Assembly (NCBI RefSeq): GCF_037042905.1
Contig: NC_087257.1
Span: 3,472,001 to 3,536,000, forward strand
From: Lytechinus pictus
Lineage: Eukaryota
Length of the DNA stretch: 64,000 bases
Reading direction: 5' to 3'
Shown here: in pieces, positions 1 through 64,000 of the stretch
How positions within the stretch are numbered: position 1 is the stretch's first letter
Layout of the letters: each line of letters starts with the position of its first letter
Made by a program: the position numbers and the translations under genes
The notes under the pieces: generated by a model
What the model saw: only the letters and a program-made list of their open reading frames with translations
Databases searched by the model: none
Told to the model about the DNA's origin: nothing

Positions 1-384
1 TTTAAAAAAATGGAGTATACTTCATGATTTTCAAAAAGTCTTCATTAAAAGTTGATGTGATCACAGAATGAGTGTTTGAAAAACAATTTGTTGAACAATC
101 AATGCATTCAGGTCAGGAGGAGTTGCTTTTTCCACACCTGCTACACTGTAGAGTGGTCAAAAATAAGTTGTTTACGTTGATTTGCAGACTCAGAGGTTGC
201 GCTAGAGAGAAGGCTGTACAGGGTATAGGGGAAAGTGAGGGGGGACTGGTTGGAGCGGGGTGGTGAGGGTGCAATGAGATGATAAAGGAGTTTGATAATG
301 GTATATGGGAGTGAAAAATGGACAGATATCAAGGTCAGCTAAAAGAGGAAGGGGGAGAGAGAGAGAGAAGGAGTGATAGTATGA

Positions 385-565
385 GTAAATGAGTGAGCGA
401 GTGAGTTAACAGGTTTGGGAGTGAGTGTGTGGGTTTGTGTGTATAAGAGAATGAGTGAGTTAACAGATTTGTGAGTGAGTGTGTATGTGTATTACAGAAT
501 GAGTGAGTGAGTTAACAGGTTTGAGAGTGAGTGTGTGGGTGTGTATGTTTATTAGAGAATGAGTG
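385..565. repeat. ~55-bp tandem repeat (gagtgagttaacaggtttg...) x3-4 next to a GA tract
   Basis: Visible direct repetition. Confidence 0.85.
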
Positions 566-2623
566 ATTTTTTTTTGCAAGATTTTCTGCATTTATTGGTA
601 TAATATACAATACAAATTTGCAATGCGTGAGACAAGAAAAAGACATAAATGCAATATAGAAAACAAAACAACTTAATGGGGAAGAAATGCAGAGGCAAAC
701 TATACAAGCAAATATATGCTTGATGCTCAGCAGTTAACAGGTATGTGAATGATTGTGTGGGTGTGGATGTATGTGCGTGAGTTTTCATGTCACATGTTTG
801 ACCCAATGACCCTCTTTGTTACTAAGACTTGTTTGTACTTATTCACCCTTATACCCATCATCCACTTAACCTCTTCATACTATGTTTTTTTTTTTAAATT
901 AGCTGCAGATGTTTCTGCCATTATATCAACTACCATTGGCATCTTGATTTTGATTTACTGATAAGCCTTGATACCATTGCAATTACCAAAATAAAACAGC
1001 TCCTCGCTTGGATGCAAATACTATAGGAGTAGCTTATTTCATAGAAAGAATAAAGTTTCAATGAAATGAATTTACTTTGCATGCTTTTCTTGTGCAAGAC
1101 TCGATGTTTCATACAGTTTCTTGCATTGTCATTATTTCAGTATTCATCTGACACCAAGATAAAGTTCACATTGCTCACTGATATAATATTTTCCCCTTTC
1201 TTAATCATTTCTCTCATTTCCTTTGTTTTTAAGATGCTAACACTGCATTCTAATGTTTCATTGTATAATTTCCATATCATTGTTTTGTTTTGTTTTTCAA
1301 ATTGGGGTTCATGTCGACATCAAGAAGCATAACTTTTCCACTTCCTGATTTTCCATGTCACCCTTTCAGTTTTTATTCCTCCAATTGTAATCGGAATGAG
1401 AGTGTCAATACTGACTGCCTCCCGTAGCGCCCATGGCAAACTCATCTGCATCACAAATGTACTTCCTTCAACAATATCACATTCAATGCTTGGATGCTAG
1501 AAATAAATGTTTCGCTGCATTCGTGGATATCCCATTACACGCCTTGGTACTTATTGAATATGTTATATCAAGATGATATTTCCCCTGAAATCTGTCACCC
1601 CTGTTGACTAGTATGTTTGGTAATGGAGAAATTTAAAAGCAACTGAAAAGGAATACAATTGATCTTTTTTTCGGGGGGGGGGGGTATCCTAGGGAGAGGG
1701 AAGGGTGTATTACATTTATGACTTGTTCACAAAATAATCAGGAAATGAAATAGAAATGTTGGCAAAATACAATGTTAAAATACACTTGTCATCCCTTTTC
1801 ACGAACAAAAACAATAATGACTTACAATATATGAACAGGAAGTTAGGTGTCATAAAAACTTGACTAGCCTAAAGCTCTTTCTATCTCAATCAGATTGAAA
1901 GTGTATGCAATGCTAGAAAATTGCAAGAAGTATTATGATGCTTCAGTTTATAGTCCCCATTATTAGAAAAGGGCACTTTTAGTTAAGAAACACTCTTGTT
2001 TTTATGGCTTCAAGGAAGCCTTTTAAAGGTATTTTTGTTGGTAGCTGTGATAATAATACTTTGCTGTATTAGGAAAATGGGGTCCATTGGGCAATGAAAC
2101 AATCATTTATTTAAAGTTGGGTTGAATAATACTAAAAGGGCCAATAAGTTCTCTGTGAGATATGGCACTTTCTTGTATCACTTATCAAGGACTCTAAATC
2201 GCTCCAAGGTAGAAAGTTAAAAGCAAATCTTGACTTTTAAAACAAATCAAGTTCAGTGTGGTCATGTGATGTTGTAGTTTGTAATTTATCAGAAGTAAAA
2301 ATATTTATTTTAATTTATGGGTATGAGAAATCTGAAATGCAGGTAAAGTCAAGAAATGACTGTCTTTATCCTCGTAGTATACTGGAAGTAGTTCTGTCAC
2401 TTGTTGTTAGCTTGCTTATTAATGCTGATCGACACTCCCATATGCCAAAAAAAGATAAATTGATCACATTTTCATTCTCATCATACTGTGGTTTATACTT
2501 AACACATACATATTTTGTTTATTTATTCCTTTTCATTTAGTTTTCAAAGTAAATTCCCGCCATTTTGTAATTGGCAATATCACCTATGAGCATATAACCC
2601 AGCAGCATTAGGTTTCATAATGC

Positions 2624-2868
2624 AGAGGTGTTGTGACTCAATGAATAAGTCTGGACTTTGACCCACAAGGTCCGGGGCTCCAATCCCATGGAACACTTGC
2701 ATCCTTATGCAAGGTGTTAATCTACATTTGCCACTCTCAACTCAGGTGTAGTAAATGGGTACTCAGTAGGAAGGAATACCTTGAATGCTCAAGCGTCTGA
2801 TCAGGGTAGCTGTGCTAAAGCTGGGGTAATAGTATGCAGCGCTTAGAAACATTTTTATTATTATTATC
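2624..2868 (+). mobile_element. tRNA-derived SINE, diverged
   Basis: Degenerate A/B boxes, central caggtgtagtaaatgggtac, (TTA)n tail; similar to other copies in the window. Confidence 0.8.
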
Positions 2869-2913
2869 ATACACAAGACAAGGAGTTTATGAGGTAAATC
2901 TATTGTTTTATAG

Positions 2914-3543
2914 TTATACGCCCGTCCTAGACGGGACGTATTATGGTAACACCCTCGGTGTCCGTCTGTCTGTCCGTCCATCTGTCCGTCCGTCTGTCTG
3001 TCCATCCGTCTATCAGTCCGTCCGTTAACTTTTCCTTGTTAACACTATAACTTCAATTTAACGTAACCTAGGCTCAGTCAACCTAGGCTTGTTGTGTATG
3101 ATACTAGCATGGATACCAGGAAGCCTATTGATTTTGAGGTCAAAAGGTCAAACGTCAAGGTCACAGTGACATATTTTCATCTTACCCTTCTGAAGTACTA
3201 GTAAACGCATTAAGGTCAGCTAAACTTAACCTAGGCTCATATAATTTGGTGTGTTTGATGCTAGCAAGGATCCCAGGAAGCCTATTGATTTTAAGGTCAA
3301 GGTCACAGTGACATGTTTTCATCTCACCCTTCTGAAATACTTGTAAACGCAATAACTTCAGTTTAACTTAACCTAGGCTCATATAATTGGGTGTGCATGA
3401 TACTAGCATGGATCCCAGGAATACTATTGATATTGAGGTCCAAAGGTCAAGTCGCCACCTTCCACTTTTCTTTTTTTGACCAATAAATCCATTTTAGGCA
3501 TTACAGGTGTGTATTATGTGCTCGCCCCAGCGACTCTCTTGTT
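2914..3543 (+). mobile_element. Non-autonomous Helentron/DINE-1-like (HINE) element
   Basis: 5' ttatacgcccgtc..gacggg hairpin, (GTCC/GTCT)n microsatellite, three ~140-160 bp internal repeats, degenerate 3' subterminal inverted repeat and short hairpin before ctctcttgtt. Confidence 0.7.
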
Positions 3544-4687
3544 TGTAGTGGAAGAAACAAGAGGAAGAAGACAAAGGAAAAAATAGGGAAACATTGTCTG
3601 AGGGTTGGAGTGGTGTATGGATTTTTGTGTCTTAGATTTCCCCAGTTTATTTTACTTCTATGTGCTAGAGAATATGCATTGCCAGAAGTGTGGTATATAT
3701 TCTACATATATCCATATATTATAGAGATTAAGGACAGCATTAAAGTCTGGAGAAATAAATGGGAAAATCCCTTCTTCCGTGTTGTGTTAAGCTAGCAGTC
3801 ATTTTGGCTCTGAGAAGTCTACAATTGTGAATATTGAGCACTACAAATTGTGGAGCACTCCCATGTGGTATTTCACATTTTGTGGTGTACTTAAAGCAAG
3901 ATAAATTGATTGTTAAAGAGCATTACTTGTAAAGCCCCACCCTGAATAAGTAACACAATTGAATGGATAAAATGTATATGAAAGACTACAAATTAAGATG
4001 GATAGATAATGGTGTATGATTAAGTTATTTAACAAAACCTTGTTGATGCGTTGGATTACAAAAAGCAACATGTCAACTAAAAAAAATACTGTTGTTTCTA
4101 TGTTATAGGGGATTATTCTTATACATGTATCAAGAATTTATTTCTTGAAAATGATAATTGACATGTGTTACGACACAACGTAATATTCTTTACACCAATA
4201 AATTAATTCTTGATATTAAGAATTCCATTACAGAAAATCAAGAATTGAATTATTAATATCAGGAAATGAGATAAAATGTTTAAACGGCTTGCCATACACT
4301 TACCAGAATGTCGACGTGTGACAGTCCCGTAGAAGTCAATTACTTTGATGAAGTGACCTAGCCAAACACTTCAGTTTTCAATTGACTGGAAGGTGTACAA
4401 GAGCTGTGGTCTAGCAGATAGAGATGTAACTATTTAGTGGAATTGATTTATGGTAATCAACTGTGTTAAAGTCATTCACTTGAGAAAGAGGGGGTGATTT
4501 ACACAAGGGAAAAAGTGTTTGCGCTTGCGTTTTTATTCGAAATTTGTTCCAGGGCATATTCTTGGGGGTCTTACCCAGTTTGTCCAAAAGTCCTGGATAC
4601 TGATGTATAACTAAATAAAATGATGATGATAAATTGATAATAATGTTATATTATAGTGTAGTTCTTAGGGCCTATGCTTGCCTTATG

Positions 4688-4862
4688 CACAGTAAAAAAA
4701 AAGCACATTGTTTAAGCTTGTCACTCTAACAGCAAGTTGTTTAAACTTTTTTGTAATTGTTTAAACTTTTAAAACAACTTGTTTAAAAAGTTTAAACAAT
4801 AGTTGGTAGAGTTATGGGCTTAAACAACATGCTTGAAATTTCAAACAGCGTGTTTACAGTGT
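4688..4862. mobile_element. Palindromic MITE (cacagtaaaa...tttacagtg)
   Basis: Terminal inverted repeats and internal gtttaaac repeats. Confidence 0.65.
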
Positions 4863-5061
4863 ATAACCAATTGTCCAAGTTAAAAATCAACCTAGCTATT
4901 ACCGAGCTTCATTTATAGGTGCTATTTTAACATTCCAAGGAATTAATCCTGTTCTTTAAAAAAGAATAACCTCTCCGTGTTTAAGGAGAGAACCATGTGG
5001 GTGAATCAATAATTGCTGAAGAAAATAAGAAGGATTTGAACCCATGACCCTCTTATATTAA

Positions 5062-5351
5062 TAATGATAATTATTGTCAGTTCTTGTATAGCGCATAACA
5101 CATTATGAATAACGTCTCTGTGCGCTTCCAAAGGACTTGGATATTATTACCCTGGTTGTAGCTCAAGCTGCTTTTATGCGCTCGGAATTTCAAGGAATAA
5201 ATTCCTGCCAGGTACCCATTCACCTCACCTGGATTGAGTGCAGCACAATGTGGATTAATTTCTTGCTGTAGGAAACTACGCTATGGCTGGGATTTGAACC
5301 CATGACCCTCTGTTTCAAAGTCCGGAGACTAATCCACTGGGCCACAACGCT
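5062..5351 (-). mobile_element. tRNA-derived SINE, near full length
   Basis: Reverse complement begins agcgttgtggcccagtgg (A box) and has gggttcaaatccc (B box); head similar to the 53200-53481 copy. Confidence 0.9.
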
Positions 5352-6309
5352 ATTAATTTTGATTTCATTTCTTCAGAAGTCAATGTTGTTAAATGCTTAA
5401 TATGAGTTTTAGTTGTTGGGAACATGACAAATCCATGTCATTTGATGGCTTTTTCGTGTGTGTTAGCCAGCAACATTTATTCATTGGAAACCAGTAAGAT
5501 ACTATCTGAATCAGAAAGAAAAATATATAATATTACTCACTCCTGCACCATGTATGAAGTCTATCATAATGGTCAGAAGAAAAGAAATCAGTGGTTACCA
5601 GATTAATTATACGCCACCCTGGTCCCTCCAGGCAAGGCAAAGTTCATTCCTCAAGCTTTTGTGAAGCCATCTTTGGAGTCACGGTGCTTTCCTAAATGAT
5701 TCTCTGATCGCTTGAGAATTCCACCACTGGGTGACTTCCAGCCTCTAAACTCAGTGCATTAGCTTCTTTCGTTTCCTCATGTAATTTTTCCTCTTTTCAA
5801 TTCGGTGGGACCCTTATGATACAACTAAGGATAAAATTTCAGATGAAATCTGTTTTGATTTGGGGAATTCTAGTATGTGATGTTGTTTGGGAGTTTTGAT
5901 TTTCTGAAATAAAAGTCTGCATTTCCTGTCATAAATGGATACACAGTTTCCCGCATCAAGGACGAAATTTGTTATTCAAGAGTTGTTATTCAAGAATGCT
6001 CTCCTGAATGTGTCAACCTTCTACTTTTGGATGTTTTTTCACAAATATTCAAGAATGACGAAAAGTTGCACTCAAGATCATAGTTTTGTGCTGTTTGAAA
6101 TGCATCATTGTTCAAATCTTGCTCAGAGGATGCACCCTTCCGCGCAATCAATGAGATTGTATGTAAAATTTATTGTTCGAGTCAGCACTAATCACTCGCT
6201 AGTTTTTACTGTGAGATGATAGCTACATGTACGTTCATACAGCGGTTAATCATTGATGATCTGGGCTCACCCTAAAATCTACCGTGATCGTCCTCACGAG
6301 ACCTTATCC

Positions 6310-6595
6310 TTAACTCTTTGCCTGCTTTGTACGACTAGAGTCTCATACAGCAGACTGCCAAGTTTGACTCAAGACATATTCTATTCACAAGACACACAAG
6401 GAGCATTAAGTCGTAAATTTCTTACACAATAGTGATGTGTGCATCGCATTGTACTGTGTACACGCAAAGCTTTTCTTTACAATAAAAGCAATTGTGAGCT
6501 GAATTAGTGTAGTCCATGCAAAACCCCTCTTCAGGTTGCACCTTGAAATTAAAGCGGTACAGGAGTGATTCTGTCCATGGCGGGCAAAGAGTTAA
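6310..6595. mobile_element. TTAA-flanked MITE (piggyBac-like); 5' fragment recurs at ~44425-44505
   Basis: ttaa|ctctttgcctgc ... gcgggcaaagag|ttaa. Confidence 0.8.
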
Positions 6596-6642
6596 TATTC
6601 AACTTGAGAACGAGATTTTGACTCGATGATTAAACCATGGAG

Positions 6643-6777
6643 CCAGGGGAGCATTTGATGAAAGGACTTGTCAGATGTTTTATCCGAAAAGTCCTGTTTT
6701 ATCTGACAGTTACCATAGCAACTGTGATTCTCAGCCAATCAAAATCAAGGGGAAAAAATGTGATGAAACGCTCCCCA
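6643..6777. mobile_element. MITE with GGGG..TTTCAT-type TIRs (Harbinger-like); relatives at ~17698-18068, 23632-23784, 37190-37492, 52281-52430, 52768-52987, 55480-55750, 63938-64000
   Basis: cagggggagcatttgatga ... tgatgaaacgctcccc; CWG-like flanks; superfamily is inferred. Confidence 0.75.
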
Positions 6778-8378
6778 AAAGAGTTCTGATGATCCCAGTA
6801 GTCCCAACTCTAGGGCACACTGGGAAATATTTTGACTTTGTTGATTCTTCTGTTCTCCTGACTCAAACTGAGAGTGGGAATCCCCCACAGCTCATGGACA
6901 GAATGCAAATTAGACCATAAGAAACCTTTTGGTCGTGAGCATTGACGTTATTAACGATTAATCAAGCATATCTTTTGATCTAGCAAAATTTGTGTTTTAC
7001 ATGTATGAATTAAATTTCTCTTGGAAGAAGAAAACAATATGATTTTTAAAAAAAAAAATCAATTTTTCAGAGTATGGCAGTCATAAAAGAAATACTCTTT
7101 AAAAACTTTGGTGGTAATAGCGACACCAGTAAGTCATTTGAGAGGACAGCTCCTTTAGGTGTAACAATTAACCATGGTGTTACTTGTATCACCAAATAGT
7201 GTCGATATAACAAACATAATACACAAATAGGCGTTAAAATGGCACTATATATTTACACTGCCGTTACATGCTCCATGTTGATCTATTCTGTTACTGTAAC
7301 AACTGGTGTAGTTTAACACTGTCACTATTTTTTTCAGTGTACAGAAAATGTACTTTCAGGTATTCATCAATCCTTTTACTTTATCTTATTTTGTCTGACA
7401 TGTCAGGCATGGTAAGGGGAGACGGTTTGACTGGAAGGGATTGATTCTCTCTCATCTGTCTTCATTTCAAATAGTTGACATTGTCTGAGAAATGTTGGGT
7501 TTATGCAACCTCTGGAAAGAAAGATTGATTGCACGAGATGGATCAGGGAAAAGGAGAGAAATACGGAAGGGAATGAAAGAATGGAGAAGGGGGACGATGA
7601 GAGTGACTGTTGTTGGGTTGGAAGTGATTTAGCTCACCCTTAGCCGTAATATTATGGAGGTTCATGGATTCAAATCCAAGCCAGGATGTTAATTTACTCT
7701 TGCAGAAGACTCTTCTATATTGTGCTGCACTCGACCCAGCACTACAATCATTTGCTTTTTAGTGGATCCCTCCATTTTTTCAGATCTATGTAATGTTTAT
7801 GATAATTTGCTTATAAAATATACTTTGTTTTGTTTTACCTATGGAAAAAATATGATATATTGTACATACCTCAATTTATATTGTTTGTATAAATTTTACT
7901 TTGCAAATGTCATTGTAATTACTTTCGACCACTTTACTTTGTTTTGTTGAAAATGAAAATAAACAGAAGTAATGGGTATCTTCTAGGATTATTTAGGTTT
8001 TGAAGCCCCTGTGTGCCAAGGGATGGTCAGAGGGTGAAAGCATGGGTAATCAGGCCCGGATACATGGGCAGTAGAATGTACAGCCGCGCCCCGTAAATTT
8101 TGAAGAAAGAAAAATGGCGCAACCAATTACCTGCAGATCAATTGCTGCTTATTAGTGAGTGATGACCTTTTTTTTGGGGGGGGGAGGGGTGCTTGTCGAA
8201 TTTTTGTGCGACGAATCACGCCCCCTGTCAAAAATAAACCCTGGATCTATACCTGGTAATGATGACAACATTGATTACATTGTAAGTATTTGTTACATAA
8301 ATACAAGCTTAACTCTTTTGTGAATGGGCAAAAAGTGGTATATTCAAACACGCTCAAATATTCAAACCAACTTATATG

Positions 8379-8876
8379 CTAAAGGGGGAGGTTCACCCTG
8401 ACAATAGGTTTATTGTAAAAACAGCTGGAAACAAAATTTAAACAGAATCTTGGTGAAGGTGAGAGGGAAATCAATCAAAGATTTTTGAAAAATTATTACG
8501 ATTTAATTTGTTTGATTTGTGACATTGTATACGAACAGCTGCCCGTTTATTATGGATTTAAGAAAATCAATGCAATGTAATTTTCTCAAAAATTGAAAAT
8601 TGGTATTTATCATGCCTGCATTGTATCAACAGACACATTTCACACCTGCTCCTAAAAGAAGAAAATTTTTAGTCATCATTAACCATGAAAACATTGAAAT
8701 TTGTGTATTCCTATTACATGACGTTTGGGGCAGCTGCTCGTACACATATCATAAACTCAGAATTCTAATAATTTCTTAATCTTTGCTAGATTTTCCTCAA
8801 ACTTCACCAATATTTTCTATCAATTTGTCAGGTATTTTTATGTCAAACTTCTCATCATGGTGATCTTTCCCTTTAA
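8379..8876. mobile_element. Kolobok-like MITE
   Basis: taaagggggaggttcaccctga ... tcatggtgatctttccctttaa, long imperfect inverted arms. Confidence 0.75.
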
Positions 8877-8922
8877 CCAGTCTGATACATGCTTAAATTA
8901 GCAACAAAGCAGCCATCTCCCA

Positions 8923-9497
8923 TTAACGGTCAAGTCCACCCCAGAAAAATGTTGATTTGAATAAATACAGAAAAATCAAACTAGCATTGCACTGAAAATT
9001 TCATCAAAATCGGATGTAAAATAAAGTTATGACATTTTTAAATTGTTGAATATTTTCACAAAACAGTGATATGCACAACTCAGTGATATGCAAATTAAAC
9101 AATCAATGATGTCCCTCACTTACTATTTCTTTTGTGTTTTTACAGATTTAACAATAAGGACCAACTTCACTGAACCATATAGAATTTAAAAATGCTAATA
9201 CCACATGTTAAGGGAGGAATACATCATTGTTTCACATGCCAATAAGGAGAAAATTAGAATATTTCATATTCTATATAATAAAATACAAAAGAATTAGTGA
9301 GTGGATGACATCATCAGTTTCCTTATTTGCATACCGACCAGGATGTGTAAACTGTTTTGTGAAATTAAGCGAAACTTTGAAATGTCATAACTTGCTTATT
9401 TTCCATGTGATTTTGATGAAATTTTCACTGTTATGCTTGTTGGATTTTTCTCTTTTTATTCAAATAAACTTTTTGTTGGGGTGAACTTGTCCTTTAA
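8923..9497. mobile_element. Kolobok-like MITE (TTAA TSD); second copy at 51163-51766
   Basis: ttaa(c)ggtcaagtccacccca ... tggggtgaacttgtcct|ttaa. Confidence 0.85.
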
Positions 9498-9959
9498 TGG
9501 TCACAATTTAGTTTGCTTTTGGAGTTGTTCCGAAGGCAATTTTGGGTTTGACCACAATATTTTTGTTGGAAAGGTCAGGTGAAAGGGTTTTCTCTCGTAG
9601 GAAATAAAAGGTTACTTGGAGAGGATTCAATCCCAAAACACTGAAATTACAGAGTGTGGCGCCATAGAGCCCCCTTGCAGTGTTTTGAAAGCATAAAAAT
9701 TGTATTTTTGTTTTCTCATTCAATCTTGTTCTGGTTGTTTTAGTAGCTCGTCTTTCTCTCCTCTCTATTTTATCTGCCCCCCTCTCTCTCTCTCACCCCC
9801 TTTCATTTGTCCTGCATGTATATATATGTACATGTTTTGAGAATATCTACTTTTCTATATTCATTTCTTTTTTGTCTCATTTCTTTCCCTCTGTCAAAAT
9901 AATATAGGTCCTTTTCTCTTTCCACCAGCCCTCCCAATCAACATTAGCTCTGTATCTGT

Positions 9960-10340
9960 TTTTTGTTCATCTTTCTCTTTCTTGCTAATCTTTCTTCTTC
10001 TTTTCTCTCTCTTTCTTATCACCTCTTTCAATTTTCCTCATTCTATTTTTTTTAATACTTTTCTGTTCCTTTTTTTATTTGTGGCTCTTTTCTTTCTCTT
10101 ATTTTGTCTCTTTTCTCTCTTATTCTGTCTCTTTTCTCTCTTATTCTGTCTCTTCCTGCTTTCTTCTTTCTTTTCATTTTCTTGTTCTTTATATCTCTTT
10201 GCATTCTGTCTCTTCCTTAGCACATATCCTTCTCTTTCCTATCATCTTATTTTCCTCTGTTTCTCAATTTCCTTCCGTTTCTCTCTCCCCTCTCATTCAT
10301 TCAATCCATCCACCCTTCCCTCCATCTTCTCTCTTCCTCT
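9960..10340. repeat. CT-rich low-complexity tract with a 21-bp unit x3
   Basis: tctcttttctctcttatt(t/c)tg repeats; explains the local ORFs. Confidence 0.85.
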
Positions 10341-12466
10341 CATATCATCGTCTGAAAGTTACTGGCCAGGAGCACACTCCTATTCCCAGAATCCCTTGTG
10401 TGCATTAATGCCCGTTCTTCTTCGCGTAGCGTTCTTCCATAATGACCCAGACATTTAGCAAATGGTCCACTATTGAATTAAAGAGGGCACATTTATCTTG
10501 CCTGTTGACCCTCTTTATGTAATTCAAAATGAATTGATTCATGGGAGCCCCTAAATCTTGATCAAATGGCATTGAAACTGAAGCAAAGACCAATGTATGT
10601 TGCATCACTCGGGTAAAGTTGTGTATCCACACTCACTAATATTTACTGGTTCAAGTTCAATTGATTTATTTTCTCTTTCAATCTTTTTACATTTACAATG
10701 TTAGTTCAATATACATATTTACAAAATATAACATTTAAATCATTTTTTTTATAATACAATAAAACCATGAAATCGAAAGGAAAGGAGACCAACTAAAAAG
10801 CAGAGCTTGTAGGGTGAATGCCCCCTTTTGCACCCAAAATGCAACACTATACACTGAAGTGTAAAATATGCAACATGCTCTTAAAAACTTATTTGTTTCA
10901 TGAAGAGATAACTGAATTTGTATCGGATGTCTCTTTTACAAGGATCCGTTTGTAGTGTGAACTTTTTGTGCCCAAGGAACCTTAAATTTTGAATTGATAA
11001 CATGTATTTCTATACTATAAATGGTGAATGCTGAATTTGGGCTTGACAATATGTGTAGAAGACAATTGTAATATTCAAAATAAATAGCTTTTCTTGTTTA
11101 GAAAACCACAGAATCTGGGGAGGATCCATTCTTATATTACATAAATTTGTAGCAAATGAGAAATGGAAGCAAAAAAATCAAGATGAAAGCTCATTTATAA
11201 TATTTTTCAAAATGATTTTGATGATGCATGACATTGGATCAAGGAAGTTTTTGGTCTCATTGGAAGGGTAATCAATTTTTCTAAAGCTATTGCATACAGG
11301 ATATCTGTATAGTAGTTACAATTGACCCACATGCTTTTGAAAATCTTTATTAAAAAACTCCCTCTCTCTCTCTTGTATATTCATATTTCTGTTGGTATTT
11401 TTTAAGTTAGATTCTAATGTATGCTTGTGGGCTATCGCTATATGGCAATATTATTGAGTGAGGGCTATCGATGGTATGGAGATGCATAAATGTCACATAA
11501 ATCACAAAACCAATCTCTCATTGTCAAGGCAAATCCTCAAGACATGCTCTAGCAAGTTGTTTTCTTATCAAGTACGCATTTGTCACGTTGTGTAGGAAGA
11601 CTTGTATATATGGCCCAAAGATGGCAATCACTCTTCTGCTGTAAGATGTAATTTTTCATGTTGGATATACGTGATTTTCCTTTTTAATTTGCTCATTTTC
11701 ACCTCTTTAATTTTAGGAAACTTGTAATATGCTCTCGGTAAAATAAAATGACATACCTCTTTCAGAGTAGTTGATATAAAATTTGACTCANNNNNNNNNN
11801 NNNNNNNNNNNNNNNNNNNNNNNNNNNNNNNNNNNNNNNNNNNNNNNNNNNNNNNNNNNNNNNNNNNNNNNNNNNNNNNNNNNNNNNNNNNNNNNNNNNN
11901 NNNNNNNNNNNNNNNNNNNNNNNNNNNNNNNNNNNNNNNNNNNNNNNNNNNNNNNNNNNNNNNNNNNNNNNNNNNNNNNNNNNNNNNNNNNNNNNNNNNN
12001 NNNNNNNNNNNNNNNNNNNNNNNNNNNNNNNNNNNNNNNNNNNNNNNNNNNNNNNNNNNNNNATGATGGTGGTTGTGGTGGTGGTGGTGATAATGATGAT
12101 GATGATATTGTTCATGGTGTTGGAGGTGAATATGATGATGATGATTGCTATAATCATAATAAGTATAACAATAGCAACCACAATAGCAATATTTTATTTC
12201 AATCAGGAAGTCATCCCCTCTCACTACCCACTGCTTTTAAATTCATAATTTCCCTCATAACTTAATGCTTTCCATGGTGAAATCAATATCTTGTATGCGG
12301 TAGAAACGGACAAGAAATGCTGAAGCATTTCCATGTTTGATACAATGTTTGATTTACGCACCTATCAAATACACCTGTTATGTGTGTGTACTCATCATAC
12401 ATTGATATATAAACACGGCCACACCTGTTCTCAACTTTGCTGTGTGTGAAAAGAGCCATATTCTAT

Positions 12467-12889
12467 AGACGTATTCAGACCGCCTAGATTTGATAAAGAA
12501 CGCCAGGTATTCTCTGATTTGGAGATCTACCTGGATCTACCTCGATAAGAAAATAGCAGGTATTTTTGACTGTGTGAAAGCATGATACTTGTAGTTTGCC
12601 TGAGGAAAATACCTGCTGAATAGGAGGTACTAGCGGAAATTACAAGAACATTAACAGGGATATTTCCATGTCATGGATATTTTGGCAGTAAGTTACTAAA
12701 ACTTTCTCAACCCAGCGAGAAGTTTGGTTCGAGCGCCATGGACTTGCTCATTTCATCAGACCATACTGCGCAAGAACTTACCCTGAAAGGGGCTACTTCA
12801 GGCCGGTGTGAATGCGAAAAATAATTATCGGGAACAACTTCTTGTGATTTAGTTGGTACCGTGGTGATCCAGTTGGTCTGAATACAGCT
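12467..12889. mobile_element. TIR element, diverged relative of 41012-41486
   Basis: gtattcagacc ... ggtctgaatac; shared internal tcagaccatactgcgca and cggtgtgaatgc. Confidence 0.7.
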
Positions 12890-13706
12890 GAAAATGAAAA
12901 GGACTTTGAAACCTAGTTAACTCTTTTCACCCAACATTTGTAAAATGCAGATAAACAATTCACACCTGTAGTGTGTTAATCCTGCGTATCATTGTATTTG
13001 AACTTGAAATCAAATATTTGAATTCTATGGAGTCTTTAGATTTACTCTGATATTGTAGAAAGTGATTGATTCCAGAAATATTCCAAACACACATTGTTGC
13101 ATTGGCTTGTTTTACGACAGGTGCAACAGTGAGTAGTTCTCTTATATTATATGAAAAAGTAATTTTGCCATAGTTTTTATTTCCATCGAAACCAATTACC
13201 AGTAACGAACTGACTACTATTAATGAATTCACATATACTTTTTGCACGGGCCACTGGTTCTAGTAGGCAATGACTTAACTGTATCTATTTGACCTATTAT
13301 TTCTATGTACATGTATAACAGCTTAAGAAATATGATGTGGAAGAGGTTCATCGTGGTGAAGGATTGAGTAGAAATACTTTATGACATCTGATTGTTTGCT
13401 GGAAGTGGATGGTTGCTGTGCTAAGCCACAATGGAATTTATTTACAGAATTCAGAAGTCAACAGGTACATTAGGTGTGCCATGGACCGGTACGGGCCCGT
13501 TACTGGTCATAGGTTCTCAGCCCTGCTGACCCTAACAGTAGATGACAGGTTAATATCCTGCTGGTTCCTTCATTTTTGTGACCTCTTTTTTTTCAAATTG
13601 AACATACAATCAAATTTACTTAGTGATAGCAAATGTGTCTTTACATTGTCCAACTTCTCAAGCAAGACTTAATCATAATCTTTTCCTAACTGTATCATTC
13701 CTCCAG

Positions 13707-13834
13707 GAAAATCACTGTTTAAGAATCAAGATCTTGGGTGACTGCTACTACTGCGTTTCAGGGTTACCTGACCCAAGGCCTGACCATGGACACTGTTGTG
13801 TGGAGATGGGATTGGACATGATAGAAGCAATATC
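13707..13834 (+). CDS. ADCY5: AC exon A (128 nt, C1a): [43 protein letters not shown]
   Basis: ctccag| acceptor, |gtaagt donor; contains the second metal-binding Asp (GDCY). Confidence 0.97.
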
Positions 13835-14039
13835 GTAAGTAGACCCCTCCTACGTTCTTTTCTTTTCCCATTAGGTACCTTACTAAAATGCAGAGCTGCA
13901 TATGTCCTGTAAAAAGACAGGAAGTGTCTTTCCATCTGAAATCCTTACATTTCATCCTAAAAATCAATGGGTGTACAGGAAAGACACAGCAAAACACATT
14001 TGCAGGAATACTCCAGAAAAGGCACTTTGTTGCTTTTTT

Positions 14040-16100
14040 ATTTGTACATCTACTAATTTTACATCTGCTATATCTATTACTTTTACGACCACCACTTGTA
14101 GTAGTAGTTCCTCTTCTATACTGCTTTTACTTCTAATAATATTATCTACTATATCTACATCTACTACTTCTACAACTGCATTGTGTTATCTACTACTTCA
14201 ACATCTACTAATTCTGCATCTTCTACTTCTACCTATATTTAGGGGCGGATCCAGGATTTTTCGAATGGGGGGGGGGCACATTTTCCTGAGAAAAAAATTG
14301 ACAAGCAAAAAAAAAAGCTTCACTTTCAAAAGGGGAGGGGGGCCCTGGATCTGCCAGTGCATATATTAGTTCTACTACTACATCTACCACTTCCTACATC
14401 TACTGCTTTTACATCTACTTTTACATCTACTACTTTTACATCTACCACTTCCTACATCTACTGCTTTTACATCTACTTTTACATCTACTACTTTTACATC
14501 TACTACTTTTACATCTACTACTTCTACATCTACTACTTCTACATCTACTTTTACATCTACTAGTTATACACTTACAACTACATTTAGTACTTTTACATCT
14601 ACTTCTTGTACTCCTACTACTGCTACATATATTACTTGTACATCTACTACTGCTACATCTACTACTTCTATATCTACTATTTCTACATCTACTACTTGTA
14701 CTTCTACTATTGCTACATCTACTACTCCTATATCTACTACTTGCACACCTACTATTTATACATTTACTATTTCTACATCTACTACTTGTACAGCTACTAT
14801 ATCTACATCTACTACTTCTACATCTACTAATTCTTCATCTACTACTTTGACATCTACTAGTTCTACATCCACTACTTTCACATGTACTACTTCTACATTT
14901 ACTACTTGTACAGCTACTATTTCTACATCTACTACTTATACATCTTCTACTTCTACATCTACTAATTCTACATCTACTACTTTGACATCTACTAGTTCTA
15001 CATCCACTACTTTCACATGTACTACTTCTACATGTACTACTTCTACATCTACTACTTCGACATCTACTTCTGCATCTACTATTTCCACATCTACTATTTC
15101 TACATCTACTACTTCTACATCCACTACTTTTACATCTTCTACATCCACTACTTTTACATCTTCTACTTCTACCTGTATTTAGGGGCGGATCCAGGATTTT
15201 TCGAATGGGGGGGGGGGCACATTTTCCTGAGAAAAAAATTGACAAGCAAAAAAAAAAAGCTTCACTTTCAAAAGGGGAGGGGGGGGGCCTGGATCTGCCA
15301 GTGCATATATTAGTTCTACTACTACATCTACCACTTCCTACATCTACTGCTTTTACATCTACTTTTACATCTACTACTTTTACATCTACTACTTGTACAG
15401 CTACTATATCTACATCTACTACTTCTACATCTACTAATTCTTCATCTACTACTTTGACATCTACTAGTTCTACATCCACTACTTTCACATGTACTACTTC
15501 TACATTTACTACTCCTATATCTACTATTGCTACATCTACTACTCCTACATATTCTACTTGCACACCTATTATTTATACATCTACTATTTCTACATCTACT
15601 ACTTGTACAGCTACTATTTCTACATCTACTACTTATACATCTACTACTTCTACATCTACTACTTTTACATCTACTACTGCTACATCTACTACTTGTAAAT
15701 CTACTACTTGTAAATCTACTACTTCTACATCTACTACTTCTACATCTACTACTTCTATATCTACTACTCCTACATCTGCTACTTGTACAGCTACTATTTC
15801 TACATCTACTACTTCTATATCTACTACTTCTACATCTACTACTTCTACATCTACATCTACTACTTCTACATCTACTATTTCTACATCTTCTACTTGTACT
15901 TCTAATATTGCTACATCTACTACTTTGACATCTACTAGTTCAATATCCACTATTTCTACATCTACTACTTCTACATCAACTTCTACATCCACTACTTCTA
16001 CATTTACTACTTCTACATCTACTATTTCTACATCCACTACTTCTACATCTACTACTTTTACAACTACTACTTCAACATCTGCTGCTCCCGTGTCTACTTG
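14040..16100. repeat. (CTA)-derived minisatellite, ~15-bp unit acatctactacttct, with two embedded MITE copies
   Basis: Visible repetition over ~2 kb. Confidence 0.97.
14240..14359. mobile_element. hAT-like MITE (AGGGGCGGATCCAG TIR); near-identical copy at 15180-15303
   Basis: taggggcggatccagg ... cctggatctgccagtg; 8-bp flanks cctatatt/catatatt. Confidence 0.8.
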
Positions 16101-16685
16101 TCATGAGTTATTGATATAAAGAAGAAGCAGTTGAATAAAAATGAAATCACAAAGTATGAAAATGAAATTCACATTTACAGGTTGTAATCCTCCATTCATC
16201 CACCGGAATACCATATTTCCAATACTTGGGTAATTTAGTATTTTAAGGGTTGTTTCACGGTTCATAAGGTCCCTCCTTTTTCATATCAGCTGTTGATCTT
16301 TGGTGTGAGCAGTTCATCTCCTGTACGTTTAGGGGCTTCCTTCTAAAAATAAACTGCAGGTGCGACCTGTATTCAAGGAGAAACTAGGATGTCCTGTAGT
16401 ATTTTAGGTACACTGAACGTCCTAAATGCATGCTTTCATAAGATTTCTCTTTTATATAAAGATACTTGCTGAAATGGTGCAAATTCTCTATTTTTGCATT
16501 TTTGCCTTATTTCTTGACAAAGAGGGATAAATAGAATAGTAACAGTTTTGGAGAGTGAGTTAACAAATGAGGGACAGAGAGGGAGAATAAGTGTGATAGA
16601 AGTGATGGAAACAGGTTGAGTAAATAGGGAAAATAATCTCGCATGAAAACAAATGTATGCATTTTTATGATTTTAAGATATACAC

Positions 16686-17057
16686 CAGGGCTCCACACTA
16701 ACCCTCTTTTTCTTCTGATCCGAACTGATCATGTCGGACCAGTACATTCAATTTTTTTACTGGACCGAACCTAAAATTTACTGGTCCCAGAAAATATAGA
16801 AAAATATAAAGGAAGACTTGAGTTTATTTTGCTGTCTTTTATTGCTTATTGTTACCCCCCCCCCCCCCCAAAAAAAAAAAAAAATACTCACAGCATGATT
16901 CATGAGAGCCATTTTTGAGACGTCAGAGCCATTTTTATAATTTACAAAAGAGAAGAAAATATATTTTATAACAGATAGATATAATCTTACTGGTCTGGCC
17001 TGACAGCAAGTATTATCGGTCTTGAACCGTCAGGACTAGTGCCAGTGTCGCGCGCTG
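16686..17057. mobile_element. MITE, CAGGGCTCCACACT-type TIR
   Basis: cagggctccacact ... agtgtcgcgcgctg flanked by tatacac direct repeat. Confidence 0.75.
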
Positions 17058-19454
17058 TATACACATGCAGAGTACATTATCTCAACTCGATATGCATTAA
17101 ATGAAATTGTTTTCTCTTGATATGCATTACAATAAGTGAAAAAATTATTTTTTCCTGTTTGATAATGAGTCTGTTAATATCAAGTATTAACCATTTTTTT
17201 TGGCCAGGTATTCATTGGGTTTGCTGGTCATAGATTGAGATTCATTTTAAAAATTCAATTTCATTTCAGTTTTGACAGTTTTATTTGTCATTTCTATAAA
17301 AAGAATATGATTTCCTATGAGATAGAAATGGTTGATCTATTAAATTTAAAGAATGTTTTCTGTCTGGATGTTCTTGTAAAACAATGAAAACACAACGGCC
17401 AGGTGCAGAAATCCGTTTAAAGTCAACCCCACTGCTTGATGTGGTGTGTTTTATCACTTGAAATCTAATAATCTCTCAATTACAAGAATATAGCCATGAG
17501 TTTTGAGTGACGATGACAGTAATTCAGAGCAGTCTCTGATAATCTTTCTGAAAATGAGAAGCAGTAAAGCGATTACCAGGAGTGTTTCAAGTTCAACAAA
17601 CGATTGCTGTCTTGAAAGAAGACCCAGTTTCATAAAACTCATTGTCATCGAGACATACTTGCAATATGCCATGTGAAGTCACATTGAATGTCATCAACTG
17701 GGGCATTTCGTGAAAGGATTTGTAGGATGTTAACAATGAGTGTTATAAATAATGATAGTTACCATAGTAATAGTGCCTATTCAGCAAAGCAAATTCATTT
17801 ATCTTTTCTTTCCGACTCATTCCACCTTTTGTTAGTGCTAAGAGACTCAATTGTAATTTGTGCAGTATAAAAATTGAGTATTATTATCATTACTATTATT
17901 ATCATTATTATTATCATTATTACTATTATTATTATTAGTAGTATTATTATTACATTTGACAGTTACCATAGTTACAGTAAACCCCCAGTGTTTCACAGCC
18001 AATCAAAATCAAGGAAACGATTCAGATCTGACAAATTGTCAAAAAACATGGGATGATGAAATACTCCATGAGATCTTGGTTCCTCACTCGGAATGCAACA
18101 TATCTTGTAACCAACCACCCAATAAACCAACAATAAGTTGCTCAAATTTAATGTTGGGATTTTTTTATTGAGCTTGAAAAAGCATATCCTAAGCTCTAAC
18201 ATGAAATATTTAGCTTGGCAGGTTTGATGAACAATAACCCTAGCAAGTACTCGACTGAATGCAGAATAAAATCGACAAGGTCTTAAACAAAAATAATTTC
18301 TAGATCTTTTATCGAATGATATATTAATCATGACAAGTTTACAGCACATGAATGTATTAAAAGAACCCAACTGTGACACTAACCCTATTCATTATTTTAT
18401 AAACATGTCCTTTCAAGGTATTCCACAAGCAAAAAGGAGTGTAATATTTTCTGCATGTTTAGAATTGAATTAGTTTATTTGTCTGTGATGAAAGAATAGA
18501 GTTTCTCAAGTGAGTTTCTCAATAAAAGAATTTAGTTTCAAATCAAGCATTCACCAGTTTACATGATGGGATTAAGTGCATATGAGTTGACATATTCACA
18601 ATCTTCAATCGTGTAGAATATTAACTGGTTGTGAAGTGTGTCAGTGTAAAACTGTAAAGAAAATTTTGCAATACCCCCCCCCCCTCTCATGAGTTGTGTG
18701 CGGAAGTAGACTTGAATCTTGGCCAAATGCAGGTATTTTTTCTCTGATTTTGAATATCATGATCCCGTGGGTTTTTATTTCACTGTTTAAACGGGTTCAT
18801 AAATTTGTGAACTTGATTTTTTAAAGTGTTTTCAGTATGTTTCCCAAATGCATGAGTTTCTTTTTTTTTTTCATATTCTTTATTCAATATTTCTTTGTAT
18901 TTTTTCCTGTCTGATAAATAAATGTCTCAGATTGCAGGGGTATGTTGCAATGAAATATTTGCCATCAATTGCAAATTTATGATGCAATTTTACAAATGCT
19001 ATATTAATTGTTACTAGAGCATATTGATTTTTACTGCTTATTTTTCTATTTATGTACATACAAACACTTGGGTGGTAAATTTATTGGATTCTGTTCAAAG
19101 TCATTTTGAGATCGTTACCACAACTGATATTTTATCTCTTAAATTGACTTGCAGTTGGTTGCACATTTTTTGCAATGCCCCATTAGATTCATTACCTTGC
19201 AATAACATATTCCGTCAAGATACACAATTTGATTGCACAATTTTCAATTCACATTAAATTGGATATTTCTTGTCGGCGTCACGTGACTAATTCAAAAGGC
19301 CTCTTAGAAAAGAAGATGCACTTCTCTTAAAGTGCAAGGGCGTAGACTTCATTATTCAGTACCTCTTGCCCTTTTATAGAGCGAGCTATGAATAGAATAT
19401 AAGATTGGATTATATTGAGGGTAATAGTTTGTGGGACGTGGATAGCATTCTGAT

Positions 19455-20085
19455 GTACAATAGTCCCATGTATACCCAGAGTTGTTTGTAAACAAGGATA
19501 TCAGAGAATCATTTAATGTTTATTTGTTTTCTTCTGTATATTAGCTCCCAGGGTCATAACCGTATTGGTATTTTGTTGGTACATGTATCTATCCATTAAT
19601 ATAATGCATACAATTTTGATTTAGTCCCGTTCATAAATAGATTTGTTTGTCAACAAGGATATCCGAGAATGATTTAATGCTCATTTATATTCTTCTTTTG
19701 AAATACGCTTTAGTTTTTTAATTAAGTCTGGGTATTTATTGGATTATCCGTTGGTATGAGACTTAAAGATAAGATTTAGCCCCATATTACCCTGTGTACA
19801 GCACATCCAAAGTTGTTTATAAACAAGGATATCAGAGAATAATTCAGTGTTTATTGATATTCTTATTTACAATATGCTTCCAGGGCCAATAAACCAACAG
19901 TCCCATGCATTGCACTTCTACTTGGCTCAGTTTAGAAATAATGCTTATTTACTACATAATGCATAATAGTCCCATGTCTATTCAGATTTGTTTGTAAACG
20001 AGGATATCGAAGAGAAATTTAAAGTTTGACATAGCTTCATCTGTTTTAATAAAGTTTTGGTATTTATTATCTATCCATTGATAAA
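19455..20085. repeat. Four ~165-175 bp tandem units with alternating A/B structure
   Basis: Recurring ttgttt(g/a)t(a/c)aac(a/g)aggatatc at ~19482, 19643, 19813, 19989. Confidence 0.85.
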
Positions 20086-20330
20086 AAAATTAACGTGAAA
20101 TTGGGGATGAGGATTTTTTTTTCTTAATTTCTCAAAATTACAATATATAGACAAAAATTCCATGCATTCAACTTTGTGCTTAGCTTAGTTCAGATAAAAT
20201 GCTCGCATACTACATCTTACATACATGTACCTTTTCTTTGGCCCCATGTCCTTTCTACCGTCTAGATCGACAGGCAAACCGTAAATAGGCAAGAGGCAAT
20301 ATCACTGGCCTAGTTCTCATGAACCTATTA

Positions 20331-20702
20331 CCGAGTTTACACAGCGACTCGGCTCGGGGGTTCGACACACGAGCTGTGCTCAGCACGGCAATGTTATGCT
20401 GTGTAAATGCGATCAGTGTGATCCGCGAGCTTTTTTCATCTGCCAAAATCGTTGGTTTCAACTTGCGAGTCGTGTAAGACTCGCCTATTTTTTCACGTGG
20501 AAACAAAAACGTCTCGAACTCACATGACCTAGTTAAACACGGCATTTATTTGTGACGTCTATTCTTCTTCCGTTCGTGATACGCGTACCTTGTCGAACTG
20601 GCCTATTTTGTTTCAGTATAAACGCAATCACAGTTGCCCTCTTCGCAGCATTCGACCCTGCTTGAGGATTCAACATTCGAGCCGAGTCATGTGTCAACGC
20701 GG
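20331..20702. mobile_element. MITE with TA flanks (Tc1/pogo-like)
   Basis: ta|ccgagtttacacagcgactcggctcg ... cgagccgagtcatgtgtcaacgcgg|ta. Confidence 0.75.
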
Positions 20703-21062
20703 TATATTTTACCATGCTGTCTTCAAATGGCACTGAAACACTGTATAACCCAGATAGGTGTTGCACCAAAATTTAGGTACCGGTAGTTAAGATTCAAAGT
20801 TATGTTAGGTAAATGATACATTACCGCATTAGTCAGATAGTGCTCATAAGATGCATTCTTCCATGGAGTAGTTAATGACAATTCACATTGAATATTATGT
20901 GCGCATAGGTTCTGGAGATATAGTTTTGTCAGGCTTAACTTATGTGAATATCACAGCATTTTAAAGCTGTCCATAAATACATTTAATTATGTATTAGTCT
21001 ATCTGCAGATATTTATATATGGTCTTATTTGCTTTATGCAAAAATTGAATGATAATTATACA

Positions 21063-21259
21063 CAGGGGGCCGTTTCATAAAGCTGTTTGTAAGTTAAAAG
21101 TAACTTTAAGAATGACTGGTGATCCTTTCTTGTGGACTGTGGTGAATGATATTCATCATTAAATGTTCATTGGTGATTATTTTGCGCATAAGAAAGGGTC
21201 ACCAGTCGTTCTTAAAGTCGCTCTGAACTTACAAACAGCTTTATGGAAACGGCACCCAG
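21063..21259. mobile_element. Palindromic Harbinger-like MITE (CAG flanks)
   Basis: cag|ggggccgtttcataaagctgtttgtaagtt ... aacttacaaacagctttatggaaacggcacc|cag. Confidence 0.85.
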
Positions 21260-24200
21260 GATTGTTAACATGAATAGTCTCTCGGTTTTATAATGCATGG
21301 AAATCATATTACTTCTGATTTTGTTTTCTTATATTGAAAACTGATACCAGGAGCACCAAATGCAATAGGTAAACCTGATTTTTTTTTATTAGAACCATTT
21401 ACTTGTCTCACATTTTCTTGTGAATGTGAAGTGGGCTGTCTTCTGCCGAACCGGATTCCCATCCTGTAATTTTATTTAGACAGATTTGGGGGAGCAATGA
21501 TGCTGTTATATCCGACAGATATATTCAAGGGAATCGATGTTAACCCTATCAAGACCACAGGTGGCATATACCATTAGATGAGAGCCAAAAGGCCATTAAA
21601 CCTTATTCTCCATTCGCATGTCACTACCTTATTGCTCTTGCAAGTGATATGTGCTCAGCCCCCGTGATATTGCACTCGTAATGAAATCATGTAGAGAACG
21701 TAAAAGAGACCCTGATATCGAGAATTATCCTCAAAAGTAAAGAAAAAAATCCAAAGACCTTTATAATAGTACATTTGATATTGATTGTATGAAACGTGAA
21801 TGTAGTTTATTCCAGACAGTATGGATTTGTACCCTACCATAAAATATCAAAATTAAAAAAAGAATAAATAGCTACATGAATGAAGACGGAGCATGAGTGC
21901 GATAGCTGTTAGAGATGTGGTCACAGAAAAATGAAAACCCCCAATTCTATTCCATGAATGTTCTGTATAATATCTTGGTGTTTGGGTGTGCTCATCATCA
22001 TCATTATTATCAACATCATCATCATCAATTATATATTTATTACATTTTTATACACATAAAAAACAAAGGTAGTGTTTGTAGCGCATGATAGAAAAAAAGT
22101 TATTGGGGACATTGTTTCCAAGTACTTCAGAACTGATAGGCATTTATTCTACCTACTCATAAACCAGATAGATAAACAAGATGATGTAAGGGATCATTAA
22201 ATTGCTCATTACAGGGTTTAAACTGGTTTCGAGCTCCCCAGGAAGAATGCCCTTGTGTGATGATAGCACAGTATCTTCATGGCTTAATTAGGATGAGGAA
22301 GGGATAAACGGGGACAGATGGAGAGAGGTGTTGATGATAGTTAAGATGAGGGACAAATGTTTAGGGGCAAGCTAGATAATCAAAACAAGTATCTTCTTAC
22401 CATTATACAAAAAAAAAAGAATGAAGAACGGTTGCATCACTTTAGGATACTGTAGTGTAAGATAATGAGTATGATAATATTATTGCATTTTTCTATAGCA
22501 CATTTAATTTCACATTGGAACAGCATCGCTAAACCAGGACTGTGCAGATTTCTTGTACATGGTTACACGTAAATCATTGCATACTCTAGAAAGAGTCCAG
22601 TCATATATGCACGCTTTTAATAAGGGGTGCTCAATTCATGTTTGAATGAAGTGCAAGGATACAAGATATCTGCATAATCTATGTTTTTCTGCCATGGTAC
22701 GGTAGACACCTCTTTTGACGATATGGACCTTTAAAGCAGAAACGAACCACCAGCATTAACAGCGCCACCTCAAGTCCTAGACTCCTCAGATCTGGCCACA
22801 TAATGCAGCATTCTATGCTGTGTAGTCTTGTAATATAGGCCCACTTGAATAACACACTGATTTGCTTCTCAATACATTCATATCACGCTAATTAATGTAT
22901 AAACCAAGTCGCAAAATAAAAACTATCCTATCAAAAACATTTTAGTTTCTCTGTATGAATAAAGTTATAGGCTAATTAAGTATCTGTGTTATTGATGATT
23001 ATCTCAAAATGTACATTTTCAAGACTAGTTATTCATAACACACAGTCAGTTAGATATTTATTGCATGTTGGTCGGTTCACTCCTCCTTTAAGTTTAAAAG
23101 CCAGCTTGGACAGGGTTAAAAGGAGGCACACTCAAGTAAGGTATTTGTCGGGGTTTGAGAGAATGATAATGCACTTGAAAGCCATCTGAGGGATGGTGAA
23201 AAGTGGGGCAAAGACGCCGGGCTTTGTGGTAAACAAACACCCCTGAAGAATGCCAAGCCAAGCCAGGATATAGAATGTTAAACGTTTTAGATAGGTGCGG
23301 GGGCTGACTGGTTTTCATGCAAGAAATAGGTGTAGGTGTAAAGAGAATGGGACAGGGGGAGGGGGGTGAATGGCTGCGAGCTTTAATCAGGAAAAATGTT
23401 TGAATAATGGCTGGAAGGGATTATATTAATATGAATGCGATAAAGGATTGAATGACATTCTAATAGTTTTATTCAAAGAAAGAGAGGGAATTTGTAGATT
23501 TTCCAATCCTTTTTGACTCCTCAAGAGTGACTGACGTTGGTGAATAATGATTAGTTGGAGAGTGGTCTCTGAAAAGGAGTTAATTTCACTGTTTTTCACT
23601 CACTGTAAGAGTGATGTCATGGATCTGGAACGAGGTCCTGATTCATTAAAAAAAATGTTGTAATATCAATTGCACAATTTTTATAACAAGTTTACCATCA
23701 GCCAATCAAATTGAACGATTTTAGTAGCTTTAAACTGATATTGCAAATTTGTTACTGTAACGAGCTTTATGAAATGGGCCCCAGGATGGATGCGGGTCAA
23801 CAGCAACACTCCTGAGTAGTAAAATGAGTCGGGATGAAAGGAAAAGAAGAAGGAAATGATCATTTGTTTTGGATAGTACATGTATGTTCATTTGTTTAAG
23901 GGTGCTCATTAAAAAAAAGATTGAATTTCAATTCTACAAAAATGTTCACTATTAAAAGATTGCAGTCAGGAAGTACAATATCTTTTGCAATCTCAATTTG
24001 AGCATGTGATTAGACAGAAAAGTCTCACCTGTATAGTTATTTTAAGTTTGAAGAATATTTTATCTTTTAAATCAACATCAATGTAAATTTACAACATATG
24101 CTAGTGCATACAATTGCACATCACTCAAAATATAGAGCTACAATGTGATGGGGGCCTGGCCCCCTTCTTTTTGCTGTTCTGTTAAGGAACTCAGTTCACT

Positions 24201-25824
24201 AGTCACCCTGCAAAAAAGGGCATTAGCCCCTAATGGGCAGCCAATCAGGCCAAGCGAGTGATGACACAACACAGTTCAAATGTTTACAATGTATACAAAA
24301 TGTGCACGTACTAAAACATTCATGTGATCACTGTTCCCCACCACTTTCCAGCTTTTCCCACTGTAATTATGCAGGACCATTACTCTTTTTTGAACTCCTT
24401 AAGGATACATGAATAAGATAAAGGAAGAATCAGGGCATCGATAAAACCCAGTTAATGGGTTGTCAATGAGAGGGTATTTAGTGACGTTCATTACAGCATC
24501 CAAAAAAAACTAGAACAGGCATACAAGACTAGCACTTAACCTCTAGGGTGACTTATTTAAATAGGAGAAAAGAATGTTCTAGTTTCTTTCGTCTGTATGA
24601 TGCTGACAACTTCATGTATAGGCCTAGAGACTGAGTGTTTGATCAATATAGAAAGGGGTTTTGATGTCAAGTAGCTAATGACATATATGGAGGCGATGAA
24701 TGAGAGATTGTGGGGAAAAGGGTTCAAAATATTGTCGGAGGGATTCGGGGGGGGTAATAAGAGGGTAGGAGAGTGAGGGGGTGTAGAGAGGGAGGGGTAG
24801 GGAGGGGTTGTAGAGAGAGGGATGGAGGGAGTGAGGGAAAGGGAGGGGAGGAGAGACACAGAAAGAGACAGGGAAGAAGAAAGGGGGACAGAGAGAGAGA
24901 GTGAGAGAGAGAAATACAGCAAAAGGAGGAATGGTATATTAAATATTTTTATTATCATTAGATATTAGATTAAGGATAATTAAAATTGAGTTTGTGGGAG
25001 ATGGAAGAAAGGAAAAAAAATAAAGGAATAAAAAACGAAAGGAAAGAAACTATGATAAAGGAGAAAGTCAAAAGAGGAGAGTGAGAGGGATAGAGAGAGA
25101 GGGGGGGGTCTCAATCCTGATGCATAATAACTTGGAGATTGTCAAGCTCCTATTATGATTTTCAAGAAAAATGATGCAGTAATATGAGGTAAAGAAACAT
25201 ATTCATAATAAGTCTTTTCGAGATCTTTGATCTGTGCAATCCTCAGAAATGCTTATGGAATAAACCTTTTTTTTTTTACGAATGACAATTTTCTATGTAA
25301 AACCAAGGCAATGTTTTCAGCAACTCTGAGAATCTTTGTAAGAGCCTGGGTGAGAAGGTCAAAACTGGATAAGAAATATGGAAAAATTATATCATCTTTG
25401 ATGGAATACCATATGTATTGATAACGTCTTGATGAAAGGGGTCACTGATACATAAGGCTTCTTCCCCATTCTTCGCAAACACTTTAAGTGCAATTGTTTT
25501 TGAATGGATCTTCTTCGAAAGATACATTGAAGAGATGGACGGAAAGGGTGGAAAGTGATTCATTTTAATCTCATATATGACCAGCTGACCGTCAAAAGAA
25601 GGTGAATTGATATAAATAGAGTTGCCTATCTGAGAACGGACGTCTTTGTCGGGCCTCAATGAATTAAATTCTGGTAGAATAGGGCTGCTTTCTCCCGAGA
25701 TTTCTCTCAAGTTCTACGTTCCCATGGAACGGATACTATATCATGCACCTGTTTGCATGGGTTAGGTAACTCGATGACCACATTGCAGTTGTGTGTGTCC
25801 TATACTTGCGATTGTAGCTCTTCA

Positions 25825-26436
25825 TTAGAGGGATGGTCCAGGCTGGAGATATTTATATCTCAATAAATAGCGTAAAATTCACGGAGCAAAATGCTGAAAA
25901 TTTGATCAAAATCGGATAACAAATAACAAAATTATTGAATTTTAAAGATTTGCATCTTTCCAGTGAAACAGTTCTAGGCATGTATTTATGAATATTCATT
26001 AGGTGGGCTGATGATGTCATATCCCCACTTGTTCTTTTGTTTTTTATTATATAAAATTAGGTTAATTCAACATTTTTCTACCAAGAACTAAAACAATTGG
26101 ATTGACAACTGATTAAGTGCATTAGTTATTTATTGCCGCAACTTATTTCATCATAATGGAGACACAACATTTACATATATGTATGAAAAATGAAACATTT
26201 ATGATTTCGTGTAATAAAATAAGAAAAAGAAAAGTGGGGATGTGACATCATCAGCCCACCTAATGAATAATCATGATGATGTGCATTTACTGTTTTCATA
26301 AAATATTGATAAACTTTAAAATTCGATAACTTTGTTATTTTTTATCCGATTTTAATGAAATTTTCAGCATTTTGCTTTGTGAATTTTACTCTATTTATTT
26401 AGATATAAATATTCTCAGCCTGGACCATCCCTTTAA
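25825..26436. mobile_element. Kolobok-like MITE with long inverted arms
   Basis: agggatggtccaggctg ... cagcctggaccatccct|ttaa. Confidence 0.88.
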
Positions 26437-27159
26437 ATAGTGGTTGTGCACCACACTCTTTGAAGGATGGGTTCCATATTTGGCAGTGTGGAAGGGATAT
26501 TCACCACTGACCAACAACCTGAAAAATTGAGTTACCTCAATCGACTGAATCACTCTCTCCAAATGAAGGAAATCTTCCAAACCAAGCTCCTAACTTCTCC
26601 TTGCCCCAGATAGTATTGTTAATGGGTTTTGTGATTGAAGTAAGCATCTATTGTTGATATGTTTGTCACCATTTTAACTCTGATACAATATGAATCTCTT
26701 GAGCCTTTCACACTCTTTTGTCATGATGACTTCAGTTACGGGTGCATTGTGAACGGAAAGATACGGCATTGCACATTGACCTGTATTTTCTGGCTTTAGT
26801 AATGCTTTTAACATCTCTGCTAGTGGAATCATTTACCTTAATCTCCTTTTGTTCTGCAAATTCATGAAGATCATGTATAACATTCCTCAGCATTTCATAA
26901 TGAAATGAATCATTTAAAGAAAAAAGGCAGAGAAAACGGCTCCAATTGTCATTTCAGTACGTCATTCTGGATGAAACATTAAGCTAGTGTTTCTTCAAAC
27001 CACTCAAGATAGGGTGTCTTGTGTTTGACAATCTTCTTCAAGTTTAGAACGAAAGATCTTTTGATCTTGTAAATGCAATCATATTAAAACTAAGAGCTAG
27101 TACCTGAAGATTTGTGATAATAATAATAATAACAATGATAAGAATAACAATTTTGATAA

Positions 27160-27432
27160 TTATAATAATAAGCATTTGTATAGTACCCTTTCTCTTGATG
27201 TAATCTTATTTCTATAGTGTACATACGGTTATAAATATCTGGCATATCTCCAGCTGCCTTCCACTACGCAGTGTATTCAAGGAATCAATTCTGTTGGGTA
27301 CGCATTCACCTCACCTGGGTTGAGTGCAGCACAATATCGGTACATATTTTTGCAAAAGGAAAAAACGTCATGGTCATGCCAAGGATTTGAACCCATGAAC
27401 CTCTGGTTGAAAGATAAGAATCTGAACCAGCG
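27160..27432 (-). mobile_element. tRNA-derived SINE, diverged
   Basis: cattcacctcacctgggttgagtgcagcaca core, ggatttgaaccc (B box, reverse), TAA tail. Confidence 0.8.
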
Positions 27433-28634
27433 GCTGCAGATGGGATACTTGGGGGGCATTGTTGTTTAATTGCCCCAACCCCCCCTAAAAAAAAATCACA
27501 ACCAAGAAAAAAAGAGAAAAGAAAAAAAAGTGGGGTGAAATATACTGTTTTCTGAATATTATGTCAAAATCTATCACAAAATTGGATTTTTGTAATAAAA
27601 ATGTCAAAGTTTTTTACATTAAAAAAAAAAAGTTAAATGTTTTTTATGTTTTTGTAAACTCTAAGATGATTTCTACAGGACATCATTTAGCATTCTGTAA
27701 TTCATATTGTGGTGTTCTGTTTGGTGCTTGTCATGCTGTAATTTGATAGCTTAACAGATCTTCAGTTATTAATTAACTTATTTCCAACGTCCGAAAGCAG
27801 ATACATAAGATCACGCCATCATCGCTCAAGTTATATCTTACTGTTTATCAATTGTGTAATTGATCATTGCTAAACTTACATCTTCCTCTCCAATATGTAT
27901 CAAAGAAATCCTTGAAAGAGATACAAGCCTTGCAAGTCACCTTCGATCTTTACGGGTTAATCGTTGCACATAGCACGATGGATTCTTTATTATAGATATA
28001 GATGACTCATGTTTAATGCCAGTACTCTTGAGAAATCCAATTGCACATGAGCTCATAAAAAGGATGTCAGTATCAACTGGATGTTTCATTTATCATACCT
28101 CCGAAAAAAAAAATCAAACGATCGGCATCGATTCCACCTCGCCACCGTTCTGCATGCACGGGGGCGGCCCTGGAGGGCACGTGACTTTATTTTTAAACTT
28201 CAGTCATACTTGATGGTGTAATAAAGGAGTGCTTTTGAAATGTAGATCAAGTGTACATGACATTTAAGCAATGAGGCATATGACAAGAAATCATGTCATA
28301 TTGGGAAGAGAAAGTCACGAGTCTAGCGAGAGATTCTTCATCCTTTATATCTGTTATTGATCAAGAAATGACTACCCAAGTGTAATGGAGTCTATTATTT
28401 TTATTAGACACAAACATAAGAACACTTCGCCGATGTGATCAATATCCAGGTGACTTAGTGTATCCTTTACATACTTCTTCAAGATGATACTGAATTACTG
28501 ATAATGAAAATGATTATTAAAGTGCAAATTAAATATGTGTTGTTACTTTTCTTTTGTTTGTTGTTTGGATAGTGATGTATATGAAATGTATTATTTTTTC
28601 TTAGATTTACTTGGTACTATCTATCAGCTCGGAA

Positions 28635-29448
28635 ACATCTTCATGCATTGCCACTCTATCTTTAAAAATATGAGCCTCTTTATGTCTTTCATTTTCATCT
28701 CTGTTATAGGTTAATTGGTGAGGTCACCAATGTTAATAACAGCATAAGAGTTAGTATCCACACAAGCAAGGTCCACTGCAGAGTCCTAGGGATTAGAATG
28801 TGGCAGTTCATGTCAGGCATCTTCATTGTATAGCCACTCCCAATGTTAACGTATAATGATGCTCCTTTTTTTTATTTCTGTCATAGGTTGGTTCATTTGG
28901 TGACCAATTTTAATGTCAACATGAGAGTTGGGATCCACACAGGTAAAGTGCATTGCAGCGTCTTTGGGATGAGGAAGTGGCAGTTCGATGTCAGTTCAAA
29001 GACGTCTTAATTGCATAGTCACTCACACTATCAACCACGTTTGATGAGTCTCCTTTATTACCTCTTCAGTTAGTTGGTTTGTGGGGTGGCCAGTGTTGAC
29101 GTCAACATATGATTTGGCATCCTTTTAAGCAGGGTGCACTGCAGTGTCCTTGAGATTAGAATGTGGCAATTAGTTATCAGTCTTAATTGCATCGCCATTC
29201 AAAATGTATGCCATGCCTAATGAGTCTCTTTATGTCTTTCCTTTTTATCTCTATGATTGATTGGTTGGTGAGGTGACGATTGTTGATGTCAACATGAGAG
29301 TTGGTATCCAAACAGGCCAGGTGACCTGCAGAGTCTTAGAGATGAGGAAGTGGCAGTTCGTTGTCGGTTCAAAGACATCTTCATTGCATAACCACTCACA
29401 ATGTTAACCACGCCTAATGAGCCTCTTTCTCTTTTATTTCTGTCGTAG
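28635..29448 (+). pseudogene. Tandem array of 4 decayed copies of [intron 3' end + first ~105 nt of exon B]
   Basis: Exon-like starts at 28710, 28887, 29073, 29260 (real exon 29449); copy 2 reads [40 protein letters not shown]. Confidence 0.95.
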
Positions 29449-29607
29449 GTTGGTTCGTGAGGTCACCAATGTTGATGTCAACATGAGGGTTGGTATCCAC
29501 ACAGGCAAAGTGCACTGCGGAGTCCTGGGGATGAGAAAGTGGCAGTTCGATGTCTGGTCAAATGATGTCACACTGGCAAATATCATGGAGGCAGGCGGTA
29601 TGCCTGG
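29449..29607 (+). CDS. ADCY5: AC exon B (159 nt, C1a): [53 protein letters not shown]
   Basis: tcgtag| acceptor, |gtaagt donor; phase 2 matches exon A (TC+G=Ser). Confidence 0.97.
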
Positions 29608-31209
29608 GTAAGTCGATGGAACATGATTATGATTTCTATTATCCATCTGTGACCAGCAACTCCAATGCCAACAATAAGTCACCCAAATTTGCTTTTGAGA
29701 TTTTCCTTAGCTTTAAAAAGCATATTCTAAGCTTTAAACTGATATATGACTTGTCATAATTAGTCTACAATAACCCTTACAAGTACTTAGTGGAATGCAC
29801 ATTGCACAACTTTATCATTGAACATTTACATATGTGATTAGCATCCTGCGCACCCCTGATAAAAATATTTCATACCCGTTGTCTCCATTTTAATAACATC
29901 ACACATTCTGTACTTCATATTTTTTCTACATACATGAACTACCTTTTCCCAAATCCATTTTTTTTTAATATTTCTATCTTGATTTGTATTTATTGCTTTT
30001 AACTGAACTGTTTAATTTGCAAAATTTGAGTTGAGTATACTGCCATTAAAGTTATTCCCAGGGGTTAAATCCTGTTTGGAATGTACACAGAATATCTACT
30101 TTACCTTGAATTGAATATTCAGAGTGTTCTTCAATTGGTTCAAGAAAATTGAAGATAGATCTATTTTAGCCACAAATTCACCCTATATGGTGAGTCCCAT
30201 ATATGGCATGTTTTGTTTGCTAAAAGCCCTCTTCTTCTGTATCTCTTTCATTATTTCACTGATTTGGGAAAACCAAAATTGTGGAGGGAGACGCTGCTCT
30301 GAGATTGAAAGAAAATAGCTTGGAGTCTTTCCCAGTTTGGGACTGAACTAAGCATAATAACGATTAATATGAATCCGGCAACATAGAAGATCAAATGTTG
30401 CTTGTTGTGTGTGAAAAAAAGGATAATGCCCATTGCCACAGTGGTATGAGTGGCTTATTTTGCTCACTTGATATAGGTCTGTTTGTTGCTTGCAAGTAAA
30501 TGCTTCTTCTTCCATCGTGTGAGTGCTGCTCCAACGTGCTGGATATAAATGCTTGAATACATATTGCTTAAATAACATGCAAGCATTTTTATAGCATTTT
30601 TGGTAGTCTCTGTAAACGTTTTATTGTGTTTTGTGCTAGCAATTTAAGCATCTTCATTTCCCATTTCAAGGTTGCCGATGATTTATTCATGTTATATCTG
30701 TGATGAAATATTTTCTATTGAACTGAATGTCGTCTTGTGTTGACGTGCTCTAAGCATACAGTTAATGCAACAACTGTTGAATCTGAAATTACTAGCTTAT
30801 CAAGTCATCAATCATGGAGGCAAACGTTTGTCTTTAGATATTTCTAGAGTACCAGGCTAAAAGGAATTTTACCCAACATCAAGGTAGACATCGATTGGGT
30901 TTGTCTGGAAAGGCATATTCTGTCATTGAGTTATCACTGGCAGTCTCCTCCCGGTCGATAGCCTGCGCCCAGGAATTCTCTTATCGCAACCTGTGATCCC
31001 ACGTAAACACTTCATTGTCACCTCCGAATGAGAAAGGGGGCAATCGTCCACAGCACGGCGGGTCACGGGGCACCGGAAACGCAGAGCAACACTTTCCTTT
31101 GGAGGGTGCACGGTGCATTTCTGCAGCGACACTGTGCCTCTTCAGATTCAAAAGTCCGGAGGCTAGATCACGTGTGTGTCATTCCGCAGTATATTGTGTT
31201 TTCGTCATT

Positions 31210-31710
31210 TATCTCTGTCTCTTCTTCCTCAGTTTACTTGTCTCACTTTTCTGCATTCTAAAGACCTCTCTAGTTCCCTTTCTCCACTTTCCTCCCTTAC
31301 TTTCTCTTTTTTGTTTCTGCCACTCTCCTCATCTCTCCTTTGTTCCTTTTTTTACTCCACATTTCCCACGCACTGTCATCTTGTTCTCGTTATTTCTCCC
31401 TTCCTCTTTTCCTCTCTCTTCCTTATTCCTTTTCTGTCTGACTAACGTTTCTCTCTTTTTCTTCTTCTCTCTTTCTCTTTTTCTTCTTCTCTCTTTCTCT
31501 TCCCCCTCTCTTTCTCTTTATTTTTATTCTGTCTGCTGCCTCCCCTCTTTCTCCACTCCTCTGTTCTTTACCCCAATTCCCTACTCCTCCCTGGTTTTCT
31601 ACCCCTCCCCCTCTTCGTCTCGTTCTTTACCTCCTCCTCCTTCTCCTCCTCTTCATCCCTCCATTTTTCTTTCCCATTCCCTCCTCTCTTTCTCCCATTC
31701 TTTTATTTCA
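31210..31710. repeat. CT-rich low-complexity tract
   Basis: Composition; explains the 232-aa ORF. Confidence 0.9.
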
Positions 31711-31899
31711 TGATTGGAGGACCTGTAGACCAGTTTGATTTTTTTCCCCTCCTCTTGCCCATGGGGGTCTGTTGACCTCCCTCCCCTCCTCCATCTCTTG
31801 TTCACAATCCACTACTTTCCTGTCACTCTCACCATTACATTCTGTCAGGTACCCTAAATATCCCCTTGCCTTTTGAGTTGCCTCCGCTCCCTTGCCTCT

Positions 31900-32315
31900 C
31901 TCCAATACATATTTCACAAAAGGTGCCTTCATGGCCAATCAATCACAACAATACCTGTAGATTACAAGAACTTGCTTAAGCCTCATAATACTGGATTTTT
32001 TCTTCATTTTTTGTGTGTTTGTTCATACCTACCCTAACCAGACAAAGTATTCTGAATACCTGCCTGCCTTCAACTTGTTTCTGACTTGCCGCCCTTTTGT
32101 TTTTCTCCAATGCTTTGTCACAAAAATTGCTTTTATACCCAATCAATCAAAACATTACTTAAAAATTGCAATAACTGACATTCAGGCCTGAAAATACCTG
32201 ATCATTGTATTTTGTGTGTGTTCAAATCCACCTGAACCAGATAAATTACTGTAGTTTCTCCAATGCTAACCTTACAAAAGGTGTTCTCATACACAATCAG
32301 TCATAACAGTAACCA
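31900..32315. repeat. ~150-205 bp tandem duplication, about 2.3 copies
   Basis: ctccaat...acaaaa...caatca(a/g)tca recurs at ~31900, 32105, 32258. Confidence 0.7.
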
Positions 32316-32339
32316 TAACTTTATAATAATTATAATGTC

Positions 32340-32615
32340 TTAGTTACCCAGGGTAGCCACTTCAGTTATAAAACTGCTCGACCAGCAGGCCTTTCATAAA
32401 ATGATAAATGAATAATAATAAATAATATAGGATTTATATAGCACACATGTCCACCCTGTTTGGTGCTCAAGGTGCTCCTATATTACACTAAAATAACATG
32501 ACATCATATTATTAACCTTCTTAAATTTAAGAGCAGAACACCAAGCAAAAAGGCAGAAGGTTCCACTTTTTAAAGTCTTTGGTATGACTCGGCCTGGGGA
32601 TGAAACCCCGACCAC
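32340..32615 (-). mobile_element. Cluster of SINE fragments (two tail types plus a Meta-like core/head)
   Basis: ttacccagggtagccacttcag matches the reverse of ~47138-47157; ggtgctcaaggtgctcctatatt; aaagtctttggtatgactcggcctgggga. Confidence 0.65.
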
Positions 32616-32689
32616 ATGATTCCTGTTAGAAGACACAGCAGAGACTTTTGACAAGGAACCTTATTTTACCGTAAATAGCAAATTAGTCT

Positions 32690-33050
32690 ATTACCAACTC
32701 TTCCACTCATCACATGGTCTAACTACATTTAGTTTAATGCCATTCCATCCATCAACATTTCGTCTTTTGGTCAAATAACCATTTGGTCCAATCATCACTT
32801 CGTCTTACCACGAGTTCGTCTTTGACCATTTCGTATCATAACCAGTTGGTCTAATATCCATTTAATTTTTTTTGTTTTGCCCAATTAACATTTATTCCCA
32901 TTAGACCAAACGGTATATGGACTATATGGACCAACTGGTTATTGGACGAAAAGGTGGGAGGACAAAATGGCACTTAGACCATGTGGATAGTGGATGAACT
33001 GATGGTAGACCAATTGATAGTAGACAAGTTGACGAATTGGACGACTTGAT
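32690..33050. repeat. Quasi-palindromic interspersed repeat (ttggtc/ttcgtc arm versus gaccaa/gacgaa arm)
   Basis: Inverted motif arrays. Confidence 0.65.
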
Positions 33051-34658
33051 AAACCTATTTTACACATTTCCAATGTTCCCTTTTCTTATCAAGTCTAGAT
33101 ATGTCATTCCTCTCATATCATCACTTGCTTATCTACCGATTCCCACACTCGCTCTCTAACATTCCCTCATCACCAACACCCAACCACGACGACGGTTGCC
33201 AAGCCTCTCGGTCCTCAAACACAATTTATCGGAAGTCGGGTTCTTAGGGAGGGTGCTTATAAACGGGTTTGATTTCCTTTATTTCTAATGATCGAATCAG
33301 ACGGTTGCAGGTCTGTGACTCTTCTAGAATATCCCCTGGCGGTATTGATAGAGGGGCAAGGACCTGCCTCCTTTTCTTTCTTTAAAGGGGGAACTGACAT
33401 CGCAGGAGCTACAGTACACATTCCCCCATAGGCCTATTGATTGCTACATTCTGTTTCAGTGGCTAATTTGTTCACATTTTGAATATCGGTGCATCTGATT
33501 TTAGCAGGTGTTTCTGCATTGATTGATAAATGAAAACATAAATTCACAGTAATCATATATATAAAAAAGCATACAAAAAAGAAATCAAAATACAAATGTG
33601 ACATTTACAATATAACAATAGATAATAGACATAATTCACATAAATAATATAAACAAGTACAAATATTTATAAATGCAGGGCCAGCTATCGTAAGAAAACG
33701 CATTGAGAGATAAAAGTAGGATAAACATGTATACTATGTATTCTTATGATGTAATTTTTCTTTCTTTTTTCAGATGAGGTTGATGATTTTTTTATAATTT
33801 AATTAAATTCAATGAATAATATTACCATTTTATTGTGTATGCTTCTACTCATACACTAATAGAGTCATGAACCACAATGCATCATTTTTCATTGAGCTGC
33901 ATATATATATCTATATGCTATGCCTTCTTATTATCTCCGTTTGATCTTCCTTGGCATGGTATATCAATGTTATATTACACTGTTGTCATGGCGAGACTTG
34001 CTGCTTGATCTGTAGGGGCTGGATTTCAAGAATCATTTGTGAGAAATGAAAGGTACATTAAAATGTAACTGGCCTTTTTAGGTTACATAACATTCCTCCA
34101 TTACATCCTAGCATGTAGTATATTTACTGAAGGTAATCGGGGTTGGGGGGCTTGTTAGCGCTAAATGTCATATGTTCATAGCTGGTGTGTGTTCATTTGT
34201 ATTATTCAAGGAAGAGTTAATGCTCTTTTGGCCCTGAGTTTTATAAAGCACTCTATCATGTGATCGTTATGTTCTCCCCCTGTCTATTTCCTTCTCTCAT
34301 TCTCTTTTTCTTGTTCCCTTCTATCTCCTTTCACTCTCTCTGTTTTCCACCTCTCTTTCTCTCTCTCCCTCCCATCAGTAGGTATGTTTCTTGATTGCTA
34401 ACATGCTGAGACTAATATTTACCTCGACTCAAAGTACATTGGCTTTATCGACCTGGCAGAAGTGCTTAAAAGCCATTCATGTGCTGTTTATGTCCTTCAC
34501 TAAAAGTTTAGATAGCTAGACTTAGGTGTGTTTTCAGGATCAAAAGGGCTTACAGTAGTTTTCCCAACTGTCCTGTTTTACAATAGATCTAGTAGCAACA
34601 CCACCTTACGATATTGTCAATCATCCTATTGAAATGTCAGTATAACAGACTCCTGACC

Positions 34659-35005
34659 CACTGTAAGCACAGGGTGTTCAAACTGACTCCAGTTGGTGTC
34701 CAGAGAGGACCACAGATTGAGGTGTTAAAATGACACCCTAGAGTTTGCACACAACACCCACAGACTGAGGTGTTAAAATGTTGCCCTAGTGTTAAAACAT
34801 AACACCAAAGGTGTGTATTAACACCCACAGACTGAGGCGTTTTAATTACACCCTAGAGTTTGAATAATAACACCAAAATATGTAAAAATAACAAAGGTGT
34901 TTATTAACACCCATAGACCGAGGTGTTAAAACTACACCTAGAGTTTGAACATATTATCAAAATATGTACAAGTTAAAGGTATTTATTAACACCCATAGGT
35001 GTTGA
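34659..35005. repeat. MITE remnant with internal tandem units (cagactgaggtgttaaaatgacaccctagagtttg)
   Basis: Visible repetition. Confidence 0.75.
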
Positions 35006-35199
35006 ACTAAGACCACAAACGTAGCACTGAATTTTTGATACGAAATTCTGTGTAATTCCTAGGTTTGATGGCATTACCACTTTTTCCCCCCAAAAAATAA
35101 AAAAATGAGTATTTCTTCAAGTAGGAATTTCTCTACCATTTTTTTTTTCTTCTTTTCTCGTTCAGAGGTACTTCATTCTTCATATTCTTTTCTCATCAT

Positions 35200-36050
35200 A
35201 ACAATTTTTGTCGAGACACATTTTGTGTAGATTTACAAAAGAAGTTACATACCGGTATACTCATAGACAGTAATCATCAACTAATTAATCAAAGTTTAAT
35301 CTTTAGTTAATTAAAGTTTCTCTATCGGGTTAAAGCTCTTTGAACATCTTGAATTAAATGAACTTTGGATTGAAATCGCCATTTTACATAAAAAAGTATC
35401 TCATTCTTGATGAACTCATACCAAATTGAAAATACATTAAAAGCTCTTCCTTATATCTTATACATGACATAGGATTTGTATATTGCATATTGTGCAAATA
35501 TTATAAACAAATTAACCAACATAAAGTTGCGATCTTGACTTTGAACAATGTAGTTTCGTTAATAGGAATTGTCATTTTAAACTTAAATTGGCAACTAGAT
35601 TACATTCTAAGATAATGTGAACGAAAGTTTCTTCTGCTTCACAGAACATAGAAGAATTTTTATTAGCTAATTTCCATTGACATAAGTTGAATTCAAAGGG
35701 TAATAAATTGTGAAGCATTTTCAAGTTATATCGTTGAACCTTGTTTTACTTCAAATACTTTAGTTTGAAATTTAAAATGTTTTGCCTTTCAATGTTTAGT
35801 GGTAATCCTAATTTAGATTTCCAGTAATGTAAAATTCACCATTTAGATATTATTTTTTTGTATTCCTTGGGTTTTAGTGCAGTACCATTTTTTTCTATAA
35901 AAAAAGTATTTCTTTGAGTTTAATGTTGAAGGGATTTCACCCATATATTTATACACGTGCATTATTCCCTTGTTTGCTTACAGTCCATGGGTCGTTCATT
36001 GTTCAATAAAGTGAACCATTGTTGACATTTTGGCATGAAGATGGTCTTTT
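35200..36050 (-). mobile_element. Decayed L1/Tx1-type LINE ORF2 C-terminus (zf-RVT-like)
   Basis: Minus strand reads LHNLLPFEFNLCQWKLANKNSSMFCEAEETFVHIILEC; boundaries approximate. Confidence 0.7.
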
Positions 36051-36639
36051 CAATGTTTTTTTCAATTTCTCACAAATTTAGATGATTCATAAATAAATGT
36101 TGTTAGTATTGTTAGTATCTCATAAAAGTAACACTAGAATTAAGTATGAAAATAAAGTGGTTTCCTTATGAGCCACCAAAAATTCAGTACAATGCATTCC
36201 GTAAGAAGATTTCGTGCAGCATGTATAGTGAGAGGGTACAACAGAGCATAAACCCTGTAAGGTAATAGCATTTGAGTAATTGAGGTTAATTAGATTTTAA
36301 TCATCCTCTTCATCTTGTTCTTAAATGCCCAATTAAGATATATTAGGTCTCATTATAGAGCTAATGGCATTCATCAAACAGACCTGGTTCTCAAATGTGA
36401 TGTATTGTATAGTGCTACCAAATAGTAAATGGAAGGTGTACATGAATATCACTTGTCCGATATAATACTCAAAGTGATAACAAACTCTTCTACGATGAAC
36501 AGTTGTGTTTGTTTCTGTTTTGTGGTACCTGTATGACCTTAATTTGGGGATATGTTTCATGGCAGTTTTATTTATTTAAGATATGTGAGATTTTTTAGCT
36601 AATTTTGGCTAATCACAAATGACATGATGGTATAGAATG

Positions 36640-37020
36640 TGATTATGATGAGGAAAGAGGGGATAATGATGGTGATGACGATGGTGACGATTGTAATCAA
36701 TCTCATATTGGTGATGATGATGATGAATTGATGATGATGACTTTAGTTGTGGTGGAAGTGATGATGATTATTGTCGATGATGATGTTTTTATTGCCGTTG
36801 TCATGATAACGGTGACCATGATGATGTTGATGGTGATGAGGTGATAATGATTGTGTTGGTTTGGTTGTGACTATGATGATGATTATGATGGTAGTGGTGG
36901 TGATGGTGGTGATGATGATGATGATGATATTAGTAATGATCATGATGATGGAGATGATGACAACAATTACAGCAATTGATGATTTAAAGTGATGATGATG
37001 ATAAGGTTGATGGTGATATT
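36640..37020. repeat. (GAT/GGT)n microsatellite; similar triplet tracts at 12063-12190, 17878-17955, 53500-53700
   Basis: Visible. Confidence 0.9.
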
Positions 37021-38246
37021 CTCAATAATGCATCATCTAACGATAATGCTTAATCTTAAGTAGATATGAATGTAGTGATACCTTTATTTGCATTTTAACA
37101 TATTTCCCCCTCCCCTACCTTATTTACCTCACTTTATCTCTGTCTTCCTCTCTATCTCTCTTTCTCTCTCCCTTTGTAATTTTTCCCTCTGGCCCGTAAT
37201 CTGAAGTCGGATTTAATTTAAACTCCAGTCTGAAGTTGTGGTTTAACTATGGATAACCAATTGTGATATAAATCTCTAACAGTAGAGGTTCAGGATATCA
37301 GCTCATTTGACTCACAAATCATTCTTAACTGTCTGGGAACACAATAAGATAGTTGTCATCATTTAAAAAAAATTGGGAAAGCACAGTAAACATACCATGT
37401 AAAAATACATTTTACACTGTTGGCTTTCTTTGATTTAAGCACAAAGTTGGACCATGGCCTAAGTTAAACCTGACTTCAGCAAACAGGGCTCTGTGTCTCT
37501 ATCACTTTTTCTCTCTCTATATATATTTTAATTTTTGGTCACATGCTCTGAGGCAAGGGAAGTGAGCTTCATAATGTTTGGTAATGTTCAATTGGAATGG
37601 CTCCCACAGTCCCACAGGCAGGTTGTTAACATGAATAATACATGGATCGTGTCATTGCAGTTTGCATCTGAGAGGACCAGAGTATTGCTTCGTCAACCTG
37701 CTTTTTTTAGCTTAGCAGATTTAAATAGATGTTAAGAAATGAAATTCAAATACTAAAGAAATGCAGAGTGGAAGAAGGGGTAGAAAATCTGAGGAGGAGG
37801 GTCTAGGGCGGCCACAAAATGCTTTTGAAAGTGGGGGGAATAAGGGTGATCATGTGAACAATCAAAATAAGTTGTTAATTTTCACGATTTAGTATATATT
37901 CTATACCTCCCCCCCAAAAAAGGTGGGGTGATTGAAGCCCCCATCCTCAAATTGGTGGGATCTGTAATAATGGAAATGATGGCATATAGAGACAGAGAGA
38001 GACGGGTAGAGAGAGAGGGGGGGGAGAGACAGGCAGACAAAAAGAGAGATACAGAGAGAGCTGTAGAAGAGATTGTCAGAGAAAGAGGAAAAAAAAGACC
38101 TGAGACTCCAAGAGTAAGAGACAAACAGATCGTGGGAGCGACGGGTAAAAAGAAAGAAATTTGGGAGACAGCAAGATTAATTCTTGCATTTTTAATCGTT
38201 TCGCCAATGCACCTCATTGATCTGAACCGAGAATTGAATGATTATA

Positions 38247-39227
38247 CAGTGCGTATCAAAAAAAAGTTTACACTTAGAAAAAGTCCTGTAAAATTATACA
38301 TTTGTAATATCCTGAAGATTTTTCCACATTTTAACATTGTTACAGATCCATTAAAGCATATGAAGATATAAATGTCAAAAAATATTTCCGCTTGAGTGAG
38401 CACCACTTACTGTTGAAAAGTTTGTGAAAAATGATTTGCGCAGAACTTTGAAATAGTTATGCGAATAAAAGTAGACGTTAATCATGAAGAACACATGGAA
38501 TTTAGCTAGTAAAATTGATTTGAAGATATCTTTTACCTTTTTAAACTTGTTTACTTGCCTAAAACACTTTGAAGAATGCCATTGCGCCCCAACCCCACTC
38601 CCCCACACGCCTAGGCCATCCTGACGATATTTGCTTTACACGGAGCTGTGATTTTCATGAAATGGCTTAGGCTTGATTTTCATTTTGTTAATCATTGTCA
38701 AGCTTGGGAAAAGTGTGGAGAAACAAGTATTAAATGAAAAATGAAATATAAACCCACTTTAAGTGATAAAAATGTAGTGAAAAAATGTTGGAGATGTCTG
38801 ATATAAGCTTTTGTTTAAATTTAGTTATGTCCTCAGATCCAGCTGGCACAAATAGGGTAAAGATTGTGCTCACTAAGTGTTAACATTTTAATTTTGGTGG
38901 CATATTGTTACAAAATGTATCCGTTTTATTTTATTGACTCAAAGTGCAAGGGAAATGTATGAGAAATGTTTCGCAGGGTTAGTTTGATTTTGCCCTTTCC
39001 CTTTGACACGGTGAAAACGAGCATTTCTGCACAAACAGATAAGATTTCTGCGAGCTTTACAAAAATGGACAGTGCTCACTCAAGTTTAACATTTTGTCAA
39101 AATATTTACTTTTATTGGATAGATGAGACCCAAACCAAAGAATATATGTGGAAAAATTACCCACATGTTGTATATTTTTTAATTCCCGGGGCTTTTTCAA
39201 AGTGTAACCTTTTTTTGGTATGCACTG
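38247..39227. mobile_element. Non-autonomous Tc1/mariner-type element (TA TSD)
   Basis: ta|cagtgcgtatcaaaaaaaagtttacacttagaaaaag ... ctttttcaaagtgtaaccttttttttggtatgcactg|ta. Confidence 0.9.
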
Positions 39228-41011
39228 TATATGTGATGATGCTCCTGTGTATTGATGTGTTTGGTACTATTGTCATGAAAGTTTAGGTCACACCCTCTTA
39301 AGGAACAAAAGCGGGATAACAGTGTCATCCAGTGCAGTTATCAACATGAAAATTGTATCGAACCCTGCGGCAACGGTGTGGAACATGTAAGAGAAGCAAG
39401 GTGGGAAGGTGTAATTTTCAGGTCTCGGTGGTTGGGAGTGATTTTGATTTCATGTGTTACGCTTTAGTTTGTTGCGCAGGAGAGATCATGGGTTGATTCG
39501 ATTGATGCAATCATACATGCATGCCCTACTTGTTTTTCATGTGCCAAACAGTATCGAGGCCTAGATCATCTGATTTGATTTGATATTACTTCATTGATCC
39601 AAAAGTAGAGGAAAAAAATACTAAGTACATGAACATAATGACAGACTAAGATAAGCCCAGAACACTTTGCATTTATGTCAATACTGGGTAATAATATAAA
39701 TGTACAGTAGTTTTTCATTTAGTTTTTTGGTATTTTGCATCCCCTCCCCCTTCACACTAGTGTTATTGCATGTATTTAATCATATTTTTTTCTATCTTTC
39801 CCGATGGTTATTCTGTCTTTATAATCTTCAATTCATTTATTTTACTTCAATTTCATTTGAGTATCTTATGCTTGGATACAATGTGTATTCAATAAGTTAT
39901 GATGAATATTATGAATCATTATTTCTTTTATTGAGAGATTATTTTTCAGATTATCCTAGATACCTAGCAGAATTAATTCCTTGAATGCACTGAACAGCAG
40001 AATGAAAAGAGTGGCAGCTCAAGTTTAAGCTGGAAGAGTAATATTTGTGCATTGTATCCTCTGGATAGAGTGCGACTTAATTCCAATTATTATTAAAATA
40101 CATATTTTTTTATACGTAGGAGCAAGATGGTAATAGGATTAAATATTTCAGCTGGATGATAAGACGAGGGAATGAGGAAATGGTGGCCAGGAGAAGGAAT
40201 GGAGGGAGGGTGCAGCATTTTGAGTGCATGAGNNNNNNNNNNNNNNNNNNNNNNNNNNNNNNNNNNNNNNNNNNNNNNNNNNNNNNNNNNNNNNNNNNNN
40301 NNNNNNNNNNNNNNNNNNNNNNNNNNNNNNNNNNNNNNNNNNNNNNNNNNNNNNNNNNNNNNNNNNNNNNNNNNNNNNNNNNNNNNNNNNNNNNNNNNNN
40401 NNNNNNNNNNNNNNNNNNNNNNNNNNNNNNNNNNNNNNNNNNNNNNNNNNNNNNNNNNNNNNNNNNNNNNNNNNNNNNNNNNNNNNNNNNNNNNNNNNNN
40501 NNNNNNNNNNNNNNNNNNNNNNNNNNNNNNNNNNNNNNNNNNNNNNNNNNNNNNNNNNNNNNNNNNNNNNNNNNNNNNNNNNNNNNNNNNNNNNNNNNNN
40601 AAAAGAAGAAAGAACATGTTTCAGGAAAATAAAAAGATGGTGAGTAAGAGTCACATGTAAGTACACAGTCTCAAGAGGATGCATGATATTGCGTATAAAT
40701 CAATATTAATATCATGTGCACATCTGCATTTAAGCCTGACTCTTAAGTCACTCTTACATCTTTGTTAAACACCCCCAGGAGTGCATAAGAGATGTGCTTA
40801 ATATTGACAAATAATTGTAACTTTTGTACATGGTTCCCAATAGACTTTTAGCCACGCTTAATTGAACAATGGATCATCTATACATCTATATTTCATGCTG
40901 TTATACAAGGTCGGGTAGAGGAAGAGGAGGAAAGCCAAAATAGAGAGAAAAAATAAAATGTGAGAGATAAGATTCTCAAGGGCAGGTGCAAGGGAAAAAA
41001 AAGCAGAGAGG

Positions 41012-41486
41012 AGGTGGTTTCAGACCGCCTCGAAGTTCGTCAGTTCCAGGTATTTTCTGATCGGGAAATTTACCAGAGCAGAAAATACCAGGTTATATTG
41101 GCAATGTGAAAGCAAATTACACGCAATATCCCCGAAAGAAAATACCCACTAAATAGTAGGTACTTGGCAAAATTACGAGAACTTTCACGGGGATTTTTCC
41201 AAGGTCGCAGGTATTTTGGCAATGTGAAAGCAATTTTCGGGAACTTTTAGCCCAGCGTGTAGTTGGGCGCGGGCGCCGTGGCTGGCTGCTAAGCTAATGG
41301 TTTTGAATCTCGCGCCTTGCCTGCTTATCAGACCATACTGCGCATGCTCCTGACTTCAGGAATTTATCCAGAAGGGTATGTTTCGGGGCGGTGTGAATGC
41401 AGGAATATTTAATGGGTATTTTTAGCATTAAAAAGTTCTCATAATTTAACGGGGATTCTTATGATCGAGGCGGTTTGAAACCACCT
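41012..41486. mobile_element. MITE with 22-bp TIR
   Basis: aggtggtttcagaccgcctcga ... tcgaggcggtttgaaaccacct. Confidence 0.88.
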
Positions 41487-43200
41487 AGGGAGAGAGAAAG
41501 CTAGAGAATAAATAACCCTTTCTAAATTCACATAGGTTATCAGGCTCTGCTCCTTGGAGGCCAATAAACCTTTCTATCTTCCTGCTATATTTCTTTCATG
41601 CTCCCAATTAATGTTTGAAGAATCCACGACTCTAAAAGAGGGCTCTGCTGTGGTATGAATAACTCGCACATTGGCGAGCTCCATTACAGCCAAACAATTA
41701 TCTTGCTCAACATTTATCCATAGGCTGGCTGGCAGGAGCTATTGCATGACGCGTGCCTTTCGCTCCGTATTCTCCCCAATCGCCCATTTGCAAGTTAAAG
41801 ACGAGCAGGATTTTCCGATCAGGCAGAAAATTTTGCTGGATTCGCTTGTCTGATTAGAAATTAAATCCTAGTAGAATTCTTGCCTGCATGCAGATCGAAT
41901 TCTTCTTGATCGAATCGATGGGCAAATTTGAAATTAGGCTATTTTCAATCTGATTTCTGATACAAAGTGATTGTATGTGTGTGTGTGTGTAGTCCCATTC
42001 ACAACCTTTTCTCTGTGTGGTTCAATGTCCACTTTTCTGTGCTCCCATACACACTTCTCTTTGCTGCACATTCCTGCATGGATATTTTTTGTACTTTTTA
42101 GATATCCAATGTTGTATCTATACATATCTTTATGAAAATGGACTGAATAATTTTCCTGTTCATTTTTCTTCAAAAAAAAGTTTTCGAAACACCAAACAAA
42201 ACTACACATGAATGCAACATGATCTTTAATCGGTCAAAAAGCAAGGGCAAGGCCGACCATCCGTGGCTAAGGCTTCGAAAGGTATCCGCCTGAGTTTTCA
42301 AGAAAGCACGCTTCGCCGCTGAAACTGAAGTCAGTCGGGAAGGTAGCATTACCCCCACCGCCTTTGCAGATGGTCTGAAATAAGACTCCCTGCATAGCTG
42401 ATCCGGGCATTCCCATGCATTTACAAGCATTTCTTGATGAACAGGCTTAGAAAGATTTAGGTTTGAAGAGGGACTGATTCCTGAAACTGCTTTTTTTTAA
42501 AGAGTTTCTTTGCAGTGGTTCATTACGTCACTTTGGAATAGTTAATGTAGATTTATAAAAACTCAATTTCCTTTGAAAAAGCACCCCCTTCCTAGATTTC
42601 ATGCAAATCATACAAACAATTTGAATGAAAATGTGAAATAGATTGACGTAGCAGAACAAAACGACACCATCTAAAAGTTTGAAACTACTTCCTTAAAAAG
42701 GAAACAGGGAATTAAGTGGCTAATGTAATATACTCACTTTTCCTTTCTTGAAAATGACAGATATTTTGTTTTTCTATTCAAGATATACAAAATGTGAAAA
42801 GAGTCTGCATGCAAGCCACTAGATCATTATTATTATAATGTTCCTCTTTTTTATACTTTTGAAAGACTCCTTCAACTCTCTATATATATCTCAAGAAATT
42901 AATTGGAGCTTATGTGATTTACGCATCTTACGTGGTGATATCAATGATATTTACATGGTATAAGAGTTATCAGAAAAGCAATGAATAATAATGATTTCAA
43001 AGAATAAAATACATAAAAAATACACATAATGTCTTGCATCATTCATTCACTTGTCATACACCTCTTATGATGTTAGTATCACTGTTTTGCAAGTCAGTAG
43101 GGAACTTTAAAATGTGGTAACTTTGCTAGCTTCAATCCATTTAGATGCGGTTTACTTCTTACTCCTTCTTTCCAATGTAAGTTTAATGTGTACCTGACAG

Positions 43201-43597
43201 GATTTGGCGTGTTCACATCACCTAAGCAACGTTATATTCTTCAATGGTGACTATAAAGTTGGAGTTGGAAAGCAGTTTATAAAAAGTTTTTAGTGATGAA
43301 TATCCTTTAATGTAAAAGGGTACCGGCAGGAAATAATTCCTCAAAAAGTTGTGAGCAACGAAATTAGTAGACTAGCTTAGCCAGGGTTATATAGGAGCGC
43401 CTTGAGCACCTAGCAAGGTGGATACGTGCGCTATATGAATGCTATTTTATTATTTATCTTTCCATCTTCTACAGGTGTGCTCACATCACCAAAGCAACAT
43501 TGAAGTTCTTGACTAGTTACTATGAGAGTTGAAGTTGGAAAGCAATTATGGAAAGCTTTTTAGTGATGAAGATCCTTTATCTTTCTATCTTCCACAG
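43201..43597 (+). pseudogene. Two decayed copies of the 5' part of exon C, separated by a SINE fragment
   Basis: gcgtgttcacatcacctaagcaacg at 43207 and cag|gtgtgctcacatcaccaaagcaacattgaagttc at 43475; shared spacer tttttagtgatgaa(t/g)atccttta. Confidence 0.93.
43310..43453 (+). mobile_element. 5'-truncated SINE inserted in the exon C echo array
   Basis: Similar to the reverse complement of 53200-53345 (ataggagcgccttgagcaccta.caaggtggata). Confidence 0.88.
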
Positions 43598-43739
43598 GCG
43601 TGTTCACATTACCAAAGCAACGTTGAAGTTTTTGAATGGTGATTATGAAGTCGAAGCTGGAAATGGCCAGGATAGGAACACTTATCTCCGGGATCACAAC
43701 ATTGATTCTTATCTTATTGTACCTAAAAATAACAGACCG
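43598..43739 (+). CDS. ADCY5: AC exon C (142 nt, end of C1a): [47 protein letters not shown]
   Basis: ccacag| acceptor, |gtaagt donor; phase compatible. Confidence 0.96.
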
Positions 43740-43874
43740 GTAAGTTGTAGCTTTCATATCTATTCATCACATTTTGAATATATGATGAATTCAATTTTGC
43801 CAACCTTAAGGTATCACTATATAAGCATTGGACTAACAACAAGCGAATTCATAGTAAAATAAATAAGTGAATAA

Positions 43875-44145
43875 AAGATTAATAAATAAATAAATGAACA
43901 AGTTAAAAAATTGTTTAAAGAGATAAACAGATATGTAAGTGAATAGATTAAGCATATGTTTATAAATAGATTGTAAAAACAAATAATCAGTCAAGTATAT
44001 TGTTCAATAAATAAATAAATTAATAAGTAAATAAATAAATGCACAAGTTAATGAATGGGTAAAGAGATAATCGGATATGTAAGTGAATAGATTAAGCACA
44101 TGCTTATAAATAGATTCTAGAAACAATAATCAGTTAAGTATATTG
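43875..44145. repeat. ~145-bp tandem duplication
   Basis: aaagagataa..gatatgtaagtgaatagattaagca occurs twice. Confidence 0.85.
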
Positions 44146-44990
44146 GAAAGAAAAATTAATAATCCAGAAATAATTACTGAATATCAAAATTATATATAAA
44201 GGTTTGAAAAAATATTACCTAAGCCATCATAGTAATTAAAAGTTTTATATTCCTCATTTATTTTGAGAAATATTTGTTATCAAAGTTCCTAACTACTACA
44301 AAATGTAATGTGGTAGGCCCATTTTGAGCATACTTTAATTAAAGGGTATCTCTTTTTTTACTGACATGGCTTGTCCTGGTGGAAGCATTAAAAACTAGAC
44401 TTATAATTTGGTCTCTGGGGACTAATTCTTTGTCTGCTTTGTTCGACTAGAGTCACATACAGCAGACTGCCAAGTTCGACTCAAGTTACAATCTATATCA
44501 CAATATGGACTCAGCATAACCGAAATGTGTTTTTTATTTTTTTTTATGTTACATTAAAAACATAAGTAAAGCAAATACATACAAAATTTACAAGTAAAAA
44601 ATCGGAAGGGCCCCAAGAAAAGCATAGCTTGTGAGTATGGGGTCCTGTACAAAATAGCAAAAAGACAAATTTTAACAAAAAATTGAAATTTAATAAAAAT
44701 GAAGAACATACCTCATACATACACAAGCACACTATTACATCAACATACACCCCATGCAGAACATTGCAAAAGAATGGAGAGCAAGAAAAGGAAGGGAGAG
44801 ATAGCAAAAGAGAGAGAGAGAAAAAAAAGGATAGAAAATGAAAAGAAACAGAGAAAGAGAGAGTGGGGAGAAGGAAAGAAATGATAACCAAACAGAGCTA
44901 GGAAGTTTCACACGATTTCAGCTCACTTTGTATGATTTTGATTTCTGTGATATTCCTCCCATTTGCTCTTGACAAGTCCACTTGATGAAC

Positions 44991-45181
44991 ATATGGGCAT
45001 TTTCACGTCACAATTTTACACACTTTTCCTTGTGTGTATGATTATCTCTAAAACAACAAATGATGGGAGTTTGCTTAAAAGAAAACTCCCATCATTTATT
45101 GTTTTAGAGATAATCATACACACAATGAAAAGTGTGTAAAATTGTGACGTGTAACGTCAGTTACCGTGAAAATGCCCATAT
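44991..45181. mobile_element. Near-perfect palindromic MITE
   Basis: atatgggcattttcacg ... cgtgaaaatgcccatat, arms complementary up to a short loop at ~45080-45092. Confidence 0.88.
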
Positions 45182-45285
45182 AAGGAGAGTCTATAGTCAG
45201 CTCCATTTTTTAATTTCATCATACAAGTAGTCTATCACAAGGTAAGTTATCTTGAGGTTTGCGTCGTTTGCTTTTTGATTGACAG

Positions 45286-45479
45286 AGCGCTCTCCAATCA
45301 CCTATTACTACCAACGGCGAACATAGAGGGCGGTCTTCATCGGTGGTGCAGCTTCAGAGCTGGGGAGCAGAGAAGCCATTCTCTACCATCATGCCTGGCA
45401 AGGAATCCAAGGAGATGAGGCGGCTGGGTTACTCGGAGAAGACCGGCAAATCCGGAATGAACAAAAACATTGAAAATAG
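45286..45479 (+). CDS. ADCY5: AC exon D (194 nt, C1b): SALQSPITTNGEHRGRSSSVVQLQSWGAEKPFSTIMPGKESKEMRRLGYSEKTGKSGMNKNIENR
   Basis: Not in the ORF track; gacag| acceptor, AG|gtgaga donor; WGAEKPF and SKEMRRLG motifs; phases fit both neighbours. Confidence 0.9.
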
Positions 45480-46589
45480 GTGAGATAGAATCTCCATTTT
45501 TACACGATATGGAAATTAAAGAACGCCAGATTCAATGAATTTCACTGAAAACACAATTTTCTGCCTGAAAATCTTAAATTATAAAAAATAAAGTGAAAGA
45601 TCATGAAAATCAAAGCAAAATGCATCACAAAAGGTATTTTAATTTAAAATTTTACTTTTTCTGTAACAGTAACAAGTTGTATATTTTCTTGTTAGTCAAA
45701 TAATGCTCAGAGCATCAATATTCACATAAAAAACATTTCAGTCTTTTAATAATTTCATGTTCTAATTGTTTTTATCATTAAAGTTTATTAAACAGATGAA
45801 ACTTCAAGGTGTAAGAATTTGCAGTAGTTGTCTTCTTTTTCTTCCCTTTTCTTCTCATCTTCCCTTTTTATTTCGTCCTTTTCCTCAATCTCCTTATTAT
45901 TCATTTTTCTTCTTTATCTTATTCTTCTCTCTATTTTTATTCATGCCTCCTCATCCACTGGATGACTTCAATCAATATCACCTTTATGTATCCATATTTT
46001 CCATAGTACCTCAACATTCCAATCATTATCATACATATCATTCGCTACATATTGCCTCCTCACCGCGTTTCAAGCAGGTGCAGATACGTGCATCACCCTA
46101 GGTGTCGGACCACGTACCAGCCCCTAGCTCCATCCCTGTCCCACTTTCTCAAGTAATTAACTTGATTGCCTCCCTCCCTCTGTACCCCCATGAAACAATG
46201 AGGGTAGAGTGAAGACAACTAGGCTAATCTTGTTTCATGTCTCAAGGCATTAGCGGTCTTTAACTCGCTGCCCTGTAGGCCTTATCTATCCTTATATTTC
46301 TACCTCATCAGTGTCGGGAATACCACTAGAGGTTCAATGCCAGTCGGTCTACACCCGCTTCGTCTATTGTCTGTTGGTTTAAGCCGACATTACCTAATCC
46401 TAGACCCTGTTTCCATTACGCTTTCTAAAACTAGTTTACTGAAAACCGGTTCAGGAAACCAGTTTGGAAGATCGCTTTGCTAGAGTTCCCATTTGATCAC
46501 CTGAAAGTGGTTTTCAAAATCTTTTACGTCAAGCGATCTTGTTGCTATGGGAATGTTCTCAGTGGGGTGACTTCCATTGACGAGTGGCT

Positions 46590-47212
46590 ACCAGGCGCAA
46601 CTACAGGGTTTCGAAAAGCACCCTAAACAAGTATTTTCCATATTCTGAAAATGCACCCTTTTACAAGTATTGGTGTGTGAAACCGACCCTTAACTAATAT
46701 TGGAAACAAAACGGTACCCTTGACAAATATTCCCTGATTGACCCCCTAAACAATTACAGCAATATTTTAATTGTTATGTCATGGACGTCGGCTTTACCTT
46801 TACTTAAATTGGGTTTAGTACCACCCCACCTCCCACACCTAGCTTAAATCGTACTCTTAACTGCGTAGTGTTGGGGCAAAAAGTACATCCTTTATTAAGT
46901 ATTTTAGTCTGTTTTATACCTTCGTAAATTTGACCGTAAACACATAGCTTTCCTAGCAAAATATATACCCTTTTTCAGTAGTTTCGTGTTTTTTACACCC
47001 TTATGGTATGTAACGTGCCCAATCTTGAAAAATAGATCCTTTTTACACATTTCTTTGGTTGCACCTGGTATCGACTTGCCCAGCTAAAGCCGGGGTAATA
47101 ATAGCAGGGCCCGCTGGGAGAACAGTTTTCGGAACTGAAGCGGCTACCCTGGGTAAATATACCGCTATTATTATTATTATTATTATAATGGAAGTGCCCC
47201 CCCCCCCCTGGA
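46590..47212. mobile_element. Interspersed repeat (cacccta/accct motifs, ends gaagtgcccccccc) with a + strand SINE tail nested at ~47078-47188
   Basis: Motif repetition and (TTA)n tail; family unclassified. Confidence 0.55.
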
Positions 47213-47347
47213 GGATGATGAAAACCAATGGTTCTCTACATAATTTCAGAGGGGGGAAACAATGTAAATGTACTGGGTGTTTATGCATGTTTTAGTAAAT
47301 ATGAAAGTCACTCTTTTAATGGCCATTAATGACATTTTTTCACCCAG

Positions 47348-47504
47348 GTTGGGTCTTGATAAGAACCAGGAGAAGACTGACCCGGAGGAAGAGGTGAATG
47401 AATTCTTAGGTCGTGCCATCGATGCAAGGAGTATTGACAGGTTGAGATCAGAACATGTCCGCAGGCTCACGCTTACTTTCCTTAAAAAAGATCTGGAAGA
47501 AAAG
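47348..47504 (+). CDS. ADCY5: AC exon E (157 nt, C1b): [52 protein letters not shown]
   Basis: cccag| acceptor, |gtgcgt donor; AC5/6-type C1b motif. Confidence 0.95.
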
Positions 47505-48294
47505 GTGCGTGTAGTGATGACCTACTGTTATTTAACTACAGATTAACGTGTACTAACTTGAAAGAAGAGCTTCAGAAATATTTTAGTTTTAGTTTCTAAT
47601 GCTACACCGCGATTAGGTAACCACGATGATAAAGTGACTTTCCAGAGTATAATGTTCCACTGATTTATGAAGAGCTCCTTCTCAATGTGTTGTTGTTTTT
47701 TTAATACTTTTGTGAAAGTAAATTTTAGTACCAGATAAAGTCACTGCTTATCATGACATATGGCCTTATTCTTTTTCCCCATAGTCTATTTATGCCACCT
47801 TATTTTATCTAAACAAACATTTTTCTGTCATTAAAAATCATTATTTTGATTTCGTAAAATACAATATTGCAGTTGTTGATGTTCCAGAGACATTTCACAA
47901 AGTTTTAAGTCAGGCTGAATATAACATTTAAAGTATAGTTGCATATGGTTTATAATGCATCACCGCATTGGTCAGATCATGCACAGAGGACCTGTGCTAC
48001 CGTGTATAAATCAATCATATAAGTTGGTCCTTAGGCATAAGTTTGAATCAGACTTTGTAAAGCAACCCCTCATATATCGGCAATCATCAAAGAAACATGT
48101 TCCAAGTTATTTATTTATTCAACATATTTATACAGGATTAAAAAGAAACGATCGATTCAGTAAGGCTCTGTTTCATTGATGTCCTGTTAAAGCACATATA
48201 TGCATACATCAAAATCATTTCCAGTTACAATGGCGATCTCAAAGTTGTGTAGCAGTATACTGATGAAATGATCTTTTATATTCCCATCATGCAG

Positions 48295-48392
48295 TATTCT
48301 AAGGTTCGTGACCCCATGTTCAGTTCTTACATGGTTTGTGCACTTCTCATCCTCATCGCCATATGCCTTGCACAGGTTGTTGCCTTCCCTAA
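48295..48392 (+). CDS. ADCY5: AC exon F (98 nt, TM7): YSKVRDPMFSSYMVCALLILIAICLAQVVAFPK
   Basis: tgcag| acceptor, |gtaagt donor; hydrophobic helix; in frame. Confidence 0.92.
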
Positions 48393-48895
48393 GTAAGTAT
48401 CATATGCCTTACACCATTGCATATGTCATTGACTTCCTAAGTATCATATTGCCTTTTACTATTGCCCAGGCATTCTCTACCAACTATCTTATCCTTAATA
48501 ATGATTTTGCCTTCCTATTGCCTTCCCGAAGTAACCATTATATGTACAAACAATCTTGCATATGCTGTTGTCCTTCTGTAATATATTCTTAAAGGTGATT
48601 TTTGCCCTATATCGATATCATGTATAATAATAATTATTATTATTTATTTATATAGCGCTTCATACATTGGTTTCTAAATGCTTAATTATTATTACCCCAG
48701 TCATAGGATCATAGGTCATATATCTTCCACATGTTTTTGCCTCCCCGAAGTATTAAAGCATCATTATCATAATTATGTTTTAATGTTGCATATGCAGTTG
48801 TCTTTCCTTTGTAGTTTATGTTTTGATAAGGATTTTGCCTTTAAATGTAACTATCATATGCCTTGAATCATAAGGCATATGACCTTGAAATGATC
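48393..48895 (+). repeat. Degenerate repeats of the exon F 3' end/donor region filling the intron
   Basis: 48715-48752 matches 48358-48395 at 30/38 ungapped; recurring ttgccttccc(t/g)aagta and tatcatatgcctt motifs. Confidence 0.75.
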
Positions 48896-48932
48896 ATATC
48901 ATAACTTAACTCGCTTTATCTTTCCCTTTCAG

Positions 48933-49017
48933 GACCTACCTTATGTTAGGTGTGTTTGTTGGTATAGTTGTCTTCTCATCTCTCACTTTGTACATAGTTC
49001 TTGCTGAGAAGTGTACG
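48933..49017 (+). CDS. ADCY5: AC exon G (85 nt, TM8): TYLMLGVFVGIVVFSSLTLYIVLAEKCT
   Basis: pyrimidine tract + cag|, |gtaagt donor; phase 2 start fits exon F. Confidence 0.9.
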
Positions 49018-49874
49018 GTAAGTCCAATTTTCATGTTTGAATACATGTTATATCACTCATCATCTCACTAATTTGATATTTAATAATTCTCACTAATTTC
49101 ACCTGTTGATTTTCTGTGACCCTCCACATACGCTGGTCCTTTACCTTTTTTCTATCATTTTCCTAGAAAGGCAAACACTTCATTTGAACTTTGTTAATGT
49201 TTGTTTTTTTCCTTTTATGCTTTTCTTTTTGTATGTTCTATTTTGTATCTCTTCTTTTTCTTTCTTTACTGGGCTAGAACTTTTAAGATCCAACAAATCT
49301 TTAATGCCAGTCCACACTCGAAGCCTGTTTTATACATTATTTACTGTATTATCATTTTTGTTACTTTGTTTTGTTCTTGTCATTATGTATTTCCTATTCA
49401 CCTGTATATATGTTATTTTTTTTCGAGTGAAATGAATGAATTGTATTGATATTTTCACAGACCAGTATGCCATGCTACTGTCTGATGCATGCATGCTGTT
49501 ATACAATTCACATAACACTGTTCCAACATGATGCATATCTGGAGAGAAACTTACAAAGCATCATTTGAAACAAGTTGAAACATATACGGCCAGGTGTCTG
49601 ATGGATGAATTTCTTTCGAAACGTTCCCCTTATGAAAAAAGTCATCGCACTCGATATCCCCGGCCTGATCCATCAATACATGATTCAAATTGACCCAAAT
49701 TGAGACCAAATTGCCAGCGAAATTGCAAATATCCTGAAGAATTTATTCCAATTTGAAGCTCGTCTCACCCACACTTGCAACGCATCACTCTCCCATCAGT
49801 CTGATTTTGAGATGGTGATGTGACATGGCTTATATAGACTGCCCTATGTATCTGTGCATCATTTTTCAGAAATA

Positions 49875-50640
49875 ATAATAATGATACTTTTCCAATAAGG
49901 CCCAAAGCACTTACAATGAAAATACTTAAAATAAATTATACAATGCTAAAACTATGAAACTATAAACAACGAAAGAGATGGGTTTTTAATGCCTTTTTGA
50001 AAATTTCTGTTGTTGGAGAATGTCTTACTATTAGAGGCAAATCATTCCAGTAATTTGAAGCTGACACGGTGAAAGATGTATCACCGGCTAATGTACGAGT
50101 TAATGAATATGTGAGACGAAGAGGGTCACCGGCCGATTTAAGTGCTCTAGTTGGTGTATACAGCATCAAACAGTTATTCAAATTCTCTGGAAAGCCTGTT
50201 TATTCAGTGCTTTGTTGACAAACAACAGTAATTTGAACATTATTGTCTGTTTCAAAGTAAGCCAGTGTAGTAGAATTAAGAGAGGCTTGGAAGGATGATC
50301 TCCAGAAACCTGTAAAATTAATCGTGCTGCTCAATTTTGTAGCTGTTGAATACGAATTAATTAGTTAGAGGGGCATGTAGAAAGAAGTTCATTGCAATAA
50401 TCGATACGAGACAGAACTAATAAACGAACAGCATTGTGACAGGCTGACTGGTCGAACCTTCTGATGCTAGAATGTTTCTTGAATAAAAAGTGACTGTGCT
50501 ACAGATATGAAAGATGTGGTACGACATTGACATGTGGGAATCAAATATAACACCAAGGTTTTGAATATATTTCAAAGTCCTCCCACTTTCCAATATAAAG
50601 AGAAATATCTGTAATGGTAAACAATCCTCAGATATCATTT
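49875..50640 (-). mobile_element. L2/CR1-type LINE 3' relic
   Basis: NLGVIFDSHMSMSYHI and YTPTRALKS...SFTVSASNYWNDLP...FKKALKTHLF. Confidence 0.9.
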
Positions 50641-50873
50641 GATGGACCTTCTGAAAACATTTGTACAGGCAATAGGAAATGTTTGCACCTTTTTGCTTGC
50701 AGTGTGAGACAATCATTTCAATTCTCCATTAATTTAAGCTCTATATAAGTAGGCTTATTAATAATATAGTAAACAGTTCTTGTATAGCACATATTACATT
50801 ATGTCTTTGATATCCTTGTGCATCTACTATTCCAATAGTTTTAATTTTTGATATATTTTCGTCTTGTTTTTAG

Positions 50874-50990
50874 GCCAATCCCAGTGGTTGCCAGACAGTA
50901 TCCAAGGTTGTTTTAGAAAGCAGAATATTAAGTTCAGTCTTAGCTGTTTGGACACTCTTTCTTATGTTTGCTGCTTCCTTTACAATTATG
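50874..50990 (+). CDS. ADCY5: AC exon H (117 nt, TM9): ANPSGCQTVSKVVLESRILSSVLAVWTLFLMFAASFTIM
   Basis: ttttag| acceptor, |gtaaga donor; 39 codons, phase 0. Confidence 0.9.
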
Positions 50991-51162
50991 GTAAGATTTT
51001 CTTTTATGAACTAGCAGCAATGAATAACATGATTGTAAAAATTCTGCTTTCATGGAAAATTTTGACACATGTTTTCCCTCTATGTTATAGTGTGTGTACA
51101 TGCATGCCCCTTGAAGGAGTAAGATGTTGTGACTGCATGACGTAAAATGATAGGCTTGTCTA

Positions 51163-51766
51163 CTAAAGGTCAAGTCCACCCCAAAAAAATGTTGATTTGA
51201 CTCAATAGAGAATAATCAAGCAAGCATAATGCTGAAAATTTCATCAAAATCGGATGCAAAATAAGAAAGTTATGACATTTTAAAGTTTCACTTATTTTTC
51301 ATAAAACAGTTATATGCACAATTTAGTCACTTGCAAATGACAGAGTTGATGATGTCCCTCACTCACTATTTCTTTTTTCTTTTTTTGAATTCAGCAATAT
51401 TTCAAGTTTTACAGATTTGACAATACGGACCAACTTGACTGAACCATAAAATGTTAAACAATGGTAATTCCACATGTTCAGGAAGAAATACACCATTGTT
51501 TCAAAGGACAATGAAAAGAAAATTAGAATATTTCTTTTTTCGTATAATAAAATACAAAAGAAATAGTGAGTGAGTGATGTCATCAGTCTCCTCTTTAGCA
51601 TTGCGACCAAGATGTGCATATAACTGTTCAATGAAATTAAGCAAAACTTTAAAATGTCATAACTCTCTTATTTTACATCCGATTGTGATGAAAGTGTCAG
51701 TGTTGTACTTGTTGGAATTTTCTCTTTTTATTCAAAACTTTTCTTTTGGTCGGGCTTGTCGTTTAA
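51163..51766. mobile_element. Kolobok-like MITE, same family as 8923-9497
   Basis: Extensive similarity; aggtcaagtccacccca terminus. Confidence 0.85.
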
Positions 51767-51969
51767 TTTTCACTAACTTAATTTACTTTGGTACCTTGTC
51801 AAAAGCCTGTGCTGTGTCTTTTAGCATAAATCCTGTTGTAACGGTACTATAATAATAATAATATCTAACATTTATATCGCACATATTAGTCAAAAGACTC
51901 TCTATGTGCTTTACAAAATATATTGAATTACTAAAATTATACATTAAACCTACTATATTGAACATTATA

Positions 51970-52635
51970 ATAATAATAATAATAATTCAATACTTACATA
52001 GCGCCTAACAAAATTTCTCTAAGCGCCTTACATGTACATCACAAAACCTAACTACATTATGAACATTATTTTAAAAATGAGTAAGTTTCAAGAATAGATA
52101 TGTATATGGAGAAGAATTGTGCAGTTCTAATATTTAAAGGTAGACAATTCTAGAGAACAGGGACAGACAGGGAAAGGGCTCTTTGACCCTATGAATTTGT
52201 ATTGGTGGAGGGGGCGGGTGATAAGATGTTGTGTGGATGTGATCTAAGGTTTCGTCATGGTTTATACGGTTCTATTAGTTCTGGGGCTTGCTGCAGAAAG
52301 AGTTGGGTTTAAACGCAAGTCAAACTATCAAGCGCAAGTCCCGAATACAGGTGCTTCATTGGCTGGAAATCGAGTTACGCAAGATTTTTTTAGTTGCGTT
52401 TGATCGCAACTCTTTCTGCAACGGGCCCCAGATATGTACTGTGGGGAGAGGCAATTCTGGGCTTTATAACAGAGGATGAGTATTATAGAGTATTCGTTTT
52501 TCCTTAGGAAACCAATGGAGCTTAAACAACGCAAAGAGAAATTGGGTCATGTGCGCGAGTGCCTGTTATAAGCCTTGCCGCTGTATTTTGGATTCTTTGT
52601 AGACGGTTCAGCTGGGTTTCATGGTAGCTTTCCTT
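51970..52635 (-). mobile_element. L2-type LINE 3' relic interrupted by a MITE (52281-52430)
   Basis: QLNRLQRIQNTAARLITG and ILILCYKA fragments; TAA tail. Confidence 0.85.
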
Positions 52636-53031
52636 TATCCTCCACTGTTTTGTCGATGATGGAGTGTGAAAATTGGTATTGAGAGGCCACTTAAAGGATT
52701 CCCATGCAAAAGACATTTCTTGTTTTTGATAACGCACCATACACTACAATTCTTATTAGCATCTATCCAGGTGGGTGTTTCAAAAATATTTGTTAAGTAT
52801 GACATAGACTCGCACTTAAATGCTGATGCGTACATGATATGTAACGTGTGATCTTATTAATTGATATGCAGTAGTGCGCTTCCTCATGGCACGATCTGAC
52901 CAATGCGGTCATGCCTTTTATACAGCACGCAAGTACGCTTTTACGTGCGACTCTAAATCATACTTAAATCTCTGTGAAACACCCCCAAAATGTGTGTACA
53001 GTGCTAAAGATAACCTATTCTTCTGTTACAG

Positions 53032-53196
53032 TTTGCTTATGACACGACGTCCGTTGATGAATGCGTCGCATACAAGCTTGACTTACCCAGTGCCGATGAT
53101 GTCAACGTCACCGATGTCATTGATTCCAATATCACCTTAGGGCAAGAAAATCATCCCGACTGCTGGCCAGATCAGCCTACGTGTCACTTCCCAATG
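53032..53196 (+). CDS. ADCY5: AC exon I (165 nt, extracellular loop with N-glycosylation sequons NVT, NIT): FAYDTTSVDEC...DCWPDQPTCHFPM
   Basis: ttacag| acceptor, |gtaata donor; Cys pattern ending in CxFP as in the AC5/6 loop. Confidence 0.9.
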
Positions 53197-53199
53197 GTA

Positions 53200-53481
53200 A
53201 TAATAATAATAATAATAATATAGGGTATTTGTATTGCGCACATATCCACCTTGTTAGGTGCTCAAGGCGCTCCTATATTACCCGGCTAAGCTAGGCGTTC
53301 ATAGCGCACACAGCTTTTTAAGGAATTACTTCCTACCGGTACCCATTTACCTCACCTGGGTTGAGTGCAGCACATTGTGGATCAGTTTCTTGCCGAAGGA
53401 AATTACGCCATGGCTGGGATTCGAACCCACGACCCTCTGTTTCAAAGTCCGAAGACTAATCCACTGGGCCACAACGCTCCA
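53200..53481 (-). mobile_element. tRNA-derived SINE, full length, best-preserved copy
   Basis: Minus-strand A box TGGCCCAGTGG, B box GGTTCGAATCC, (TTA)n tail. Confidence 0.93.
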
Positions 53482-53937
53482 CTGTATATAGAAGTTATTA
53501 TAGAAGTAGTAGTAGTAGCAGCAGCAGCAGCAGTAGTTGTAGTAGTAGTAGTAGTTGTAGTAGTAGTAGTAGTAATAATAATAATGATAATATTGATAAT
53601 AAAAATAATAATTATGATAATAATAATTATGATAATCATAATATAAATAATCATCATAATAACAATGTTAATATTAAATAATGATGATAATAATAGTAGC
53701 CTTTTACATAGCACCAATAATAATCAATTCCAGAGTGCACTTTTTTATATTTAAAAATCATTATTTGGGTTTCAAAAAGTCCTTTTTCATATCCAAAAAG
53801 AATAGCTTTGTTCCGAGTCCTTTTTTCCATATAAAAAACTAAACAAAACCCTTTTACCCCAGCTTTGTGACACACACCAGGTAGTGGATTCACTTTCACC
53901 ATTTACATTTATTTGTTTTCTTTCCTTTTCATTGCAG

Positions 53938-54113
53938 TACTTTACCTTTAGCATTTTGCTCATCATGCTGAGTTGCGCCGTGTTCCAGCAACTTGGCAGT
54001 CTGACAAAACTTATATTCCTTCTTCTAATTGGTGCAATATACCTTTCCCTTATGGAAACCATTCAAGTCAATCTACTCACAAACTATGATACTCTACAGC
54101 AAGCTTATGTCCA
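53938..54113 (+). CDS. ADCY5: AC exon J (176 nt, TM10-11): YFTFSILLIMLSCAVFQQLGSLTKLIFLLLIGAIYLSLMETIQVNLLTNYDTLQQAYVQ
   Basis: ttgcag| acceptor, |gtaagt donor. Confidence 0.94.
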
Positions 54114-54598
54114 GTAAGTAAAAGCAATTTCTTCAAAGGAGAATGAAATCTTTTAAAACTTTTAAACTAGATGAATTGTATTTAACAGAAAAAAGTTAAA
54201 AAGCAGATCAATAATTATAAATAATAACATACATTCTAAAAAGCGCTTAATATGCATTGCTTCTAAGCGCTTGATGCATAGAAAAATACAAGTAAGTTGA
54301 GTTGGATAGAACTAACGGAATTAGAAATTATATAAACCTAAGACTACCAAAAATTAATGGAAGATAATTTTAAAAATAATAACAAAAAATTACAATGAAA
54401 GTTTGAGAAAAATGGAAAAAATGATAAGAAAGTATGTTTTAGATGCAATGGATATTCATCCATTGGGATTGTGACAAGCTGTCCACCCTTTTTTTTATTT
54501 AGAAATACAAGGTTTTAACACCTCAATGACATTCGGGTTTTACTAGCGTTGACTTGAGGATTATTCACACTTTTACCATTCTCTATTGTTTTTCATAG

Positions 54599-54721
54599 AA
54601 TGTTAGAGCCTAATTACATCTCCCTGACGATAGTCACGCCTGTTATACTGGTCGTCTATATCGTCGCTCTATGGATACATGGGAGACAGGTGGAATCAAC
54701 AGCAAGGCTGGATTTCTTATG
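54599..54721 (+). CDS. ADCY5: AC exon K (TM12), 3' end lost in assembly gap: [40 protein letters not shown](W...)
   Basis: tcatag| acceptor; [12 protein letters not shown] motif runs into Ns; about 10 nt (rest of WKxQ) and the donor are expected in the gap. Confidence 0.93.
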
Positions 54722-55840
54722 NNNNNNNNNNNNNNNNNNNNNNNNNNNNNNNNNNNNNNNNNNNNNNNNNNNNNNNNNNNNNNNNNNNNNNNNNNNNNNN
54801 NNNNNNNNNNNNNNNNNNNNNNNNNNNNNNNNNNNNNNNNNNNNNNNNNNNNNNNNNNNNNNNNNNNNNNNNNNNNNNNNNNNNNNNNNNNNNNNNNNNN
54901 NNNNNNNNNNNNNNNNNNNNNNNNNNNNNNNNNNNNNNNNNNNNNNNNNNNNNNNNNNNNNNNNNNNNNNNNNNNNNNNNNNNNNNNNNNNNNNNNNNNN
55001 NNNNNNNNNNNNNNNNNNNNNNNNNNNNNNNNNNNNNNNNNNNNNNNNNNNNNNNNNNNNNNNNNNNNNNNNNNNNNNNNNNNNNNNNNNNNNNNNNNNN
55101 NNNNNNNNNNNNNNNNNNNNNNNNNNNNNNNNNNNNNNNNNNNNNNNNNNNNNNNNNNNNNNNNNNNNNNNNNNNNNNNNNNNNNNNNNNNNNNNNNNNN
55201 NNNNNNNNNNNNNNNNNNNNNNNNNNNNNNNNNNNNNNNNNNNNNNNNNNNNNNNNNNNNNNNNNNNNNNNNNNNNNNNNNNNNNNNNNNNNNNNNNNNN
55301 NNNNNNNNNNNNNNNNNNNNNNNNNNNNNNNNNNNNNNNNTAGTGATGATAGTGAAGGTGAAGGTGATGATGTTGATAATATATTTGCTAGTCTTCGCCA
55401 TATTCTTAGCCTAAGTCTTGTTAACACACTATTGAGTATTAAAATATCATATGTGGTCTCATGACTCAGATCTCCCAATCTGGGGAGCATTTCATGAAAT
55501 AGATAATTCTTTGTTATAAGCTACTGGGATACGTACATCATTGATCATCTCAGAACAAACTTATCAATAACTATTTCTTTCATGAATTGCTCTTTGGGCC
55601 CTATTTCATCAGGACTTACAGCTATTGTAACTTTGCCATCCAATGGTATCTACAATGATAGTAACAATGCTCTACGGCTGATCAAAATCAAGGATTTTAC
55701 AATAGTCACCATTGGATAACAAAGTAACTCTTTGTGAAGCTGGTCCCAAGTCGTGACACCATCACTGATTCTTTTTATTCATTGTTTGAATGATAAAGAG
55801 ATGGAACTCAAATGATTTCATGACGCTTCCCGTTTCCTAG

Positions 55841-56104
55841 GCAACAGAAGAGAAAGACGAAATGGCCAATCTCCAGGCCTACAACAAACGTCTCCTCAAC
55901 AACATCCTGCCGTCCTTCGTAGCCGAGCACTTCCTCAAGAATTCCGCCCGGGACATGGACCTCTACCATCGAGACAATGACTTTGTCGCCGTCATGTTTG
56001 CATCCATCTCAAACTTCTCAGAGTTCTACGTTGAGCTTGAGGCCAACAACGAGGGCGTCGAGTGCTTGAGACTCCTAAATGAAATTATCCATGACTTTGA
56101 CGAG
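55841..56104 (+). CDS. ADCY5: AC exon L (264 nt, helical domain/C2a): [24 protein letters not shown]...[16 protein letters not shown]
   Basis: tcctag| acceptor, |gtaagt donor. Confidence 0.97.
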
Positions 56105-56189
56105 GTAAGTCCAATCTTGACCCAGTGCCTACTGGAACATGGTGGTTCCTGTTATGATGAAAGCCTATGGGAATTGCAGAATTTAATCG

Positions 56190-56780
56190 TTAAAGGAGAA
56201 TGAAACCCTTGAAACCAGCTGTATCCATATCAAAGAGAAAAATCAAAGAAACATATTGTTGAAAGTTTGAGGAAGATTGAATGAATAATAAGAAAGTTAT
56301 GAGCATTTGAATATTGAGATCACTATGCCATGTAGATCCTCCTATTGGCAATGCGACCAAGATCTGTGATGTCACACACGTACAACTCCCTCATTACTTT
56401 AGTACTTATTTCACTTATATTCTCACTTTTATAGAGTCTATCACAAGGTGAGGTGTTCTCTTTATGAGAGGACAAGTACAGGGGTTTCACAACATTATAT
56501 CATTGATGAATTGTTTGTCATATGATTATAATGAGCAAAAAGAGATGTTTTGGGGTATATTTTCAGTGTCCAAAATGGGAGAGTTGTTCATCTGTGACAT
56601 CATAGATCTTGGTCGCATTGCCAATGGGAGGATCTCCATAGCATTAGTGATCTCGACATTCAAATGCTCATAACTCTTCTATTGCTAGTCCTATTTTACT
56701 CAAACTTTTGTTGATCTTATTCTTTGATTTTTCTGCTTTCACAAAAGCCAACTTGCTCCATGAGTTTCATTCTCCTTTAA
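56190..56780. mobile_element. Kolobok-like MITE (TTAA TSD)
   Basis: ttaa|aggagaatgaaac ... gtttcattctcct|ttaa with long inverted arms. Confidence 0.9.
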
Positions 56781-57324
56781 GTGGTTAATGTCACTCTAGC
56801 ATGGAACTTTTTATCATATACCTTTTCAAACGTCAGAGCCAGATGTTTCTCGCAGGAATCTTGCAAGCGGCTTTCATTCCAAATCTTCACAATTATCTTC
56901 GGCCGATCATCACAATTAACTTAGGCAACTTAATGGAGACTGCAGGAAAGTGAGAAGACGCATAGTATTTATAGCGAGATTCCTCCTGAAAATGGCACAG
57001 ACTAATGACAAGCGTTTATGACACCACCTATGAACAGCATTTGGAATATTATTAATTAATGGCAAGTTCATGCTATCCTGTCAAATCACAACTAAAAAAA
57101 AATCCCTCTCTGTTTCATAGAGATGTTTGAAAGTTATGAATGACTTTATGCTCGACTGGTGACCCTTTCTTGTTCTAAATGATAAATGTTCCAGTCATGC
57201 ATGAAGTTGTGCGCAACTTTGCAAACACTTTGACGAAACACCAGCTAAGGGAATCTGTCTTGATAAACAATTTATAGAAAACTTTATAATTCTTTTTTTT
57301 TTATACTTATTTTCATCTTGTCAG

Positions 57325-57529
57325 ATCATTGGACGAAATGACTTTATCCAGATTGAGAAGATCAAGACCATTGGCTACACCTACATGGCGGCCTCAGGGT
57401 TAACAGAAGAAACCTTTGACAAGGATGGCAACAGCCACGTCAGCGCTCTGGCAGACTTTGCCTTCTCCCTCATGAAACAGCTCAAATACGTCAACGAACA
57501 TTCCTTCAATAATTTTAAGATGAGGATAG
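57325..57529 (+). CDS. ADCY5: AC exon M (205 nt, C2a): [26 protein letters not shown]...[15 protein letters not shown]
   Basis: Not in the ORF track on +; gtcag| acceptor, G|gtaaat donor; adenine-specifying Lys in EKIKTIG. Confidence 0.96.
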
Positions 57530-57924
57530 GTAAATTCACCTTTTGATTTAATCTTATGAGAGATGTCAGTCTTCTTGCTTTTGCATGGTTTCAGTCTCTG
57601 ATATCTTCCCATTTCAGGCTTTATCGTGTATAGCTCATATGTGGCTTTAGTATATCTGGCCTCTTTTCAGGCCTGGTAAGATAAACTGTCATTTTTATTC
57701 AATTCAACGATACATCAATTCAAATCCGGGCTCTGTCACACTCCGTTTTGTAGTTTATTGATAAATGACAAAGACCAATCAGAATTAATATTTCAATAAT
57801 TATTGTTATTTATTATTATAAATATTTTATTCAAAACATAGAGCAGGAACTTGTGTTACGGGCCCCAGATCTCAGAGGACAAAACAAGAATACAATTTCA
57901 TGCTCTATATGTTGTTGAAATATG

Positions 57925-58112
57925 TCTTGGGAAGGCAATTTTATACATCTGTCACTTTCCACCCAGGTGTTGTAAATGATTAACCAGTAGTAGTAGGAAC
58001 AGATTCCTTGAATGCTTGAGCACCTGATCAGCGTATTCCAGAGCCAATGAAATAGTATGAAGCACTTATCAAGGGCGATATGTGTTTGAATTTTGTATGT
58101 TCTTATTATTAT
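57925..58112 (+). mobile_element. Old SINE remnant abutting the last acceptor
   Basis: ccacccaggtgttgtaaatg and ttccttgaatgcttgagcacctgatcag resemble the 2624-2868 copy. Confidence 0.7.
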
Positions 58113-58118
58113 TTTCAG

Positions 58119-58372
58119 GTCTGAATGTGGGTCCAGTCGTATCGGGCGTCATCGGTGCCCGCAAACCCCAGTACGACATATGGGGCAACACTGTCAACGT
58201 GGCCAGCCGCATGGACAGCACTGGAATACCTGAGAAGATTCAGGTCACTCAAGATATGAGGAACATCCTTCTTCCAATGGGATACAGGCTTACAGAGAGG
58301 GGCATCGTTAAGGTCAAAGGCAAAGGCGAGATGCTGACATACTTCTTGATCGGCCAACCGGGGGATTCATAG
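58119..58372 (+). CDS. ADCY5: AC terminal coding exon N (C2a): [35 protein letters not shown]...[19 protein letters not shown]
   Basis: tttcag| acceptor; catalytic Asp, Asn, Arg and Lys present; TAG at 58370-58372. Confidence 0.97.
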
Positions 58373-58393
58373 AATTTGGCTTGGACTCACTAA

Positions 58394-58672
58394 AGGCCTG
58401 GTCCCACCGGCCGTTGGACACAAAACGTATTCATAACGGATACAGCGGACAAGCAGAATTTCAGGGTGGCTCCATCCGTTTTTATCCCCTCCAGACAATG
58501 GACAAAATGGGCGAACAATGAAATCACAGTGGACGGATGCTCGATGGATATAGAGTGTACAAAACACGTAGGCAAAGTGTACACAACGGATACATAGCAT
58601 TTTCCAATGGATGGCAAGAATCTTTTCCGTTTTACATCCTCTCTGCATCCGTAAGTGCAGTGGGACCACTTG
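58394..58672. mobile_element. MITE just after the stop codon
   Basis: tggtcccac ... gtgggacca inverted ends, internal acggat/atccgt motifs. Confidence 0.65.
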
Positions 58673-58820
58673 TAAAAAGTTTGTGCCATGTCTTTTAGCC
58701 AGAGTCGTGGTGTAAAGATGCTATGTCTCTTTGCATGGTAGCTTTTCTGAATTTTCCCCATTATTCTGTCCCCGATGAAAATATGCGTGTGGGATTCCAC
58801 TAGGCTCTGCCATTTGACAA

Positions 58821-59465
58821 AGTGCATAAAGAGGGATATCATTAAGGTCAACAGGAAAAGAAGATGCTGCCGTGCTTGTTGATTGGTCAATTGGGGGACC
58901 CAAAGAATTTGGTACAGACTCGATGAGAACTGAATGATCAAGTTAAAGGCAAAAGAGAGATGTTGACATATATCTTGGTAGGCTAGCATAGAATTGGGTA
59001 CAAAACCAGCAAGAAGGGAAACATCAGGGGAAAATGATGATATACTGATAGAAATTAGAGGGGCTATGTTAAGTTTATTAGGAAACTGAAGATGCTTACC
59101 ATGTTCTGCCAGCCAAGGGAAGTTATAAAATGGGAAAACAGACTCGCAAAGAGGGGTATCATTGTTGGGATCAAAGGAAAAGGGTAAATGATGAGGTTCT
59201 CATCAATCTCTCAACTGGGGGATTCAAAGAATTGGTACAGTCTCAAGTTCAAGGGGCATCGTTAAGGTCATCAGGAAACTGGAAATGTTTACATAAGTCT
59301 TTGATCAACTAGCCAAATGGGAAAACAGACTCACAAAGAGAGTAATTGTTTGGGTCAAAAGCAAAGGGGGAATGATGAGATACTTGTTGATTTGCAACCA
59401 GGCAATCCAATTCTCAACTTTGGGGACATTGCTAAGGTCAAAGGGAAGGAGGAGATGTACATTCG
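58821..59465 (+). pseudogene. About 8 decayed tandem copies (roughly 45-100 nt) of the last ~30 codons and stop region, in the 3' UTR
   Basis: Copy at ~59325 reads NRLTKRVIVWVKSKGGMMRYLLICNQ versus real [25 protein letters not shown]; recurring ggggga(t/c)(t/c)caaagaatt and taaggtca. Confidence 0.88.
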
Positions 59466-60744
59466 TACCAACTCTTGCTAGTAAAACATATGTTATAAAG
59501 TTTTGTGTTAACTCACTCCTGCAAGTGAAACAGCATTGCTGGGTAATACCTTGAATACGTGTTGCTTTAGTCAAGCTATATGTTCCATATAAAACCTCTT
59601 GTGTGCTTTTAAAACTTTTTATATTTATTTATTTAAAAACAACAGGATTTTCATTTCTGCTTTTCATAATATCAGGATGGCCTGATAATCATAGTTATGG
59701 TATTTTATTCTTTTTAATTCCTTATTATTATTTGGCTTGTTAAATTATTAAAGAACAAGAAGTTTCCTTGTTCCCTTCAATATCAGGGTTACTTCATAAT
59801 CACATACGTATCATCTTATTTATATTTATAGTTATATTCATAACTAATTATCATTTGGTATATTGAATGGATAGTAACATGGATTTTTTTTTTGTTGCTT
59901 TTTGTAAACTATCAGGGTTTCTAAATGATCACAGTTGTATTATTTTATTTCTATTTATTTTCATTCCTTGGTTATCCACATTATCATTCTTAGCATTGCT
60001 TATGAATAAATTACCTTTCTTCTAAATAAATCTAGATAAATTCAGAAGACATACTTGTTACATATACTTGTGTTCATGAGTTGAAGATCGGTTAATTGTA
60101 CTTTTATCACAAGAAACAAAACCAAGTTTATTTTTTAATTGAAAGAAAATCTTGCCATTGGACTTTTAAAGTTGTCTTTTTAAACATATAATGAGGAAAG
60201 TGTGACGAAGCACCAGACTTGCTATTTGCTTGTTCACAAAATGTTGTTTGTATAAGGATGGAGTTATATGTATGCTGAGATTGTGTGATCAATTATAAGA
60301 GATTAATTAGAAGATATAAGGAATTAGAATTTGTTACAAATTATTGATGAGACTACATAATGGACAATTTTGATTCACCACTTGTGTGGGTTCTGGTGTG
60401 TTGATAACCGAATCTAGCCCAATGATGAAAGCGATTACTCAAAACAGTAAATTGAATTCCAAATGATGTGCAAAGAAAAAATATATTTGCAATGATTTCT
60501 AATGAATGTCTTCACTCAGCGTATGTGCTTCTGAGATAGAGTATACATGTATGTATCTATTTTTGTAGCAAATATATCATTATGCAAGAATGTGCTTGGT
60601 ACTAGATAATAGAGTGCAAGATTATTATGCTGTTGACAAGGGATTAAGTATATTATATTAACCACTTCCAAAATTTGGAATAGTTTACCTCTCTACTCAG
60701 TCACTCAGCATCTGTCTCTGTTCAAAAGTGGTCTATTACATGGA

Positions 60745-60967
60745 TATAAAAAAAACGTCGTTAAGAAATTTTATACAATGCTGTTCAGTATATGAACCTT
60801 GCAGTAGTTGTAAACACAGTTCAAACAAGCGTTAAAAAACTTTTAACAACAGAGTTTAGTTTTTAGTTCTCAATGAATGAAGCATGGTCGTTAAAAATGT
60901 TAAACAACTTCTGTAAGGTTCATATAGTTAACAGAGTAGTATAAAAAACAGGTTTTTTTACTCTGTG
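60745..60967. mobile_element. Palindromic MITE in the putative 3' UTR
   Basis: tatatgaaccttgcagtagttgt versus acaacttctgtaaggttcatata; ends tttttactctgtg. Confidence 0.65.
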
Positions 60968-61117
60968 ACATTGCGAATGGAAATGTCACACTTCTAAGTT
61001 TTTATGGGATTGGAACCAAAATTCCGGAGGAAAATTACAGTATAACAATGAATGTTTATGACTTTTGTAAACAGAAAATTTGATGTGAACTCATGAGAGA
61101 GAGAGAAAAAGGGGCAG

Positions 61118-61153
<36 letters not shown>

Positions 61154-61353
61154 GGGGAGGGAGGGAGGAGGAAGGCAAAACAAGAGCATGAATGGTCGTT
61201 ATCTTGGAGATGAATTATGTAGCATCTTTTATGTCTCTATAGTTATTTCGGGGTTAATGTTCTGTTTATAGGGTTTTCAGAAAATTGTACTCTGTTAGTA
61301 GGATGAGAAATACAATGAAGCTTCGCTTTCACATATAGGTGCATGTATATGCA

Positions 61354-61596
61354 TGTACATATTGTAAATGTTGTACATATTTATATGTATATAACAGGCA
61401 GTGCTTAAAAAGTATGTAAATAAACAGCATTAAACAATGCAACATTTGCTCCTTCGATAGACTTTAGTGATTTAACTTGTAAATAAAGAAAATACACATG
61501 ATTCTTTTTTTTATCCATGTAGGATTCATATTATCACAGAGTACTATCATTTCAGATGTTCAGGATATTTATATAGAAAGAGATGCCATGTATATA
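61354..61596 (+). promoter_or_regulatory. Putative 3' end: AATAAA (61419, 61482) within a cluster of six TGTANATA elements
   Basis: Motifs read directly; assignment as transcript end is inference. Confidence 0.55.
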
Positions 61597-61789
61597 TTTT
61601 TGATTATTTGTCATATACATTTACAGGTATGTGAATATTCATGATAGTATGGAAGTGTTTCATTATAATTCTATTTTTCATTTGTTTTCCGTTTTCTACA
61701 ATGGGAATCACTGGGATACGTCTAGGGGGCAGGGGAAGCCCCTCCCTGAAGAATGTAAGACCGTTCCCCCCCCCCCCCCATTGAGATGT

Positions 61790-62460
61790 ATTGAGGACTG
61801 AGAGGGGGCTGTCATGACCTCCCCCCCTCCCTGCTGATCCTGGCCACCGTTCGTGCAATTGCGCTGAAATTTGGCCCGCAGATTCTTGACCACATAAACC
61901 ACAAGCCAGTATAAAAAGAATGAAAATAATTATTATTTATCATGAATGAAATATGCAACTTTTTTTTTTTTTTAACATTTGCATATTTAACACCCAATTT
62001 CACTTCAAATTTTCATTTTACCCCTTGAAGTCATCTTTGTAATCTTATTTAAAGGATTCCATACAGAAAAATTGCAAAAGTCAAAATTGTCCTTATTTAT
62101 TTCTTTGTTTTTAGAATTACTTATGTATTTTCTGTTTTTCTTCTTCATTTTTTTGCAATGGAAAGTATTTCAGACCATTTAACAATGAAAAATATTCACC
62201 CTTTCATGAATTTCATCTCCCATAGACATTGTACACAAAGTCTAGAATTGAGCCATTTTCGTTATGACATTGTCTCATAAAAAGTCACATGGTGTTGTGA
62301 TGCTATACCCGTACGTCGCAAATTTGGTCTAGAAGTTGCGCAAGACTTCAAAGAAAAAAGTCATTAAATTTTGCGGTGCTGTCTTTTTGCACTCCGTAAA
62401 TATCACACAAAGTGTCGAGGGGGGCCATGATGCCCCCCCCCCCCAGTCCTTTTGGGTTAA
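61790..62460. mobile_element. piggyBac-like MITE with degenerate left end
   Basis: aggactgagaggggg ... cccccccagtccttttggg|ttaa. Confidence 0.6.
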
Positions 62461-62465
62461 TCTTA

Positions 62466-62925
62466 GAGAGCTGCCAACTAGTACTGATATTCAATACTTA
62501 GTACTGAAAATGAGAAAAAATACTGATGGTTTCATGCAGAATACTGATTTCTAATGTTTCAGTTGTATGTGTTGTCCTATAGTTATTTCATTGAAAATAC
62601 TGATTTCTTCACCAAAATACTGATTTTCATCTTATGAAATACTGATTTTCATGTTATGAAATGCTGATTTTCATCTTATGAAATACTGAAATATTCTTGT
62701 TCAGTGCCGGCCGCACAGAAACGTTGTTCACCTAACACAGCGCTAACAGTAAGCCCAGTCACGTCTTTTGGATTGTGAAGTCAAAACATTTCTTTTAATG
62801 TGTAAGTAATGGATTGTTGTAACATTATAGGCATCACTACTACATTACCGATTGTAACAGGGCCTCTGTTAGCATATTGTTAGCGCTTACAACGTTTCTG
62901 TGCGGTCAGTACTGGTTCGCAGCTG
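62466..62925. mobile_element. aatactga-repeat element with a nested MITE (62702-62914)
   Basis: agagctgccaac start; nested cagtgccggccgcacagaaacgttg ... caacgtttctgtgcggtcagtactg. Confidence 0.7.
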
Positions 62926-63134
62926 TACCCTTACAGCCGATGTGATGTTTCCATGGAAATCCACTGTCTTGAAGATATAAGATCGTGGTGGGTGGACAAT
63001 ATTTTGTGTCCTTGTTAACATCAATAATTCAATGAGTGAAAGTAATCCTTTTACTCTAGTGAAGGTGGTGGAAAATATGGACAACCTTTTCACCAAGTTA
63101 TTGGGAGAATATTGTCTTTTGACACCTTGAGCTA

Positions 63135-63346
63135 TAGGGTTACACCGGAACCGAATCAGCTGTGAATTCATCCGAATACACGTACTTGGGTGGTTTCGGG
63201 ACTATTCTGCTCTCCCTCCACGAATGCGAGAAAAGTCAGGAAGGATTCGGGAACATTCAAATCCACCGAAACTATCCGAATCAGGCAGTATTCTGGCAGA
63301 ATCGGTCTGAAGTTCCTCGGGAGATTTCGGTTTTGGTGTTACCCTA
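63135..63346. mobile_element. MITE
   Basis: tagggttacaccggaaccgaa ... ttcggttttggtgttacccta. Confidence 0.75.
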
Positions 63347-64000
63347 GCTTGGGTAATGATTTCATGATGTTTGAGATATTGGTCTTCAAACAAGAAAAAT
63401 CCAAAGAATAAGCAGAATATCTTTATTCAGAGTCTTACCAAACAAAATGATTCATTTACTAATTATCTCATTTAGTAGGATTGGGGATAAAATTTGATAT
63501 GTTTTCATCGTAGGAAGCCCAGTTTGAACAAGTTTTATGTTGATAACTAAATAGACATTCGGTCATCAGCGCAAAGTAAGATCATGAGAATCTTAATGGT
63601 TGGGATTCTATGACAATGCGTCATTAAACAACAATGCAAAATTTATGTATGGTTCACTTTGATTCTTGTATTCATTTATGATGAATATTCTTAAGGACAT
63701 GATGACAAATTTATGTGCAATGGAATTGAATCTTTTGCTATTTTTTAATAGATTTGTAGTGTTTCTTGCAACGTACATGTAGTATCCTTGAAATTGAAAT
63801 GCTTACAAGGACCCCATACCACAATCCTTAGTGATTGATTGTACAGTTGGTTTTAAGCTTGGTTGAATATTGTGGTCAGTGATATCAAGTGTAATAATTA
63901 GCTTTATGATTAATCAGTAAGTTTGTGTTATAGGACCCTGGGGAGCATTTCATCAACATTTTCGTCCGACAAGTTGTCAGCTCTGATAACTTTCCTTGAT

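Follow-up and report, generated by a model that had tools for sequence, protein, structure and literature searches.

At this locus four exons of a single adenylyl cyclase gene are accompanied by degraded tandem copies of their own edges (hereafter echoes), which raises the question whether such copies form a layer of splicing control or are the debris of local duplication. The gene lies on the + strand of the window, i.e. the whole stretch of 64,000 nucleotides that was analysed, and belongs to the class III membrane adenylyl cyclases, AC5/6-like, with two catalytic domains, an AC linker domain and transmembrane blocks. Its exon peptides match the Pfam families PF00211 and PF06327, the former on both the C1 and the C2 catalytic exons (exon B, E 2e-16; terminal exon, E 7.5e-30), and the closest solved structure to the terminal exon is that of AC type 5 (8sl3, E 1.9e-43), 13 orders of magnitude ahead of all others, in line with an AC5-like enzyme. 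The exons are collinear with full-length cyclases in tblastn, from which their order was taken; the N-terminal exons fall outside the window, and 11 known exons were counted.

Those that matter here, all on the + strand, are exon A, ending at 13834 and joined in RNA to 29449; exon B (29449–29608, C1 catalytic domain, LVREVT...MEAGGMPG), with both edges marked by RNA ends; exon C (43599–43739, tblastn), to whose start, 43599, the loose end of an RNA contig maps exactly; a transmembrane-region exon (48295–48392, YSKVRDPMF...AQVVAFP), located by tblastn, with its edges read from the sequence; two further tblastn-defined exons at 54600–54721, cut by an assembly gap, and 55841–56104; and the terminal exon (58118–58372), which carries the C2 catalytic domain and ends in the stop.

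Anatomy of the exon-edge arrays

That four cyclase exons are flanked by decayed copies of their own edges, as a sequence-only reading had claimed, was confirmed by self-BLAST and nhmmer. The array at exon B consists of five units, beginning at 28670, 28847, 29033, 29220 and 29409 with a spacing of 177–189 bp, the last of which contains the real exon. The four upstream copies, in the number reported earlier, are acceptor-side echoes of ~185 bp each (28670–29408, + strand; nhmmer E 5e-17 to 3e-29), made up of ~70 nt of upstream intron and the first ~113 nt of the exon, and 74.5–84.7% identical to the real exon part. Searching the genome with this array returns only its own locus and a single exon of a paralogue, and this uniqueness rules out exon capture by a transposon or a dispersed-element origin. 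Exon C likewise has the two upstream copies ascribed to it, acceptor-side echoes at 43205–43310 and 43453–43575 on the + strand (nhmmer E 4e-10 and 1e-15), which match the exon's first 65 nt at 83–84% identity and are split by a dispersed repeat at 43312–43454.

Donor-side copies had been placed downstream of an 'exon F', which most likely corresponds to the non-catalytic exon 48295–48392. Three weak + strand echoes of this exon (48516–48577, 48714–48803 and 48820–48890; 10.8–12.9 bits in nhmmer, against 0 of 300 dinucleotide shuffles reaching 8 bits) comprise its last ~36 nt, the donor and ~46 nt of intron, and all three are located inside the 540-nt intron 48393–48932. Exon 55841–56104, the other candidate for the same label, was rejected: neither BLAST nor nhmmer finds echoes of it, and the similarity nearby is an unrelated intronic inverted repeat (56190–56395 versus 56574–56780).

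Downstream of the terminal exon the array proved real, while its count had to be lowered from about eight copies to seven units by iterated nhmmer. These stop-side echoes on the + strand (58822–58921, 58914–58995, 59057–59120, 59133–59235, 59250–59314, 59316–59408 and 59423–59465; E 3e-8 to 3e-21) represent the last ~95 nt of coding sequence together with the stop and are 73–82% identical to the terminal exon. They are not adjacent to the stop: a 279-bp SINE-like dispersed repeat (58390–58668, strand unassigned), inserted 18 nt after it, and ~150 bp of unexplained origin (58669–58821) intervene. The SINE was recognized by its genome copies, with at least 983 first-look candidates genome-wide, of which the 40 that were scored are 89–93% identical. 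Since neither AATAAA nor ATTAAA occurs upstream of 59747, the 3' UTR is the probable location of the stop-side echoes. If the insertions are left out of account, the exon C and terminal-exon arrays are contiguous, save for the ~150 bp at 58669–58821.

In all four arrays the units are same-strand, head-to-tail and beside their source, and the unduplicated remainder is attached to the intact exon, which is the last unit of an acceptor-side array and the first of a donor- or stop-side one. The earlier statement that units never hold a whole exon stands, as the far part of each exon gives no nhmmer match in the arrays, and nhmmer detected no copies on the opposite side of any of the four exons. 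TRF, at default settings or even with a minimum score of 30, detects none of the four exon arrays.

Two assembly gaps fall within the span of the finding. The one at 40233–40600 is situated in the intron between exons B and C, far from every array, and its flanks are collinear in one transcript, because 29608 and 43599 are directly adjacent in a single RNA contig. The other (54722–55340) removes the 3' end of exon 54600–54721 and touches no array; judged from aligned homologues, ~4 residues (WKLQ) appear to be missing there before exon 55841, and continuity and frame across this gap are presumptive.

Splicing and decay of the echoes

RNA of organisms A and B joins exon A (13834) to 29449, and 29608 to 43599. 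Both edges of exon B are exact ends of eight RNA reads and two RNA contigs (one per organism), and a contig's loose end maps exactly to 43599 at exon C, not to an echo. At exon B and at the acceptor of exon C, the arrays accordingly leave the mature RNA as it was, with splicing confined to the intact unit. No echo acceptor was used, and no coverage fell on the exon B echoes, in the ~8–9 junction reads of one run and the two contigs, a low depth at which decoy use in less than ~1/4 of transcripts, or products degraded by NMD, would be missed. The inspection of junction reads proposed earlier thus returned canonical junctions alone, in RNA obtained without NMD inhibition. It had also been suggested that the splice sites of the copies were later pruned by selection, which finds no support: echoes 1 and 2 of exon B and echo 2 of exon C retain AG and a strong pyrimidine tract. 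Only in the proximal exon B echoes is the aligned AG lacking, echo 4 having none and echo 3 displaced ones alone.

Changes private to one echo number 11, 7 and 7 at codon positions 1, 2 and 3, i.e. the decay appears blind to codon position. Pairwise echo-to-exon differences are commoner at third positions (27% versus 18% and 13%), an excess that is attributed to multiply-hit columns and to change in the real exon rather than to constraint on the echoes; because both are counted repeatedly in pairwise comparison, the echo-private test was preferred. For exon B the identities of echoes to the real exon given above exceed most echo-to-echo identities (70–81%), as would be expected if the selected exon is nearly frozen and each echo decays alone. 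Stops occur in exon B echo 3 and in the exon C and terminal-exon echoes; echoes 1, 2 and 4 of exon B have open frames of 33–47 codons with cyclase-like peptides, and echo 2 even scores as PF00211 inside the intron in the genome search. Later transposable elements have interrupted two of the arrays, namely the SINE at the terminal exon and the dispersed repeat at exon C. In terms of k-mer shares, DNA runs of the related organism B hold 6–11% of the 31-mers of the echo array, which suggests that the array is at least partly present there in diverged form.

Background rate and origin

How exceptional such arrays are was judged from local repeats, defined as same-strand matches of at least 45 bits and counted for non-coding anchors of 280 bp and for coding anchors. 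The comparison of exon with intronic anchors called for earlier gave 2 of 78 control coding anchors (~2.6%; rough 95% interval ~0.3–9%) versus 11 of 156 non-coding anchors elsewhere (7.1%) and 9 of the window's 101 (8.9%); with the latter two rates so similar, a locus-wide duplication hotspot was rejected. The non-exonic tandem arrays already noticed in the window were recovered at 19453–20027, 31899–32248, 43862–44145 and 59781–59958, and further ones are found at 3035–3450 and 34710–34998. Both control cases (L071 and L015) are acceptor-side, junction-spanning, upstream arrays of two units in which the intact exon is the one joined to its remainder. Moreover, in a PAH-like gene on C19 the exon 10674752–10674907 is preceded, just upstream, by three partial copies of itself (10675008–10675553), with the same polarity as in the cyclase arrays; the process acts genome-wide.

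We consider it probable that the echoes are neutral junction-spanning tandem duplications, of a known kind, that splicing ignores. The neutral reading, which the sequence-only reading had itself favoured, agrees with the common local repeats, the echoes at other genes, the codon-blind decay and the canonical RNA junctions. Tandem duplications of 65–190 bp, arising by replication slippage or unequal exchange, would by chance straddle one exon edge, and of all exon-overlapping duplications this single-edge geometry alone would be harmless. The copy joined to the unduplicated remainder of the exon would continue to be spliced and translated as before; the other copies, having no opposite splice site or lying past the stop, would not be defined as exons and would come to reside in intron or 3' UTR. 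Such exon definition may also be the reason why intact decoy acceptors are ignored. From the single-edge geometry it follows that no unit should hold a whole exon, and that acceptor-side arrays should lie upstream and donor- or stop-side arrays downstream. An existing array could gain units by unequal exchange, and its units would then decay neutrally and be broken up by transposon insertions. Consensus-like acceptors may persist under neutrality at 15–25% divergence, and a functional decoy would look alike.

A rival reading is a regulatory layer, in which decoy splice sites, NMD-coupled poison exons or stepwise way-points in the 14–16 kb introns would tune cyclase dosage. This layer, put forward earlier in its decoy and poison-exon form, would draw on the retained AG and pyrimidine tracts of exon B echoes 1 and 2 and exon C echo 2, on the stops that use of an echo would introduce, on the GT following the exon B acceptors (AG|GTTGGT), which is loosely recursive-site-like, and on the nominal enrichment of four arrays in one gene. 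At the depth available, however, no echo junction was seen in RNA, the eight loose-end reads and one contig from each of the two organisms all being placed at real sites; the decay of the echoes appears blind to codon position, and AG is lost in exon B echo 4; unrelated genes carry similar echoes; and the stop-side array is devoid of splice logic. We regard the regulatory layer as improbable, and as decidedly improbable the narrower proposal that the retained acceptors (exon B echoes 1 and 2, exon C echo 2) are used at low level or tissue-specifically for NMD-targeted transcripts, or as recursive-like 3' splice sites. If the regulatory reading were true, exon-edge duplication would have given an AC5-like gene a tunable splicing brake, chance alone would not account for its four arrays, and a new route to evolving dosage control would be at hand. 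Mutually exclusive alternative exons giving cyclase isoforms might be read from the open frames of 33–47 codons in exon B echoes 1, 2 and 4 and from the PF00211 score of echo 2. Yet every unit is without the exon's other end or donor, several contain stops and none appears in RNA, which leaves this alternative next to no chance and upholds the earlier verdict that these are not Dscam-type exons.

A neutral process for which the cyclase gene itself is a true hotspot, by virtue of slippage-prone pyrimidine tracts or of long introns with little deletion, has a small chance of being right. Something specific to the gene is conceivable because echo-bearing exons (at least 35 bits) make up 4 of 11 there, above the 2 of 78 controls, while the non-coding rate of the window is not raised; the Fisher p of ~0.002, calculated by hand, is nominal, the gene having been chosen post hoc from 785 windows. 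The arrays also reach 3–8 units, as compared with 2 in both control cases. On the other hand, a hotspot is at odds with the resemblance of the window's non-coding local-repeat rate (8.9%) to that elsewhere (7.1%), and the base rate of 2 in 78 is poorly known. That collapsed or mis-joined haplotypes or reads produced the arrays in the assembly could be suspected from the two gaps, but is highly improbable: the units differ by 15–35%, with indels and transposon insertions of their own, unlike haplotype duplicates, neither gap touches an array, and part of the echo-array 31-mers is common to the DNA runs of the related organism.

Relation to known systems and significance

Internal gene duplications whose extra copy is spliced out were reportedly described by Gao and Lynch in 2009. 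Intragenic tandem duplications removed by splicing form a described class that has been discussed for intron gain (Lehmann et al. 2010, PMC2891723; Hellsten et al. 2011, PMC3265369) and was reviewed by Yenerall and Zhou (2012, citing Gao and Lynch 2009; PMC3443670). The echoes share with it the overlap with coding sequence, the rescue of the transcript by splicing at one copy of a duplicated signal and a leftover that is non-coding and decaying; they differ in that an existing junction or stop is duplicated and no new intron arises, and in having 3–8 units instead of two. Intron gain by a duplicated exonic AGGT was itself dismissed, the exon structure being collinear with homologues and existing introns or UTR being merely lengthened. 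Tandem exon duplications, together with unannotated exon copies in adjacent introns, have been documented by Ivanov and Pervouchine (2022, PMC9013439). Like these and Dscam-type exons, the echoes place exon-like sequence in the same orientation in a neighbouring intron or UTR, but tandem exons are whole, carry a splice site at either end and are frequently expressed, whereas echoes are one-ended, stop-bearing and absent from RNA. With poison exons and decoy sites they have in common intronic splice-site-like sequence whose use would bring a premature stop, in contrast to which they show no detected RNA use and decay codon-blind. The closest likeness in dimensions is to the non-exonic minisatellites and local tandem repeats of the window (units of 65–200 bp, identities of 70–88%), except that one unit of each echo array is kept near-constant by selection as an exon, so that older copies stay recognizable for longer than in an ordinary minisatellite.

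The value of the finding is mainly practical and illustrative. The cyclase-like peptides of the echoes, one of them a PF00211 match in an intron, constitute an annotation trap, as gene predictors can call false exons from them. In addition, the arrays illustrate survivorship: the exon-hitting duplications that are observed all straddle one edge, and the rule that no whole exon is copied needs no function to account for it. They also amount to a natural experiment in splice-site choice, in which splicing passes over near-consensus acceptors that precede the real ones by 123–740 nt within long introns. Finally, they document a mode of intron and UTR growth, by which a 540-nt intron and, probably, ~640 nt of 3' UTR came to be made in part of copies of the gene's own exon edges.

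The adenylyl cyclase gene and its exons

The window lies on contig C13 of an assembly of 812 Mb and consists of AT-rich eukaryotic DNA; its plus strand carries a gene for a class III membrane adenylyl cyclase, the exon peptides of which are matched by the Pfam families PF00211 and PF06327. The closest solved structure to the terminal exon is adenylyl cyclase type 5 (8sl3, E 1.9e-43), with AC2, AC8 and AC9 at about 1e-30. Full-length cyclases found with the terminal exon as query match the gene exon by exon in collinear order (tblastn), and alignment to them places, all on the plus strand, the end of exon A at 13834, exon B at 29449-29608, exon C at 43599-43739, further exons at 47340-47510, 48295-48392 (non-catalytic), 48933 onward, 53935-54096, 54600-54721, 55841-56104 and 57322-57531, and the terminal exon at 58118-58372; exons A and B, and exon C at 43599, are also placed by RNA. 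The 5'-most cyclase exons lie upstream of the window. The C2 motif at 57361-57399 has a tyrosine where aligned vertebrate AC5/6-like sequences have a serine; the tyrosine is also present in a representative cyclase (P0010). About 200 bp past the exon A donor (13834) begins a 15-bp minisatellite, CTACTTCTACATCTA, with some 114 copies at 14040-16080 and a GC skew of -0.56, by far the largest repeat of the window.

Neither of the assembly gaps at 40233-40600 and 54722-55340 overlaps any array discussed below. The former lies deep within the intron between exons B and C; an RNA contig connects 29608 with 43599, so the sequence on either side of this gap runs collinearly within a single transcript. 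The latter starts exactly where the exon 54600-54721 (...ESTARLDFL) stops; as homologues have four extra residues, WKLQ, before the ATEEK of the next exon, the end of this exon (about four last codons and the donor) presumably lies within the gap.

Anatomy and decay of the exon-edge copies

Decayed partial tandem copies of an exon edge, here called echoes, accompany four of these exons, and their similarity to the exons is beyond chance. Exon B is preceded by four units of about 185 bp each (28670-29408; echoes 1-4 start at 28670, 28847, 29033 and 29220), recovered by self-BLAST, a repeat search, alignments and nhmmer and comprising about 70 nt of intron and the first ~113 nt of the exon (nhmmer E 5e-17 to 3e-29), and exon C by two, at 43205-43310 and 43453-43575, between which a repeat with other copies elsewhere in the window (self-BLAST) interrupts the array at 43312-43454. 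Both sets are as the sequence-only reading had described them. It had also counted about eight copies downstream of the terminal exon; the array is there (58822-59465) and holds seven units, each derived from the last ~95 nt including the stop. Donor-side copies assigned to an 'exon F' would correspond to three weak ones (10.8-12.9 bits; 48516-48890) within the 540-nt intron downstream of exon 48295-48392, none of 300 dinucleotide shuffles exceeding 2.4 bits, and alignment and nhmmer found no echoes at exon 55841-56104; because three of the four exons had been called catalytic and 48295-48392 is non-catalytic, this is probably the exon meant. In agreement with the claim that no unit holds a whole exon, the far part of each of the four exons has no copy in the arrays, and the opposite side of each exon carries none. 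The intron after exon 55841-56104 contains an inverted repeat unrelated to the exon (56190-56395 and 56574-56780; 205 bp, 78% identical), which looks like a MITE or hairpin.

About 450 bp separate the stop from the terminal-exon array. Most of this space is filled by one 279-bp, young SINE-like element (58390-58668, 18 nt past the stop; a first look at the genome gave 983 or more candidates, and the 40 scored were 89-93% identical), so that the array was probably once contiguous with the exon. The exon B array, by contrast with a captured-exon transposon, is found at a single locus, the sole other match in a genome search being one exon of a paralogue; an origin by such capture is thereby ruled out.

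In the exon B array each echo is 74.5-84.7% identical to the real exon, whereas most echoes are less similar to one another (70-81%), as would follow from near-complete conservation of the selected exon and independent decay of each echo. Substitutions private to a single echo are spread 11/7/7 over codon positions 1, 2 and 3, a distribution that speaks against coding constraint on the echoes; stops are present in B echo 3 and in the echoes of exon C and the terminal exon. The excess of third-position differences in pairwise echo-exon comparisons is attributed to multiply-hit columns and is not taken as evidence of constraint on the echoes.

Transcripts and the frequency of local repeats

The copies had been read either as debris of neutral duplication or as a layer of decoy splice sites and poison exons. 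An AG with a good pyrimidine tract is retained in B echoes 1 and 2 and in C echo 2; the AG is displaced in B echo 3 and lost in B echo 4, and the donor-side copies have kept GT and lost the +5 G. Two rRNA-depleted runs of organism A and two contig sets were placed on 28300-29900. The last 30 nt of exon A directly abut 29449 in eight reads of one run (X21) and in one 1014-nt contig (set X1), which past 29608 continues for its next 30 nt as an exact match from 43599 on, where the exon C echo differs at several positions; a contig of the related organism B spans 29449-29608 with three differences. On the echoes of this interval RNA forms neither joints nor loose ends and reaches no meaningful depth; overall coverage is low and could miss minor or NMD-degraded isoforms. 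A regulatory role of the echoes is thus not supported, and the reading as neutral duplication is well supported, also by the private substitutions, by the commonness of non-coding local repeats and by echoes at unrelated genes. In organism B, 6-11% of the 31-mers of the echo array are present in DNA runs, against ~35% of those from the terminal exon and UTR in RNA runs, which points to the presence there of the array, at least in part, in a form more diverged than the exon and UTR. Just past exon B, 29648-29787 resembles 18106-18251, and its very high RNA contig depth in organisms A and B (up to 367) marks it as a repeat of an abundantly transcribed family. At 29500, the third base of a codon in exon B, five of nine X21 reads carry C>T, probably a heterozygous or population polymorphism.

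Local repeats were measured as the top same-strand BLAST match between an anchor and the 1.44 kb on either side of it. For non-coding anchors of 280 bp, the score was at least 45 bits at 9 of the 101 within the window and at 11 of the 156 from 78 loci elsewhere in the genome; local direct repeats are therefore common, and the locus is ruled out as a duplication hotspot. The non-exonic arrays that the earlier reading had named are all real (self-BLAST). Foldback elements occur at 8920-9500, 25825-26436 and 51164-51765 (mutually related, 70-77%) and at 45001-45154 (a 93.5% palindrome).

Control coding anchors, 78 exons of other cyclase and kinase genes, reached 45 bits twice; the cyclase gene itself has a local repeat at 3 of 11 known exons at 45 bits or more and at 4 of 11 at 35 bits or more. 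Against the controls this gives a nominal, hand-computed Fisher p of ~0.002, which is post hoc (the gene was selected from 785 windows with notes) with a poorly known base rate, and exon-anchored copies can be recognised over roughly double the time span of neutral pairs; clustering beyond the base rate is for these reasons suggestive, not established. In both control positives (loci L071 and L015) the copy spans the junction on the acceptor side and, read along the gene, precedes the real exon. A PAH-like gene on the minus strand of contig C19 has three extra partial matches (profile positions ~100-149, at 10675008-10675553) just upstream of its real exon 10674752-10674907 (positions 115-166), while a search of the aromatic amino-acid hydroxylase family found no partial copies at its three paralogues (tandem ones at 10.62 and 10.70 Mb, another at 5.18 Mb). 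Exon-edge echoes hence form a sparse class, spread over several unrelated genes of the genome. Elsewhere, Helicase_C-like segments of one profile range recur every 500-660 bp at C5:27209147-27210450 and several times within 7.5 kb at C8:36344043-36351768, and may represent a repeated element or else tandem arrays of domains or gene fragments; C7:28966763-29009091 is a tandem gene array with at least 11 near-identical kinase-domain matches ~4.0-4.3 kb apart.

Probable origin by duplication across exon edges

The protein would in most cases be altered by a tandem duplication that is confined to an exon or copies all of it, whereas one across a single exon edge can leave it unchanged. On the acceptor side, the downstream copy would stay attached to the remainder of the exon; on the donor or stop side, the upstream copy would. 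The remaining copies, having no opposite splice site, should not be defined as exons in long introns, according to the exon-definition model. This geometry, together with purifying selection, would yield exactly the observed pattern of echoes. Further units may have been added by unequal exchange, the offsets of two and three units between exon B copies (self-BLAST) pointing to block events, and transposons would have inserted afterwards.

The echoes are a tidy example of an already known kind, intragenic tandem duplication, and are grouped with the tandem duplications within genes treated in the intron-gain literature (PMC2891723, PMC3443670, PMC3265369); they are distinct from the duplications of whole exons that PMC9013439 surveys. 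Unlike the intron-gain duplications, they create no intron. Existing introns grow longer instead, and so, probably, does the 3' UTR, to which the terminal-exon array would belong since no poly(A) signal lies upstream of 59747.
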